Part shown: positions 1-64,000 of the stretch, in pieces | Numbering within the stretch: the stretch's first letter is position 1 | How the letters are laid out: each line of letters starts with the position of its first letter | Assembly (NCBI RefSeq): GCF_030684315.1 | Contig: NC_081363.1 | Location: 53,882,312 to 53,946,311 of the forward strand | From: Stegostoma tigrinum | Lineage: Eukaryota | Length of the DNA: 64,000 bases | Reading direction: 5' to 3' | Notes under the pieces: model-generated | Told to the model about the DNA's origin: nothing | Seen by the model: the letters and a program-made list of their open reading frames with translations, nothing else | Databases searched by the model: none | Program-made: the position numbers and the translations under genes

Positions 1-2089
1 GATGCTATTATCCTTTGAAGGGGCCAGGCTAAACTAAACTCTGCACAGTTTGTTAGAATTTGGGTGCATGCAAGCAATATAATTGCAAGGACATTGCAAA
101 GATGTATCTAATTTAATCATTGTTCAACACTAATAACTGTTGTCATGAAAATTTGAGTCAACATTTTTCACAGCTTAACAGTAACTATTAACAAATCAGG
201 TTTTTAAGTGTTAAAATGTTCAGCTTCCAATTCTGATGCTAAGGCAAGTATCATATTATGGTAGTGGAATGTCTTAAATGTAAAAGAGTTATTTGTTATT
301 CCTATATGAACAGATGACTTCCAAAAAACATTTTTTTTCCTATTCACTTCAGTTAACAATGTAACATTTTAAAGCAGAATTGAATCTTCCTTCTTCAAGT
401 CTGTTCAAGCGAGTCAAAAAAAGGCATGGCAAATAAAGGTGATGAGATTTGACTCCTCATGAATTTTCTAACCAATAACTGAAGAAATATCAGATTCATT
501 CTCGTCTGAGTGAACATTAAACAGGCTGATTTGAACATAAGTATATTCTGGAGATAAGGCTTAACTGGAACTCGTCAAAACCAGGCTCCAGGTTCAGGTG
601 ATCTGATGTCACTACGTCATAGATCTTTTCATACATGCTCAGTTGCTATTTTTAGACTAAATGTATCATTAACCCCTTACTCCACAATAATTATTTGTAC
701 AGCTCAAGTATCTGAACTGAATAGCCATAAATGTTAAGAGGCTAACATTTAACAAACAGTCTAACAGAATAACCTAACTAATGATTCTCTACTGACCATT
801 AGTTGGTTAATAAGAATTCGACAAGAGTCTAAATTTAGATTTCATTTATCTCTTTAAATTGGTGAAGCTAGTAATAGCAATAAGGGTAAGACAGTAGGAA
901 GTATACACAACTGTGATGTAATTAAATTGTATTTGACTTTATGTTTAATTTCATAAACAAAACAAACGTATTTCAAATTCATCTTTTTTTGAGTAAGGTT
1001 TTACTCAGGTTAAACTTTGTTCATTCCCTTTTATCCACAGCACTCCAATGGTGTTAAATCTCTTTGCCGTGTTGATAATTGAAAGGCCGAAAAATAACCC
1101 AAGGGCAAAATAAATTTACTCAAAACCTAAGTGCATGTGAAGATGTTCCACATCTCCAAAGCTCATTTTGCAATTTAACCATTTGAAAATAAAGTGAGTG
1201 AAAAAATAAATGGGAGTCAGTGAGGGGCTAAAGGTCATTTCGAACTCTTTGGTGCAGCAGTGTCCACTGAGGGCCGTGATGACTCATCTAACTTCACCTC
1301 TGTGACCAGTTAGGAAGCTTGTTCAGTCTTGGAATGCCACAATAGACTAGCACAATCACTGCGCACCCACTGTAGCAGCAATGGCAGATAGAGTAGGGAA
1401 CATTCCTTTCAAGCAACAATGACAATGGTTAAATAGAGCCAATGGATGCTCATGGCATTAAGACTGAAAGGCCAGTACTAATTTGCCTTCACATTTAGGA
1501 GGCAATAGCACACATGGATGCAACAGAGGCTCACCTCCTGCAAGAGTTTCACAACAGCCCCTAGGATGTAGCCAAGTGCTAAAGAGTTTTCACTAACCTG
1601 ACAAGCTAATACAGGATATGGATGTTCTGCTATTGGTCTTAGGCAGCACAGAGGCCAACAGTTCACTACTGGAGGAGCAGTTGAAGCTATTAGAGGGTCT
1701 AGAGTTCAAGGTAAACTCTAAGGTAAACAGAAGGTGGTGTAGCTCTTATAACTGATGAATAGTGCAGGAAACAGGGCTATAGATGAGATTAATAAAGGAG
1801 AAAAGAAATACCTGCCCCATAAGATGCATCTGGATCAAGGTCTTTTCTGGCAACGGCAGGGAAAAGTAAGGAGTTCATCAAAGGTTACACAGTCAAAGCA
1901 ACCCCTCTCCTCAGGCTCCCTTGGAAATGATAATTGCCAGGAGGCATTTACCCATCTGAAGATAAGCTCCAAACTGGTCTGAACAGAGAACGATAAATGG
2001 TGAGGAGGACATCATTTTGGATATGGTGGTCACAGGGATAGTTTACATATGATATTACTCCTAGATTGATATGATATGGTGAGGCCCGT

Positions 2090-3790
2090 GACCAGAAGGC
2101 CACAGATATAGGAGTTGATTTTGGGCATTTGGCCCATCAATTCTACTCCACCATCCCATCATGGCTGACTTCTTTTTCAACCCATTCTCCTGTCTTCCCC
2201 CCATGACCCTTGATCCCCTTACTAAACAAGGACCTACCTACCTATCTCTAGCTGAAATACACTCAATGACTTGGCCTCCATAGCATTTACAGTAATGAAT
2301 TCCAGAGATTAACCACCCTCTGCCTGAAGAAATTCCTCCTCAACACAGTTCTAATGGGCCATCTCTTCATAAGTGGCTGTTGCCTTGGGTCCTAGTCTCT
2401 TCTACTAGTGGATATATCTTCTCCACATCCGTATGTGTTTCATTTAGGCCCCACCACTTGTCATTCTAAATTCCATCAAGTGCAGATCCAGAGTCATCAA
2501 CCACTCCCCATATAACAAGCCCTTCATCCCTGGGATCATTCTTGTAAACCTCCTCTGGATTCCCTTAAAAACCAATATATCGTTTCTGAGTTATGGGGCT
2601 TAAAACTGCTCACAATTTTTAAAATGTGGTCTAACCAGAAACTTATACAGCCTCAGCAGTACATCTCTACATTTGTATGTTAGGTCTTTTGTAATTCTAA
2701 CGTTGCATTTGCGTCTCTAACTGCCAACTGAATCTGCATGTTAACCTTAAAGAGAATCATGAACTAATACTCCCAAGTCCCTTTGTGCTTCAGGTTTCCA
2801 GTCTTTCAACTATCTTCCTTTTAGAAGATAGTCTATGCCTCTATTCTTCTTACCAATGTGCATAACCTTGTACTTCCCAAACTGTATTACATCTGTCAAT
2901 TCTTTGCCCATTTTCCGAGCCTGTCCAAGTCCTTCTGCAGACTCCCTGCTTCCTCAACACTACCTGCTCCTCCACTTAGGGGCAGCACAGTGGCTCAGTG
3001 GTTAGCACTGCAGCCTCACAGCGCCAGGGACCCAGTTCAATTCCAGCCTCGGGTAACTGTCTGTGTAGAGTTTGCACATTCTCCCCGTGTCTGTGTGGGC
3101 TTCCTCCGAGTGCTCCGGTTTCTTCCCACAGCCCAAAGATGTGCAGGCTAAGTGGATTGGCCATGCTAAATTACCCATAATGTTCAGGCGTGTGTGGGTT
3201 ATAGGGGGATGGGCTTGGGTGGGATGCTCTAAGGGGCGGTGTGGACTTGTTGGGTTGAAGGGCCTGTTTCCACACTGTAGGGAATCTAATCTATCATCGT
3301 ATCATCTGCAAGCTTAACAACAACTCCTTCAGTTCCTTCATCCAGATCATTAATGTATAATATGAATAGTTGTGGTCCTAACATGGACCCCTGTGGAAGT
3401 CCATAGTCACTGGCTACTATCCTGAAAAAGACTTTGCTACTCTCTGCCTTGGACCAGACAGCCAATCCTCTATCGATGACAGTACCTTAACCCTAACCAT
3501 GGGCTCTTATCTTATTTAGCAGCCTCTGCAGCACCTTGTCAAAAGCTTCCTGGAAATCCAAATAGACCACATCCACCGGCTGCCCATTGTCTAATTTACT
3601 TGTTATCTCCTCAAAGAATTCTAACAAATTTGGCAGGCATAGCCTCATCTTGATGAAGCTGTGCTGACTCAAAACTCTTTATCATGCACTTTCAAGTTGT
3701 CCACAATAGCGTTCTTAACAATGGACTCTAAAGTCTCATTGACTACTGAAGTCAGGCTAACTACCCAAGCATTTTCCAGTCTGCTGGGAT
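2090..3790 (-). mobile_element. Decayed CR1 LINE 3' part, interrupted by a SINE
   Basis: Antisense CR1 RT and 3' UTR hallmarks (gaattccagagattaaccaccctctg, gtatcatctgcaa for FADDT, ttcctggaaatccaaatagaccacatccac for VDVVYLDFQ). Confidence 0.85.
2979..3293 (+). mobile_element. HE1-type tRNA-derived SINE, full length
   Basis: A box tggctcagtgg (2991-3001), B box gttcaattcc (3035-3044), core gagtttgcacattctccccgtgtctg, and a CR1-like tail gggcctgtttccacactgtagggaatctaatct. Confidence 0.9.
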
Positions 3791-4462
3791 CTTCCCTGAC
3801 TCCAGTGATTCCTGAAAGATCTCCACCAATGTCTCTACCATTTCAACTATCTCCTTCTGAACATATCCTCCCAAGATTGGGTTAATTGAGTTGCCTTTCA
3901 AATAGGAAAATCTTACCAGATGTTAATTTTTATTCTGAGTCAAGTCATTAGAGATCAGATATTTTCTCCTCATCACCATAGAACTATAATTTAATGATCC
4001 TATTCTCACTGACATATCAAATAGCCTCTTCCTTCTTTTCCCTCATACCATCCTTGATATTTATTTTTCACCTATCCTTTTACTTTTCTTTTCTTACCAA
4101 GAATATGAGAGGAGACTTAAAATGCCTTATTAGAACTCAATTGGTCTCGGTGCTTCAATCCTGGTTTCCTTTTCCAATTTCCTAATTATAGAAGAAGGTT
4201 TCTTTCACTACTGTTACCAATTTTGCATTCTTCCAGCTGTGTTAAGTAACATTAATCTCTGAACATAACACCAAAGGAGATTAGGCACTCATTACTCTCA
4301 TTGTTAATTCTGGAACATTACTGTGTTGCATTTATCTGCCAGTCTGAATGCAGAATTTCAAAAATAGTTAATTCAATATGAAAGACAAAGGAGATACTAT
4401 ATAAATGCAAGATCTTTCTTTACTTCACTTGTTATCCAACTGTGACAAATGGAACAAATGTC

Positions 4463-5501
4463 AGAGACAGCAAAAACTGCAGATATTGGTGTCAGAGACA
4501 ACAAGGTGTAGAGCTGGATAAACACAGCAGGCTAGGCAGCATCAGAGGAGCAGGAAAGTTTACATTTTGGATCGGGACCTTTCTTCAGAAATAGGGGAGG
4601 GGGAAAGGAGCTGGGAAATAGAGAGAGGAGGGGTGGCGCTTGAGAAAGGTAGGTTGGTGATAGGTTGGATAACGTAAGGGATGGTGGTGACTGGTCAGCA
4701 GAAAGGATAGGGTGGATAGGTGGGGAAAAAGATGGACAGGTTGTGTCAGATCAAGGAGATTATTATATCTGTTGCTCCCACTGTGGCCTCCTCTACATTG
4801 GTGAGACCAAGCACAGACTTGGGTACCATTTCATGGAGCATTTGCTCTCTGTATGCTACAAACGACAACACCTTTCGGTTGTCAACCATTCTAACTCCCC
4901 CTCCCACTCCCTTGATGACATGTCCAGCTTGGGCCTCCTCCAGTGTGACAATGATACCACATGCAAACTGGAGGAACAACACCTCATGTTCCACTTCGGG
5001 ACCCTACAGCCCAATGACCTGAACATAGAATTCATTAGTTTTAAAATATTCTCATTCCCCGCCTCATCCCACATCCAAACATTCCTCTCAGCCTTCCCTC
5101 CTTGACCTGATAGATCCTATCCACCTTCTTCCCCACCTATCTGCTCTACCCTTCCCTCCAACAAATCCTCACTACCCCCTACCTGCATCTGACCTATCAC
5201 CACCCCACCTACCTTTCTCAGCCTCATCCGTCCTCCCTCCCACCTCCTTGACCCAACACTACCTGTCTATCTTCTCTCCCACTTACCACCCCACCCATCT
5301 CACTGACTAACCTCCACCACTCCCTAACTGTATTCACCTATCACCATCACATGAGCATTTCTTCAGCCTTACCCTTCCAGTTTTTATTTCCCAGCTCCCT
5401 TCCTCCTCCCCATTTCTGAAGAAGGGTTCCAACCTGAAACGCCAAGTTCCCTGCTCCTCTGGTGTTGCCTGACCTGCTGTGCTCCCCCAGTTCCATGCTA
5501 A
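4463..5501 (+). mobile_element. Older PLE fragment: inverted 3' UTR arm, then GIY-YIG fragment and 3' UTR, with 10-bp TSD
   Basis: ORF 4665..5105 contains YYICCSHCGLLYIGETKHRLG...LQPNDLNIEF. Positions 4463 to about 4750 are an inverted copy of the 3' UTR. There is a decayed hammerhead at about 5416-5443, and the TSD aacaaatgtc lies at 4453-4462 and 5502-5511. Confidence 0.88.
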
Positions 5502-8500
5502 AACAAATGTCCTTGTATTTGTGATTCATGTTGACTGTAACTCATTTTTCTTTCAGCCTTCATGTAACCCAATTTAGAAACATCTTAGCTGCTTGATGCA
5601 AGCCAAATATATACCTGAGTTTAAATAAACTAGATATATTTTAAGACTCATATATTTAGTGTTTGCAACAAATTAGACCTAAAACTTAATCTAAATATTA
5701 ATTCACTCTGAAAGGTTGTGAAATGGGACATAGTGATGTGTTAATGTGATGTTTACTAGTGGGAATTCAAGTTCTAACTTTCTATGGACTATAAGAATGA
5801 ATAAAAATCTACAAGTTTGATGTGTCAGAAAAAGAGTCAAGAAAAGATTTCAATTATAAAGTTTTAACTCTTCAAGTAATCCAGATAGAAATTTATAGCT
5901 AAGATCTTCTTAATGATCAACTGATATCATCAGTGCCAGGTCTTTGATAATGTTAAAATGTATGCAATGACTGATCACACTGAATATTTACAAGCATAGA
6001 AGACCTTTGAATCAAAAGGAACTAACTTACAAATGAGTTAATTATTGTGGTCTTTTGCATGAGTGGAGTAACCAAGACACAGCCGTTGATCAAACAACAT
6101 GAAACATAGGGATTTTGAAAACAGCAGAAGCTCTCAGAGGAAAAGAATAAAATTAAATATCAAAAGCTTAAGCCATCTTTGTAATCATTACTGTGCACAC
6201 ATGTTACAGCAGCCCTGACAAAACCCAACTGAAATGTGAATCCTAACAATGCTAGAAATAGAGGAAGGTGGGAGGAGGTTAATGAACACAACTTGACGAA
6301 CGCTGTGAAGCAGAAAACCGATTTCTACAGAGGCCAACAGTCAGTGTTGGTAAACAGCTGTTTGAACATCAATTTGGATTGTATAAGTTTTAATTAATTC
6401 TGATGACTAAAATCATGCTTCTGTTTCAAGGCTTGTTGTATGCAGTGAAACTAAACAAAGAACATTCCTGGTAAGAAAAGGAAACTAAAGAGAGGAGTGA
6501 TATTTGGACATCCACCAAGTAAGCTCACTAAAAAGTGTTTACAAATATTTTGAATTGTCAGAAGTTTCTACTGTCACAAATAAATTCGGAAACAGTTCAA
6601 AATTCAAAAATATATACTTTTAACATGTCTTCTTTCAAATGATTTTTTGGTAATTGCAATAAAGTTTCAAACTTGAAGGTCTAAGATTCTCCCGAGTTGA
6701 AGTCTGTGCTTCTTAGAAGAATTATTGACCTTTGCTGCTTAGACAGTAACCTGTCAGAAATTATTACTCATCCAAGCTGGAAACAGTGTAATTTCCATTC
6801 CAATAAAATCAGTAACGGATGTGGAAAATCCATGTATTAAATTGGTGCCAAAGCAAAGGTTTCTCCATCACTACATTTTCGTTTATCTAGCATGGCGATT
6901 CTGCTAATTACGCCAATTTCTGCACTTGAAAACATGCCATCTGGAAAATTTTCCTAATCCATCTGTATGGTTTAAACAAGTCGCAGCATCACAAAAATCT
7001 ATTCCGTTTTAAAAATGATTTAAAGTAATTCAGCCAAATGCTAAATTTCTGAAACCTTATACAGATAAACAGTTTAATGAGCGTTGTTTATTACAAAGTG
7101 GTATGAAAGTAAGAGAGAGAAAAACACAGCAGACAAGTTTCTAAAAGGCAGCAGTAACTATGTTACCAACTGGTAAGTTTGGAGCAGCTATTCATCGACA
7201 ACCTGACCTATAAATGAAGTTTTGCAGTCCTCAGGCAGTTAATTGGCTGTAAAAATGACTTCTACCCCTCTGAAACAGAATGTCCCACCTCCAAGTACTG
7301 TCAATAACAGGAAGCATGTCATCCAGCCATATTCCTGGGTGTGCTGGTCACTGCTGGGATTGCAGCAGGCCTCATGATAGTCGCTATTAAAGAGGTCCAG
7401 AATACAGGTATAAGAGTTAGGAGTCACTGACACCTATCAGTAGAGCCCTGCACGGAGAGTGCAGCTTGGGTGCTTACATGTGCAGTGAGGTATTCTGATC
7501 AAATTTATACTGGGCAGCCTCTTCAGATGAAAAATGCATATTGAATCATGTGATTGATAAAATGCCATTGTCAGTAGGAAAAGGCCATTAAGAGGTAATG
7601 TAAGGACACCAGCGAAACGAAATGTGGCTTGACTGGCAATCTTCCACATGCCAACAATGATAGGACAGGCACATTCATCCTTTAAACCATACTTTTGGTG
7701 GGAAGACCTATAAAGTATTTAATGATAAATTTACATTTGAAAGTTGCGCACATTATGCTTTAGACTGTGCAGGGTAGAAAAACATCTGTGCTATCCTTGA
7801 AGAAGACAGAAACATCCAACTTGACTGCAGGAGGCCAGAGAACAAAGAGACTGTGGAAATTTCAATGTTTCAATCATAATAAAGATGGGGAAATCTCCAA
7901 GTCAGCAGTGCGGAGATACAGTATCACTAGATAAAACAAAATTATAAAGTATAAGCATATCGTTACCACAATATAGATTTTAAAGCTTCATTAGTAGAAA
8001 ATACTATAACATCATTATGATAGCTTTCACAAGCTTGCAAAGAGGAAAATGGCTGCAATATTTCTATTATTCAGAGTCCAAAAAGTTGAAGATACTTTAA
8101 TAGAATTAATACAGCATTCAATTAATGCAAAATAGCAAATGAAAATTCATCAAAATTTATCTATTGGAGAATCATTAAATTCGAGGGAACTAGAAAAAAG
8201 TATCATTTTGATAGAACAAATTTAAAATGTCTTTAAAGTAATAAGAATAAATTATTACTTCAAGAAATGGTAAGAAAAATAATAATACCATTGTGCTATA
8301 AACTGTGATATATATATAAAAATATTTATTCTAAGTATTTTTTGTTACATACATATATCTAATATTTATTCAAAGTATTTTTTGCTTGTTGAATTCATAA
8401 TGTGGATTTTCTATGTGTCTGAAGTTTGAAAAAGCTTTCAAGAATTTATGTGGGCACGGTGATTTCTTACAGAACAGTCTATGAAGCTTAGCTTTAGAAT

Positions 8501-8535
8501 TTACGAGTTTTTTGTATACTACGCATGGATTTTTG

Positions 8536-8635
8536 AAACAAAACCAGAATTGCTGGAAAAGCTCAATAGGTCTGGCAGCATGTGTGTATAGAAAACAGAG
8601 TTAACACTTTGTGCCCATTGCCCTCCTTCAGAACA
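8536..8635 (-). mobile_element. PLE-derived mini-element, single arm
   Basis: PLE tail-like sequence (ttgctggaaaagctcaataggtctggcagcat...ccttcagaa) with the TSD ggatttttg at 8527-8535 and 8636-8644. Confidence 0.7.
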
Positions 8636-9715
8636 GGATTTTTGTTTACCTTCAATTATCTTGCAACCCCACAAGCCTTAATGTTTGATAGAGGTTTCAA
8701 AAACTTTGTTTTTAAACACAAGGGAAACATTCATTGCTAAGAGAGGAAGAATTTTGAATTTGTCACTATTTGAGATTTCAGCAATCCTGCTAAGAACCTG
8801 GGTGTAGATGAGGGTGGTGCTGAGACGGGAAGGATACAGTAAACCAGGTTAGTGTGAAGTATTAGACTTAAACATAGATCAGAAGTGTTGAGTTAAAGTC
8901 CTAAAGAGTTTATCTAAACCTGAATATGTTTATAAACTCAGTTTTACAAAAGCTTGAGGAAGAAGTTATCTGCAATCCAATTCCATTTGTTAAAGTTACA
9001 AGTGATTTAAACCTATCCAGATCTTAGAAACTGAGATTCTGGGTATGTGATGATTTTGGATACTACATCAGAGAGATGTTTTGGGTAGTCTGCAAAACCT
9101 TGTTCTTCTTTTCAATTTACAAAATGTTTTGATGGATAGGATTATACTTGTGCTATGTTTAATGTATCTTTGATTTTGTGTTATGTGTAGTTAGTTTAGC
9201 TTAAGAGATTTTATCTTCATTGTTTTTGTTAATACACTTCTGTTTTAGTGCTAAATTTTAAAAAAAAGATCTGCAGCGTTGTGTGCTTATTTTTCAATGT
9301 AAGACCATTCTGTTAAAAACAACACAAATGAAATAAATTATCTAAAAAGCCAAGAGTCAGCAGAAGGACTGACTTGTACAATAACAATATCAAAGAGATT
9401 TAATATCAGAGACAATCCAAACAGAACACAAGAAGAAATAGATTTAAGAAACAAAAATGCTTCAAAATGAATACTAAGTTTGAAGCTGAACAAGTACACG
9501 TGTGACTGGATTCAGTTGATCTGACAGTGAACAATGTTGTGCAATGCCAAAACATGAATGAAGGCATACATACCTTTGAAATAAAGCAAATTCTAAGAGC
9601 TTTTTTGTTAACTACCTTAACCAGAAAGCAACACAATTCTCAGAAGGACATGACTTAAGAGAAGAGTCAGCTTCCAGGGAAATCTATGAACAATTTCAAT
9701 AATAACTTTGTTCAT

Positions 9716-9857
9716 AGATAGTAGGAACTGCAGATGCTGGAGAATCTGAGATATGCAAGGAGAAAATTTACTGAAGAAGGGTCTAGGCCTGAAATGTCAG
9801 CCTTCCTGCTCCTCTGACGCTGGTTGGCCTTCTGTGTTCATCCATCTCTACACCTTG
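9716..9857. mobile_element. PLE-derived mini-element (short inverted tail plus hammerhead arm)
   Basis: agatagtaggaactgcagatgctggag is followed by ctgaagaagggtctaggcctgaaatgtcag, a CpG-decayed hammerhead, and then the tail. Confidence 0.75.
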
Positions 9858-10809
9858 GAGATCACAATAATTACTTTGACAGTTTAGTGGAAAACTGAGA
9901 TTCTGGAGCTTTGAAATCAGAATTCATGAGATAGAGAATTAATTTTGGCATTATTGAAAAGTCTTTATCAGATTTATTCAGGTCAAAGAAGATTTTGTTT
10001 TGGATGGATCTATTTAAGTTACACTGGAGGCAGACCAATATAAGGACAACCTTATCAGAGGTGTGCATGAGAACCAAACCACTTCTTAAAGTACAAACAT
10101 TGTAAAACAATGACTGGTCAATACAGACAGTATGTTCAATAGTAATGTTAGCAATGAGGAACAATGAAGCCTAACAGGCACAAATCATACACAAGTATTT
10201 TTAAAAAGCTACATCTGTAAGGTTATAGGTTACTGATTCAGGTTGGGCAACATTTTTTAATGTGATCAGAAATCCTATTAATTTTAAAGCTGCATACAGA
10301 CATACACACCACTATCCTGTCAGATAAAATAACCATTGCTGGGAAGCAAAAGTTACAGCGTTTAGACATGAAACTATATGGTGAAACATAACTGATGAAG
10401 AAAGGAAAATCTGCAAAATAAACAAAAACAAGTCTGAAGAAATTCCATGAAAGGTGATTTGAAAAATCACAAACATGGCAATAAGTTTATATCTTGTTTC
10501 TGCTAATTTAAATTAAATCACCAGTGAAAAGCTCAAAATTTAACATTATCAAATAAAAAACAACATCGGCATCTTTCTGGCTGAACTAGTATAATGTACT
10601 TAATTATACTAAGAGACTACCTTGACTAGGACTATGTCAGGGTTTACCTCAATCACTGATTTGATTGATTGGTGGTTGCAGCGTTGATACATGGAGCACA
10701 AAAACATTATTGCCAGGTATTATCCAAAAGAGTATTTTGAAGTGATCTCATACCACCATTTTATTGCATCAATGAAAGTTGGTATCACATTTAATGAATC
10801 TTGTTTAGT

Positions 10810-11190
10810 TTATTATTTATCAGGACTTTAACGTTACTGGTTTGGGGGATGTTTGTTTTCCATTCTAAATTCTCTTTGAGAAGTTGCTGGCAAACTGCCT
10901 GTTGAATGACTGCAATTCATGATGTGGCTTTGCCATAATTGCTGGGGCTGGGGAAACACTTCCAGGGTATTGATCTAGCAACAGTCAAAAAACTGTGACA
11001 AAGTTTAAAGTCAAGATAGTATGTAGTTTACAGGGGAACATGGAGACATTATCTGAGAGCTGCCCTTCTGCTTCTAGTGATATGTTTAGAAGGTAGCCTT
11101 GCTGAGGTGTTCTAACTCATCTTGTCAATGGTACACAATTTTGCTGTGCAATGCAAACAGTGGCCATGTAAGGTAATGGAAGTGCTGCTG
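10810..11190 (-). mobile_element. Highly decayed LINE 3' end (L2/CR1 group)
   Basis: Resembles recalled shark LINE tails (ttgagaagttgctgg...ttgaatgactgca...ttccagggtattgatctagcaacag). No ORF remains. Confidence 0.4.
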
Positions 11191-11224
11191 CGCTTTTGTT
11201 TTGTATTTAACTGAGCATTTTGAC

Positions 11225-11425
11225 TGAGCCTAGATGACTGACTTGCAACTCAAAATGATGTCAACATGGGTCCCATTCCCTCACTGGCGGAGGTTACCAT
11301 GAAGGACTCTCCTTCTCAATCATTCCCTTTGGCTGAGGAGGGATCACTTTCATGTTATACCACCACCAGTGCTCAATGAGAGAGTGGCCCACTGCCCTGG
11401 AAAGATGTGGCATTTATTTATTTAT
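11225..11425 (+). mobile_element. Old tRNA-related SINE, same family as 42306-42498
   Basis: Shares aggttaccatgaagg.ctc and a colinear 3' part with 42306-42498. Confidence 0.55.
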
Positions 11426-12306
11426 CAAAAAGAAATAAACGGAAAATTAGAACAAATCTTTTGAAGCGACCAGATGCCATAAAATGTGAGGTCAGAAAAT
11501 AACATATCCAGAAAATGTTTCTTAATTTAATACAAATTCCTTTAATCAACAATTTGCAGATCTTAAGGGATTCTAAACTGCTGCAAATTTTGACTGCTCA
11601 GTTATGAATAGTAGTTACCAAATGGGAAATAACACTGTTTGATAACTATGCAGTTCTATATTGAATCCTTTAGCGTTAAATCAGATAAATCCAAAGCCTT
11701 GTTTGTCACAAAGCTATTGCAAGGTTGGTACTGGACAAAGCTAGTATTTTGGTTGAAGCGTGAACTTTAGTAATTTTGAATAAAGGAGACAAGGTTTATT
11801 TACATTATACAGAAACAAATAAATTTAAGTTGCATCTCAGGCTGTTCTGTTTCACAATAAACTCAAGGCATTATACTAATACTATAGTACGTTTGAAAGA
11901 CAAAGTTCTAAAATCTCCATGGATGCACAGCAAATTATCTGTAAGTTTAAGGGCAACACTAAATAAAGCTATTTTATTCTCATCCATAAATGGCTCACTG
12001 CTATTTTCTTGGATATATCAACTTTTGAACACTTGGTTAAGTATTGTTTTCATTATCTTTGGGATAATCTAATTGGTTCTAAATACCATCCACTCCATGT
12101 ATTTTCATTCCAAGAGAAGACAGACAATATCCTAATCCTGTGTGTTTACCACATGATGCAGCTGTAGATTGGGTCACAAATCATTGGTACAGTGTGCTGG
12201 AAATTAAGCAGCACTACTCCTGGAGTCATCACAAATGTAACACCAGTCTGACTGCCAATGTTAACCCTCAGTTCACTTTCAATTCCTTCTGGCTTTTAAA
12301 TGAGGT

Positions 12307-12751
12307 CAAAGATGTGCAGAATAGGTGGATTAATGATGGGGAATGTATGGAGTGGGTCTGGGTGGGATGCTGTTCAGTGGATTGGTGTGGACTTGATGGG
12401 CTGAAAGTCTTGCTTCCACATTGTAGGGGTTCCAAGAGGTAAGATGAGAGAACAGTGTGACGGTGCAAGACCATACCACCACCACATAGTGGCTGCCTCT
12501 TTTTGTAAAAGGCAAATGAGCTGGTTTTGCTGTTTGTAAAGGAATTGAAATATGTTGAGAAACCACATAGAAATGCGTCATTAGCAGAAACAATGCATTA
12601 TATGCAATGATGCGTCAAATTGTTATCCTGTCTTCCTCTCTATGATATTGCAGTGAATTAAAAAAACCTTCAGTGCAATAACTTGAATTGTTTGGACTTG
12701 CATAGCATGTGAATAAAACATTTATTACCTTGTGGTCTAATAAACAGAAAG
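12307..12751 (+). repeat. Left arm of inverted duplication 1 (5'-truncated SINE plus about 320 bp of flank)
   Basis: Reverse complement of 14127-14559. The ORF peptides 12330..12593(-) and 14312..14599(+) are nearly identical. Confidence 0.95.
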
Positions 12752-14126
12752 AAATGTACACACCAATTCTCAACCTTTCATCCACTGGTTGGATGATTCA
12801 TCTTTTTAGTGTCTGTGAGGGTTTTGGCTATAAACACTCACCCAGGAACCAATCAACAAGCTGTTAGTTTTCTGAGTGCTCCTAAACACACAACATGTCT
12901 GGTTTGAAAAATCCCATGGGCATACCTAAAGAACTGAGATATATAACGTTGTCCTCCATTGTTTGAATAAGGCAACACAGAGTTCCCATACAGCAACATT
13001 TTAAACAAGAACGGCATCATCTTCCACAAACCCTCTGTTTAAAACATTTCCTATTTCCAAAGTACGCAGTCTAAATTGCACTTAAGATAATTTTCAAAAT
13101 TCTAAAATTCATGTAGTCCAACTCTATCTCTCTTTCCGACCAATCTCAGACTAAAGTAAAAAGCAGACATGCAGGTCTCATTGTTGCAGAAAAGAAAACA
13201 ATTAGTTGACAAATAGATAATGGAGAAACAAAATTGCTTAGTCTTTGTCTACATGTGGAAAATGAAGGATAATGCACTCATAGCTTTTCAAATGAACTTT
13301 GCAATTCTAGCATGCAGCTAAACTATACAGTCCAGTGACTTAAGGAAGGGTTTCTGAATATTTTTAAAACTTTCCCCATGAAATAATTTATTTTGACACT
13401 ATTTTTTTCATAATCTGTTTGCCTCAAAGCTCATGCAAATGATATTGAAAGAGAGACTGTTCAAATGATCACAATTGTAACAATGTCCTATCAGGTTGAC
13501 AATAATCTTCAGAGCAACCCAGCCGATTTGTGACAATTTCAATTTCATAGTCTAGAAATTAAGCAATTCCCTTGCCATTTAGCATGGAGGCAACATGGTA
13601 GCCCACAACATTTCCATGTTCAACAGAAATCCCGTAAAACTATACGATTAGGGTGAGCTGGTAAATTGGTAATGTTACCTCATATCTGTCATGAGAAAAA
13701 ACAGGCCACCATCCTGTTGTCATGCCTGAACAATGATCTATTTTAAATTGTCCTCTTTATCTTTAAAAATCTGGTGTGCATCCTCAAAAGTGCTCTGTGT
13801 TCTCTCTACACAGTAGTTAATTTGCCATACAACATACAGACAATGACTGAATGATTGGAGACAGGTCAAGATATAATTGGATAGTGCCTGACAAATGGGC
13901 TTCAATCATTACTGTTGAGAAGGTGAAGTTAATAACTGCCTAGAAAGCTTAAAATGATACTGCCCAGGTGCATTTCATCCTTAATAATACAGGTTCAGTT
14001 TCAAGTATTCATTGCAATACTCACAGGTAGAAACTGGCTGGAGAAGTAAATCAGAATTACCAATATCTGAATCTAATGAATCCTATTTCAGTCTACTGAT
14101 TAGCACTGCAACATAAAGTACTGTAA

Positions 14127-14559
14127 CTTTCTGTTTATTAGACCACAAGGTAATAAATGTTTTATTCATGTGCTATGCAAGTCCAAACAATTCAAGTTAT
14201 TGCACTAAAGGTTTTTTTAATTCACTGCAATATCATAGAGAGAATGGGAGGATAACAATTTGTCGCATCATTGCATATAATGCATTGTTTCTGCTAAAGA
14301 CATATTTCTAAGTGGTTTCTCAACATATTTCAATTCCTTTACAAACAGCAAAACCAGCTCATTTGCCTTTTACAGAAAGAGGCAGCCACTATGTGGTGGT
14401 GGTATGGTCTTGCACAGTCACACTGTTCTCTCATCTTATCTCTTGGAACCCCTACAATGTGGAAGCAAGACATTCAGCCCATCAAGTCCACACCAATCCA
14501 CTGAACAACATCCCACCCAGACCCACCCCATACATTTCCCATCATTCTGCACATCTTTG
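14127..14559 (-). repeat. Right arm of inverted duplication 1
   Basis: ctttctgtttattagaccacaaggtaataaatg...ttctgcacatctttg is the reverse complement of the left arm. Confidence 0.95.
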
Positions 14560-14692
14560 GGCTGTGGGAGTAACCCACTCAGACGCAGGGCGCATGTGAA
14601 AATACATACAGGCAGTTGCCACAGGGTGAAATCTAACCCAAATCTCTGAGCTGTGAGGCAGCAGTGCTAACCTCTGAGTCACCATGCTGCCC
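14444..14692 (-). mobile_element. HE1-type SINE, internally deleted
   Basis: The antisense tRNA head reads gctgtgaggcagcagtgctaacctctgagtcaccatgctgccc, and core and tail are present. Confidence 0.85.
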
Positions 14693-15426
14693 TGAGCAAT
14701 TCATAGCACAGTAACACCTTTTCAGAGAGTTTAGACAGTGAGCAGAGTTATAATAGTTTGCATTACTGAGCATGAATAGCAATGAGGATCTGAAATTGGA
14801 AGAAAGGGACTATTCCATGAATTGATTGTGGTGGTATGATTAGTTGATTCTAAAGGAGGCTACTTGCTCATTTGGCTGTGTAACGTACTGCAACAGACAT
14901 TCAATATACCTTGAAGGAATATGCTTGAGAAATCATTACTTTATCCTGGCATATGACCTAATGGTATTCTGCAGGCAATCTTCATCTTACTAAGCTCTGC
15001 TGTCTTGCAGAATGAAACGCTGTGGGAAGCTTGCTATAGTACATCCAAATTTCTTAAGGTAAGGAATACTTGTGATTGTCATGTTCGTGTGTAAATACTA
15101 GGTGGTATATAAAAGGTAATTAAGTTCTTCAGTACTATGTGTCCTAGGTCTCATTTGTGTTAGTGAAGCTAACATTAGCATCATAGCGAGATAATTGCAT
15201 ATTATCAACTATCACACCTTACCACATCATTTCATATGTCTCAGGGACACAGTCTTCAAAAGATGCCAACAGTTTCAATGCTAATGGCCAAGTGGGAGAA
15301 TTTCACAAGACATTTCCACAGCATTGCAGGATGTTTCTCATCAACTGCAGAATGTTATCAAACTTTCACAAACCAAAAAAAATCTACAGCTTCAAGATCC
15401 TAGAAACAGCTTCTCAGATATTGCTT

Positions 15427-16712
15427 CAGCATGGATTTAGTAAGGGGAGGCCATGCCTGACAAATCTGTTAGAATTCTTTGAAGAAGTAACAAGTATGTT
15501 AGACCAGGGAAACCCAGTAGATGTTATCTATTTAGACTTCCAAAAGGCCTTTGATATGGTGCCTCATGGGAGCCTGCTGAGCAAGGTGAGGGCCCATGGT
15601 GTTCGAGGTGAGCTACTGGCTTGGATTGAGGAATGGCTATCTGACAGAAGGCAGAAAGTTGGGATAAAAGGCTCTTTTTCGGAATGGCAACCGGTAATGA
15701 GTGGTGTCCCGCAGGGTTCAGTGTTGGGGCCACAGCTGTTCACCTTACATGCTAATGATCTGGATGAAGGGGCCGGGGGCATTCTGGAGAAGTTTGCCGA
15801 CGATATGCAGATAGGTGGACAGGGAGGTAGTACTGAGGAGGTGGGGGAGCTACAGAAAGATTTAGACAGTTTAGGAGAGTGGTCCAGGAAATGGCTGATG
15901 AAATTCAATGTAAGCAAATGTGAGGTTTTGCACTTTGGAAAAAAGAATACAGGCATGTACTATTTTCTAAATGGTGAGAAAATTCATAAAGCAGAAGTAC
16001 AAAGGGATCTGGGAGTTTTGGTCCAGGATTCTCTAAAAGTTAACTTGCAGGCAGGGTCCGTGATTAAGAAAGCGAATGTAATGTTGTTGTTTATCTCAAG
16101 AGGATTGGAATATAAAAGTAGTGATGTGCTTCTGAGACTTTATAAAGCTCTAGTTAGGCCCCATTTAGAATACTGTGTCCAATTTTAGGCCCCACTGCTC
16201 AGGAAGGACATACTAGCCCTGGAGCATGCCCAGCGGAGATTCACACGTATGATCCCTGGAATGGTAGGCATAACGTATGATGAATGGCTAAGGATCCTGG
16301 GATTGTACTCATTAGAGTTTAGAAGATTGAGGGGAGATCTAATAGAAACTTACAAGATAATGTATGGCTTAGAAGGAGTGGACGCTGGGAAGTTGTTTTC
16401 ATTAGGTGGGGAGACTAGGACCCTTGGGCATAGCCTTAAAATTAGAGGGGATAAATTTAAAACGGAAATGAGACGACATCTCTTCAGCCAGAGAGTGGTG
16501 GGCTTATGGAATTCATTGCTGCGGAGTGCAGTGGAGGCCAGGACGTTACATGCCTTCAAGGCAGAGATTGACAAATTCTTGATCTCACAAGGAATCAAGG
16601 GCTACGGGGAGAATGCAGGGAAGTGGAGTTGAAATGCCCGTCAGCCATGATTTAAATGGAGGGGTGGACTTGATGGGCCGAACGGCCTTACTTCCACTCT
16701 TATGTCTTATGT
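15427..16712 (+). mobile_element. 5'-truncated CR1 LINE (RT C-terminal half plus 3' UTR), relatively young
   Basis: Encodes QHGFSKGRPCLTNLLEFFEEVT, VDVIYLDFQKAFD, SGVPQGSVLGP, FADD, YKALVRPHLEYCVQF and FSQRVVGLWNSL. A TAG replaces Trp at 16186-16188, and the tail is cttatgtcttatgt. Confidence 0.95.
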
Positions 16713-16855
16713 ACTTATATTCAAGGAGAAATGAACAGCAGAAGGATGTATTGAAAAGCATCAAATAAGAAAGCTTCCACAATCTGATAAGGATTATCAT
16801 ATCTATGATAAGATTGGTCAATAGTGTTGCAGGAATTACAAGTGATAAACCTAAA

Positions 16856-17066
16856 AAGATAACAAGGTGTAGAGTTGGATGAACACAGCAGGCCAAGCAG
16901 CATTTGAGGAGCAGGAAAGCTAATGTTTCTTCATTTCTGAAGAAGGGCCCAGAACCAAAACGTTTAACTTTGCTGCTCGTGTGGTGCTGCTTGGCCTGCT
17001 GCGTTCATCCAGTTCCACACCTTGTTATCTCAGATTCCCCACTATCAGCAGTTCCAACTATCTCTA
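16856..17066. mobile_element. PLE-derived fold-back mini-element with 11-bp TSD
   Basis: Inverted arms agataacaaggtgt...cagcaggccaagcagca / tgctgcttggcctgctg...acaccttgttatct. The TSD ataaacctaaa lies at 16845-16855 and 17067-17077. Confidence 0.85.
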
Positions 17067-18207
17067 ATAAACCTAAATGCTTGTGAAGCCTGAAGAATGT
17101 CAATAAATCTTTATTGAATGGCTTCATACAAGAACAAAGTTCAGATATGGGCTTTATTCCTTCCCTTCACCAATAAGTCAGAAGCTGATCCTGCTGGCCA
17201 GCAAATACTTTGAGACAATGCCAGAATTCTGAGGAGCCTGGGACAGGACCACAGCCTTCCAGAATCCATTCATTTTGGAGTGATAGCTATGTAACTTAAG
17301 TTAGTTGGTTGACCACAAAAGATGAAACACAATGTTAAGATTACTTGTAGAAAGGGCATATGGACTTTGTCAGTAATTCTTGATGATTTTTGTTTCTTAA
17401 ATGAAAGAAAATTTGATTGCATAGAGATTTTGTCTTTGTGTAGCCTTTTAATTTTTGTGGATTGAATGTTAGGTTTGAAAAGAAAATATTGCTTTCAGTT
17501 TCATGAAGAATCTTGGCCGATATTTTGGAAATTAAGACAAATTATAATTCTATGCAAAGAGCAGGCATTTGTAAAATGGCTTTATTTACTCGGTCAACCT
17601 TCTTTGATCATAAGTTCTGAACTCTCATCATGTTCTTTTTGGTCTCGCAGGAAGCATGACAGTCTTGACCATTCCCTTTGTGTTCTTGGCTATCGATGTA
17701 AGAAAGAGTTACGTTTGGTAATGTTTGACTTTGAGCATTTGAATATTCACACTTTCACCTTTCTGCTTTATAAAGTAAAGAAAATAAATCACCATTGAAA
17801 AATCTGTTTAGGATGTAAAGCAGTGTGCTTAACAGAGATGAGGCCAGGAAACAGCAAAAAAATTCTGATTCAAACGCCTGACATTATTGTTATGAAAACA
17901 AACAAAGCCTTCAGAGATGGCCCTCAAATTGGCCATCTGGTTGCACTCTGCCTCAGGGCAACCTTGAAACCAAAAAAACCCCATCAAATTTTGATGAAGA
18001 AAACCTTTTCAGCTCTGTTATACTGTGAATAGTAAAAGGACTGTACCGCAGATAAAGCTGCTGTTTTATTTTGGTTGGTTCTCAAACTGCCATGAAGACA
18101 ACAGTTTGGATTAGCCTTTAGAGGTAAGTGAAATATGCTTGTTGTTCACCGCACTTAAAGTACCCCACAGGCATTTTGTGGGCTTTTGAGCAACAACATA
18201 GAATGCT

Positions 18208-18704
18208 AGATAATAAAATGTGAGGCTGGATGAACACAGCAGGCCCAGCAGCATCTCAGGAGCACAAAAGCTGACGTTTCGGGCCTAGCCCCTTCATCAG
18301 AGAGGGGGATGGGGTGAGGGCTCTGGAATAAATAGGGAGAGAGGGGGAGGTGGACCGAAGATGGAGAGAAAAGAAGATAGGTGGAGAGAGTATAGGTGGG
18401 GAGGTAGGGAGGGGATAGGTCAGTCCAGGGAAGACGGACAGGTCAAGGAGGTGGGATGAGGTTAGTAGGTAGGAGATGGAGGTGCGGCTTGGGGTGGGAG
18501 GAAGGATGGGTGAGAGGAAGAACAGGTTAGGGAGGCAGAGACAGGTTGGACTGGTTTTGGGATGCAGTGGGTGGAGGGGAAGAGCTGGGCTGGTTGTGTG
18601 GTGCAGTGGGGGGAGGGGACGAACTGGGCTGGTTTAGGGATGCGGTGGGGGAAGGGGAGATTTTGAAGCTGGTGAAGTCCACATTGATACCATTGGGCTG
18701 CAGG
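18208..18704 (-). mobile_element. Young PLE 3' fragment (end of GIY-YIG plus 3' UTR) with 7-bp TSD
   Basis: Nearly identical to 58968-59462. It encodes LQPNGINVDFTSFKISPSP..., and the TSD gaatgct lies at 18201-18207 and 18705-18711. Confidence 0.92.
18270..18303 (-). ncRNA. Minimal hammerhead ribozyme motif (second copy)
   Basis: The minus strand reads CUGAUGAAGGGGCUAGGCCCGAAACGUCAG. The core is intact and there is one substitution in stem II. Confidence 0.72.
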
Positions 18705-18815
18705 GAATGCTTAACATTTTTTTCAGTACAAGGCCTTCTGCATGAGAGCTGGGGCATATGACAGCAGGATGGGAAATACCCAGCTCCTCATTAAGACACA
18801 CAGAGTTTAAACCAG

Positions 18816-19099
18816 AAAGTAATACAGTGTGGAGCTGGAGGCACACCGCAGACCAGGCAGCATCAGAGGAGCAGGAAAGTTGGCATTTTGAGTCGGGACC
18901 CTTCTTCAGAAATGGGGCTCCACATTAGGGTTATAAATCACTCAGAGATAATAAGAACTGCCAATGCTGGAGTCTTAGATCACACAGTGTGGAGCTGGAG
19001 GAGCACAGCCGGCTAGGCAGCATCAGAGGAGCAGGAAAGTTGATGTTTCTGGTTGGGAGTCTTCTTCAAACTCCAATATTGGCAGTCCTTACCATGTCA
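18816..19099 (-). mobile_element. Two tandem PLE-derived tails plus a short inverted end
   Basis: There are two copies of cagtgtggagctggagg...agcatcagaggagcaggaaagttg...cttcttca. A possible shared TSD taaaccag lies at 18808-18815 and 19100-19107. Confidence 0.7.
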
Positions 19100-20210
19100 T
19101 AAACCAGGACGTGTCAGTTAAAGTTTTTAATTCATATCAAAATAATGGACAGCGAGAAAGAGAGAGAGAGAGAGATACAGACAGCAGTGAAAAGGAAAAT
19201 ACATACATTTTAAAAATCATTAAGACGTTGAATTGGAAGGAGTGAGATGACATTCTTAGAAAATTACACTTTCAGTGCCAGAGAAGTTATTTGGTAGAAG
19301 TTCAAATCTACTATGCTGTTAGGTACGCTAGCCATCACTTTCCTTGCTAATCCAGTGGACAAATGCTGCAAGTGCAAATCCTGACCTGGAATTTAAACTC
19401 TATTTGCTCAGAGAAGTATCACTCCTTCACATCTTTTGCAAGATTAGGAATAATTAGATAGCATTTTTTGGATTTTCATGCTTAATTGTTTTTCATTCAC
19501 TTCGTGATAACACTGGCACAGTTAGCCTTGTCAAAAATCTTGTCACAAATTACATGCCATTAAATTGACGTCCAGAAATCTTGCCATACTTGGAAGCATT
19601 TTGATATGTAAATAAGGTCTTAAATCTGTGATGGACAGACAGAGCAAGTAATAGACTGGAATGAAAAGATCATGAGCCTTCCTTTCCTATTGGTGCAAGT
19701 ATGCCAATGAAATCTACTCTGAAATAATTATACTCATCAGAAGGCCTATTACAGAAGCATATTTTCATTTTCAAAATCATCACAATAAATAAATAATCTT
19801 GTAGGATTTGAATCAGATTTTTTAACATTCCTTTTTTAAAAAGATATTTCTCCTACTCAGAATGCAAAATAAAAGAAGTAACGTCAGACAGTGAGAAACT
19901 ATTAACAATTTAAATTCTCACAATTACAGGAGAAACTTGGTTATTGATTATGGCTGATTTCTTGGTTGGTCACATTTGTTCAGACTTTCTTTTCAACATG
20001 CAGTAAAAATCTATTTCTTTGTGTCTTTATCTTTTATGACCTCATTTGAAGTATACATTATCTTTGCATAAAGTTACAAATATAAGCATGAATCTGCTCA
20101 AGGCATTGGATTTTATGCTCGACACCTCCTCCCATCACTCCCTTAGTGGGTTTAAGTATGCATGTAGATGGGACATGAAAAGTCCAATCAATTATCTTCA
20201 TCACCTACTT

Positions 20211-22268
20211 AGAGTCATAGAGGTGTACAGCATGGTGAAAGATCCTTCAGACCTACTCATCCTTGCTGACCAGTCATCCTCAATGAATCCAGTGCTCATT
20301 TTCCAGCATTTGGCCCATATCCTTCTAAACCTTCCGATTCATATACCTATCCACATGCCTGTTAAATGTTGTAATTGTACTAGCCTCCATCATTTCTTCT
20401 GGCAGCTCATTTCCATAAATACACCACCCTCTGCATGAAAATGTTGCCTCTGAGATCCCTTTTAAATCTTTCCCCTCTCACCTTCTATTGACATCCTCTA
20501 GTTTTGGGTTCCCCCACTCCAGGGAAAAAAAAATCCTTGTCTATTTTCCCTATCCATACCTCCTCATGATTTTATAAACCTCTATAAGATCACCCCTCAG
20601 CTTTCGACGCTCCAGGGAAAATAGCCCCAGCCTATTCAGACTCTCCCTATAACTCAACCCGTCCCCCCCCAAATCCTGGCAACACCCGTGTAAATCCTTT
20701 CTGAGCCCTTTCAAGTTTCGCAACATCCTTCCTATAGCAGGGAAACCAGAATTGCATGCAGTATTCCAGTAGTGACCTAACCAATGTCCTGCACAAGCGC
20801 AACATGACCTCCCAACTACTATACTCAATGCACTGGCCAATAAAAGCAAGCATACCAAATGCCTTCTTCATTATCCTGTTTACCTGCAACTTCATTTTCA
20901 AGGAAATATGAACCTGCACTCCAAGGTCTCTGTTCAGCAACATTCTCCAGGACCTTAGCATTAAGTGCATAAGTCCCACCCTGATTTGCCTTTCCGAAAT
21001 GCCACGTCTCACACTTATCCAAATTAAACTCCATCTACTACACTTCAGCCCATTGCTTCATCCGATCAAGATCCTGTTGTACTCTGAGGTAATCTGCTGT
21101 CCAATACACCTCCAATTTTAGTGTCACATGCAAGCTTACTAACTATATCTCCTATGTTCACGTTCAAATCATTTATATAAATGATGAAAAAGCAGTGGAC
21201 CCAGTACTGATCCTGTGTACACCACTGGTCAGAGACCTCCAGGCTGAAAAGCAAGTCTCCACCACCAAAACCCTCTGTCTTCTGTCTTTGAGCCAGTTCT
21301 GTATCTAAATAGCTAGCTCTCCCTATATTGTTCTATCGTTGCTAACCAGTCTACTATGAGGAGCCTTGTCAAATGTTTTACAGGAGTCCATATAGGTCAC
21401 ATCCACCTCTCTGGTTTCATTAATTCTCCTTGTTACTTCTTCAAAAAACTCAATTAAATGAGTGAGACATGATTTCCCATGCACAGAGCCATGTTGACTA
21501 CTCCTAATCAGTCCTTGTCTTTCCAAATACATGTAAATTCTCTCCCTCAGGATTCCCTCCAACAACTTGCTCACCATTGAAGTCAGGTTCACCAATCTAT
21601 AGTTCTCTGGCATTTCCTTACCACCTTTCTTAAATAATGGCACCACATTAATCAACCTCCACTCTTCCAGCACATCAGCTGTGGCTATTAATGATACAAA
21701 TATCTCAACAAGGGGCCCAATGATCACTTTCCTTGCTTCCAACTGAGTTCTGGGGTGCATCTGATCAGGGCCTGGGTATTTACCTACCTTCATGTATTTT
21801 AAGCTGTCCAGCACCTCCTCCTTTGTAGTATGGACATTTTTCAAGATGTCGCTACTTATTTTCCCATGTTCTATATCTTCCATCTCCTTCTCCAAAGTAA
21901 ATACCAAAGCAAAATACTTGTTTAGTATCTCCCCCATATCCTAAGGCTCAATGCATAGTCGGCCTTGCTGATCTTTAAGGGGCCCTAATCTCTTACTAGT
22001 TACCCTTTTGTCCTTAATGTATTTGTAGAATCCTTTTAGATTCTGCTGAACCCTATTTACCAAGGCTATCTCATGTCCCCCTTTTGCCCCCCTGATCTCC
22101 CTCTCAAGTATACTCCTACTGTCTTTATATTCTTCTAGGGATTCACTCCAATTTTGCTCTTTATACCTGATATATGCTTCCTTCTTTTTCTTGACCAAAA
22201 CCTCAATTTCTCTAGTCATTCAGCATTCCCCACACCTACTAGACTTGCCTTTCACCCAAACAGGAACA
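20211..22268 (-). mobile_element. Decayed CR1 LINE (ORF2 linker, RT and tail)
   Basis: Minus-strand peptides include PGPDQMHPR, NVVPLFKKG, NYRLVNLTS, SQHGSVHGKSCLTHLIEFFEEVT, MEFNLDKCE and LGLFSLERRKLRGDLIEVYKIM. Confidence 0.93.
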
Positions 22269-22625
22269 TAACTTTGTCTGCTTGTCACCTGTCTGGAATT
22301 TTAGGGAAGGTGGCAGAGATGTCAGATGGTTTTGTGGGCCTTATAAGGCTCTGAGTGACCAACAAATAACCACTTAAGAACCTCATAGCACCATTGTCAA
22401 CATCTGGTTTTACCTAAAGTGACAGCAGTCTTGCGCTGTACTAGAAAATTCTCAAGTGAGGGATGGAGTTCACATGCAGTCTTCCCATATCCTGAGCCAC
22501 TCCTCCCCGAAACTGCGAACCCCTACTGCAATACTTCCTGCACCCTCCAATTCCAGTCCGAACTTCCTCCCCCAACTAAATAAAAACCTTTGACCGTGTA
22601 ATCACCACCAATTCTCCAACTGCAA

Positions 22626-22755
22626 TTCTGAAGAAAAGTCATACCGGACTCGAGATGTTGACTGTCACAATCTCCACAGATGCTGCAGGCCTGCTCAGTT
22701 TCTTCAGAATTCTGAGCTTCTTTCAGATTTTCAGCACTCACAGTACTTTACCTTT
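22626..22755 (+). mobile_element. PLE-derived mini-element, single arm
   Basis: It starts with ttctgaagaaaagtc...gagatgttgact (decayed hammerhead), followed by cagatgctgcaggcctgctcagttt. Confidence 0.65.
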
Positions 22756-22949
22756 GCAAAATGTAACATTTGGTTGCGTGGACAACTGATGTTCACTGCT
22801 CATTGAAGGCCTGAATTATGCCAGCACATGTTCGTTTTCCATGGACATCTGGACACAGCCATAAACAGAGAAGAGGCTAATGAATTATTCCAGTAAGCAG
22901 CTTCCTCGACCTGCTAACAGTCATCTTACCCAGGCTCTGTATCTGTATA

Positions 22950-23070
22950 GGTATTTTATATCAATTCGTTCAGACATGTTATGAGATATTTCTAAAGCAG
23001 GTGAAACTTCACCACAGGTTTCTCTGGACCACAGATAGGGATTCTCCTACTGCACTATAAAAGAACTCTA
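22950..23070 (-). mobile_element. Short decayed tRNA-like SINE, inverted relative of 23240-23355
   Basis: tcaattcgttcagacatgttatgagatatttctaaagcagg is roughly the reverse complement of tgctccagaggtgtgtaataagatccctgaacaggttga. Confidence 0.45.
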
Positions 23071-23239
23071 AAATATTAGACTGGGGTTCTGGATTACTAG
23101 TCCAGTGGCATTACCACTACACTTCTACCTCCACAGCCTGTATCTATAGATAGGAAAACAAGTACATCCCCACTGAATACTGCCTGTCCCACTTGAATGT
23201 AATTCAACATACAGTTAACAAATAGAATGTGGAGCGGGA

Positions 23240-23355
23240 TGGGGTTCCTGAGCTGTAATAGTCATGTTCCTACCTCTGAGCTGACAGGCCTGTGTTCAAG
23301 TCTCATATGCTCCAGAGGTGTGTAATAAGATCCCTGAACAGGTTGATTAAAAAAG
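23240..23355 (+). mobile_element. Short tRNA-like SINE
   Basis: Has a B-box-like gttcaagtct and an A-rich tail gttgattaaaaaa. Confidence 0.5.
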
Positions 23356-24127
23356 AACAAATCCACTCTCATGAGATTAAACATAATCTTCGGTTCACCT
23401 CTCGGTCTGTGTTGTGAAAATGATTGCCTAGCCATATTAAGTGGTTAAATGATAAATGCAGGAAGGAACACTGCGCCCTGGCTACATATGCCTCCATGGA
23501 TACTGTCAGGAGATGACTGCCCCTCATCTCTGAGCTAAGATCTTCAACTCTGTATGTACTTTAACTTTCCTTTATTCACATTCATGCACAGTGATTCAGA
23601 AATACTACTTTTTAGTGCAGTGTTTAGATCTCTTTCTTCACCTGCTCATTTTAGACTGAGCCTTCCTTTTTCCTGATGTCCAGCTCATGCGACTACTTCA
23701 ATCATCTCTATTTACATGAGTCTCATTACAACACATCTCTGCCAAAGTTTCTCTCAACTTGATATAGATTATTTCAATAGCTTATCCGAACTCTTCAGCA
23801 TTTTAAATTGTGAACATAACTATTACAATCTTCATTTTTCAACATTATTACCACAGGCTTGGATGTTCTGGAACTCTGAATGGAGTCCTGATCTTGTTCA
23901 CTTGAGTTCAACACTAGAGTAAAGATGCTTTAATGTCTGGAATAGTGGTACCATTCTGAACATTGGCTGTCTCACTTCTTGTGCTAATCAGATTTGGTCT
24001 TTCTTCTCAGCTCTATTAGAGTGAAACCCTATTCTTCTGCCTGAATGTTCCTTCTGGTATTCTGACAATATAAGAGCTTGGTTGATATGTTTGGCTGATC
24101 ACCATAGCTCTGACTTCCTGTCTCTTA

Positions 24128-24262
24128 AATAAAAACCGAAAGAGCAGATGCTATAAATCAGAAACAAAAACAAAAGTTGCTGGAAAAGCTCAGCAGGTCT
24201 GGCAGCATCTGTGGAGAGGAATCAGAATTAATTTCGTGGGTCTGGTGAGGAAGGGTCACTGG
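24128..24262 (-). mobile_element. PLE-derived mini-element
   Basis: Contains gttgctggaaaagctcagcaggtctggcagcatctgtggagag and resembles the copies at 8536 and 62252. Confidence 0.65.
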
Positions 24263-24347
24263 AATCTTGTGTCCAAAGCTAAAATAAACCTCGGCTGCCT
24301 GTTCTTTTGGATTTACTCTGCTTAATTACATTCTCAGTTTGGAGACG

Positions 24348-24568
24348 TTATAGAGTCATAGAGTCACAGAGCATGGAAACTGACCCTTTGATCCAACCAG
24401 TCCATACTAACATAATCCAAAACTGAATTAGTCCCACCTACCTGTTCCTGGCCCATATGCTTTCAAACCTTTCTTATTCATGTATTTATCCAAATGTCTT
24501 TTTAACATTGTAATTGTGCCACATCCACCACTTCCTTAGGAAGTTCATTCCACATGAGCCATCCTCTG
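24348..24568 (-). mobile_element. CR1 3' end
   Basis: Has the tail repeat atagagtcatagagtcacagag and an antisense CR1 3' UTR. Confidence 0.85.
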
Positions 24569-24574
24569 AGGTTG

Positions 24575-26640
24575 TGATCTGAAATTGGTGCATACATTTT
24601 TAACCTTCTCCCCAGTAACAATTGTGCATGCGATCGTTCTTTCTTTTCAATGGTGTTGCTCTGTAATTGGACAGAGCTAACTCCCAGTCTGGATCAGTAT
24701 CTTGATAGTTTTGACTGCTGTTTTTACCTTGCTTCACATGAGAATGGAGTGGAGAACTTATTAGCTGGTTTATGCCTGCCTCCAAGGAGAACTTACAAAA
24801 CCCTTAGTCATAAGTAGAAGTCTATGGTTTGATTTTTTTTTAGGAAACTTTATATCACAAGATATCTTTCAGTGCTTTGACCACAATCTATTGTGGTTGA
24901 ATTGACTCTTGTCACTTCTACCTATCATAAATATTCGATTAAGATTAAATACATCTTCTTGTTAAAATCTTTCGCACACCATTGTCATGACCTTCCCAGA
25001 ACTCTTTGGCTCTATAGGCACTTGCTGATTTATGGAAATATTGGATGCAGTAAGATGTAATTTTATAATTCTTTCAAAATAATTGACCATGTTAGTGATA
25101 GTTATTTTCTTGCTCTATATTTCATGATATCTAGTTGAATGTATGTAGAATTTCTCTTCATATTGACTTTAGTGTAACCATTCTACCATTTTACACCAAT
25201 ACATCTTCCACTATTTTCAATAGCTATTGTTGCTTGTAGTACCTTTTCAGCACTTGGTCTGCTGGACTATGCCTCAACAGTATTTATAGGCAGAATTATG
25301 TACAAGCCTTGCCTTTTTTTGTCACTTATTGCCAAAGAATAAGACTCCACTTCTATAATTTAAGGTATTCTTTTTCTCTGCTCAATCCACTGTTGCTCAT
25401 GAAAGTGTATCTATTATTATTTACACCTTGCCTGGAACATTGACTATGCCAGGGTCATAGATCTTCAACCTTGTTCTACGTCTTCATAAATAGAGGGATT
25501 TTGGGATTTTTTCTGATCTGAATTATGTTATCAATATCCATCTTTACTAGAAATTTCATTACCATCAGTTGGACTGTGAAATTTTCACATTGCCATGTTG
25601 CTGCTAATGCTTCCTTCTATGGGAACATACATCTTTTCAGTCTCCAAAGCTCTCAACATCAAATAAATTGATTTTTATATTTTATCAGTTTGTTGAATAA
25701 AGACTGCTGCTAATCTCGTAGCAGATGCATCAGTTGCTGTTGTCGTGAATGATCTGGAACGTGATGTGCTTCACTTTAATTCTTCAACATTTATAATCTA
25801 TTCTTGACTCCAATGCCATTGCTCATCTTTCCTCAAAAGTTTTATGAATTAAGTAAGACTGAACACAAAACTGGGGTAAATGTTCCCACTTGATTAACAT
25901 GTCGAAGAAACATTGTACATCATTTACATACTTCAGTGTCAGAGATTCACTGATGATGCAATTTCCTAAGATCCACAATGATGTGTTGTTCTTAGATAAT
26001 GTGTTATTAAATAGTAATTGTCAGCCAAGAGGAAAGGGGCAATCTGTAATACCCTTACCATGTCCCTGATCGTCCTTCTTTGCTTTACCATGCACTGGGA
26101 TATTATGCATATGCCAAATGTTATCTTTCTATCCTTTCAAGATTCTAAGTATTATTTCTTTAGAATATTGCTGGTGCAAGTCAGATCCAAATGGGTCATA
26201 ATAAATGAACTCTTGACTCCTCATCTAAGGCTATCACTGTTTACATACAGTTGAGTGAAGAACTTGCTTTTTCTAACTTTGTCAAACTATTGCCAAGACA
26301 AATGGGATGGATCTCTCCCTTTACTCCTTTGCTTAACTGCATGATAGTAACATAAATTTTAGTTTTCCATATTTTTTGAGAAATGTTACTTACACTGAGC
26401 ATCATTGTGTCACTTTATCACTGGTGCTATGTCTCCACTTTCAATCATACTGTCTAATTAAAATGGATAATTAACCATCAGAGGATGATGAATTTTCCTG
26501 GAAGCATACGAGCAAATGGGCTTAGCATCTTTTGCGGTGCAATAATACTCCAGCTTCCATTTGTCTTAATGGTTGAGTAGCTTTCCATATTCTTGCTGAA
26601 ATTCTCTATCTTCATTCTGAAATATTATATCTACCCTTTA
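24575..26640 (-). mobile_element. Decayed Ty3/Gypsy pol remnant
   Basis: Integrase C-terminal motif DPDWELALSNYRATPL (ORF 24600..24785), RNase H TTATDASA near 25720-25745, and RT-like sequence near 26100-26280. There are many stops. Confidence 0.7.
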
Positions 26641-27465
26641 CGAGACCTAAATGAATAAGTCAGTTTCTGTTTATCAATGGAATATTCAGATTCCTCAGTA
26701 TCTATAATGTTTCAATAACATTTCCTCCATGGTGGTTAAGCTTCTCGGTGATTTGCCCATGTAACTGAATGTCTCTGCTTCTTCCGCTTTGGAGTTTGTG
26801 TTAACTGGTCTGATTCTTAGGCTTCAATTGTAGTAAGCATTCTGCCTTGTGTGTTAAGATTATAATCTATTTCAAACCCTTATGCCTAACAATGGCTTCA
26901 GCAATGACTGTTGCAGTAATGCCCAAACCTGCTTCATTCAGCATGGTTTGTAAATGTAGATATGTCCCTCTGCAGATAACAACTGATGCCTTCAGTTGCA
27001 TACCACCTTGGCCAACAAAGAAGAGAGAGAAATGTGGCAGTGTTAGTGGTATGTATGGTGTTCAGGTAGTGTATCCGTAACAATGGAGTAGCAGGTGACA
27101 TGCACAAATGGAAATTTGTGGGCATGAAGCTTGCCACAGTCCTGAACATATATGGGTGAGGAGAATCCCCTAAATGTCACACATGAGTTCAGAATTTTGG
27201 AGTTACCTGGAGGGTGAGTGATCAGGGTGCAGTGAATTGAGCCCAGAAGGAAAAATTCTGTAAAAATGGCCAGTTGGACATAATGGTCTGACTCGTCATA
27301 TAGACTTCAAAATGGAGGTAAGTACGACCAGAATGTTTATTTCCAAGTATTATTAACTTTTAAAAACCTTTTTTATTAATTAAAATGTTTTTACATCTGA
27401 GTGTGGCACCAGAATTAAGCAATATATTGATAGAAGTTAATGTTTGAAAATGTATTCACTGTTTT

Positions 27466-27800
27466 TTTAAAAATTCATTCACAGGATGAGGGCATCGCTG
27501 ACCTGGCAGCATTTATTGCCCATCCTTAATTGCCCAGATTGCAATTCAGAGTCAACCTACATCACATGTAGGCCAGACCAGATGAGGATAGCAGTTCCCT
27601 TCTCTAAAGGGAACCAGATGGGTTTTTCCTGACAATTGACAATGGATTCATGGCCATCATTAGATTCTTAATTCCAGATATTTTATTGAATTCACATTCC
27701 ACCATCTGCCATAGTGGGATTTGAACCCAGGTCCCCAGGACATTATCTGGGTGTCTGGATTGACAGTTTAGTGATAAGACCACTCGGTCATAGCCTCCCG
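27466..27800 (-). mobile_element. SacSINE1/DeuSINE-like tRNA SINE
   Basis: Antisense of gggagg...ggttcaaatcccactatggcagatgg...gggcaattaaggatgggcaataaatgctg...aatgaattt, matching the recalled shark SINE layout. Confidence 0.8.
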
Positions 27801-28289
27801 TAAATGTTACTCATGTAACGTCTTTGATATTGTTGGTACCCAGATACTTAGGATTTAATTCCAAAACTGGACCTCCACAGCATTCTGTTCCTATTGCTTT
27901 TCATGCATGTGTCTGAAGTGTTTACTGGCTCTATGTGGATGCAGGGCATCTCTCTTTCAGTTCATCAAGCCCAGCAAGACCTCCGGTGCAGCAAACTTTG
28001 GATGTTGCTTTCTCCCATCTGTGTGGCATTCTCCCAGTTCAGATTAATTTCCTTACATGTCTCCCAGCACGAAATCCAGCCATTGTTACCTTCTGTTTAA
28101 GAGCAACAGGTTGCATTAACTCTAGCCACACTTGAGGTTGGGTGCAACCAATGAAAAGCTTGGCTCATGTTGATTGAATGATGCTGCTATTATTGAAACA
28201 AGAATACAGCATGAAGTTAGTGTGCTGCCTGATCAAAATCAATATGTCCAGGTTCACGGTGCTTTGCAATCCCCACATCTAATCCCTGC

Positions 28290-29040
28290 AAAAGTTGTTC
28301 ATTTTGACAGGAAGAGGTTTAATACGAAAAAAATCACATCTTAAAGGGAAAATGACTGCAGAATTGAGGCGCAGAGGGATTTGGATTTTCCAATTCAGGA
28401 TTCAAAAAAGCTAGTTTTCAGCTACAGCATTTCATTACAAAGGCTAATGGTGTGCCATTTCATGAGTAATTCAACGTAAAATAAGATGTTAATCTTCAGG
28501 CCTTAGTGAGATCAAATCTCATGCAATTTTGACTTTTTTATTGTAAGAATGGTTTAATAGAAGAATGGCATTATAGGTGGTTTAGAAAAAGGTTTCTAGT
28601 TTGATATCTGGCATAAGCAAGTTCTCTTATGAAGATAAATTGTAGAGGCTGGGTTTTTGTTTTCTGCACTGGAGTTTTAGAAGAGTGAGGGGCTATTCAA
28701 TTGAAGTGTACAAAATCTCAATCTTTCTCGACACAGTTGTTGTGAAAGGGAGGTATCTTCTGGTTGGTCATTTTAGAAGTGTTTTAAAATTAGAGGTTGC
28801 CTTCTCAGGACAGAGAGATTAAGAATGTTTTCTCTCAGCAGATGATGCAAATTTGGAACTCTGTCTCAGAAGGTAGGGAAGGCAAAGTGGCTGAATATTT
28901 TTAAGGGAGAGGTGGATAGATTATTGTTAGCAAAGGGAATCAAGGATTATTTAGGGTAGGTTGGAATGTGGAATTTGAAACAGACACAGGGCAGCCACAT
29001 TTTTTTGGATAATGGTATGGACTTGAAAGACTCTTATTTT
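28290..29040 (+). mobile_element. Highly decayed CR1 3' part
   Basis: Contains ctggagttttagaagagtgagggg...attgaagtgtacaaaat, ttttctctcag...tttggaactc and aagggaatcaaggattat. Confidence 0.7.
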
Positions 29041-29279
29041 GTATGGCTTCCATGTAATATCAAATATGACTTCCAAACATCTAAATACCAGATCTGAGAG
29101 GGAAAAATTGATGACCAGGCTCTCCAACTGCAGAATATATGTTCTGCAGGGCCAGGTGTACACTTTCATTTGGGACCAGTTTATTCCAAAAGCTGTATAG
29201 GAATAGTAAATGGCTTTAAAAGAATGAACTCTTTTGTTAATTATTCACAGTGATATTTTGTTTTTGAGGATTAAGAACC

Positions 29280-29678
29280 TGGGGACAGTATCATAACTGT
29301 AACGCTACTGAATCAGTAATCTAGAGACTTAGATAAAAGATCCAGAAACAAGCTCCAATCTAATGACAAAGTCAAGGGGAATTTAAATTCAATAAAATCA
29401 ATAAGTCTAGTAGAAAATATGATTCAATAATAGCCATGAAACTACTAGATTGTCTTTAAAAGAAGCCTTCTTTACTAATGTCTATTAGGGAAGGAAATCT
29501 GTTGACCTTACTCATGCAATTTGGACTGAAAACCTAAAAATGAGGATATAATTGATTATTTTTCTTCTGACAGTTCTGATTTACCAGATTCACAATTACC
29601 TTCAAAAGAAAACAGTAAGGAAATAAATGTGCTGGCCCAGCCACGAATGCCTACATCCCTGTGAGAAAATAAGAAAAG
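29280..29678 (+). mobile_element. Decayed SacSINE1-like SINE
   Basis: Contains actaatgtctattagggaaggaaatctg and the tail aataaatgtgctggcccagccacgaatgcctacatccc. Confidence 0.7.
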
Positions 29679-30336
29679 CTATAATTTTGCCAGCAATGGT
29701 AAGAGATTCTACTTAAGGCGATATATTCAGTTTGATTGGATGCTATGAACTTATTAACTTGGTCTTTGTTGGAGCACAAAAAGAGTTATTTGAGCAGAAA
29801 ATAGTTTTAATCTATTTACCTTTGCAAGCAAGCAGTTAAAATAAAAATTGAATGTCTTAAAGATAGATTTTGCTAATGTACCTTGTTTTTAATAAAATAT
29901 ACTTTCAAGGATTTCATGTGTTACATTTATACAATATCGCTATGCTTCCTGCCAGTTAGATTGCTTTGGGTTTGCAAATTGCTTATGGAGAAATCTGTTG
30001 GCTGCCTTCATGTACGCTACATAAATTCCGATAGGTTTTGCTGTTTTAAGTAACTGATGCATAGAATTAATCAATCCACTACAAGCCGTTGATTATTTCA
30101 CCATGGCAATACAAGTATTAAAATGGCCAAGGAACCAATGATTATGAGGGGACAGGAAGCATGTCGGTTCTAAATCCTCTTGTAAAGACTGATGCCTTTT
30201 GACCTTGTACTTTTTAAAAATTGTGGACAGAAATGAGGAAGAACTGTTTTGAAAAAAAAGTTAAAGATTTGCTGCATGTTTTGAAAAGGATGTAATCTGA
30301 CATTCATGGTAAGCAATATGTAAATTACTGCTTGTA

Positions 30337-30517
30337 CAAGCAGCCCTTGGGTTGTGAACTCTGTTCCTAAATCTGTTTACAAGCCAATCTGTTCGCAAGT
30401 CAAAACAATGTAAGACGATTCAAAGCAACTGTTTGTAAGTACAGGAATCGTTCATATGCCAGGCCTTTAAAATTGCACCCCTGTAAAGGATCATGTTCAC
30501 AAATCAGGAGGCCCTTG
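30337..30517. mobile_element. Tigger/pogo-like MITE
   Basis: Imperfect ~23-bp TIRs caagcagcccttgggttgtgaac / gttcacaaatcaggaggcccttg, with TA on the left flank and TTA on the right. Confidence 0.6.
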
Positions 30518-31845
30518 TTATTAAAGCTTGGATTGCATTCAAATTGTTGCCAAGGGATTGTGTACGGATGCAGCTCTGTTTGTTAACAAGAAGTTGATTG
30601 GTCTATAGACTAGTGATCAGCTATTGATGACAAAATCCAACAACAGTGATTGGTTCTCAGGCAATGGAACAGCTTGGGACTGTGAAAAAGGTAAAAGTGA
30701 TTTGAGGTCTTCTACCTCAGAAGTGGTCTCTGTTCTCTGCAGTCAAAGTCTAAACTTGAAGTTAAACTGCCTATCTGTCCTCCACCAGTTGTTATAAATT
30801 GTTTTTCAAAATTGCAATGTCAGAAGCCTTTTACAAGTGGAGCAGCCATGTGACTCTTATGAACCAATGGAAGCATCCAGGCAAAGACAACAGGAAAGCA
30901 ATGTTCTGACCAGCATAAGAATCATAAAGATCATCAGACCATCAGATAAATGGGAGTAACAGAAACTGCCTTGCCAGTTTTCCTGCAACCATAATGTGTA
31001 TGCTTGCCTTGAATAGAATTATGTGGTTCCAGTCAGTTTTGGAAACCATTCAATAAGTAACTTTGTTTTTGCTAAAATAAATGAGACAGGTGTTCAGGAA
31101 ACACCACAAATGATTTGACTAACAATTGCCATGAATTTTCTTGAATTTACATCCCTTAGCATACATTGCTGAGTTCAAATCACAATTCAGAGTCAAATTG
31201 TCTTTGCTTATTACTTACTTCACATTGGATTATGACTTGAACCAGTTTCTGTAAAAATAATGAAATAGATTAAGCCCATTGCAGGGCATTGACATTGGGA
31301 AAGTCTCTTCAAGAAAATCATGCTATTTTTCCCCCCCAAACAGACAGCCTTGATGAAATCAACTGAGCCTCTCTTCAAGGTCTTAAGAGATCAATGCAGC
31401 TGGGAGCAGATTGCTTCTTCAGGTAACATATTTGTCCTCTTTTGGCTGCCAGACAGGTGACTACAGTTTCAAATCCCATGGCTGATGGTCACTTGATTTG
31501 AATTGGTTTGTGAGAATTTAACCAACTGTTTGTGGTCCACTAGATGGAGCACAAGATGTTTGTCTCAAGGGAGTAGATACTTAATTTTGCTCAATTCTTC
31601 TGAATGTCGATCACCAATTTTCCAATTTGGTCCCCAGATGAGTCAGAAAAACGATATCAAGGACAGATAATGAAAGAATAGGCAGAATTAACGAATTAAA
31701 TAATACGTCAAAATAATGGGAAGGGGATTATGTTGGACCGGTCCCTGAGTCATTCCCTAAACATCTGCAGCAGCACCACCAACAAAAAGGAAGCTTTTTG
31801 ATCTGGCAATGAGTTACAATTTAAAGAAATGTTAAATCTTAGTGC

Positions 31846-31998
31846 AGAGATAGCAAGAACTGTAGATGCTGGAGTCAGAGATAATACAGTGTGGAGCTGG
31901 AGGAACACAGCAGGCAAGGCAGCATCTGAGGAACAGAACATCAACTTTCCTGCTCCTCTGATGCCATCTGGCCTGCTGTGTTCCTTCAGCTCAACACT
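31846..31998. mobile_element. PLE-derived fold-back mini-element
   Basis: Inverted arms cagtgtggagctggaggaacacagcagg / cctgctgtgttccttcagctcaacactg. Confidence 0.75.
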
Positions 31999-32849
31999 GC
32001 ATTGGCGCAAACCCTAGAGCAACACACATTGGGCATTCTGTTAAAAACAGAAATGAGCTGCGGTAAGGGCTGACCAATGGGCAGGTTGCTCATGTAAATG
32101 TCTGAATGAGGCTGCGTGGCTACAAAGAACAGTGGAGACTTCTTTCATACAACAGCACTCCATGAGAACATTGTCAAAAGTGTACTGTGGTACCAGAACA
32201 AATGACCAAAAGCTTAGTCAAAGGATAGATTTTAAGTATTGTCATCAAAAAAAAATGAGACAGAGATGGATTGTGACAGAACAAGAAATTTCGGGCTGAG
32301 ACAACTGAAAACATGGCTGACAAAGCTGCAGTTGAGAGATTGAGGATGAGCAGGATGTCCCAGCTGGACGGCGAGAGAAATCCCAAAAATTGCAGGGCCA
32401 GAAGAGGTTAGAAAAGTTGCTCCTGCATTCTAGCTTTCCCTCAGATTTCGTTTCCTGATCATATCCCACTTGTTGGCCAGTGGCAGAAAAGCAAACAGTT
32501 AAAAAATCACAAGTCAAATTAATTAGGTTAATGGTAATGGTCTACATCCAAAGAAAAACCTGAAGTAGCCCTAGTGGTAAACAAATGATTTAGACCTAGT
32601 TTTTGAGCAAGAGGATATTTATTTCAAGCTAGACAGAGCGCTGAATGTTATTTAATTATCAGATCATGAACATGGTTGAGAAAACACCAGCTGCAGCTGA
32701 CAAAAGTACAATTATGTGGCCCTGTAGGTATGCTACTTTTGATTAAGGTATGCAATGAGAAACTCTCCAATATATGGGATGCCAGATCATAGAAAACTAA
32801 TGTGAATTTCAGAACCAAGATTCCTCATTTGAATGGGAATGTGCATTTT

Positions 32850-35230
32850 GCTCTCAATCTTTTTAAAATAGGTGCGGTGATTGAGGAAGTTAAACAGCAA
32901 CAGTTTAAAAAAACTTTCAAGCTAGAATGCCTAAAGCTATTTAAAGGGTTAGGAAAACTACATGGAATATATCACCCTGTAGCTCAGCGTTAAACTATTA
33001 TAACTCAATAACATTACAATTCTACATAGTTTAACAAAACATGACAGGAAAAAGCAAACTTACCAAGATAAAATAGGTGTAATTTTCCTTGTCACAAAAC
33101 TAATTGGTGCTTGGGGATGGCTATTTACCCAAACATAACGACTCCTTCCGCATTTTTGCTGATTTTACTCAGGTCAAGAAGGTAGTGGTGAGAGAAGTTC
33201 ACCCTATTTTTGTGGCTAACAAGAGTAATGCTAAATTATCCCAAAGTAGAGTTTTCTCAAAATCTGGTGCAAATAGTAGATTCTGGTACATGTCATTGGA
33301 AAAGCAATCAGGGTTGCTTGCCACATTCATTACTCAATTTGGGAAATTTTACTTTCATGGACAATCATTTGGAATTGTTTCAGTGTCAGAAACTTTTCAA
33401 TCGACTCTCTCAATATTTTACAAGGTCTTCAATATACCATCTGCGACATGTAGAACATTGATACATAGGCAAATAGTCAAGGACCATGATCAGAGAGTGC
33501 ACTAACAAAACATTTACAACTAGAAAGGCTCAGCCTTAATGAGAAGTCTGAATTTTCTAAAGAATCAATTCACTTCATGGGACACATTGTCAACAATAGT
33601 AAAATAAACTTAGACATTGCAGGAGACTAAAACCATTAAGGAGTTTGTCATTCTTAAGTTAGTTAGTGACTGTCAAAGATTCTTAGGAATGATGAACCAG
33701 TTGGCAAAAGATTTACTTTGTTTGATAACTATAACAGAGCCTTTGAAACAACACAAGGATGTTGGGAACCACGATAAGAGGATGCTTTTCAGGGGATCCA
33801 GGACATGTTTGTAGGTATGTTAGCTCACTGCAATCTAGCCTTTGCAATCATTGTAGTGGCTGATGCTTCAGCAATAGGCTTAGGAGCAGTGTTCTTTCAA
33901 GAGCTACCAGATGGTCTATTACACAGGAACATTATAATACCATGATTCAGGTAGAGCTGTTTAGTTTACAGGAGATTTTAACAGGTTTTCAGAATATATT
34001 TTAGACCTTCAGCAGCTCAGCTTGAAAGTGGTCATAACAATACAGCATAAGCCTTTAGCTGCTCTACTAGATGAGGAAGAATAAGCAAAGATAACCAAGG
34101 GTACAGAGATTTGCTTGTGAAACAATATGAACTGGATACAGTGGAAAATGTAGATGTGCTCTCCAGTACATTGGTCAATAGCATTATCAGGCATGACATT
34201 GAGTTTGTTTCAGGAATTGAGTGGTATATTTCAAAGTCCAAGGTGACACATAGCCAGAAAGCCACAATTAGCCTATTACACTAGAACAGGAGCAAGTCAG
34301 AGAACAAGAATGACTCACCATCAAATATTGGAGGGAAAGGTAAAAAATCCAGCCTGTTGAGTATGAAAACTTATTTGGAGCAAGGACAGCATTGTACAAA
34401 CATGGAAAACTTACTGACAATGACTGGTCATTCCAGCTTCACATCAGGAAGATATCCTTGAGAATCATCGAGTGTAGAGCTAGAACATGGCAGCAATGTG
34501 ACAACCTGCTGTATGGAAGGTACTTGAAAAGCTCATAGCTATTGAGAAACTTATAGTATCCACAAAACTAGAGCTGCAGGAATCACTGATACCCAAAACA
34601 TTTCCCCTTCAGACTGAGGGAGCCAATGGACAGAGACCTATTCGTACTGATGGTAAGTCTGAACTTATTGCCATCAATTATGTCTTTTGACAGATAGAAA
34701 TCCAAAAGTTGAGCCTCACAATTATGGATGATGTTGTGTGAGTTTTTTAAATGAGATAATTACAACACATGGTATCCCTGAGGGAGTCATTGGAGACAAC
34801 TGAATGCTATTTTCTAATGAGTGCTTCAGTCATTTAGCAGCTAGTTCTGGATTTGAACATGTAACAAGCTCACTGAAGTACCCACAATCAAGGCCAAGTG
34901 TGAGGTCTGGCAGTGAAGACTGAAAAATGCTCACGTACATATACCAGTACTAAATTATAGCTACCCCTTCCAAATGTATTCCTGCACCAGAGCTGATGAT
35001 GGGCAGGAAGCTGAAAACTCAATGCCATATCCTACTAATCAGAGTGACTTATGTTTATGCTCACAGGACTATTAGGTCAGACACAACTAGGCTTTATCAT
35101 GCAAAGTGGTTGGCACACTTGAGCCATGGGAAATGTGCATGGATAAGGCATGTTATCTGGAAATATACAGTCATCCAATGAGCTGCTGATTTTATTTTGT
35201 CTGAACTGGCAAAGGAGTCAAATAAGGTTT
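32850..35230 (+). mobile_element. Decayed Ty3/Gypsy pol remnant (RT, RNase H, integrase order)
   Basis: Encodes KLFKGLGKL, RIFADFTQVKKVVVREVHP, FSKSGANSRFW, TFITQFGKFYF...FGIVSVSETFQ, QRFLGMMNQLAK, VVADASAIGLGAVFFQ, HKPL, HGIPEGVIGDN and HVTSSLKYPQS. Confidence 0.85.
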
Positions 35231-36171
35231 TCGCAGAAACCTTAATCCATTGGAGATTGATTTTCTATCACTGCTTGATTGATAAGTTCCAAATGAGCAA
35301 CTTGACAATGCAATGGATCCCATCAACAAGAAATGACCCAGTCAACCCTAAATAGGTTAATACTGAGAAGATCCATAAGTGCCACCCAGTCTGAGACTAT
35401 CAAATGGATTTGTGGGCAATACAGCTGAGGATCTCAGATTTGTGAGACATATCATCCAGGTTCTCCTTGTCTATTTGCACTTTTCTTTGCCGGGATTTAA
35501 ACTCTCAGCCTCCAGGTTACTAATCAGCACAAACTGTACACAGGCCTGCCACTTGGGGAGGTGCAGAATTGATTTAATTCAACATAAAACAATTAAGCAA
35601 AAGATTTCTATTGTGAAAATCTTCTGGCAACATCATTACAAGTAATGTTCCTCCTGTTCTATCAGAGTGTATAGAAAACACTGGCAATCCTTTGATTGAG
35701 ACATTGTTACGAATATATAGTAATCAAATTAAACATCTCTGCAGATTAACTACAGGAGGTGTGGCTGATTCTCCTGAAATCTCTCTGATCTGCCTGGCAA
35801 CATCCCAGAGACAGCTGGAAGGTGTATACACAAGACTTGGGCTGAATCACTAGGCTAATCAATGAGCAAACCTTTCTGGTTTGTCTTCTGGGCTTATTTT
35901 TGTAATCTGCACCAAAATGTTTTGTCCAGGTGATAAAAGTGTGCAAAGCAAGCATAATCTTCCCCGGTAATGCAGGAAATTGAATGTGCTCAACCTCCTC
36001 CAACCAGGGAAAACCAGCAGGCACCTTTATATAGTTGGCTTAGCTTTATGTTTACCTGCTATTCATTGGAACTTTCAAAATTAAAAATCTACAATAGATA
36101 TTTTCAGATAGATACTTAAGATGTTATAATGTGGCTATTTGTTTTACAATTTCAAACCCGACACTAGAACA

Positions 36172-36272
36172 TGTTCTGAAAAAGCGTCTAGGCCCGATAT
36201 GTCAGTCTTCCTGCTCCTCTGATGCTGTTTGGCCTTCTGTGTTCATCCAGCTCTACACCTTGATGTCTCTTT
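36172..36272 (+). mobile_element. PLE-derived mini-element with 9-bp TSD
   Basis: It starts with ttctgaaaaagcgtctaggcccgatatgtcag (decayed hammerhead). The TSD actagaaca lies at 36163-36171 and 36273-36281. Confidence 0.8.
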
Positions 36273-37426
36273 ACTAGAACACATAAATCACTTTATCCAA
36301 ATAATAATCTACCTTCAAAGTATATATGCAGAATAGGTAGCTGCTATTGTCACATATATGCACCTTTGGTTCATTTGTGCTTCTGCAGAGAAAGGTAATA
36401 GTTTTCTAGCAGAAAAGAAACACTTTAAGCTGAAGGATTTCCAAAACATCTCACTGACTCTAGAAGTATTTTTGCTCAATTACCTCTGAGAATGAGGTAG
36501 AAAATTTATATTTTCTCTTCTTACAAGTTCTATCCCTCTCACAGAAAACAAAAATCTATCAGGCAGTGCCTGCAGCTTTATGTTTGACATGGGTTAGTTG
36601 AAGAGGAACACATGATGGGTTGAGTAACATTTCATAGTTCGCATTTTATTACATTTATATATTTTACGACGAGCTGCAAGCCCTAAACACAACAAAATTG
36701 TCACATCAAAACATGCCTGCACTAAAAATGAACTGCTGCTCAGGCTGGCTGCTCGTGACAGACATATGTAACTTTCTGCTTGAAGGAGTGGGTCTTATAC
36801 AGCCTGCCACTACCCACTGAAAAAGATTGATTTTAAGAGGTACGGGTGAGGCACAATGCAGTTATGCTTCTCGCCCACTAATATTCACTGTCGTGGCTGA
36901 TTTGTTCTGATTTTTCCTTGTGGCCATCACCATGCTAGCAGTAGAAGTCTTATCTAAATTGAAAACCTGTCTGTTATTATGAAGTGAGTTTGCACTCATT
37001 TTAATTATAGCATTCATAGAGGCACATCCCATGGTCTGAATTCAATGCATGTAAAAGTTCAGACTGTTCCTTTATAGCAACTATTGGCGTAACCTATTAT
37101 CTCTCTGATTTTTGCATTCCTTTAGTGTTTCAAGCCTCTGTACTTCATTTCTGTCAGTTAGTTTCGCTAGTGTCATGCCGAAAATTAAAGCAATGTTTCA
37201 ATATACAAAGACGTTTTTGCTTATCCTTGCTCGACTCTGACCTTCTCCAATAGGAAAGCTGTCTTCTATGGATACAGGCTATCATTTGGAAAGAGGCATG
37301 AAGCCTACAAGGGAATGAGAAAAGATGTAAGCATTTCATGGTCTCATACAGTTTCAATTACACCTTGCTACAAATAAGTTTCAGTTCAATATGGAATTGA
37401 GGGAGCAGGAGGACCCAGTGGCACTA

Positions 37427-37428
<2 letters not shown>

Positions 37429-37462
<34 letters not shown>
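37429..37462 (+). repeat. (GA)17 microsatellite
   Basis: Perfect GA dinucleotide run. Confidence 0.95.
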
Positions 37463-37464
<2 letters not shown>

Positions 37465-37729
37465 ATGTAAGTCAAACTTTCTTCTCTTCTTCTTGCACCA
37501 GGACTGAAATAACAGGAAAGCCATAAGTTGATTTGTCGCTGAATGGCTGGCTTTCGGGACTGTTTCAACTCTAGTAAATTTTGAAAAACAAATTTTGTGA
37601 TTGGTGCAGTAAAAGAAAAAAAATAGAAGACAGAGAGCTGATTCACTAATTGGGAAGAATTTCTAATTTGTACTCATCTCTAGTTTTGAGTTAGTGGTGC
37701 AAAAGTAAGTTAGAACAATTAAAATTCCA

Positions 37730-38640
37730 GCAAGTAATGGAACTTAAAAAGTATGAGTTTAGTAAAGGAGGTCAGCTGAATGCAGAAAGCCCATTCTGTG
37801 GAATACAGCCTCTTGTGAATATTCCATGTGTACACAATAAGGCCATGTGCAGAAGTGGGAAGCTACATAAGCTTGAAAACTCGGTCTCAGAGCTTGGAGC
37901 TAGAGTCACTGAGGTCCACTATGAAGCTGAGATCTGTGTAGATAGTACAGTCAGGAAGGTAGCTGAAACACAATTTGGGGTCAAGCAAGCAGATAGGGAA
38001 TGAATGATTACCAGGTTCTCCAAGAAAAATAAGAAGGTAGTGCAGATGTTTCCAGAGATCTCATTCACTAACAAGTTTTCCATTTTGTTTATCAATGAAG
38101 GTGATGAATCCTTGACCAAAGCCCATGACGGCATTGTGACCCAGCTGTACAGGAGGAAAGGAAGAAAAGTGGAAAGTCAGTACTAACAGCAAATTATTTA
38201 TTGAGGGCAACAGATGGTGTTTCTGCAGTCGTTAACATGATTCTAGATGGCTTGTTGCCTCAATCGTCTTAGAATCAAGGGTGTAAATGAATGGCTGTAG
38301 GACATTCTCCTGGATGATGCTGGTTAGCTAAAGGCCATGATCTATGCAGTTACCAATGACATGGGTAGGAAGGGGAATGTGGTTGTGTAGTCAGAATTTA
38401 GGCAGCTCGGATGAAAATTAGCAAGCAGGATTTGTAAAGTGGTAATCTTCAGATTACTCCCAGTGCCACATGGAAGTGAGTACAGAAATAGGAAATTAAG
38501 ACAGATGAACACATGCCTGGAAGGATGGCTCAGGAGGGAGGGTTTAGGTTCTGGACACAGGGATTGGGTCTAGCGGAAGATACACCTGTATGAGCCTGAC
38601 AGACTACATCAGAACAGAGGCAAGGACAGAGTTTCCCACA
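37730..38640 (+). mobile_element. Decayed CR1 ORF1 (Cys-rich/coiled-coil plus SGNH esterase-like region)
   Basis: Contains CRSGKLHKLENSVSEL, a TNDMG motif (gttaccaatgacatgggt), gattactcccagtgcca (LLPVP) and aggagggagggtttaggtt, all typical of CR1 ORF1. Confidence 0.65.
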
Positions 38641-38689
38641 GGATCATTTTCACAGAATACTAGAATATATGGCTAAAAGAACTCAAGCT

Positions 38690-39175
38690 AGCTAGAGTAT
38701 TGTGTACAGTTGTTGGCAGCATACTGTAGGAAAGATATCATTACCTTGCAGATGTGATTGAGAAGAATGGCTTCAGGAATGAGAAACTTCAGTTATGAGG
38801 ATAGCTTGAAGGAATTGGGATTATTTTTCTTGGAGAGAAGAAAACTGAGAGGAGATTTGATAGAGGTTTTCAAAATCATGAATAGGTTGGACAAAGTAGA
38901 GAGGGAGAAACGTGCACTGCAAAATGGATAAAAAGAACAGGAGGATATAGATTTAATGAAACAAGGGTGACGTAATAGAATAAAGAACTTTTTCACAGTT
39001 GAATATGTAGTGCACTGCCTGGAAATGAGGTAGGGGTAGGTTTATTTGAGATATTCAATAGGGCATTGGATAGTTATTAGGATAGGAGACGTGCACAGGG
39101 ATATGGGAAAAAGGCAGGAGAGCGGCATTACAAAACAGAATCAGTACAGCAAAGATAGGCCAAATGACCTCTTTC
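38690..39175 (+). mobile_element. Decayed CR1 3' part
   Basis: ttgggattattttttcttggagagaagaaaactgagaggagatttgatagaggttttcaaaatcatg encodes an LGLF-x-LE-x-R-x-LRGDLIEVFKIM-like motif. Confidence 0.85.
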
Positions 39176-39304
39176 AGCAGCAAAACACTGATTTATCGGT
39201 AGTGCTGTTGAGGGAAATGTAAACTAACTTAGCAGGGATGTGGAAACTAAGAATATTAGAAGCTACAACCACAGAGCACAAAATGCTGAGAGAGGCACAT
39301 AACA

Positions 39305-39547
39305 CTGAAATAGGGACTAGGGGCGATGTCAGAGGTACGTTCTTTACACAGAGAGTGTTGGGTGTGTGGATTGCACTCCCAACAGTGGTAGTGGAGTCAA
39401 ATACTTTTAAGCGACTTTTGGATAGGCAGACGGAGAATAGTAAAATGTAGGGTATGCAGCGCAGTTTGATTTTAATAGGATAACAGGTTGGCACAACATT
39501 GTGGGCCGAAGGGCCTGTACTGTGCTATATTGTTCTATGTTCTATGT
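39305..39547 (+). mobile_element. CR1 3' end
   Basis: Encodes FFTQRVLGVWIALP and has the tail tgttctatgttctatgt. Confidence 0.85.
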
Positions 39548-39614
39548 AAGTTAATAAGTAAAGTTAGAGGAAGAGGAAAATGTAATTAAGTTTAAACCAG
39601 GATTACACTGCATG

Positions 39615-40405
39615 TGCCATGGGAGCAAAAACAGGAAGGCTGACCATCATTTGAATGGCTACAAGTAGAGAGAGGAGAATGTGCAACAAGGCCTCATTGA
39701 ATATCGATTGCTGAAAGTAAGTGTGCAGGTACAGGAGGCAGTAAAGAAGGAAATGATACATTGGCCATTATAGTAAGAGAATTTGGTTATCTTGCTCCAA
39801 TCGTACAAGGTGTTAGTAAGACCACACTTGGAATATTGTATGCAGTTTTGTCTCTTTATCCAAGAAAAGATTTTCTTGCTATAAAAGGAATGCAGGGAAA
39901 GTTTACCAGGCTGATTCCTGGGACAGCAAAACTGACCTATGAAGAGAGATTAAATCAATTAGATTTAATGTTAGATCTAAATCAGTTCAGATTGCATTTC
40001 TTGAAGTTTTGTAAAAAGAGGGGTTTCACATAGAAAGCTATGAAATTCGAAGTAGACCAGACAGATTAGATGCAGGAATGATGTTCCCAATGATGGGGGA
40101 GTCCTGAACCAGGGTCACAGTCTAAGGATAGAAGGTAAACAATTTAGGAATAAAATAAGGAGAAATTACTTCACTTAGAGTGATGAGCTGGTGGAATTTG
40201 TCATCACAGAAAACAGTCTGGGCAAAAGCATTGTATGATTTCAAGGAGGAATTCGATATTGCTTTTAGGACTAAAGGGTCCAAAGAATATGGGGAAATGT
40301 GGGAATAGGGTACTGAGCTGAATGATCAGCCATGGCCATAAAGAATGGTGAAGCATGTTCAAAGACCCAAGTGGCCTATCTTTCTATTTTCCATGTTTCT
40401 ACGTG
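39615..40405 (+). mobile_element. Decayed CR1 3' part
   Basis: Encodes MQGKFTRLIPG...LTYEERLNQL and has a 3' UTR gatcagccatggccataaagaatgg with an atgtttct tail. Confidence 0.85.
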
Positions 40406-40479
40406 AATTACAAAGTATTTTTAGTTAGATTTGGGAGTCACAGGCAGAAATTTCCCTGTAGAAATCTGATAATGTGGTT

Positions 40480-41280
40480 ATAACGTAGGCATTAAATATT
40501 CATGACCACAAATTGCTCAGAAAAGACAGGAAATGAAAAAAACGGAGGGATGGTGTTTTGGTTAAGAAGGGAATTGCAATTCTTGAGAAATAGGACATTC
40601 CAGAAGGTTCAAGAGCTGTATCAATTTAGTGAGGTTGAAAGAAGAAGAATGTTAAACTCTGTAAGGAAAATACTGAAGGGTCGAATTACACATATATGCC
40701 TGGTGAATGGCAGTGCAAGTGGCAGTGAGGGACAAGTGTTGGTGTTCCTAGATTGTGTTCAGCAGAATTTCCTTGAGCAGGATTCATCCAGTCCAAAACA
40801 AAAGAAGGCACTGCTAGACCTGGTTCTTGGAAATGAGGTTGTCAAGTGGACAAAATGACATCATGGAACATTTGAGAAACAGTGATATTTTGGTTGTAAG
40901 GTTGAGGATAATGGTAGAAAATTACATTGATCAGTCTAGACTAAGAGTGAATGTCAGTGGGTCAAAAAGAGACCTGGCCTGAACGTACCAAATGCAAAAG
41001 ATGGCAGGCAAATCAGCAGCTAAACTGGCTACCAGCAAACAGGAAATGATATGGGCACAGTCAAGGTATATCTGCTCAAAAGGAAAGGTAAGATGAACAA
41101 ATCAGAGCACCCTGGATGACGAGGGAAGGAGAACTTAAGTTAAAGAAGGAAAAGTGTAGTTAGGACATGTGTCAGGAAGTTACTTGAAAACCAAACTGAA
41201 TGCAGAAGGGATGTGGAAAAGCAAATAGAAGAAGCAAAATAAAGACTATTGTGCAAGCAGGGTAATATGAAATCCCCAAG
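40480..41280 (+). mobile_element. Decayed CR1 ORF2 endonuclease fragment
   Basis: FLDCVQQNFLEQ...P...ALLDLVLGNE is an APE C-terminal motif. Confidence 0.8.
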
Positions 41281-41453
41281 TCTGAGCAGATATCATCCTC
41301 TGTGATTGGATAAAGTAAGCTTGATCATTAACTGGTGGATTGACGGCAGAAAAGCAGTAAGAGAAATCTTTACTACAACTCCTTTTATTATGGACATCTT
41401 GCCTAACCCTCAAATAATTTCTACGATAGCAGAACAGTAAAAAAAAACTTCAA

Positions 41454-41615
41454 GATAACAAAGTGTGGAGCTGCATGAACACAGCAGGCCAAGCAACGTG
41501 GACACAGCAGGCCAAGCAGCATCTGCTCCTAAGATGCTACTTGGCCTGCTGTGTTCATCCAGCTCCACACTTTGTTATCCCAGATTCTCCAGAATCTGCA
41601 GTTCCCATTATTTCT
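41454..41615. mobile_element. PLE-derived fold-back mini-element with about 17-bp TSD
   Basis: Inverted arms gataacaaagtgtggagctg / cagctccacactttgttatc. The flanks are agtaaaaaaaaacttcaa (41436-41453) and agtaaaaaacacttcaa (41616-41632). Confidence 0.85.
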
Positions 41616-42305
41616 AGTAAAAAACACTTCAACAAGGTTTATTTCATAAAGCCCTGTTCATTGATCTTTCCTTTTTGTATGATCTCCAGTATAACTTGGG
41701 AAACTTTTTACATTTTTCCTCAAGATAATGGATAATGCTAATGTAATTTTTTTTTATCAACTTTTGGTAAATAACTTTGGTTTAAAATGTCCAATGCATT
41801 CTTACAGTATTTCACAACTGTATCTATGAGCATATTTTTTCACCATCCCGAAAGCACTTCACACTTCATTGTAACTTCCAACTTTTTATTTGTATGATTA
41901 ATGATGGTTGGTATCTTTTATAAGACAATTCTTTACAAAGTAAGTAACTGAAAAACTCAACAAATTATATTCAATTATTATTAGAAGATGAATCTTGTAA
42001 TTACTACACTCCTCGTTTGATAGGCCACTGTCAATGGTCTTGAAAAATCCCCAAGTCTACCACAGATTATCCTGGAAGGGCAAAGGGTCTCAAAAATTCC
42101 ATCAAAAGGTTAAACGAACTGTCTCATGGTGCTACAAGACAGTAAGACTTTACCATACAGCCAAAAATAAGTTCTGCCTATTGCACATATGAATAATATG
42201 GTATATGATTTTCAGTGCTTGTCTATGCCAGGTGTGTAGGTCGTACGCCCCAAGTGATCATATCATACCCCTTCAGGAATTTACTACAAACAAGGTCCTG
42301 ATGAT

Positions 42306-42498
42306 ACCAGCTCAGTCGACTGGTTTGCAATGCAGAGTGCTGCCAACAGTGTGATCTCAATCGCCATTTGGTTCAGGTTACCATGAAGGTCTCAATCTCT
42401 CCCCTCTCCTGAGGAATGGTTAAACTATCAACAGTAGGCTCTGTCTGGTGACAGAGCAGCCCTTAAATCTGGTAGAGCTAAGGTGATTTTACCTTTAA
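42306..42498 (+). mobile_element. Old tRNA-related SINE
   Basis: Has an agctcagtcgactggtttgcaatgcagag head and is homologous to 11225-11425. Confidence 0.55.
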
Positions 42499-42955
42499 TT
42501 ACTGACCATGACAAACAAATCAATGCCTGCAAAACTCGAAAGATAGCACAGTACATTAGATGTGATTCTATGATCAGATAGAAATTGCTTAATGATGCCA
42601 AGCATGCTCAGAATTATTTTCAAAAATTAATTTAGGATCGTCAGTTGACTCTCAAAGTGCTAACCTTGTGCGGTCTGGAAGCTAAACACATTGATAGATA
42701 GAACCGTGTTCTTTGCAGACAGATGCTATGTACATACATAATGGCCATTTCAATTTCTCAAAATAAGGGACAGCTACTATCTGGATAATATTTTAGTACA
42801 ATGTCTTGACCAAAGTCAACTTGGGGAGTGTTACTGTACAAAGAGACTTTGGTGTGCACGTTCATAGTTCCTTGAAGGTGGAGTAACAGGCAGACACTAT
42901 AGTGAAGAAAGTGTTTGGTATGCTTGCCTTTATTGGTCAGTAAATTGAGTATAGG

Positions 42956-43473
42956 AGTTGGGAGGCCATATTGCAGCTGTATAGGGCATTGGCTCAGCCA
43001 CTAATGGAATACGGCATGAACCCTAGTCTCCATGCTATAGGAAGGATGTTGTGAAAGGATTCAGGAAAGACTTACAAGGATGTTGCCAGGGTTAGAAGGT
43101 TGGAGCTATAGAGAGAGGCTGAGTAGGTTGGGGCTATTTTCCCTGGAGCATCAGAGGCTGAGCGGTGATCTTACAGATGTTTATGAAATCATCAGGGCAC
43201 GGATATGGTAAGTAAACAAGGTAATGGAATCCCTACAGTGTAGAAAGAGGCCCTTCAGCCCAATAAGCCCGCACAAACCCTGAGAGCATCCCACCTAGAC
43301 CCATCCCCCTATAAGCCACCTAATCTACACATCCTTGAACACTACAGGCAATTTAGCATGGCCAATCCACCTAGCCTGCATACCTTTGAATGAGGAAACC
43401 GGAGCACCCGGAGGAAACCCACACAGACACAGGGAGAATGTGCAAACTCTACACAGACAGTGGCCCGAGGGTG
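42956..43473 (-). repeat. Left arm of inverted duplication 2 (518 bp)
   Basis: Reverse complement of 44941-45458, including the identical CR1/SINE junction. Confidence 0.95.
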
Positions 43474-43538
43474 GAAACAGACCTGGGTCCCTGGTGCTGT
43501 GAGGCAGCAGTGCTAACCACTGAGCCACCGTGCTGCCC
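43223..43538 (-). mobile_element. HE1-type SINE, full length
   Basis: The antisense head reads gtgctaaccactgagccaccgtgctgccc, and core and tail are present. Confidence 0.9.
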
Positions 43539-43751
43539 TTGGTGTTTTCTCTGGGTTTGGGGAGTCCAAAACTAAAAGCATAGTTTGAAATGAGGGGGAA
43601 AGATTTAAAAAGGGGTATAAGGGACAACTTTTTCACACAGAGAGTAGTGTGTGTATGGAATGAACCACAGGAGGAAATGGCGGAGACTGGTACAATTACA
43701 ACATTTAAAAGGCATCTGGATAGGTATATAAATAGGAAGGCTTTAGAGGGA

Positions 43752-44443
43752 GTGATAATGGGAACTGCAGATGCTGGAGAATCCAAGATAATAAAATGTG
43801 AAGCTGGATGAACACAGCAGGCCAAGCAGCATCTCAGGAGCACAAAAGCTGACGTTTCGGGCCTAGACCCTTCATCAGAGAGGGGAATGGGGTGAGGGTT
43901 CTGGAATAAATAGGGAGAGAGGGGGAGGCGGACCGAAGATGGAGAGAAAAGAAGATAGGTGGAGAGGAGAGTATAGGTGGGGAGGTAGGGAGGGGATAGG
44001 TCAGTCCAGGGAAGACGGACAGGACAAGGAGGTGGGATGAGGATAGTAGGTAGGAGATAGAGGTGCGGCTTGGGGTGGGAGGAAGGGATGGGTGAGACGA
44101 AGAACAGGTTAGGGAGGCAGAGACAGGTTGGACTGGTTTTGGGATGCAGTATACCACATTGGCAGATGTGCAGGTGAACCTCTGCTTAATTTGGAAAGTC
44201 ATCTTGGGGCCTGGGATAGGGGTGAGGGAGGAGGTGTGGGGGCAAGTGTAGCATTTCCTGCGGTTGCAGGGGAAGGTGCCGGGTGTGGTGGGGTTGGAGG
44301 GCAGTGTGGAGTGAACAAGGGAGTCACGGAGCGAGTGGTCTCTACGGAAAGCAGACAAGGGTGGGGATGGAAAAATGTCTTGGGTGGTGGGGTCGGATTG
44401 TAGATGGCGGAAGTGTCGGAGAATGATGCGGAGGATGTGTCGG
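43752..44443 (-). mobile_element. Young PLE 3' fragment with internal deletion, inserted into a CR1, with 14-bp TSD
   Basis: Same family as 58968-61347 (SAFRRDHSLRDSLV...PCNRRKCYTCPH). The TSD aggctttagaggga lies at 43738-43751 and 44444-44457, and CR1 sequence resumes after it. Confidence 0.93.
43848..43881 (-). ncRNA. Minimal hammerhead ribozyme motif (third copy)
   Basis: The minus strand reads CUGAUGAAGGGUCUAGGCCCGAAACGUCAG, identical to the copy at 59029-59062. Confidence 0.8.
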
Positions 44444-44940
44444 AGGCTTTAGAGGGATATGGGCCAAATGCTGGAAAATGGGACTGAACTTACTTCGGAT
44501 ATCTGGTTAGCATGGATGAGTTGCACCAAGGGGGTCTATTGCTCTGCAGTACAACTCTCTGATTCTATGACACAATATATAATGTAAACCTGTATTTAAG
44601 AAACAGGTCTTTTTCATACCATACCACACTGGATTATATTCTACGCAGACACATCAATGAATTCTTCTGTATTCATTCAATTCTGTATGAATTCTTTATT
44701 GCAATTGTTATTCAGTCCTCTCAACATAAACATAATGATCAGGGGACCCACAGGTATCGCTTGAGGCTGAGCATTGGAGAAACTGCTAATGAGATATATG
44801 CTCTTGAATATCCAACAGTTCTTTATATCTGTGATAAGGGAAAGGAGGCAGGCACAAGAGAGGATCAACAAAAGCAACATGATGGCACAAGGGATTCTGC
44901 ATGCAGAAAAGTGAGAGATATAAGCCATAGAAGCATGAGT

Positions 44941-45458
44941 CACCCTCTGGCAACTGACTGTGTGGAGTTTGCACATTCTCCCTGTGTCTGTGTGGGTTTC
45001 CTCCGGGTGCTCCGGATTCGTCCTTCAAAGATGTGCAGGCTAGGTGGATTGGCCATGCTAAATTGCCTGTAGTGTTCAAGGATGTGTAGATTAGGTGGCT
45101 TATAGGGGGATGGGTCTAGGTGGGATGCTCTCAGGGTTTGTGCGGGCTTATTGGGCTGAAGGGCCTGTTTCTACACTGTGGGGATTCCATTACCTTGTTT
45201 ACTTACCATATCCGTGCCCTGATGATTTCATAAACCTCTGTATGGTCACCGCTCAGCCTCTGATGCTCCAGGGAAAATAGCCCCAACCTACTCAGCCTCT
45301 CCCTATAGCTCAAACCTTCTAACCCTGGCAACATCTTTGTCAGTCTTTCCTGAATCCTTTCACAACATCCTTCCTATAGCATGGAGACTAGGGTTCATGC
45401 CGTATTCCAATAGTGGCCGAGCCATTGTCCTGTACAGCTGCAACATGGCCTCCCAACT
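44941..45458 (+). repeat. Right arm of inverted duplication 2 (headless SINE plus CR1 flank)
   Basis: gggattccattaccttgtttacttaccatatccgtgccctgatgatttcataaac mirrors about 43179-43233. Confidence 0.95.
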
Positions 45459-45715
45459 GGATGCAGGAAGGATGTTCTTCATCCACAGAGTGGTGAGCCT
45501 GTGGAATTCATTACCACAGGAAGTAGTTGATGCCAAAACTTTGAATATGTTCAAGAGGTGTCTAGATACAGCTCTTGAGGTGAAAGGAATCAAAGGTTAT
45601 GGGGAGAAAGCATGATTAGGCTACTGAGTTGGACAATCAGCCGTGATCATGAAGAATGGCAAAGCAGACTCAAAGGGCCAAATGGCCGCCTCCTACTCCT
45701 ATCTTCTATGTTTCT
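45459..45715 (+). mobile_element. CR1 3' end
   Basis: Encodes FFIHRVVSLWNSLPQEVV...GIKGYGEKA and has the tail ttctatgtttct. Confidence 0.85.
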
Positions 45716-46128
45716 GTCAGATTGACCCACTTCATTACTGAAAGCTACATCTGGCGGTGCCTCCTTTCTTGTTGGACTGGAAACATACTGCTGTGGGAAA
45801 CTCTCCTGAACACTCTAGGAATCTTAGGAATGTTACCCCTTACTATTATTTAAACCGCTACAACATTTGCAAAATCAGACAACTAGAGCCCTGCATTATT
45901 ATTTGATCATTTTTGCATCTCCTGGTCTGGTTTCTCTACTTCAGTGTCTTAATTTTTCCCAATCCTTCTTCCCTCCCTGCATATACACTTAAGTTGGAGA
46001 ATAACCATGTCTATTAACATGCTAACCACAAAGCTCTTCACATCATTGATGCTCCGCAGTGACACCAGTTACTGCTCAAATTGTGAAACCTAGAGCTAAA
46101 TTTCCACAGCTGACCGCACTTTCTGTAA

Positions 46129-46350
46129 AGATAGTAGGAACTGCCAGTGCTGGAGAATCTAAGATAACACGGTGTGAAGCTGGATGAACACAGCAGGTCA
46201 AGCAGCATCATAACAGCAGGAAAGTTTGGCATTTCGGGTTGAAACACCCATTTTCTGAAGAAGAGTCTTGATCCAAATCATCAAACTTTCCTGCTGTTAT
46301 GATGCTGCTTGGCCTGCTGTGTTCATCCAGCTTCACACCATGTTATCTTA
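46129..46350. mobile_element. PLE-derived fold-back mini-element with near-perfect ~65-bp arms
   Basis: taagataacacggtgtgaagctggatgaacacagcagg...catcataacagcaggaaagtttg pairs with caaactttcctgctgttatgatg...cttcacaccatgttatctta. A decayed hammerhead sits in the centre. Confidence 0.85.
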
Positions 46351-48437
46351 CTCTCTCTGCAAAAATGGTTTTCCGGGACACAGGAAGTATCCCAGAGTTC
46401 CCAAACAGTAAGGTTCGTAAATTCTAGAGGTTGAAGCAGTCTTTCCATTATTGTTAAACATTGTTCATTCTGATAAACCCTGATATTAGTAAACTTTCAT
46501 AATTCTAATACACAAAATTAGGTAATTAACTGAATGTGTGTTGAAATCAATGCCAAAGGAATAAGTGAAACCTTTGCTTTAGTAAAGATTTATGAGCTCA
46601 AAGTCATCCATTCTTTGTGAAGAATGGTAATTCAAAGTTAGCAGGACAGCCATCCCAGCCACAAGGGATTGATGTTTTACTAACTAGCTAGAAAGATAAT
46701 GTTGGGAGAATTTCACATAGCCACAGTAATGGGGCAGGTTTTGGGGCTGTTTGAAGATGTACAACAGTCTTCATCAAATTAGACTGATTGTGTTATAAAT
46801 AATACAGTGGAGAAGAATTAAAACTCATAACATATCGAAAAGGGAAACAATGCAAGCTTGAAAAATGGAACTTCTTGATGAATGTGGAAACGATATAAAT
46901 AATGAAGAGAGCAGCGCTAGTAGAAGACAGTTCAAATTTAGTCATTTTCTAGCAAGAAAACCTAAAAATAGAAGAGACTTCAGTGCATGAAGGAACAATT
47001 ACAAAGGAGATAGAATCACATCTATCCAGGCAGCGAAGGATATGGATATCTCAGTTTTAGACCTGGATGTCTCAAGTTTCAGGAATAAATTAGGCATGGA
47101 TGAATTTGGTGAAGAGGCAGGAGACAATATTGTATGATCAACCATTGCACTGGTTGAGTGAATATATGGTTTTCCTTTCATCGGAGAACTAAAATGCCCA
47201 GCAAAGAGTAACAGGTAGTAACTCCTTGTCATAGAATGTCACTTAGTTATAATCATGGTGGACCTATTCGGTCAGCGTGGTAGAAACCACATGGAAAGCA
47301 ATGAGAGATGAGAGGCCAAAGAAGTCAACTCTATATGCCACTAGATCGTAGAAAAAATCTAAATCAGGGAATTCATAGTTTTTATGATATTGTGGTTCAT
47401 TAAAATGGTCAAATAACCAGTAGTAGCACCTAAATGTATGAGTTGGCTGGACTGAATCTCTGCTATCATCCTCTGATTAATTTGGGATCTACAGGGCATG
47501 CTTTGTATAGTTTGATTAAGAAAAGCCACCGGGTAGTCTGAGAAGAGGCTCTTGTCTTGAATGTTATGGATGATAAGAGTAAGCACAAGTTATATTTGTA
47601 AGATAGACATTGATGCAAAGGCTGTTGTTGAGAGATTCAAATGATAGGTTTATCTTCTTTGAGATTCAGATCTACTTTGCCCATCTAAATCTGTATGACA
47701 ACTGAGTGGAGTTTAAGACACTCCTCAGCATTAATCCTTTAGGGGTCAAATACCCTGTAAAATAACAAACAACCAAGGGAAGGCAGAGATATTCCTATAC
47801 TATTTGCTGCAAATAGTATAGGAAATGGATTAAAAATGAAAATATAATTCTGGATATGAGGCTCAATTACGACAAATCAAATATAACATATGTGAAATAT
47901 GCTGCTGATTTGCTATTGCTTGTTATCCAATGTTGACAAGTCAAAATTACCTCTGTGTCTTATATAAACTAGCCTGTTAAGAAGGAAGCATTGATGAATG
48001 CAAATGTGTAACTTAGAAAGTAAAGCTGTGCATTACCAATAAAACTGCAGTATTCCTATAAAAGTAGAACATTTTCACAGCGTTGCATGCTTAGTGAAAA
48101 TTTGTTTCTCTGAACGCAAGTTTTCAATTTAAAAACACTGCTAGGCAAAAGGCAGCTATTGCTCAGTCACTGTGTTAATTGCAAATCTTAATGCTGTTCA
48201 CTTATTTTACAAGCAATAACTGAGAATAACAGATTAGATGGGCAAATGTGGTCAGGACATCAAGTGCAGCATACAATTACATTTGTAGAATATGCTCCTG
48301 GCGAAATCTGCAAATTATCCTTAAAATTTGTTTAACCAGAGATAATTTTGACTTGGGACATTAATGGGAGATACTGTGGGCAAGAATTCAGCTCTGGTCA
48401 CAGCCTAAATTCCAGGCAGAAAAGTGCGCAAAATATC

Positions 48438-48545
48438 ACGGTGTTGATCTGGATGAACACAGCAGGTCGAGCAGCATCAGAGGAGCAGGTGAAAGCTGAT
48501 GTTTCAGGTCGAGACCCAGCATTGGCAGTTCCTACTATCTCTGTC
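48438..48545. mobile_element. PLE-derived mini-element with 9-bp TSD
   Basis: Reads ctggatgaacacagcagg...gctgatgtttcaggtcgagaccc and then an inverted cagcattggcagttcctactatctct. The TSD caaaatatc lies at 48429-48437 and 48546-48554. Confidence 0.75.
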
Positions 48546-48733
48546 CAAAATATCGCTTGTTTTAAGATGATTGAGAAGAAACCCATGGTCAGGTAACCCA
48601 TGACCTCCAGGATTGTTCCAGTAATATTGATAGTTTTTCACGAGCATAGATGCAAACATGAAATGTTGAAGCCAAGTTTAAACCTAGCTAAAAGGTGTTT
48701 TCAATTGTTGCAGTTCGTATTAAAAAAAAGAGA

Positions 48734-48805
48734 CAGCCTGCTAGGGAATTGAACTCCAATCTCCTGCATGAGATGCAGGGATATTAACCAATGTACTAAC
48801 AAGAA
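48734..48805 (-). pseudogene. tRNA-Asp-derived pseudogene (anticodon now reads CTC)
   Basis: The 72-nt minus-strand sequence TTCTTGTTAGTACATTGGTTAATATCCCTGCATCTCATGCAGGAGATTGGAGTTCAATTCCCTAGCAGGCTG is colinear with vertebrate tRNA-Asp(GTC) TCCTCGTTAGTATAGTGG...GGTTCGATTCCCCGACGGGGAG. Many differences are CpG transitions, the acceptor stem is broken, and a T8 tract follows at 48722-48729. Confidence 0.75.
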
Positions 48806-48807
48806 AG

Positions 48808-49007
48808 GGACAATAAAAAACTGCAGATGTTGGAATCCAAAGTAGACAATCAAGAGGCTGGAAGAACACAGCAGGCCATGCAGCATCTGGAGGAAAAGAG
48901 CAGTCGACATTTTGTGTATTACCCTTCTTCTGGACTTGAAATGTTGGCTGCTCCTTTCTTCCAGGTGTTGCCTGGTCTGTTGTGTTATTCCAGCCTCCTG
49001 TTTGTAT
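48808..49007. mobile_element. PLE-derived fold-back mini-element at the 5' end of a tRNA pseudogene
   Basis: Inverted arms gaggctggaagaacacagcaggcc / ggtctgttgtgttattccagcctc. The TSD core caagaaag lies at 48800-48807 and 49013-49020. Confidence 0.7.
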
Positions 49008-49640
49008 AATAGCAAGAAAGCCTAGCCATCTCTGCAATTTGCAAAGTACAGAACTGGAACCGACAGTATTCATGCAGCCAGGGCTTAGACACTCAAATTA
49101 CCGAATTGCCTGGTTGGGTACTAATGGCCATTGCTGTGGAACAATTCAGTGTTTAAACCAAATTGTTACATCTACTTTGTTAGAAGAATGTTTCGCAGAC
49201 TTGGTGGCATCCAGCTCAGTAGGAAGCTGGAGGCCGAGTGAGACAAGGACAGCACTTGACTTGAAGGTTCAAAATAGTGTTGTGTGACCTCCAAATATGG
49301 AATGTAGACAGCTCACTGGATCTTCCTGCCCTGGCATTGGACACAGGCCAGACAATTTGGGAAGGACGTGAACGAAGGAATAAAAGAGATTGCCTGGAGG
49401 TCCAGCTATCTCTGCTTTTGCACTTTCTTCAATAGTTCTTGTGGAGATATCACAATCTGAAGACTAGAATTAGCCCTAGACGAGAGGGGGAGCCCAAGAT
49501 TTACGAGTGCAGGTCCTGAAACATCAGCCAATCCTCAAAGACCAAGGAATAGCCTGTCCAAGATTTACTGGATGTGTATTACCAGTCCTTTCACACAAAA
49601 AGTTCAAATACCATGGTAGAGACCTGCGGGTATGGTCCAT

Positions 49641-50956
49641 TGTAGGGTTCTGGCTTGCAATTAATAATCTGCTTTTTGATTTTTTGCGTGGTTCAAATCA
49701 CCCCCCGATTCCTAGTTTTGACAACTGACTTATCTAGGAATGTGAAGAAGGGATTAGACAGGTGTTTTGGGGCAAAAGAATCTCTGCATTTAATAAATAC
49801 AAAAGATAAGTATATTACAAGAGTAAAGGCAAATACAACAAACAGTAAAATTGACACAATCGATTATACAGAGGACAGCAACGAAATACACAATAAAATC
49901 AAACACACATTAAACATATTAGAACTAAACAATAAGGTTTTGATCACAAACACATTTAGTCAGACTCCCTATCCTGGGGGCTTCTGCACTGTTACCACCC
50001 ACCTCCCTCTCCCTTCTAGCTAGTTGGAAACTTTGGGATCTTGGGAGTTTTAAGCTCACCACTGGCGATAAAAGCGAGTTTGAAGTACAGCTGGCCGTTC
50101 CCACTTGCCATACCTTGATGAAGATTTTGAACAGGGTAGGCCTTCAGTCTGGGTTGAGTCCACTGATGTGGTAGGACATGTAGTGGATTTATCAGATGAG
50201 TACTTGGTTTTCCTTATTTTGCGATGGTTTTTGCAGGCCAATTTTCACCTCTGGCTGTGCACGAGGCCTTGTGGTGTTGGTTGGGTTGGTGATTTCGGAG
50301 GTTGTGAGTTATCAGGTCTGCCTGTCAGAGTCCGTCACTGTTGGTTATCCTGGTAGGCAAAAGGCCAGTGTCAGTAAGTCTCAGGATTGTCGTTGGGATC
50401 CCTCTTCCAGCGATAGTAGTGCACATAGGTCTTGGGGAGATATCTTTTTGGGATGCCTCTTCTGAAGATGGCTCTGACGATCGCTCTCAGTGTGGTAGCA
50501 CTCAGGTGGGGTCAGGGCCTGCAATTTTACTATCTGTGTGTCCCTTGTCTTTGTGCCAAATCTGTATGTGCCATTGTGTTATTGGCGTAACAGTGTGCCC
50601 TTTGAGGCAACTGGCTTCCTGATAGTTAAGAATAAATGAAAATGTATTTTGATTAAGTGGAACATCTGGTTGATCTGTGTAAGAATATTGATCAAAGTTG
50701 AATATCTGGTATCTGCAGAGATCCCATTCAGTCTGGGTTGGGTAGGGTATAGGCCTGGTTGATTGTTCTTTTAGGGTAGATGTATAATTGGATTTTCATG
50801 ATGAACAATGGTTCCGAGCAACTATCTCTGTGCCTGTGTAATTTTCCCACAGCATAACCCAGTTGTTTTGTTTTTCAAATTTTAAATGTTATTTGAAAAG
50901 TCCAGGATTTTGGTCCAGTATATCAGAATATGGGGATTTTTACTCAATCCTATACA
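49641..50956. mobile_element. Inner solo-LTR-like segment (TG...CA)
   Basis: It begins tgtagggtt and ends aatcctataca (imperfect inverted termini), exactly between the duplicated segments. It shows no coding homology and no matching TSD. Confidence 0.5.
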
Positions 50957-51109
50957 TAGCATTTGACAGTTGAAGGTTCAAAACAGTGTTGTGGGTCTTC
51001 CAAATACAGAATGTAGACAGCTCACAGGACCTTCCTGACCTGGCCTAATGAGAGCAGTAGACATGGACCGTAGAATTTGGGAAGGGCATGAAGGGGGCTA
51101 TAAAATGTT

Positions 51110-51185
51110 ACCTGGCCTGCTGTGCTGCTCCAACTCCACACTGTGTTACTTCTGACTCCAGAATCAGCAGTTCTTACTATCTCTG
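51110..51185 (+). mobile_element. PLE-derived tail inserted in an LTR-like segment
   Basis: cctggcctgctgtgctgctccaactccacactgtg...gttcttactatctct is absent from the paralogous segment at about 49380. It has degenerate flanking repeats gctataaaatgtt / gcttaaaaagtt. Confidence 0.7.
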
Positions 51186-52287
51186 CTTAAAAAGTTTTTC
51201 AGATCCCCAGCTCTCTCTGCTCTTGCACTTTCTTCAATGACTCTTCCAGAGATATCGGCTCAGTGAGACAACCTGAAGACTAACACTAGCCCCAGATGAG
51301 GGAGGAAACAAATCAGCGACTGCAGATCCTGAAACATCAGACATTCCTCAAAGACAAAGGACCAGCCTGTCCAAGACTTACTGGATGTGTATTACCAGTC
51401 CTTTCATACATACAATTCAAATACCATGGTGGGGAGCTGTGAATGTGATGTAGTGCATCTTCAGAAATGTGTGTCAAAAGTAAATAGCTGTTGTAGATTT
51501 ATAACTATTCATTAATGAGATTGATAGAGTTTGATAGAACTTAAAGTCCAATTAGTGAGTCTGTTAAATATTGTATTTCCTCTTCAAATGCTCATTAAAG
51601 TTGTGTTGAACCTTCTCCTGGCTGTGCCCCTGTGTCTATCTCACCAGATAATAGGCCTGAGTTAAAAAGGGTTACTGCAAGGTTAGTCAGGGTACATTCA
51701 CCCACCCCTTCCACTTTATAACAGCATTTTGGAAAGCTATGAGAAGAAAACAAAAGTTAGCAATAATTTATATTCTCATATACATTAAATGGTGGTAACC
51801 TGATGAAATTTATTAACAAAGCTTAAAAATGGATTTACTGTAAAGCAAATGATTAATTTTCATCAGAATGTCCAGTCCATCCCAATTTTGAATATATGAA
51901 GTTCCTTGATCTTTTGTTTTGCCTGAAATTGGGAAAGGTGCATTGAAAAAGAACTCATGCAATCAAGTGGAAATTCTGGGCCTGCATGTAAATAATCAAA
52001 TACATCTTTCCCAATTTCATAATCAATGCTTGTGAAAATCATGTTAAATGTATAATGGACTGCTAACCATTTGCAGCTGATTTACACCATTACCCAAAGT
52101 GAATCTCAGAACAGAAACATAGAAATATGTTGCGTCGAAGGAAGCATCCAGCCTGTTGAGTCAGTACCGGTCTCTGCAAAAGCACTTAAACTAGTTGCTT
52201 TTATCCACTTTAATCCTCGTAGCCCTAATTTCCTTTCTCCTCCACGAACTTGTCCAATTTCTTTTTGAAATGGAATTTTCACCTTTA

Positions 52288-53323
52288 CTACAGTCCAAAG
52301 ATGTGCAGTCTCAGTCGATTGGCCATGCTAAATTGCCCGTAATGTTCAGGGGTATGTAGATGAGGTGGGTTAATAGGGTGATGGGTCTGGGTGGACTTAG
52401 AACAAAGAATAAAGAAAATTACAGCACAGGAACAGGCCCTTTGGTCCTCCAAGCCTGCACCAATCCACATCCTCTATCTAAACCTGTCACCTATTTTCCA
52501 AGGATCTGTATCCCTCTGCTCCCTGCCCATTCATGTATCTGTCTAGATGCATCTTAAATGATGCTATTGTGCCCGCCTCAACCACCTCTGCTGCCAATGC
52601 GTTCCTGCCACCCACCACCATCTGAGTAAAGAACTTTCCACACATATCTCCCTAGAACTTTGCCCCTCTCACCTTGAAATTGTGACCTGGGTAATTGAAC
52701 CCCAACTCTGGGAAAAAGCTTCTCGCTGTCCACCCTGCCTATACCTCTCATGATTTTGTAGGCCTCAATTAGGTCCCTTCTCAACCTCCATCTTTCTAAT
52801 GTAAATAATCCTAATCTACTCAACTTCTCTTCATAGCTAGCGCCCTCCATACCAGGCAATATCCTGGTGAACCTCCTCTACACCCTCTCCAAAGTATCGA
52901 CATCCTTTTGGTAATGTGGCAACCAGAACTGTACACAGTATTCCAAATGTGGTTGAATCGAAGTCCTATACAACTGTAACATGACCTGCCACCTCTTGTA
53001 CTCAGTACCCCGTCTGATGAATGAAAGCATGCCATATGCCTATTTGACCTCTTTATTGACCTGCGTTGCCATCTTCAGGGTATAATGGACATGAACACCC
53101 AGATCTCTCTGTGCATCAATTTTCGCCAGGGCTTTTCCGTTTGCGATATAGTTCGCTCGTGAATTGGATCTTCCAAAAAGCATCACCTCACATTTGCCCG
53201 GATCGAACTCCATCTGACATTTCTCTGCCCAACTCTCCAATCTATCTATAGCCTGCTGCATTCACCGACAGTTGGGCTGAAGGGCCTGTTTTCACACTGT
53301 AGGGATTCTGTGATCTATGATCT
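52288..53323 (+). mobile_element. 5'-truncated HE1-type SINE split by a CR1 insertion
   Basis: The SINE core runs to gtggactt (52398) and resumes as gttgggctgaagggcctgttttcacactgtagggattct at 53271. Confidence 0.85.
52399..53270 (-). mobile_element. 5'-truncated CR1
   Basis: Encodes WAEKCQMEFDPGKCEV and SYEEKLSRLGLFTLERWRLRRDLIEAYKIMRG, with the tail agaacaaagaataaagaa. Confidence 0.92.
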
Positions 53324-54139
53324 TTATAGAAATGGCCCAAATTTCATTCCCGTTAGTTAGTGGGGTGATTTCTATGATGGAGAGGGGAAACAAACTTGAA
53401 TCAAACATTACTTCTAGTGTTTCTATAGTAGGTATAAATAGCCATGAACATTTTCTGTTCTGTACTATGTACACCACCAGCTAAGAATATGATGATGAAG
53501 GACGACAAAAGTTATATCATTTCTTATACAGTTATTCAGACATATTTTTATTTCATTTTAACTAGATTGAGAGGACATTACCGTTCATACTTTGTCACAT
53601 AAGCAATGCATCGAGTTTCATATTGTACAACATCACGCTGCCCATTAATAAGTTGGCATCAGTTGGATACAGACTTAAATTCATAAATGCTAATCGGTTT
53701 GATGTAAGAATGCTAATTACTATATCCTGTTACATATCTTGCAATCCTTATTATCTTTACAATGAAACCTCACCTTAACATAGTGCTACTGAGTTCTTCC
53801 ATAGGATCTAATGGCTATCCTATTGCTGCCAGTCCAATCTTTTATCAGAAGTCTCCAACTTTAAGATTTTTGTCAGAATTATTGATCTTTTCTTGTCAAC
53901 ATCATATTACCATTTATCTCTGATTGACCATCGCCCTTTCAGTTTGAAATGCCAGCTGTGAAAAATGGAGACTGGATCATGATACCTTTTCATGGAATGG
54001 CATAATCAATCAGCTTGCACTTTTCAATCTTTACGGTTTATCATTTATCTAGTTTATCAGACATTTATGTAGCATCTATATACTTTTGTATTTATGAAAA
54101 GTGAGGTCAGAGATAGGAAGGTAATATTGTTGAATGTAT

Positions 54140-55205
54140 CGATAAAGAGCTGGGGTAGTTGGGAGAGATTCAATAATCTGGATCATTGGGATTTCTTCTT
54201 GTGAACAGTAATGATCCACAAGGACCAGTGCTGGGACCTCTGGGGTTTGTAATATATAAAAATAATGTGGGTTGAAATGTCAGTGTTCTGATCAGTAAGT
54301 TTGCAGATCACATGAAAACTGGTGGAGTAGTGGATAGTAAGGATGGAGATCAAAGGTTGCAGAAGGATATAGATCAATGAAAGTTGGATGGAAAAATGAC
54401 AGATGGAGTTTAATCTGGACAAGTGTGAGGTGATGCATTTTGGGAAGTCAAATGCTAAAGGAAAGTATATGGTAAATGGCCTGATTCCTTAGACCATTGA
54501 TATACGGAAGGATCTTGAGGTCTAAGTCCATGGCTACCTGAAAATGGCAACAAAATGGAGAAGGAGGTAATGAAGGCAAACAGCACGCTTACCTTCCATG
54601 GTCAGGGCATTGAGTATATAGGTTGGCAAGTCATGCTGCAACTGTAAAAGATTTTGGTCAGGCCTCATTTGGAGTACTGTCAGCAATGCTGCTTGCCATA
54701 CTGTAGGAAGGATATGGAGGCTTTGGAAAGGGTGCAAAAGATGTTTACCAGGATGTTACTTGGACTGGAGTGTATTTTAGCTGTAAGGAGAGATTAGACA
54801 AACTGGATTGTTTTTTTCTAGAATTACAAAGGCTGAAGGACAACCTGACAGAAGTATATAAAATTATAAGAGGCATGGATATGGTGGACAGTTGGAGTCT
54901 CTTTCCCAGGGTGGAAATGTCAAATACCAAGGGGTGTAGGTTTAAGGTGAGAGGGGGAAAGTTTAAAAGAGATGTGTAAGGAAAGTTCTATTTTACACAG
55001 AGGGTGGTAGGTGCCTGGATGGCACAGCCAGGGGAGATGGTAGAAGCAGGTACAATAACAAAGTTTAAGAGGCATCCAGACAGACCTATGAGCAGATAAT
55101 ATAGGGATACAGACCTTGTGCAGGCAGCTGTGATTAGTTTAAAATAACAGTCGTGGTGGTTGAGAGGGCCTATTCCTGCCTTGTACTGTACTGTTCTACA
55201 TCTAT
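54140..55205 (+). mobile_element. Decayed CR1 3' part
   Basis: Contains aagtttgcagatcac, gagtttaatctggacaagtgtgagg and RLKDNLTEVYKIIRG, with the tail ctgtactgttcta. Confidence 0.88.
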
Positions 55206-55596
55206 ATCTTCCACTACTTAGTAAAAGAATGGTAAGATGGAGGTGCATCTCCCTTCTGTAAATTCTAGTTATCTTAGTGAGGTAATAGTCTAAATTATGT
55301 GCCTCTCATTGCACACAGTTGACTAAAAAAAGAAGTAATTGAATGTCCAGCTTCCACTTAGTGACAGAAAAGAAGAGCATATGGCTAGAAAAATAGCAAG
55401 ATATTTTCATCAATATCACAACTATCTCTATACCATGGCCAATAAGAAAATAGCCATTGGTTCTAATTATTAATTGTTGCATCTGCAAAATTTTACTGTT
55501 TTCCACTAATTGTTGTTATGTTTTTCTCCTGTTTTCACTGGTGAATTTCCAATGTTCATGAAACATTGCATTTCAAAATATTGTTGTCATTCATTA

Positions 55597-57970
55597 TAGA
55601 ATCAGTGTCATGGAGTCATACATCATGGAAACAGACTCTTCAGTCCAACTAGTACAAATTGAACATAATCCCAAATTAAAGTAGTCCCTCCTGCCTACAC
55701 CGAGCTCATATCCCTCCAAGCCTTTCTTATTTAAATATCCATGCAAATGCCTTTTAAACATTGTAATTGTATCCATATCCATCACTTCTTCAGGAAATTT
55801 ATTCAACACAGAAACTATGTAAAAAGCTTGCCTCTAATGCCTTTTTAAAATCTCTCTCCTCTCACCTTGAAAATGTGCTCCTTCGCCTTAAAATTCCCCA
55901 TCTACAGGAAAAGACAACTACCATCAACCCTATGTGTTCCTCTCATTATTTTATAAATTTCTATCAGGTCACCTTTCAACCTCCTGTGCTCCAATGATAA
56001 AAGTCCCAGCTTGTCCAAACTTTCCCTGTAACTCAAACCTCCAACACTTGGCAACATCCTGGTCAATCTCATATGAACCCTCCCCAGCTTGATAATATCC
56101 TTTCCATGACTGGGCTAGTAGAAATGGACACGGTATTCCAGAAGAGGCCTCACCAATCTCCTGCACAACCTCAACATGCTATCTCAACTCCTGTACTCAA
56201 AGGACTAAGCAATGAAGGAAAGCTTACCAAAGGCCTTTTTAACCATCCTGTCTTTATGTGATGCAAACTTTAAAGAATTAATGTACCCCCAGGTCCGTCT
56301 GTTCTACAATATTACCTAAGGCTCTGCCATTAATTGCATAAGCCTTATCCTTGTTTGTTGTACCAAAATGCAATATCTCACATTTATCCAGATTGAACTC
56401 CATCTGCCATTTTTCAGCCCATTGACACATTTGATCATGATCTCTTTGTAATCTTAGATAACCTTCTTCACTGTCTACAATGCCAGTAATTTTGGTGTCG
56501 TCCACAAACTTACTTCTCATCCAGATCATTTATATAAAGACAAACAAAAGAGGACCCAAAACCAATCCCTGTGGAACACCGCTGGTCACAGGCATCCAGC
56601 CCAAAAAGCAATCCTCCACCATTATGCTGTCTCCTGCTGTCAAGCTAATTATGTATCCGATTGGCAAGCTCAGCCTGAATCCCATGTGACCTAACTTTAT
56701 TAATTAGTCTCCCAAGCAAAAACTTGTCAAAGGCTTTATTAAAATCCAAGTAAACAATGTCTACTGCTCTGCCATCATCAATCTTACTGGCAACTTACTC
56801 AAAAAACTCAATCAATTTTGTGAGACATGACTTTCCACACACCAAATCAAGCTGACTATTCCTAATCATTTTTTGCCTCTCCCAATATCTCTAAATCATA
56901 CATTTTATGACTACCTCCAACAATTTACCCACAACCAAAGTCAGTCTCACAGGTCTATAGTTCCCTGGTTTCTCTTTACAGCCTTTCTTAAACAAAGGAA
57001 CAACATTAGCCACCCTTCAGCCATCAGGCATCTAACCTGTAGTTACTGGTGATGCAAATATTTCTGCAGGGTTCCTCATAATTTCCTTCCATACTTCCCA
57101 CAACTTTCTGGGATATACTAGATCAGGTCTCAGAGATTAAGATCTCCTCTTCTGTCATGTGAACTATGTTTATAACATCAAAGTTTATTTCTCTGCGTTC
57201 TGCAGATTCCATTTCTTTCTCCACAGTAAAAACTGGCATGAAATAGCCATTTGATATCTCTCCCATCTCCTGGGGTTCAACAGAGATGGCCTCTTTGATC
57301 TTTATGGGCCCAACCTGCTCTCTAGTTACCCTCTTGTTCTTAATGTATTTGCAGAATCTCATTGGATTTCCCTTAATCTTATCTGCGAGTGCTATCTCAT
57401 ATCCCTTCTTTGCCCTCCTGATTTATCTCTTAAAAATGTCCCTACACTTTTTATATTTATTAAGGCATTCAATTAAACCAAGTTGTATATATCTAAAAAA
57501 AAATCTGTTTTATTCTTTACGAGAGCCTCAACATCATTATTCATCTATTTTTTCCTTAATCTTACCAACCTTGTTCTTCACTCTAACAGGAACAAAATGT
57601 CTCTGAACTTTCATCAGCACACTCTTGATCACCTCCCACTTGTAAGGAATCCTTTTAACAGTGAACAGTCTACTCCAATCAACTTTTGAAAGTTCTGGTC
57701 TCATATCATTAAAACTTGCTTTACTCCAATTAAAACATTAACTTTTATGGAAGACTTATCCTTCTCCAAAACCATTTTGAAACTAATAGAATTGTGATCG
57801 CTCAACCTAAAGTGTTCCCTCACTTATACTTCAGTTACCTGCTCTACCTTATTGCCCAAAAGAAGGTCTAGTTTTGCTCTTTTTCTGGTAAGAGCATCTA
57901 CATATTGATAAAAAAAATCCTGAGCACATTTGATGCATTCTTCACCATTCAAACCTTTAACATTATGTTT
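55597..57970 (-). mobile_element. Decayed CR1 ORF2 (endonuclease end, RT and tail)
   Basis: Encodes SKFVDDTKI, WAEKWQMEFNLDKCEILHFG and YIKNKRVTREQVGPIK, with the tail tcatggagtcatacatcatgg. Confidence 0.9.
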
Positions 57971-59028
57971 GAACCAGTAGTGTTTAGAGAAATTAACATC
58001 CCTTTTTCTTTCTTTTCAAAAAGATCCTTTGCAACATTTCAGTTATAATCCAGCCCTCCAGAGGGTTTTAGCAAGTCAAAATTATCTGTAATGCCTGGAA
58101 CTTGACTTGTTGGAACAACTTTTAGAACTTAACAATCATATTGGTAGCTAAACTCACAAGCTGCTTCACTCTAAAATTTCCCCACAGATTTGCCCTAAAA
58201 TTGAATGTTTCATGCCAACAAACTTGACTTCCTGAGCTCCTGGCTTGATTTAGTACTTTGACTTGACATTCTGTCTTTAAGTAATCTCCAAAAATCAAGA
58301 ATTTTGCGCATAATTTTCCTGCAAATACTCTTGCACAGCTCCTAGTTGACCCTGGATGAGTGCATTTTATAACAAAAAGCTCCCATGGCAAGACCATTAG
58401 GGAAGGTGAGTCAATTAGTAAATACTGGAACAGCAGAGAATTTTGTAAATGTTTACAACAAATCAAACTTGTTGAGCATCTAAAAAAGCATAACAGCCAA
58501 TGTAACGCAACACCTTTGTTTAACATAACAGTTCATTCAACAGTTTACTTTCCGACAATAATTCTGTTTGCCTCCATGTTAAGGGTCAAAGCTGCTTTTA
58601 TTTTTAAACAGTCCAAGGACGCAAGTTATGAAATGCTGTGAAATTTAAGTTACGTTGAGAATATCTGTGAGATGGAGCAGAACGATTGTTTGCAGTGAAC
58701 AACCATTCTAAGTTCATTCTGTAAGCAATTACTCATTTAAATCATGAGCAAACTCTCCTGCAGGAGTTTACTGAATAAACATCAATCTTTTTATAGACAA
58801 GACAAAGATGAAGCCACATGCCAAAAGTGAACAGTGTCTGAAGGAGAGCCCATTCAGTGCCAAGAAGAAAGTGGTATTTATATGGAACCTGGCTGGTACT
58901 GTCTCAAGAGCCCGTTGCCATAGAAATGTTTACTATGTCTCTCCAAAGCATATCACAGAGGAAGTAAGACAACAAAATGTGAGGCTGGATGAACACAGCA
59001 GGCCAAGCAGCATCTCAGGAGCACAAAA

Positions 59029-59062
59029 GCTGACGTTTCGGGCCTAGACCCTTCATCAGAGA
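59029..59062 (-). ncRNA. Minimal type-I hammerhead ribozyme motif in the PLE 3' region
   Basis: The minus strand reads CU-CUGAUGA-A-GGGU(CUAG)GCCC-GAAA-CGUC-AG. This gives the conserved CUGANGA and GAAA cores, a stem II, a palindromic ACGU in place of stem III, a GUC cleavage triplet and a very short stem I. It matches the minimal hammerheads known from Penelope-like elements. Confidence 0.8.
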
Positions 59063-59283
59063 GGGGGATGGGGTGAGGGTTCTGGAATAAATAGGGAGAG
59101 AGGGGGAGGCGGACCGAAGATGGAGAGAAAAGAAGATAGGTGGAGAGAGTATAGGTGGGGAGGTAGGGAGGGGATAGGTCAGTCCAGGGAAGACGGACAG
59201 GTCAAGGAGGTGGGATGAGGTTAGTAGGTAGATGGGGGTGCGGCTTGGGGTGGGAGGAAGGGATGGGTGAGAGGAAGAACAGG

Positions 59284-61270
59284 TTAGGGAGGCAGAGACA
59301 GGTTGGACTGGTTTTGGGATGCAGTGGGTGGAGGGGAAGAGCTGGGCTGGTTGTGTGGTGCAGTGGGGGGAGGGGTCGAACTGGGCTGGTTTAGGGATGC
59401 AGTTGGGGAAGGGGAGATTTTGAAACTGGTGAAGTCCACATTGATACCATTAGGCTGCAGGGTTCCCAGGCGGAATATGAGTTGCTGTTCCTGCAGCCTT
59501 CGGGTGGATTCATTGTGGCACTGCAGGAGGCCCATGATGGACATGTCATCTAAAGAATGGGAGCGGGAGTGGAAATGGTTTGCGACTGGGAGGTGCAGTA
59601 GTTTGTTGCGAACTGAGCGGAGGTGTTCTGCAAAGCGGTCTCCAAGCCTCCGCTTGGCTTCCCCAATGTAGAGGAAGCCACACCGGGTACAGTGGATGCA
59701 GTATACCACATTGGCAGATGTGCAGGTGAACCTCTGCTTAATGTAGAATGTCATCTTGGGGCCTGGGATGGGGGTGAGGGGGGAGGTGTGGGGGCAAGTG
59801 TAGCATTTCCTGCAGTTGCACGGGAAGGTGCCGGGTGTGGTGGGGTTGGAGGGCAGTGTGGAGCGAACAAGGGAGTCACGGAGAGAGTGGTCTCTCCGGA
59901 AAGCAGACAGGGGTGGGGATGGAAAAATGTTTTGGGTGGTGGGGTCGGATTGTAGATGGCGGAAGTGTCGGAGGATGATGCGTTATATCTGGAGGTTGGT
60001 AGGGTGGTGTGTGAGAACGAGGGGAATCCTCTTTGGGCGGTTGTGGCGGAGGCAGGGTGTGAGGGACATGTTGCGGGAAATACGGGAGACGCGGTCGAGG
60101 GCGTTCTCGATCACTGTGGGGGGAAAGTCGCGGTCCTTGAAGAACTTGGACATCTGGGATGTGCGGGAGTGGAATGTCTTATCGTGGGAGCAAATGCGGC
60201 GGAGGCGGAGGAATTGGGAATAGGAGATGGAATTTTTGCAGGAGGGTGGGTGGGAGGAGGTGTATTCTAGGTAGCCGTGGGAGTCGGTGGGCTTGAAATG
60301 GGCATCAGTTACAAGCTGGTTGCCTGAGATGGAGACTGAGAGGTCCAGGAAGGTGAGGGATGTGCTGGAGATGGCCCAGCTGAACTGAAAGTTGGGGTGG
60401 AAGGTGTTGGTGAAGTGGATGAACTGTTCGAGCTCCTCTGGGGAGCAAGAGGCGGCGCTGATACAGTCATCAATGTACCGGAGGAAGAGGTGGGGTTTGG
60501 GGCCTGTGTAGGTGCCGAAGAGGGACTGTTCCACGTAACCTACAAAGAGGCAGGCATAGCTGGGGCCCATGCGGGTGCCCATGGCCACCCCCCTTAGTCT
60601 GTAGGAAGTGGGAGGAGTCAAAAGAGAAGTTGTTGAGGGTGAGGACGAGTTCGGCTAGGCGGATGAGGGTGTCGGTGGAGGGGGACTGTTCGGGCCTGTG
60701 GGACAGGAAGAAGCGGAGGGCCTTGAGGCCATCTGCATGCGGAATGCAGGTGTATAGGGACTGGACGTCCATGGTGAAGATGAGGTGTTGGGGCCCAGGG
60801 AATTGGAAGTCCTGGAGGAGGTGGAGGGCATGGGTGGTGTCACGGACGTAGGTAGGGAGATCCTGGACCAAAGGGGAGAAGATGGAGTCCAGATAGGTGG
60901 AGATGAGTTCGGTGGGGCAGGAGCAGGCTGAGACGATTGGTCGACCTGGGCAGGCAGGTTTGTGGATTTTGGGAAGGAGATAGAAACGGGCCGTGCGGGG
61001 TTGGGGAACAATGAGGTTGGAGGCTGTGGGTGGGAGGTCCCCTGAGGCGATGAGGTCATGAATGGTGTTGGAGATGATGGTTTGGTGCTTGGGTGTGGGG
61101 TCATGATCGAGGGGGCGGTAGGAGGTGGTGTCGGAGAGTTGGCGTCTGGCCTCAGCGATGTAGAGGTCAGTGCGCCATACTACCACTGCGCCACCCTTGT
61201 CTGCGGGTTTGATGGTGAGGATGGGGTTGGACCAGAGGGAGCGGAGGGCTGCCCGTTCTGCGGGGGAGAG
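59284..61270 (-). pseudogene. Disrupted PLE RT/GIY-YIG reading frame (one frameshift, one stop, N-terminus missing)
   Basis: The frame changes at the C homopolymer near 60587-60593 and there is a TAA at 59983-59985. Past the stop the frame reads RIILRHFRHLQSDPTT...GPKMTFYIK straight into the GIY-YIG ORF. Confidence 0.88.
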
Positions 61271-62251
61271 CTGTGGGTGGGAGGTCCCCTGAGGTGATGA
61301 GGTCATGAATGGTGTTGCTGTGGGTGGGAGGTCCCCTGAGGTGATGGTCACAGAGGAAGTAATTTTAGTTCTGCTTGATGATGCTAAGGAATAGCCATTT
61401 TCACTTCACTTTAATATCTTTGCAGTATTGTAATCATAAAAATGACTCTCCAGAAACATTTTTAAATTCTAGAGTTCTTTTTGATCTGAGTATGTTGATT
61501 TTTGTTTATATTTACCTAATCCCAGGTATGAAAGTTTGTTAGATGCACCCATTAATTACTGGGGATTTGGCTACAGATGCATAATGCCCAGATTTTTCCA
61601 TTTGTCTTTTGATTACATTGGATGAAAAATACAATTAAGTCAAACAGGCTTCACAAATGTTGGGAACGTTGTTTGGATTTTGCGGACGAATGCTCTGTAC
61701 ATTTATGCTTCGAAGCTACACTTTGAGGTTATTAGGCTGTCAAAGCTGCGTGTCATCTTTCATTGTGGGGAAAAGAAATGTGTTTCTTCAATCAGAATGA
61801 AGAATCCTTGCTCTGGCATGTGGGGCTTGATTTTTAATCACCTTTGTTGGGGGGTGGGATTGGTGAGTCCCTGTTTTAATAATAGCACCGCCAAGGATAT
61901 GCCGGTCTTCCAAGGCATTTGGAATGCATAACTATTTTTAAATTTGGTGGGTTCGTCAACAACTCAGTCACATCAAATTAACTATCGATTGAAATTTTTG
62001 GAGGACACTGCTAATGATCTTGGGAGGACCAGAAGACAACCTTCAAAGGCAGAACAAATAAAATTGAACAATGTATTACAAACTAATTGGATGAAAGATA
62101 GGGAGCCATTAAGGTTTGTTTATGCTTAATGAACGATTTTGATAACACTCAGTTTGTCTACATTTTCATTGACCATTTGTCTGCAACAAGAGATTACTGG
62201 ATCTCTTGATTTCTCTGTTGTGTAAGGCAGTAACTGTTACATGACTTCATG

Positions 62252-62355
62252 CATTCTGAGAAAGGGTCACCGAACCCAAAATGTTAACTCTGCTTTTTTT
62301 TCTTCGTGGATGCTGCCAGACCTGCTGAGCTATTCTAGCAACTTTGTTTTTGTTT
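62252..62355 (+). mobile_element. PLE-derived mini-element with 11-bp TSD
   Basis: It starts with cattctgagaaagggtcaccgaacccaaaatgttaac (decayed hammerhead). The TSD atgacttcatg lies at 62241-62251 and 62356-62366. Confidence 0.8.
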
Positions 62356-62749
62356 ATGACTTCATGGCATGTGCTCAGTATTCAACTGCTGCCATCTAGC
62401 AATGCTCATTGCCATTAATCAACTAATAAGCTCTAACTCTATTGAAAGATAATGTTGCAACATTGAAATGGACAGTATATGATAGGAACCTGCAAATGGC
62501 CCAGGGAGAAAGTTCTTGGCCCTGAAATAAAAATCTAGCCTTCAGAGTCTAAGGCAGGAGATGTAGGTGAGAATATTCAATTCCATATTGATTAACATAT
62601 ATAAAGGTAAACACAACAATACAAAGGATGCTAAGATGAAGAACAAGAAAAGATGGGCAGGAAAATGTACCATGGGCATTGGATGTGTAAGGTGACCTTT
62701 GAAGACTCCTAAAATTCTTTAAAAATGGGTTGTAAAGTAAAAATAAGGA

Positions 62750-63640
62750 CCACTGCTGTGGTGTGGGAGGTCACCATTTTGAAATATGAAACAGATAACA
62801 CCTTCAATTCATTTTACAATAACTTGGCACCACTTTATGGATAAATTAATCGTACAAAGATAACTTGAACAGAAGGAAAGCACTTGAAGTCATGTCAAAT
62901 ACGTTGTTATTGGCATACAATATAATGAACTCATCAAACGCAGGTCACCGTGACAATGGCACCATTGCGAGGGTCCCACTCTGGAGCAAATGTGGTGCTT
63001 TCAATTCTTTCATCATTCTGATGGTGGCTTGTGCACTAACAGGATCATTCAATTCATTCACAAAATCACACAAAAGGCCAAGCAGAACAATGTGTCTATT
63101 TTTGTCAAGCAATTTTCTCCATCAGCCATCTGGTATGAACATGATCTTTGAATGGCCTGTTGTGGTACACATCCAAAAGCTGAATCATGAACTACAGGCT
63201 CTCCATTAACTGAAAATGTAGATGTTATTTCTTTGCAGCTGTATCTTGCTTACAATGTTTATATAGCATCAGAACACACCTCAAATGAATAAGCTGTGTC
63301 TTTTGTTGAACTTAGACCCTGGGATGCCGATACCACACATCAATGAACAGCTTCACTTGTCCACTCAACCATTGTCATTGAGACATATAAGAACTGCAGA
63401 TAATTTGATGTTCAGCATGCTATCATGTTTAAAAATTACCATCAGATTCAATGTAACGACAGGAGCAATGCAGATAAGTGCCACTGTGAATTTGTGGCCT
63501 TCTCATATCTTCTAATTTTCACTAAAATTGTTCTTGAAACTTCCCACTCTACAGTCTCGATATTATATGTCCCAAACCATGTGGGTTTTTGTAGAGAAGG
63601 GTATATTCTATTTTAGGTGCTCAGCCCAACACTTTCCCAA
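62750..63640 (-). mobile_element. Highly decayed LINE endonuclease region, possibly RTE clade
   Basis: Scattered minus-strand motifs FGTYNIET, AEHQII, LNDNG and WYRHPR. The motif order is not fully canonical. Confidence 0.35.
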
Positions 63641-63823
63641 CCACTCACTCCTACAATATGGACAGTGGGTGCAAGCAGAAAGAGCAGTCCACTGTATCTA
63701 AATAAATAATTGAAGTCGAATTGAACTTATTAACAACTCAACATCCCACAAACTGCAGTCACTAAGAATAGGCAACAACACCTCCTTTAGCCATAATCCT
63801 CCGCACTGGTGCCCCTCAAGGCC

Positions 63824-63905
63824 ATGCTCCTCAGATGCTTCCTGGCCTGCTGTGTTCATCCAGCTCCACACCCTGTTGTATCAGACTCCAGCATCAGCAG
63901 TTCCT
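63824..63905 (+). mobile_element. PLE-derived tail fragment
   Basis: tgctcctcagatgcttcctggcctgctgtgttcatccagctccacacc...cagcatcagcagttcct. Confidence 0.7.
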
Positions 63906-64000
63906 GAGGGGTTTTGCAACTGACTGCTTGAAACTACAGAGTCGTGAACATAGCCCAGTCCATCACAAAAACCAGCCTTCTATTCATTGACTCAATGAAT

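Follow-up and report, generated by a model that had tools for sequence, protein, structure and literature searches.

What sets the 5' boundary shared by short, diverged copies of a Penelope-like element (PLE) module, several of which begin at the upstream edge of a predicted hammerhead ribozyme, and do these copies form a class of their own? Across the 64-kb window, by which we mean the whole stretch of DNA analysed, 26 arms in 20 insertions carry the PLE 3' module, and nine of the 20 insertions are two-armed. Target site duplications (TSDs) of at least 9 bp without mismatch, or at least 10 bp with one mismatch, flank 13 of the 20; in controls, none of 400 random position pairs scored 9 or more at a slack of ±8, and 3 of 150 did so at wide slack. 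The insertions are given below, with signed positions counted relative to the C of the hammerhead CUGA box.

8536..8635, minus strand: single-arm short copy of subfamily B, reaching from -4 (5' end) to the short 3' site; core decayed; TSD 8527-8535 / 8636-8644, 9 bp exact.
36172..36272, plus strand: single-arm short copy, subfamily S1; 5' end at -4, core decayed; TSD 36163-36171 / 36273-36281, 9 bp exact.
62252..62355, plus strand: single-arm short copy, subfamily B; 5' end at -4, core decayed; TSD 62241-62251 / 62356-62366, 11 bp exact.
18794..18916, minus strand: single-arm short copy, group M, overlooked by the first-pass annotation; 5' end at -7; TSD 18783-18793 / 18917-18927, 11 bp, one mismatch.
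22626..22755, plus strand: B-like hammerhead-plus-tail module; 5' edge probably farther up, in the C-rich 22490-22625.
9711..9864: two-arm insert; inverted tail fragment 9717-9753 (minus strand) and main arm (plus strand, core C 9771) with intact core, starting at about -3; TSD 14 bp, one mismatch.
16856..17066: two head-to-head arms, the left one ending at about +21 and the tail-bearing right one (core C 16937) starting at about -6; TSD 11 bp.
18941..19095: two-arm insert; main arm (minus strand, core C 19069) with tail, starting at about +1, and inverted tail fragment; TSD weak, 11 bp, two mismatches.
46130..46352: two head-to-head arms, the left one ending at +9 and the right one (core C 46255) starting at about -6; TSD weak, two mismatches.
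48808..49009: head-to-head two-arm insert; left arm (core C 48932) starts at about -3, right arm at about +14; TSD 11 bp, one mismatch.
31844..31998: two head-to-head arms, ending at about +35 and about +21; TSD not found.
41454..41618: two head-to-head arms, ending at about +45 and about +36; TSD 14 bp, one mismatch.
48438..48545: main arm (minus strand) from +9 plus inverted tail fragment; TSD 9 bp.
24134..24278, minus strand: B-type arm starting at about +12; its 5' junction bears a tiny fold-back; TSD weak, A/T-rich.
51103..51185, plus strand: arm from about +47, with tail; TSD not found.
63824..63904, plus strand: arm from about +37; TSD not found.
4463..5501: long head-to-head insert of group M, extending to about -170 on the left and to about -657 on the right, the right arm holding a GIY-YIG remnant; TSD 10 bp.
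18208..18704, minus strand: copy of young subfamily Y, 5'-truncated at -405, intact core; TSD 7 bp.
43752..44443, minus strand: copy of young subfamily Y with tail, internal deletion and intact core (C 43878); TSD 14 bp.
58968..61347, minus strand: longest Y copy, 2.4 kb, 5'-truncated, intact core (C 59059), with frameshifted ORF pieces for RT, thumb, C-x4-C-x2-C linker and GIY-YIG; TSD 15 bp.

The 18794..18916 copy carries 19-20 nt of unexplained sequence at its 3' end, and the 41454..41618 insert has a small internal duplication. A reading of 18794-18916 and 18941-19095 as a retrozyme dimer was dropped, as they resolve into two separate insertions.

The hammerhead-plus-tail module is the 3' end of long copies whose ORF pieces, read in order, give an RT followed by a C-terminal GIY-YIG endonuclease. 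Pfam returned no match for these pieces at a threshold of 0.001 (GIY-YIG, E=0.005, and RVT_1, E=0.04, both under the curated cut-offs), a PDB sequence search with the RT N-terminal piece gave nothing significant, and Atlas matches of 0.95-0.97 fell in GIY-YIG and HTH_animal/RVT_1 clusters. The linker lies in the pieces at 59284-59982 and 43834-44448; a CX2-5CxxC linker before GIY-YIG is given in the accessible text of PMC8557442 as a trait of the Neptune clade, also found in Nematis. The parent is an endonuclease-positive PLE, probably of the Neptune type. A minimal type I hammerhead is predicted in the pseudo-LTR (pLTR) of the family, with an intact core in 4 of the 15 core-bearing arms; its helices I and II are 72% paired, compared with 15-54% in slid controls, and covariation is modest, 8 of 500 shuffles scoring equally high. 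No Rfam hammerhead model matched the window copies, the other Rfam matches being chance miRNA-like hairpins on two-arm inserts, and MFE folding did not recover the hammerhead, all six folded copies being no stabler than shuffles (z -0.5 to +1.6). The hammerhead label of the first-pass annotation suits the family and not the four single-arm copies that it named, none of which has an intact core. The 3' ends in the window fall at two sites, +92..+100 or +126..+130, the tail of 35 nt being optional. The ATG at stem II is unconserved here and opens only 13 codons in subfamily Y. Pattern scans yielded no useful relatives, with no match in viral contigs or prokaryote genomes and two in metagenomes.

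The exact TSDs claimed for the copies at 8536, 36172 and 62252 (9, 9 and 11 bp) are real, and all three copies begin exactly 4 nt before the C of CUGA, bearing out the proposed shared start at the hammerhead. The arms near 9771, 16937 and 46255, assigned to the same boundary, do start at about -3 to -8, as defined by eye from their junctions to within 2-3 nt, and two more near-boundary arms had been overlooked (19069, at +1; 48932, at -3). The copy at 22626-22755 is not confirmed as a short one: it lacks a TSD at its proposed edge, and the DNA upstream is 40% C, a level that long-copy 3' UTRs share (40-50%) and that exceeds the 95th percentile of the window (39%). Candidate TSDs place its start at -35 or further upstream, and it is probably longer than first thought. 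In total, 9 of the 26 arms start at -7..+1, where TSDs set four of the starts and partner-arm junctions the other five, both independent of homology; 11 arms stop in or below the hammerhead (+9..+47) and 6 extend past -8. The peak has p=0.0035 under constant-hazard truncation and p=0.0014 under a uniform null on -60..+50, and taken alone p=0.056 under the most conservative null, uniform and confined to -10..+50. Beyond it stands a wall that six of the 26 arms pass, the other 20 stopping at -8 or earlier, and none of these six stops within the following 125 nt (p=0.0002 at the inside hazard; about 0.004, by hand calculation, if the 22626 copy starts at -35). The 5' boundary is thus a peak plus a wall, non-random as had been claimed but not a strict rule, many arms stopping elsewhere. 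The wall fits two template classes.

The short copies and arms are 49-88% identical pairwise, in agreement with the several subfamilies reported earlier. In a tree of 15 rows, short copies have at least three origins on well-supported branches, and a single clade is excluded, at least three changes being forced and 0% of bootstrap trees having one. Several small clades of short copies, each apart from long copies, are compatible with these 15 rows. The S1 pair (9771 and 36176, 88% identical) and the B pair (8631 and 62256) each group as a supported clade that, within the window, is made up of short copies alone, the absence of long S1 and B copies from 64 kb carrying little weight, and the short copy 18909 is 84% identical to the long arm at 4588. 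Short copies align to the PLE 3' module along their length, show no non-PLE head or promoter sequence and no tRNA, 5S or 7SL match in Rfam, and have TSD type, 35-nt tail and head-to-head arms in common with long copies. The view that they are non-coding and PLE-mobilised is supported. The proposed separate SINE/retrozyme-like class is not supported, given at least three origins, the missing non-PLE head and the grouping of some copies with long ones: by the tree, the short copies are not one SINE family and belong to at least three lineages.

Loose ends in public contigs of the same organism were collected with 43730-44150, the 3' part of the young Y copy 43752..44443, as reference; bisulfite runs X14-X16 were left out since conversion would bias matches, and the depth of runs X17 and X18, of unrecorded kind, was unused. 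We examined 24 of about 1,394 loose-end rows, and all contig counts are lower bounds. The largest 5'-side pile listed lies at -1 in all four runs (at least 688, 626, 21 and 20 contigs), and a second listed pile lies at -4 in run X1 only (at least 154 contigs), where the ends include those of contigs with at least 88% likeness to the young ORF-bearing subfamily. The loose parts in X1 and X2 have a median length of 255, are A/T-rich towards the far end and are heterogeneous (agreement 0.35-0.38, resembling the 0.38-0.44 at true 3' ends); 3'-end piles lie at +93 and +125/+128. The -1 pile is partly confounded, its loose letters opening with a common 7-base stretch, so part of it would be related subfamilies or fold-back junctions. 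Among the rows listed, head-to-tail joints of 128 nt, from tail end to -3, occur in at least 16 and at least 14 contigs, about 2% of the -1/-4 loose ends in X1 (16+3 versus 842). These joints fit template jumping at a template end; in subfamily Y, the tail end and the -4..+4 region have 8 bases in common, a likeness that could by itself yield them. A 3- to 4-fold depth step at the core was not counted, since the module is more conserved among subfamilies than the region upstream.

The reading that we favour, and to which we give an even chance, is that short copies are run-off cDNA with internal priming. The PLE reverse transcriptase would start at one of two internal tail sites and run off where its template ends, the RNA 5' end being placed just ahead of the hammerhead, about 4 bases from the core. 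In this scenario, any genomic copy keeping its pseudo-LTR promoter would make RNA beginning at about -4; as only about 97 or 130 nt would then separate this start from the priming sites, full copying would give a stub of fixed length. Earlier-stopping arms, which mostly end at a junction with a second, inverted arm, and long copies, which would derive from RNAs starting further upstream, could be accommodated. Several PLE subfamilies would repeatedly give rise to stubs as a by-product, and these would decay neutrally once inserted. Start-site-type motifs do occur at the boundary: the A of an initiator-like YYANWYY motif is exactly at -4 in both long M arms, and the C of a TCT-like motif is at -4 in all three Y copies, all of them long in the window. 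Such motifs are frequent in this pyrimidine-rich region, where 160 nt hold 2-4 initiator-like and 1-6 TCT-like ones, and the three cleanest copies open with T, T and C rather than with A. For Poseidon of Anolis, the accessible text of PMC11167929 describes RT initiation internally on uncut RNA at two tail-defining sites, with both DNA strands cut and extended and ribozyme cleavage unneeded. PLE promoters and start sites have been located in the pseudo-LTR (PMC2377424); in D. virilis Penelope, where RNA starts at 371 and an intron spans 416-491, the hammerhead directly follows the intron, about 120 nt from the start and not 4, which counts against our proposal. Groups M and Y lack an AG at -4..-1, and this rules out for them a boundary splice acceptor of the D. 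virilis kind. Self-cleavage was rightly set aside by the first-pass annotation, as the cut would fall after +28, where the rows listed hold no large 5'-end pile.

It is possible, if doubtful, that the RT itself stops on a long template, leaving at the outer end of helix I or at a motif-bound protein. Position -4 is the outer end of a 4-column helix I (columns -4..-1 pair with +29..+32), whose two inner pairs are kept, through compensatory changes, in 13 of 14 rows, and centroid predictions let upstream bases fold back on stem II. However, helix I is weak (66% of cells paired, one column pairing in 4 of 14 rows), folded copies are no stabler than shuffles, and an RT usually stalls on entering a helix, not on leaving it. 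A protein-bound motif would recur at both priming sites and the boundary. The 5' boundary shares a similar T/C-T-C-T-G-A word with the tail end and the short 3' site; protein binding has been suggested, in the accessible text of PMC11167929, to aid folding of PAc RNA into the hammerhead. A pause alone would nevertheless leave the 125-nt stop-free stretch beyond it unaccounted for.

We think it unlikely that a promoter at the hammerhead makes the -4-to-tail unit self-sufficient for transcription and recopying, each subfamily spawning self-propagating elements of about 100/130 nt. If true, these would be the PLE counterpart of SINEs, a direct retrozyme precursor and among the commonest repeats in shark genomes. 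Rather improbable, too, as a general account are independent short non-autonomous masters, headed by the whole ribozyme in SINE or retrozyme fashion and amplified via PLE protein; for some subfamilies such masters are possible. The short-only S1 and B clades, the 128-nt joints and the known non-autonomous PLE derivatives (MRC1; non-LTR retrozymes) speak for them, but there is no non-PLE head, promoter or tRNA, 5S or 7SL match, -4 ends also occur among contigs like the young ORF-bearing subfamily, the window holds no tandem array with intact cores, the joints are rare among the X1 loose ends listed, and the cores of short copies have decayed. The GIY-YIG endonuclease might also fix the 5' end by cutting a longer cDNA intermediate at the recurrent motif: EN-mediated resolution was proposed for the tail (PMC8557442, accessible text), and PAc EN favours ATT, group M having ATTT at -4..-1; yet subfamily Y ends at -4 with CTCT there, and the tail has since been attributed to RT initiation rather than cutting (PMC11167929, accessible text), making this very improbable. 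That the boundary is an artefact, the end of inter-subfamily homology plus small numbers, applies to 22626, part of the depth step and part of the -1 pile, but is scarcely credible for four TSD-bounded and five junction-bounded starts independent of homology, three of them on the same base.

Run-off from a hammerhead-start RNA would matter because the origin of PLE insertion 5' ends is an open step that an RNA start at the boundary would pin down. The role of the PLE hammerhead has been called 'still a mystery' (PMC7761336), its cleavage being dispensable in vitro (PMC11167929, accessible text), and a boundary at -4, away from the cut site, is a single-base prediction. It would account for many lone minimal hammerheads in genomes and suggest a source of retrozyme units.

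The repeat is not undescribed, as had been supposed: at up to 3 mismatches, the two published NSRE1 probe primers hit the module, with 4 and 9 matches in the window against 0 by chance, and by this probe match the window repeat matches NSRE1, known since 2006 from nurse shark (PMC1513397; a core of about 100 nt, 17 copies in 170 kb). There it is presented as an unclassified shark-specific repeat, with no PLE link, hammerhead, TSDs or boundary in the accessible text; a long-unclassified repeat is thereby assigned to PLEs. The hammerhead-edge boundary was not found in print, in a search outside which lay most subscription papers, Repbase and Dfam. The metazoan minimal hammerheads of Cervera and de la Pena 2014 (PMC4209133) have the same type I core, bulged base before helix II and palindromic CG replacing helix III, and occur as thousands of single motifs, some in close opposite-strand pairs, read as truncated PLEs; in the accessible text, insert boundaries and TSDs are unmapped and sharks unmentioned. 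Non-LTR retrozymes (Li et al. 2026 bioRxiv 10.64898/2026.07.22.740005; PMC7761336) are likewise non-coding, pLTR-derived, hammerhead-bearing and PLE-dependent, with widespread solo 'monomers', but are defined by tandem units with complete ribozymes and by circular RNA, whereas the window copies are dispersed and TSD-flanked and terminate at PLE tail sites, and their cores are mostly decayed; two or more tandem complete hammerheads occur nowhere in the window, with a few 128-nt joints elsewhere in the genome. PAc, the Poseidon of Anolis carolinensis studied in vitro (Frangieh et al. 2024, PMC11167929), belongs to another clade and its ORF begins at stem II; the accessible main text gives no preferred 5' end, and the coverage plots of Fig. 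S2 may bear on the boundary. It too has two internal RT starts, about 110-120 nt below the hammerhead start, with both strands extended and cleavage not required. For endonuclease-positive PLEs of the Neptune/Nematis type (PMC8557442, PMC3846280), the accessible text gives truncation as variable and describes no 5'-end pile at the hammerhead upstream edge; RT with C-terminal GIY-YIG, CX2-5CxxC linker, pLTR hammerhead, optional 30-40-bp tail (35 bp here), head-to-head arms and 7-15-bp TSDs are all shared, and in anatomy the window elements are ordinary PLE debris.

Element positions take the C of the CUGA box in the hammerhead as +1, with negative numbers upstream, and coordinates are those of the window. 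A profile made from 14 slices of the window gave 27 matches, and merging one internal duplication left 26 arms (copies of the module, the hammerhead-plus-tail 3' end of a Penelope-like element, PLE) in 20 insertions, with three tail-only inverted fragments excluded from these counts. The inverted partner arm is little more than tail in three insertions (9717-9753, 19070-19095 and 48518-48541). Four single-arm copies start just upstream of the core.

Single-arm copies, their 5' ends and target-site duplications (TSDs)
8536-8635: single-arm copy, subfamily B, 5' end at -4, TSD of 9 bp
36172-36272: single-arm copy, subfamily S1, 5' end at -4, TSD of 9 bp
62252-62355: single-arm copy, subfamily B, 5' end at -4, TSD of 11 bp
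18794-18916: fourth single-arm copy, group M, 5' end at -7, TSD of 11 bp with one mismatch

The TSDs that the first-pass annotation had named for 8536-8635, 36172-36272 and 62252-62355 are present (9, 9 and 11 bp) and exceed random-pair controls, in which a score of at least 9 occurred in 0 of 400 pairs at ±8 slack and in 3 of 150 at wide slack. The copy at 22626, which had been read as another short one, does not bear this out: its edge carries no TSD, the DNA upstream is C-rich as in the 3' UTR of long copies, and candidate TSDs lie farther upstream. Within two-armed inserts, five arms (core C at 9771, 16937, 19069, 46255 and 48932) start between about -6 and +1, placed by eye with a precision of 2-3 nt.

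Across the window, the 5' ends of the 26 arms show a peak and a wall at about -4, combined with fixed 3' sites and spread over several subfamilies, and short and long copies have integration marks in common. Nine of the 26 starts fall at -7 to +1, 11 at +9 to +47 and six beyond -8. The best 10-nt window of 5' ends holds nine arms, with p=0.0035 under constant hazard, p=0.0014 under a uniform null from -60 to +50 and p=0.056 under one from -10 to +50. None of the six arms passing the boundary stops within the next 125 nt (p=0.0002); if the 22626 copy starts at -35, one passing arm does so, and p becomes about 0.004 by hand calculation.

Contigs of four public runs from the same organism (X1, X2, X17 and X18; 161,963, 212,868, 2,106 and 3,635 records aligned) were aligned to the young copy at 43730-44150 at 88% likeness or more; loose-end figures come from 24 listed rows of about 1,394, and counts are minimum values. 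Among those listed, 3'-side loose ends in X1 and X2 pile up at +93 and +125/+128, with at least about 390-650 contigs each, and the one listed at +82 appears to reflect divergence between subfamilies. The largest listed 5'-side pile lies at -1 in all four runs (at least 688, 626, 21 and 20 contigs), and X1 has a further listed pile at -4 (at least 154). Loose parts in X1 and X2 are long, with a median of 255, and vary among themselves as much as those at true 3' ends do, consistent with unique flanks; those in X17 and X18 are shorter (medians 57 and 85). The loose letters at -1 begin with a common 7-base stretch, so part of this pile represents related subfamilies and fold-back junctions. By listed minimum counts, 5' ends at -1/-4 in X1 stand to the four listed 3'-side piles as 842 to 1,895, a ratio similar to the 9/26 of the window. 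The 5' boundary is real and probably genome-wide, and the elements that bear it belong to a class already known.

Joints leading from the end of the tail back to -3 (128 nt) occur in at least 16 and at least 14 contigs and mark a few head-to-tail dimers. The best-supported joints (43750-43754 to 43787-43799) connect the end of the tail with the short 3' site of the other strand (at least 49 contigs in X1 and 45 in X2). Among the joints listed for X2, two head-to-tail ones (43850 to 43754 and 43782) begin at +29, immediately past the predicted ribozyme cut; different starting points are listed as well, so +29 is not singled out.

The young PLE copy at 43752-44443 has lost an internal stretch, so that its 3' UTR region abuts the part preceding GIY-YIG, all inside a single 14-bp TSD. 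It is enclosed by the first of two long inverted repeat pairs, each 95% complementary and about 1.4 kb apart (42956-43473 / 44941-45458, 518 nt; 12332-12751 / 14127-14546, 420 nt). Elsewhere lie LINE RT remnants at 15187-16632 and 20647-21940, CR1/L2-like by their motifs, and another dispersed repeat family (3134-3286, 12340-12432, 45026-45187 and 52296-52372), presumably resembling the shark HE1 SINE.

A 2.4-kb copy (58968-61347, TSD of 15 bp) carries the module at its 3' end, and its ORF pieces comprise RT, thumb, a C-x4-C-x2-C linker and GIY-YIG, with weak Pfam matches. A linker of this type before GIY-YIG marks Neptune or Nematis in the portion of PMC8557442 consulted, and by that definition alone the parent would be of Neptune or Nematis type. 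The hammerhead corresponds to the minimal type I form as described in the available part of PMC4209133; helices I and II have modest support. Its core is intact in the three young copies of subfamily Y and in the 9771 arm; the four single-arm copies named in the first-pass annotation all lack an intact one. Several core losses are G-to-A changes adjoining C, as CpG decay would give. Arms stand head-to-head in 9 of 20 insertions, TSDs were found in 13 of 20, and the tail is 35 nt. A similar T/C-T-C-T-G-A word stands at the short 3' site, the tail end and the hammerhead start (4463-4500, 31844-31880, 18944-18980, 51145-51185, and the 5' boundary of those arms that bear a core) and seems to co-vary by subfamily; the tail at 4463 is flanked by an 11-bp direct repeat.

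In another PLE, according to the part of PMC11167929 consulted, RT initiates internally at two tail-defining sites, both strands are cut and extended, and the main template is uncut RNA; the pseudo-LTR of D. virilis Penelope contains a promoter and start site (PMC2377424, likewise in part). We put at about even chances that the short copies are run-off cDNA from shark pseudo-LTR RNAs primed at the tail sites. Shark pseudo-LTRs would start RNA about 4 nt upstream of the core, and such a start with priming at nearby tail sites would yield run-off cDNA some 97 or 130 nt long; twin extension would produce two arms meeting at or before the RNA-end limit, and long copies would derive from longer RNAs.

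Both long M arms have an initiator-like word with A at -4, and Y a TCT-like word with C at -4; since such words are common in this region, they lend an RNA start at -4 little weight. RT stopping where helix I ends, or at a motif that recurs, is a possible but doubtful source of the boundary, and self-propagating hammerhead-headed units are unlikely. Independent short masters are more improbable still. In a tree of 15 core-bearing arms the S1 pair and the B pair are short-only clades; single-arm short copies require at least three origins rather than one clade, and group M does not separate short from long. An endonuclease cut setting the 5' end is very unlikely, and an artefact barely credible. 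Self-cleavage, already doubted in the first-pass annotation, is rejected because the cut would leave ends at +29.

The annotation had also proposed a separate SINE-like or retrozyme-like class. As a single SINE family the copies fail, having no head of their own and not forming one clade, and within the window they do not fit the definition of a non-LTR retrozyme in the available part of Li et al. 2026. A non-autonomous PLE derivative, MRC1, is already known (PMC8557442, in the portion consulted), and so are hammerhead SINEs of schistosomes that carry a promoter of their own (PMC6765202, in part). Both probe primers for NSRE1, a nurse-shark repeat that the consulted part of the BAC paper (PMC1513397) leaves unclassified, match the module, so the repeat was seen already in 2006. 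This match makes a shark the probable host. A literature search of incomplete coverage, with Repbase and Dfam outside it, found nothing on a 5' boundary that copies share at the hammerhead. The mechanism is a proposal, and the copies do not amount to a new category of system. The tail of 35 nt, the head-to-head arms and the TSDs are standard PLE features in the part of PMC8557442 consulted, and the copies belong to, and behave as, truncated insertions of PLEs with the GIY-YIG endonuclease.

Follow-up and report, generated by a model that had tools for sequence, protein, structure and literature searches.

A minimal type I hammerhead motif in the 3' pseudo-LTR of a young, probably Neptune-type Penelope-like element in the shark Stegostoma tigrinum

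Results

Three young Penelope-like insertions

The window analysed here is a 64,000-nucleotide stretch of the Stegostoma tigrinum genome (RefSeq assembly GCF_030684315.1, contig NC_081363.1, forward-strand positions 53,882,312 to 53,946,311), and all coordinates count from its first base. It carries three young insertions of a Penelope-like element (PLE) on the minus strand. The 59 kb insertion (58968-61347, minus) is a 5'-truncated, apparently Neptune-type copy of about 2.4 kb bounded by 15-bp TSDs (58953-58967 and 61348-61362), its upstream pLTR being absent through the truncation. It contains a reverse transcriptase (RT) remnant with DKG and YIDD motifs (59986-61270, minus), followed by a Zn-finger-like linker (CX4CXXC at 59820-59794) and, C-terminally, a GIY-YIG endonuclease (together 59284-59982, minus). 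The combination of a PLE-type RT with DKG plus a C-terminal GIY-YIG in one ORF is thus present; in this copy the ORF is interrupted twice, once by a frameshift near 60590 and once by an in-frame stop (59985-59983). The ORF stop codon sits 225 nt upstream of the hammerhead core described below, and the 3' end segment past the predicted cut (58968-59031, minus) terminates at the shorter of two genome-wide end points. Two pieces of the ORF, of 53 and 30 nt, are duplicated at the 5' end of the copy (61265-61346).

The second insertion (43752-44443, minus; about 0.7 kb) has an internal deletion and 14-bp TSDs (43738-43751 and 44444-44457), and terminates at the longer end point with an extra tail of about 32 nt. 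Around 370 nt of its endonuclease region were lost via a 9-nt microhomology (44142-44150). The third (18208-18704, minus; about 0.5 kb) has 7-bp TSDs (18201-18207 and 18705-18711). All three are 5'-truncated and have neither an upstream pLTR nor a tandem partner. An earlier note on this DNA had proposed three young Penelope-like copies and recent activity of the family, and indeed the copies diverge from each other by 2.4-3.3% and retain intact TSDs. The family is young, and the three copies themselves are dead relics.

The RT remnant finds its best protein match in Chiloscyllium punctatum (bamboo shark; 84% over 226 residues), with 67% in a further comparison; a devil ray protein follows at 76%, and the next matches, at 50-64%, are mostly to unnamed proteins or to those of marine invertebrates. 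The GIY-YIG domain of the 59 kb copy gave an E of 0.003, which is under the Pfam curated cut-off, and Pfam RVT_1 matches the relative P0001, the RT pieces of the element in the window remaining unmatched. Several traits of EN+ PLEs were seen, namely 5' truncation, tandem or inverted partners and an optional tail of 30-40 bp. The linker, compared by eye, is of the CX2-5CXXC type and lies ahead of the C-terminal GIY-YIG, with a 23-residue spacer before the next Cys; the spacer measures 25-27 residues in Neptune-1_Ac and Neptune1_Nv and about 7 in Nematis_C4 (PMC8557442 Fig. S2, also by eye). The Neptune clade, as defined in PMC8557442, resembles the element in its C-terminal GIY-YIG, CX2-5CXXC linker, 5' truncation, inverted or tandem partners and optional tail. 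Judged by linker spacing seen by eye, the host element would be a Neptune-type PLE.

Other repeats in the window

A profile search of the window returned 27 related end pieces, mostly decayed, several of them as inverted pairs. Two are TSD-bounded solo mini copies starting about 4 nt upstream of the core: one with a decayed hammerhead and a 3' segment (36172-36272, plus; 9-bp TSD) and one of a more distant subfamily (62252-62355, plus; 11-bp TSD). PLE end pieces in head-to-head inverted pairs make up long hairpins at 16856-17065, 31845-32005, 41450-41615, 46130-46359 and 48823-49000, of which two have TSDs (11 and 9 bp) and three have weak matches to miRNA models. Two long inverted repeats were also noted, each 95% complementary with arms about 1.4 kb apart: one of 518 nt (42956-43473 with 44941-45458), which encloses the 43 kb PLE copy, and one of 420 nt (12332-12751 with 14127-14546). 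RT fragments of another retroelement lie at 15187-16185 (plus) and 21326-21940 (minus); we take them to be probably CR1-type LINEs. When 98 of the 121 frames of at least 78 codons were compared with Pfam, two RT fragments were the only matches, and no host domain was found among these frames; the 23 omitted frames overlap the three young PLE copies, and short exons would escape such a scan.

The hammerhead motif

A 28-nt hammerhead motif lies on the minus strand, the sense strand of the host element, at 59059-59032 and 43878-43851. The two sites are identical and read CUGAUGA, A, GGGUCUAGGCCC, GAAA, CGUC. A third motif (18300-18273, minus) differs by a single base, the fourth base of stem II being changed from U to G. 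All three sites had been placed on the sense strand by the earlier note, and we confirm them. In the 59 kb copy (59032-59059, minus) positions C3 to A9 correspond to 59059-59053 and are followed by a bulged A, a stem II read from the motif as 4 bp with a CUAG loop, GAAA, and the palindromic stem III half ACGU, with C17 at 59032. The predicted cut falls between 59032 and 59031 (minus). Stem I, formed by 59061-59060 with 59031-59030 (minus), closes the type I fold by 2 bp only, in agreement with the earlier estimate. In the second young copy (43851-43878, minus) the cut is predicted between 43851 and 43850.

Every base of the core (CUGANGA, GAAA and the NUH cut site) is present in all three young copies, as is the palindrome ACGU at 15.2-16.2 with no stem III loop. 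The base between positions 9 and 10.1 and the G10.1-C11.1 pair are in good order in two copies; the 18 kb copy (18273-18300, minus) has them with a predicted slip in register. Its stem II change disrupts one pair and weakens the required G10.1-C11.1 register, for which folding prediction gave a P of 0.055 versus 0.99 in the other two. The hammerhead can thus be called intact, as originally described, in the 59 and 43 kb copies and not in the 18 kb copy. Neither CpG of the motif has been lost in any of the three young copies, again as noted before. For the 59 kb copy the observed/expected CpG ratio of the ORF part is 0.57, compared with 0.22 over the window; the 3' parts have 0.27-0.37.

A strict descriptor, defined as a stem II of at least 4 bp with a palindromic stem III, gave two matches in the window and one in total over 60 windows simulated from it by a third-order Markov model. 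With a 2-bp stem I as an added requirement, a looser descriptor matched exactly the three young copies in the window. An Rfam scan of the window (E up to 1) returned nine matches and no hammerhead: eight were to miRNA models and one to a snoRNA model, all under gathering scores, the miRNA-model matches falling on the inverted PLE end pairs at 31.9, 41.5 and 48.9 kb. Probably a loopless stem III escapes the Rfam hammerhead models. Since Rfam gave no hammerhead match we built our own covariance model from 16 motifs, all from outside the window, picked from 28 matches for a stem II of similar length and for a palindrome of two bases. Loci collected by RT similarity supplied 14 of them; the other two were found with a pattern based on the window motif, so that the model is slightly biased. 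The three young copies took the top three ranks with 36.3, 35.5 and 31.1 bits (E roughly between 1e-8 and 5e-7). Directly below them came decayed hammerheads of an older related subfamily at 9771-9798 (plus; CUGAAGA type; 25.5 bits) and 5416-5443 (plus; 19 bits). A hammerhead model search, as suggested in the earlier note, is therefore negative with Rfam and positive with a model made from relatives.

Two sequence features near the core were seen on the minus strand. A long pyrimidine tract (59140-59082), 3' splice site-like in appearance, has its closing AG at a distance of 22 nt upstream of the core; in Drosophila virilis Penelope an intron is reported to terminate at helix I (PMC4209133). 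An AUG within the hammerhead core opens a 13-codon frame (59056-59015), and a second AUG about 20 nt past the predicted cut is kept in most end pieces; compared by eye, the frame of the second AUG showed no resemblance to the N-termini of relatives.

Relatives and covariation

A minimal hammerhead is present in 22 of 80 metagenome loci collected by RT similarity, the control giving one locus in total over 20 shuffles of all 80. On the ORF strand are 23 of the 26 hammerhead matches in these relatives: 12 lie 105-427 nt past the endonuclease, four further downstream, three upstream of the ORF and four between partial tandem copies. The placement of the motif is shared by relatives with no more than 38-60% RT identity, and in locus L030 a near-identical motif adjoins an RT 57% identical to that of the window element. 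Stem I is 2 bp long in four of the 26 matches and 3-7 bp in the other 22.

When 16 relatives were aligned, 96% of cells were paired and eight of ten pairs were changed on both sides (score 0.844). None of 500 shuffles reached this score and pairing, and 55 of 500 had as many pairs with changes on both sides. In 14 window copies covariation was not above shuffles (128/500), the second pair of stem I being U-A in eight, C-G in three and U-G in two, with one compensatory change between subfamilies. Stem covariation is thus strong among distant relatives and no higher than in shuffles among the copies of the window. A family-specific pattern had no match in metagenome contigs, and none of 74 candidates in viral contigs was an RT relative. 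Three viral matches to a general hammerhead pattern were ruled out, as they failed the descriptor. PLE-type minimal hammerheads also occur in L004 and L007, contigs of one bacterial MAG; the motif of L007 has a match beside a PLE RT in metagenome locus L013, and both contigs are therefore probably animal host DNA in the bin.

Predicted folding

In the predicted fold of the monomer the core strand CUGAUG pairs with CGUCAG (-11.4 kcal/mol, P 0.95), and the cut site is thereby concealed. The active double-hammerhead dimer was predicted at -5.5 kcal/mol, tertiary energy being left out of this value, whereas the inactive alternatives are two hairpins at -11.4 kcal/mol each or, as the best cofolded dimer, an inactive one at -38.0 kcal/mol. 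The fold energy of six stretches around the motif was no better than that of shuffles (z -0.08 to 0.94). Stem-loop II (59040-59051) is a near-palindrome that could form a 12-bp duplex between two RNAs and so stabilise an inactive dimer; this near-palindrome is absent from the older subfamilies.

As a single strand cannot close the loopless stem III, a partner is needed for cutting. Because the monomer fold is predicted to be inactive and the active dimer to be far less stable, a chaperone would probably be required as well. The proposal of the earlier note that cutting needs a dimer is supported in this way, the young copies themselves having no tandem partner. Its further claim, that a cut after GUC serves RNA processing in this family, stays a conjecture: the prediction is an inactive hairpin, the active dimer is unstable, and many short copies start upstream of the core.

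Insertion ends and copy number

Run X1 was aligned to the 301 bases of 43730-44030, the end counts being lower bounds. Loose 3' ends pile up at 43786 (at least 1398 contigs, agreement 0.38) and at 43754 (at least 999 contigs, agreement 0.43). Given these piles of loose ends with low agreement, insertions terminate at two sites 32 nt apart, the short end point being used by the 59 and 18 kb copies and the long one by the 43 kb copy. Two RT start sites and a 30-40 bp tail are known for PLEs (PMC11167929, PMC8557442). Both end points share the short repeated motif ATTATC (element sense), which suggests sequence-defined RT start sites.

On the 5' side at least 1018 contigs break at 43879, the base preceding C3 (agreement 0.37), and this pile consists partly of older subfamilies that diverge upstream of the core. 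The predicted cut site is absent from the six loose-end places listed for X1. The breaks at 43879 and the two TSD-bounded solo copies suggest that new insertions are usually templated by uncut RNA that starts just upstream of the core. Among the 27 joints listed of 713, four of the nine into tail ends start at 43850, the first base past the predicted cut. These make up four of the 12 listed joints with inserted letters (331 further exist), concern four different tail-end positions and each carry an extra A in element sense, their orientation not being recorded. A preferred endonuclease target within the element's own pLTR would give the same pattern, and the joints are only a lead. In the depth of X1 the core bases G5 and G8 vary by about 0.7%, other G positions of the motif by 1.3-2.4% and upstream UTR positions by 0.6-0.8%.

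The young 3' UTR reaches a depth of 23,000-30,000 in a same-species bisulfite run of 1,938 million letters, where 64,405 of 12.8 million reads align to the 301 bases at 80% likeness. If the genome measures 3-5 Gb, as we assume, the young 3' module is present in roughly 5x10^4 to 10^5 copies. Related subfamilies are also present in run X16, putatively an RNA run. No pile of molecule ends was seen in the aligned data, which is what DNA and contigs would be expected to give.

Discussion

Relation to known hammerheads and elements

The consensus of the minimal hammerhead (min-HHR) comprises CUGANGA-H, G10.1-C11.1 and a palindrome at 15.2-16.2 (PMC4209133 Fig. S3). As described by Cervera and de la Pena in 2014 (PMC4209133), this class shares with the window motif the type I topology, the CUGANGA core and the extra base before stem II, together with G10.1-C11.1, a loopless palindromic stem III, a position 3' of the RT-EN ORF and many dispersed solos. 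By its sequence the window motif has every min-HHR feature, dimer cleavage being a prediction. The identification as a minimal type I PLE hammerhead with stem III reduced to a palindrome, already made in the earlier note, is thus upheld by core, bulge, palindrome and pLTR position. With 2 bp in stem I and 4 bp in stem II the motif sits at the short end of the range of its class, and it differs further by its near-palindromic loop II. Its layout is close to that of the Neptune hammerhead of Acropora digitifera (PMC4209133).

PAc, a Poseidon element of Anolis carolinensis (Frangieh et al. 2024, PMC11167929), likewise has a pLTR hammerhead with an AUG where stem II begins, and two 3' end points about 30-40 nt apart. 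It belongs to another PLE clade, and its AUG opens the ORF whereas the AUG in the window opens a 13-codon frame that stops. The three young copies are unlike the non-LTR retrozymes of PMC7229834 and of a 2026 preprint (bioRxiv 10.64898/2026.07.22.740005) in that they are dispersed, TSD-flanked single insertions bearing ORF or UTR and not tandem arrays. Min-HHRs in metazoan PLE pLTRs were also reported by Lunse et al. 2017, as cited in the review PMC6765202. No cartilaginous fish is listed in Fig. S3 and Table S1 of PMC4209133, and the 2026 preprint covers one chondrichthyan genome with retrozymes. Within the papers covered, our literature search found no description of a shark PLE hammerhead of this family; the supplements of that preprint may include it. 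The hammerhead class has been known since 2014 and occurs from cnidarians to reptiles; the window family adds another host lineage to it.

What the motif does

The in vivo role of PLE hammerheads is the question of the field, given that cutting in vitro is weak and is dispensable for insertion in one reconstituted system. We favour, with moderate confidence, the reading that a young Neptune-type PLE carries the motif as a minimal type I hammerhead in its 3' pseudo-LTR, where it is predicted to be inactive alone and likely to cut after GUC only as a pair, probably with the help of the element's own protein, the three truncated copies being likely dead passengers. Cutting only in the presence of the element's protein was reported for the PAc hammerhead of Anolis (PMC11167929), and weak cutting by the dimer alone for Schistosoma (PMC4209133). 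The motif may instead be vestigial or non-catalytic, with no cutting in this lineage; if it is retained for anything, this would be as a hairpin or sequence signal where the RNA begins, be it a promoter, a site for protein binding or an RT stop. We consider this possible but rather unlikely. It would agree with the stem I of just 2 bp and the stable inactive hairpin that dominates the prediction, with short copies that begin at the upstream edge of the motif, away from the cut, and with covariation among window copies no greater than in shuffles. It also finds a parallel in Anolis, where hammerhead mutants inserted normally in vitro so that cutting was dispensable, and RNA-seq had no RNA ends at the cut (PMC11167929). 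The catalytic core, bulge, G10.1-C11.1 pair and dimer palindrome are nevertheless kept both in the young copies and in distant relatives; stems I of 2 bp occur in published PLE hammerheads, e.g. of Drosophila virilis and Culex (PMC4209133); and four of the nine listed tail-end joints start at the predicted cut.

The remaining readings have far less in their favour. Paired motifs within one pre-mRNA or on different RNAs might cut host transcripts, for which the shared minus strand of the three young copies and a copy number in the tens of thousands could be cited. This is very unlikely, as 15 and 26 kb separate the copies, the active dimer is predicted to be unstable, the 98 long frames contain no host protein domain, and a shared strand for three copies has a chance probability of 0.25. 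We give still less credence to a self-sufficient monomeric ribozyme. The core is complete in two copies, but stem III would need a C-G pair without a loop, which is impossible in a single strand, the predicted monomer fold is inactive, and a single Schistosoma min-HHR did not cut, its dimer cutting weakly (PMC4209133). Chance resemblance to a hammerhead within a repeat, to which the lack of an Rfam hammerhead match and a fold energy no better than shuffles might point, can practically be dismissed: the descriptor simulations, the covariance model and the same placement in relatives with RTs 38-60% identical speak against it, and the covarying motif in those relatives refutes it.

Proposed mechanism

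The paired, protein-aided hammerhead that we favour could operate as follows. In a single module the core strand CUGAUG would be paired with CGUCAG and the cut site masked, as the folding prediction has it. In an active tandem array, to judge from the relatives, the module would double as the leader on the 5' side of the ORF that follows; among the copies seen of the window's PLE family none is a full-length tandem. Two modules on one transcript could then pair via the ACGU palindrome into a 4-bp stem III and exchange the 2-bp stems I, and cutting would free the element RNA from a co-transcript of greater length. Internal initiation of reverse transcription at one or the other of two sites would yield short and long tails. 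The insertion ends further suggest that cutting would be slow or late and that the template of most new copies would be uncut RNA starting a few bases upstream of the core. Such a start would also explain the 2-bp stem I.

It is tempting to read the joints of compound insertions at the first base past the cut as a genomic record of ribozyme cutting in the germ line, although we hold this to be unlikely. In such a scenario RT would run off a ribozyme-cut RNA and jump onto a second RNA at the latter's internal start site, and the joint would consist of a downstream unit beginning past the cut, the extra A and the tail end of the upstream unit. If true, shark genomes would give evidence of PLE hammerhead cleavage in vivo, unlike the Anolis RNA-seq, and the joints would point to a route by which PLE tandems form. 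Three copies alone give no answer to the in vivo question, which the young and very high-copy family makes testable by counting insertion starts.

Head-to-tail units of 96, 128 and 131 nt were observed elsewhere in the genome, with joints 43879-43784, 43881-43754 and 43884-43754. They are like the non-LTR retrozymes cited above, and would hold two hammerheads in cis in the manner of a mini retrozyme.
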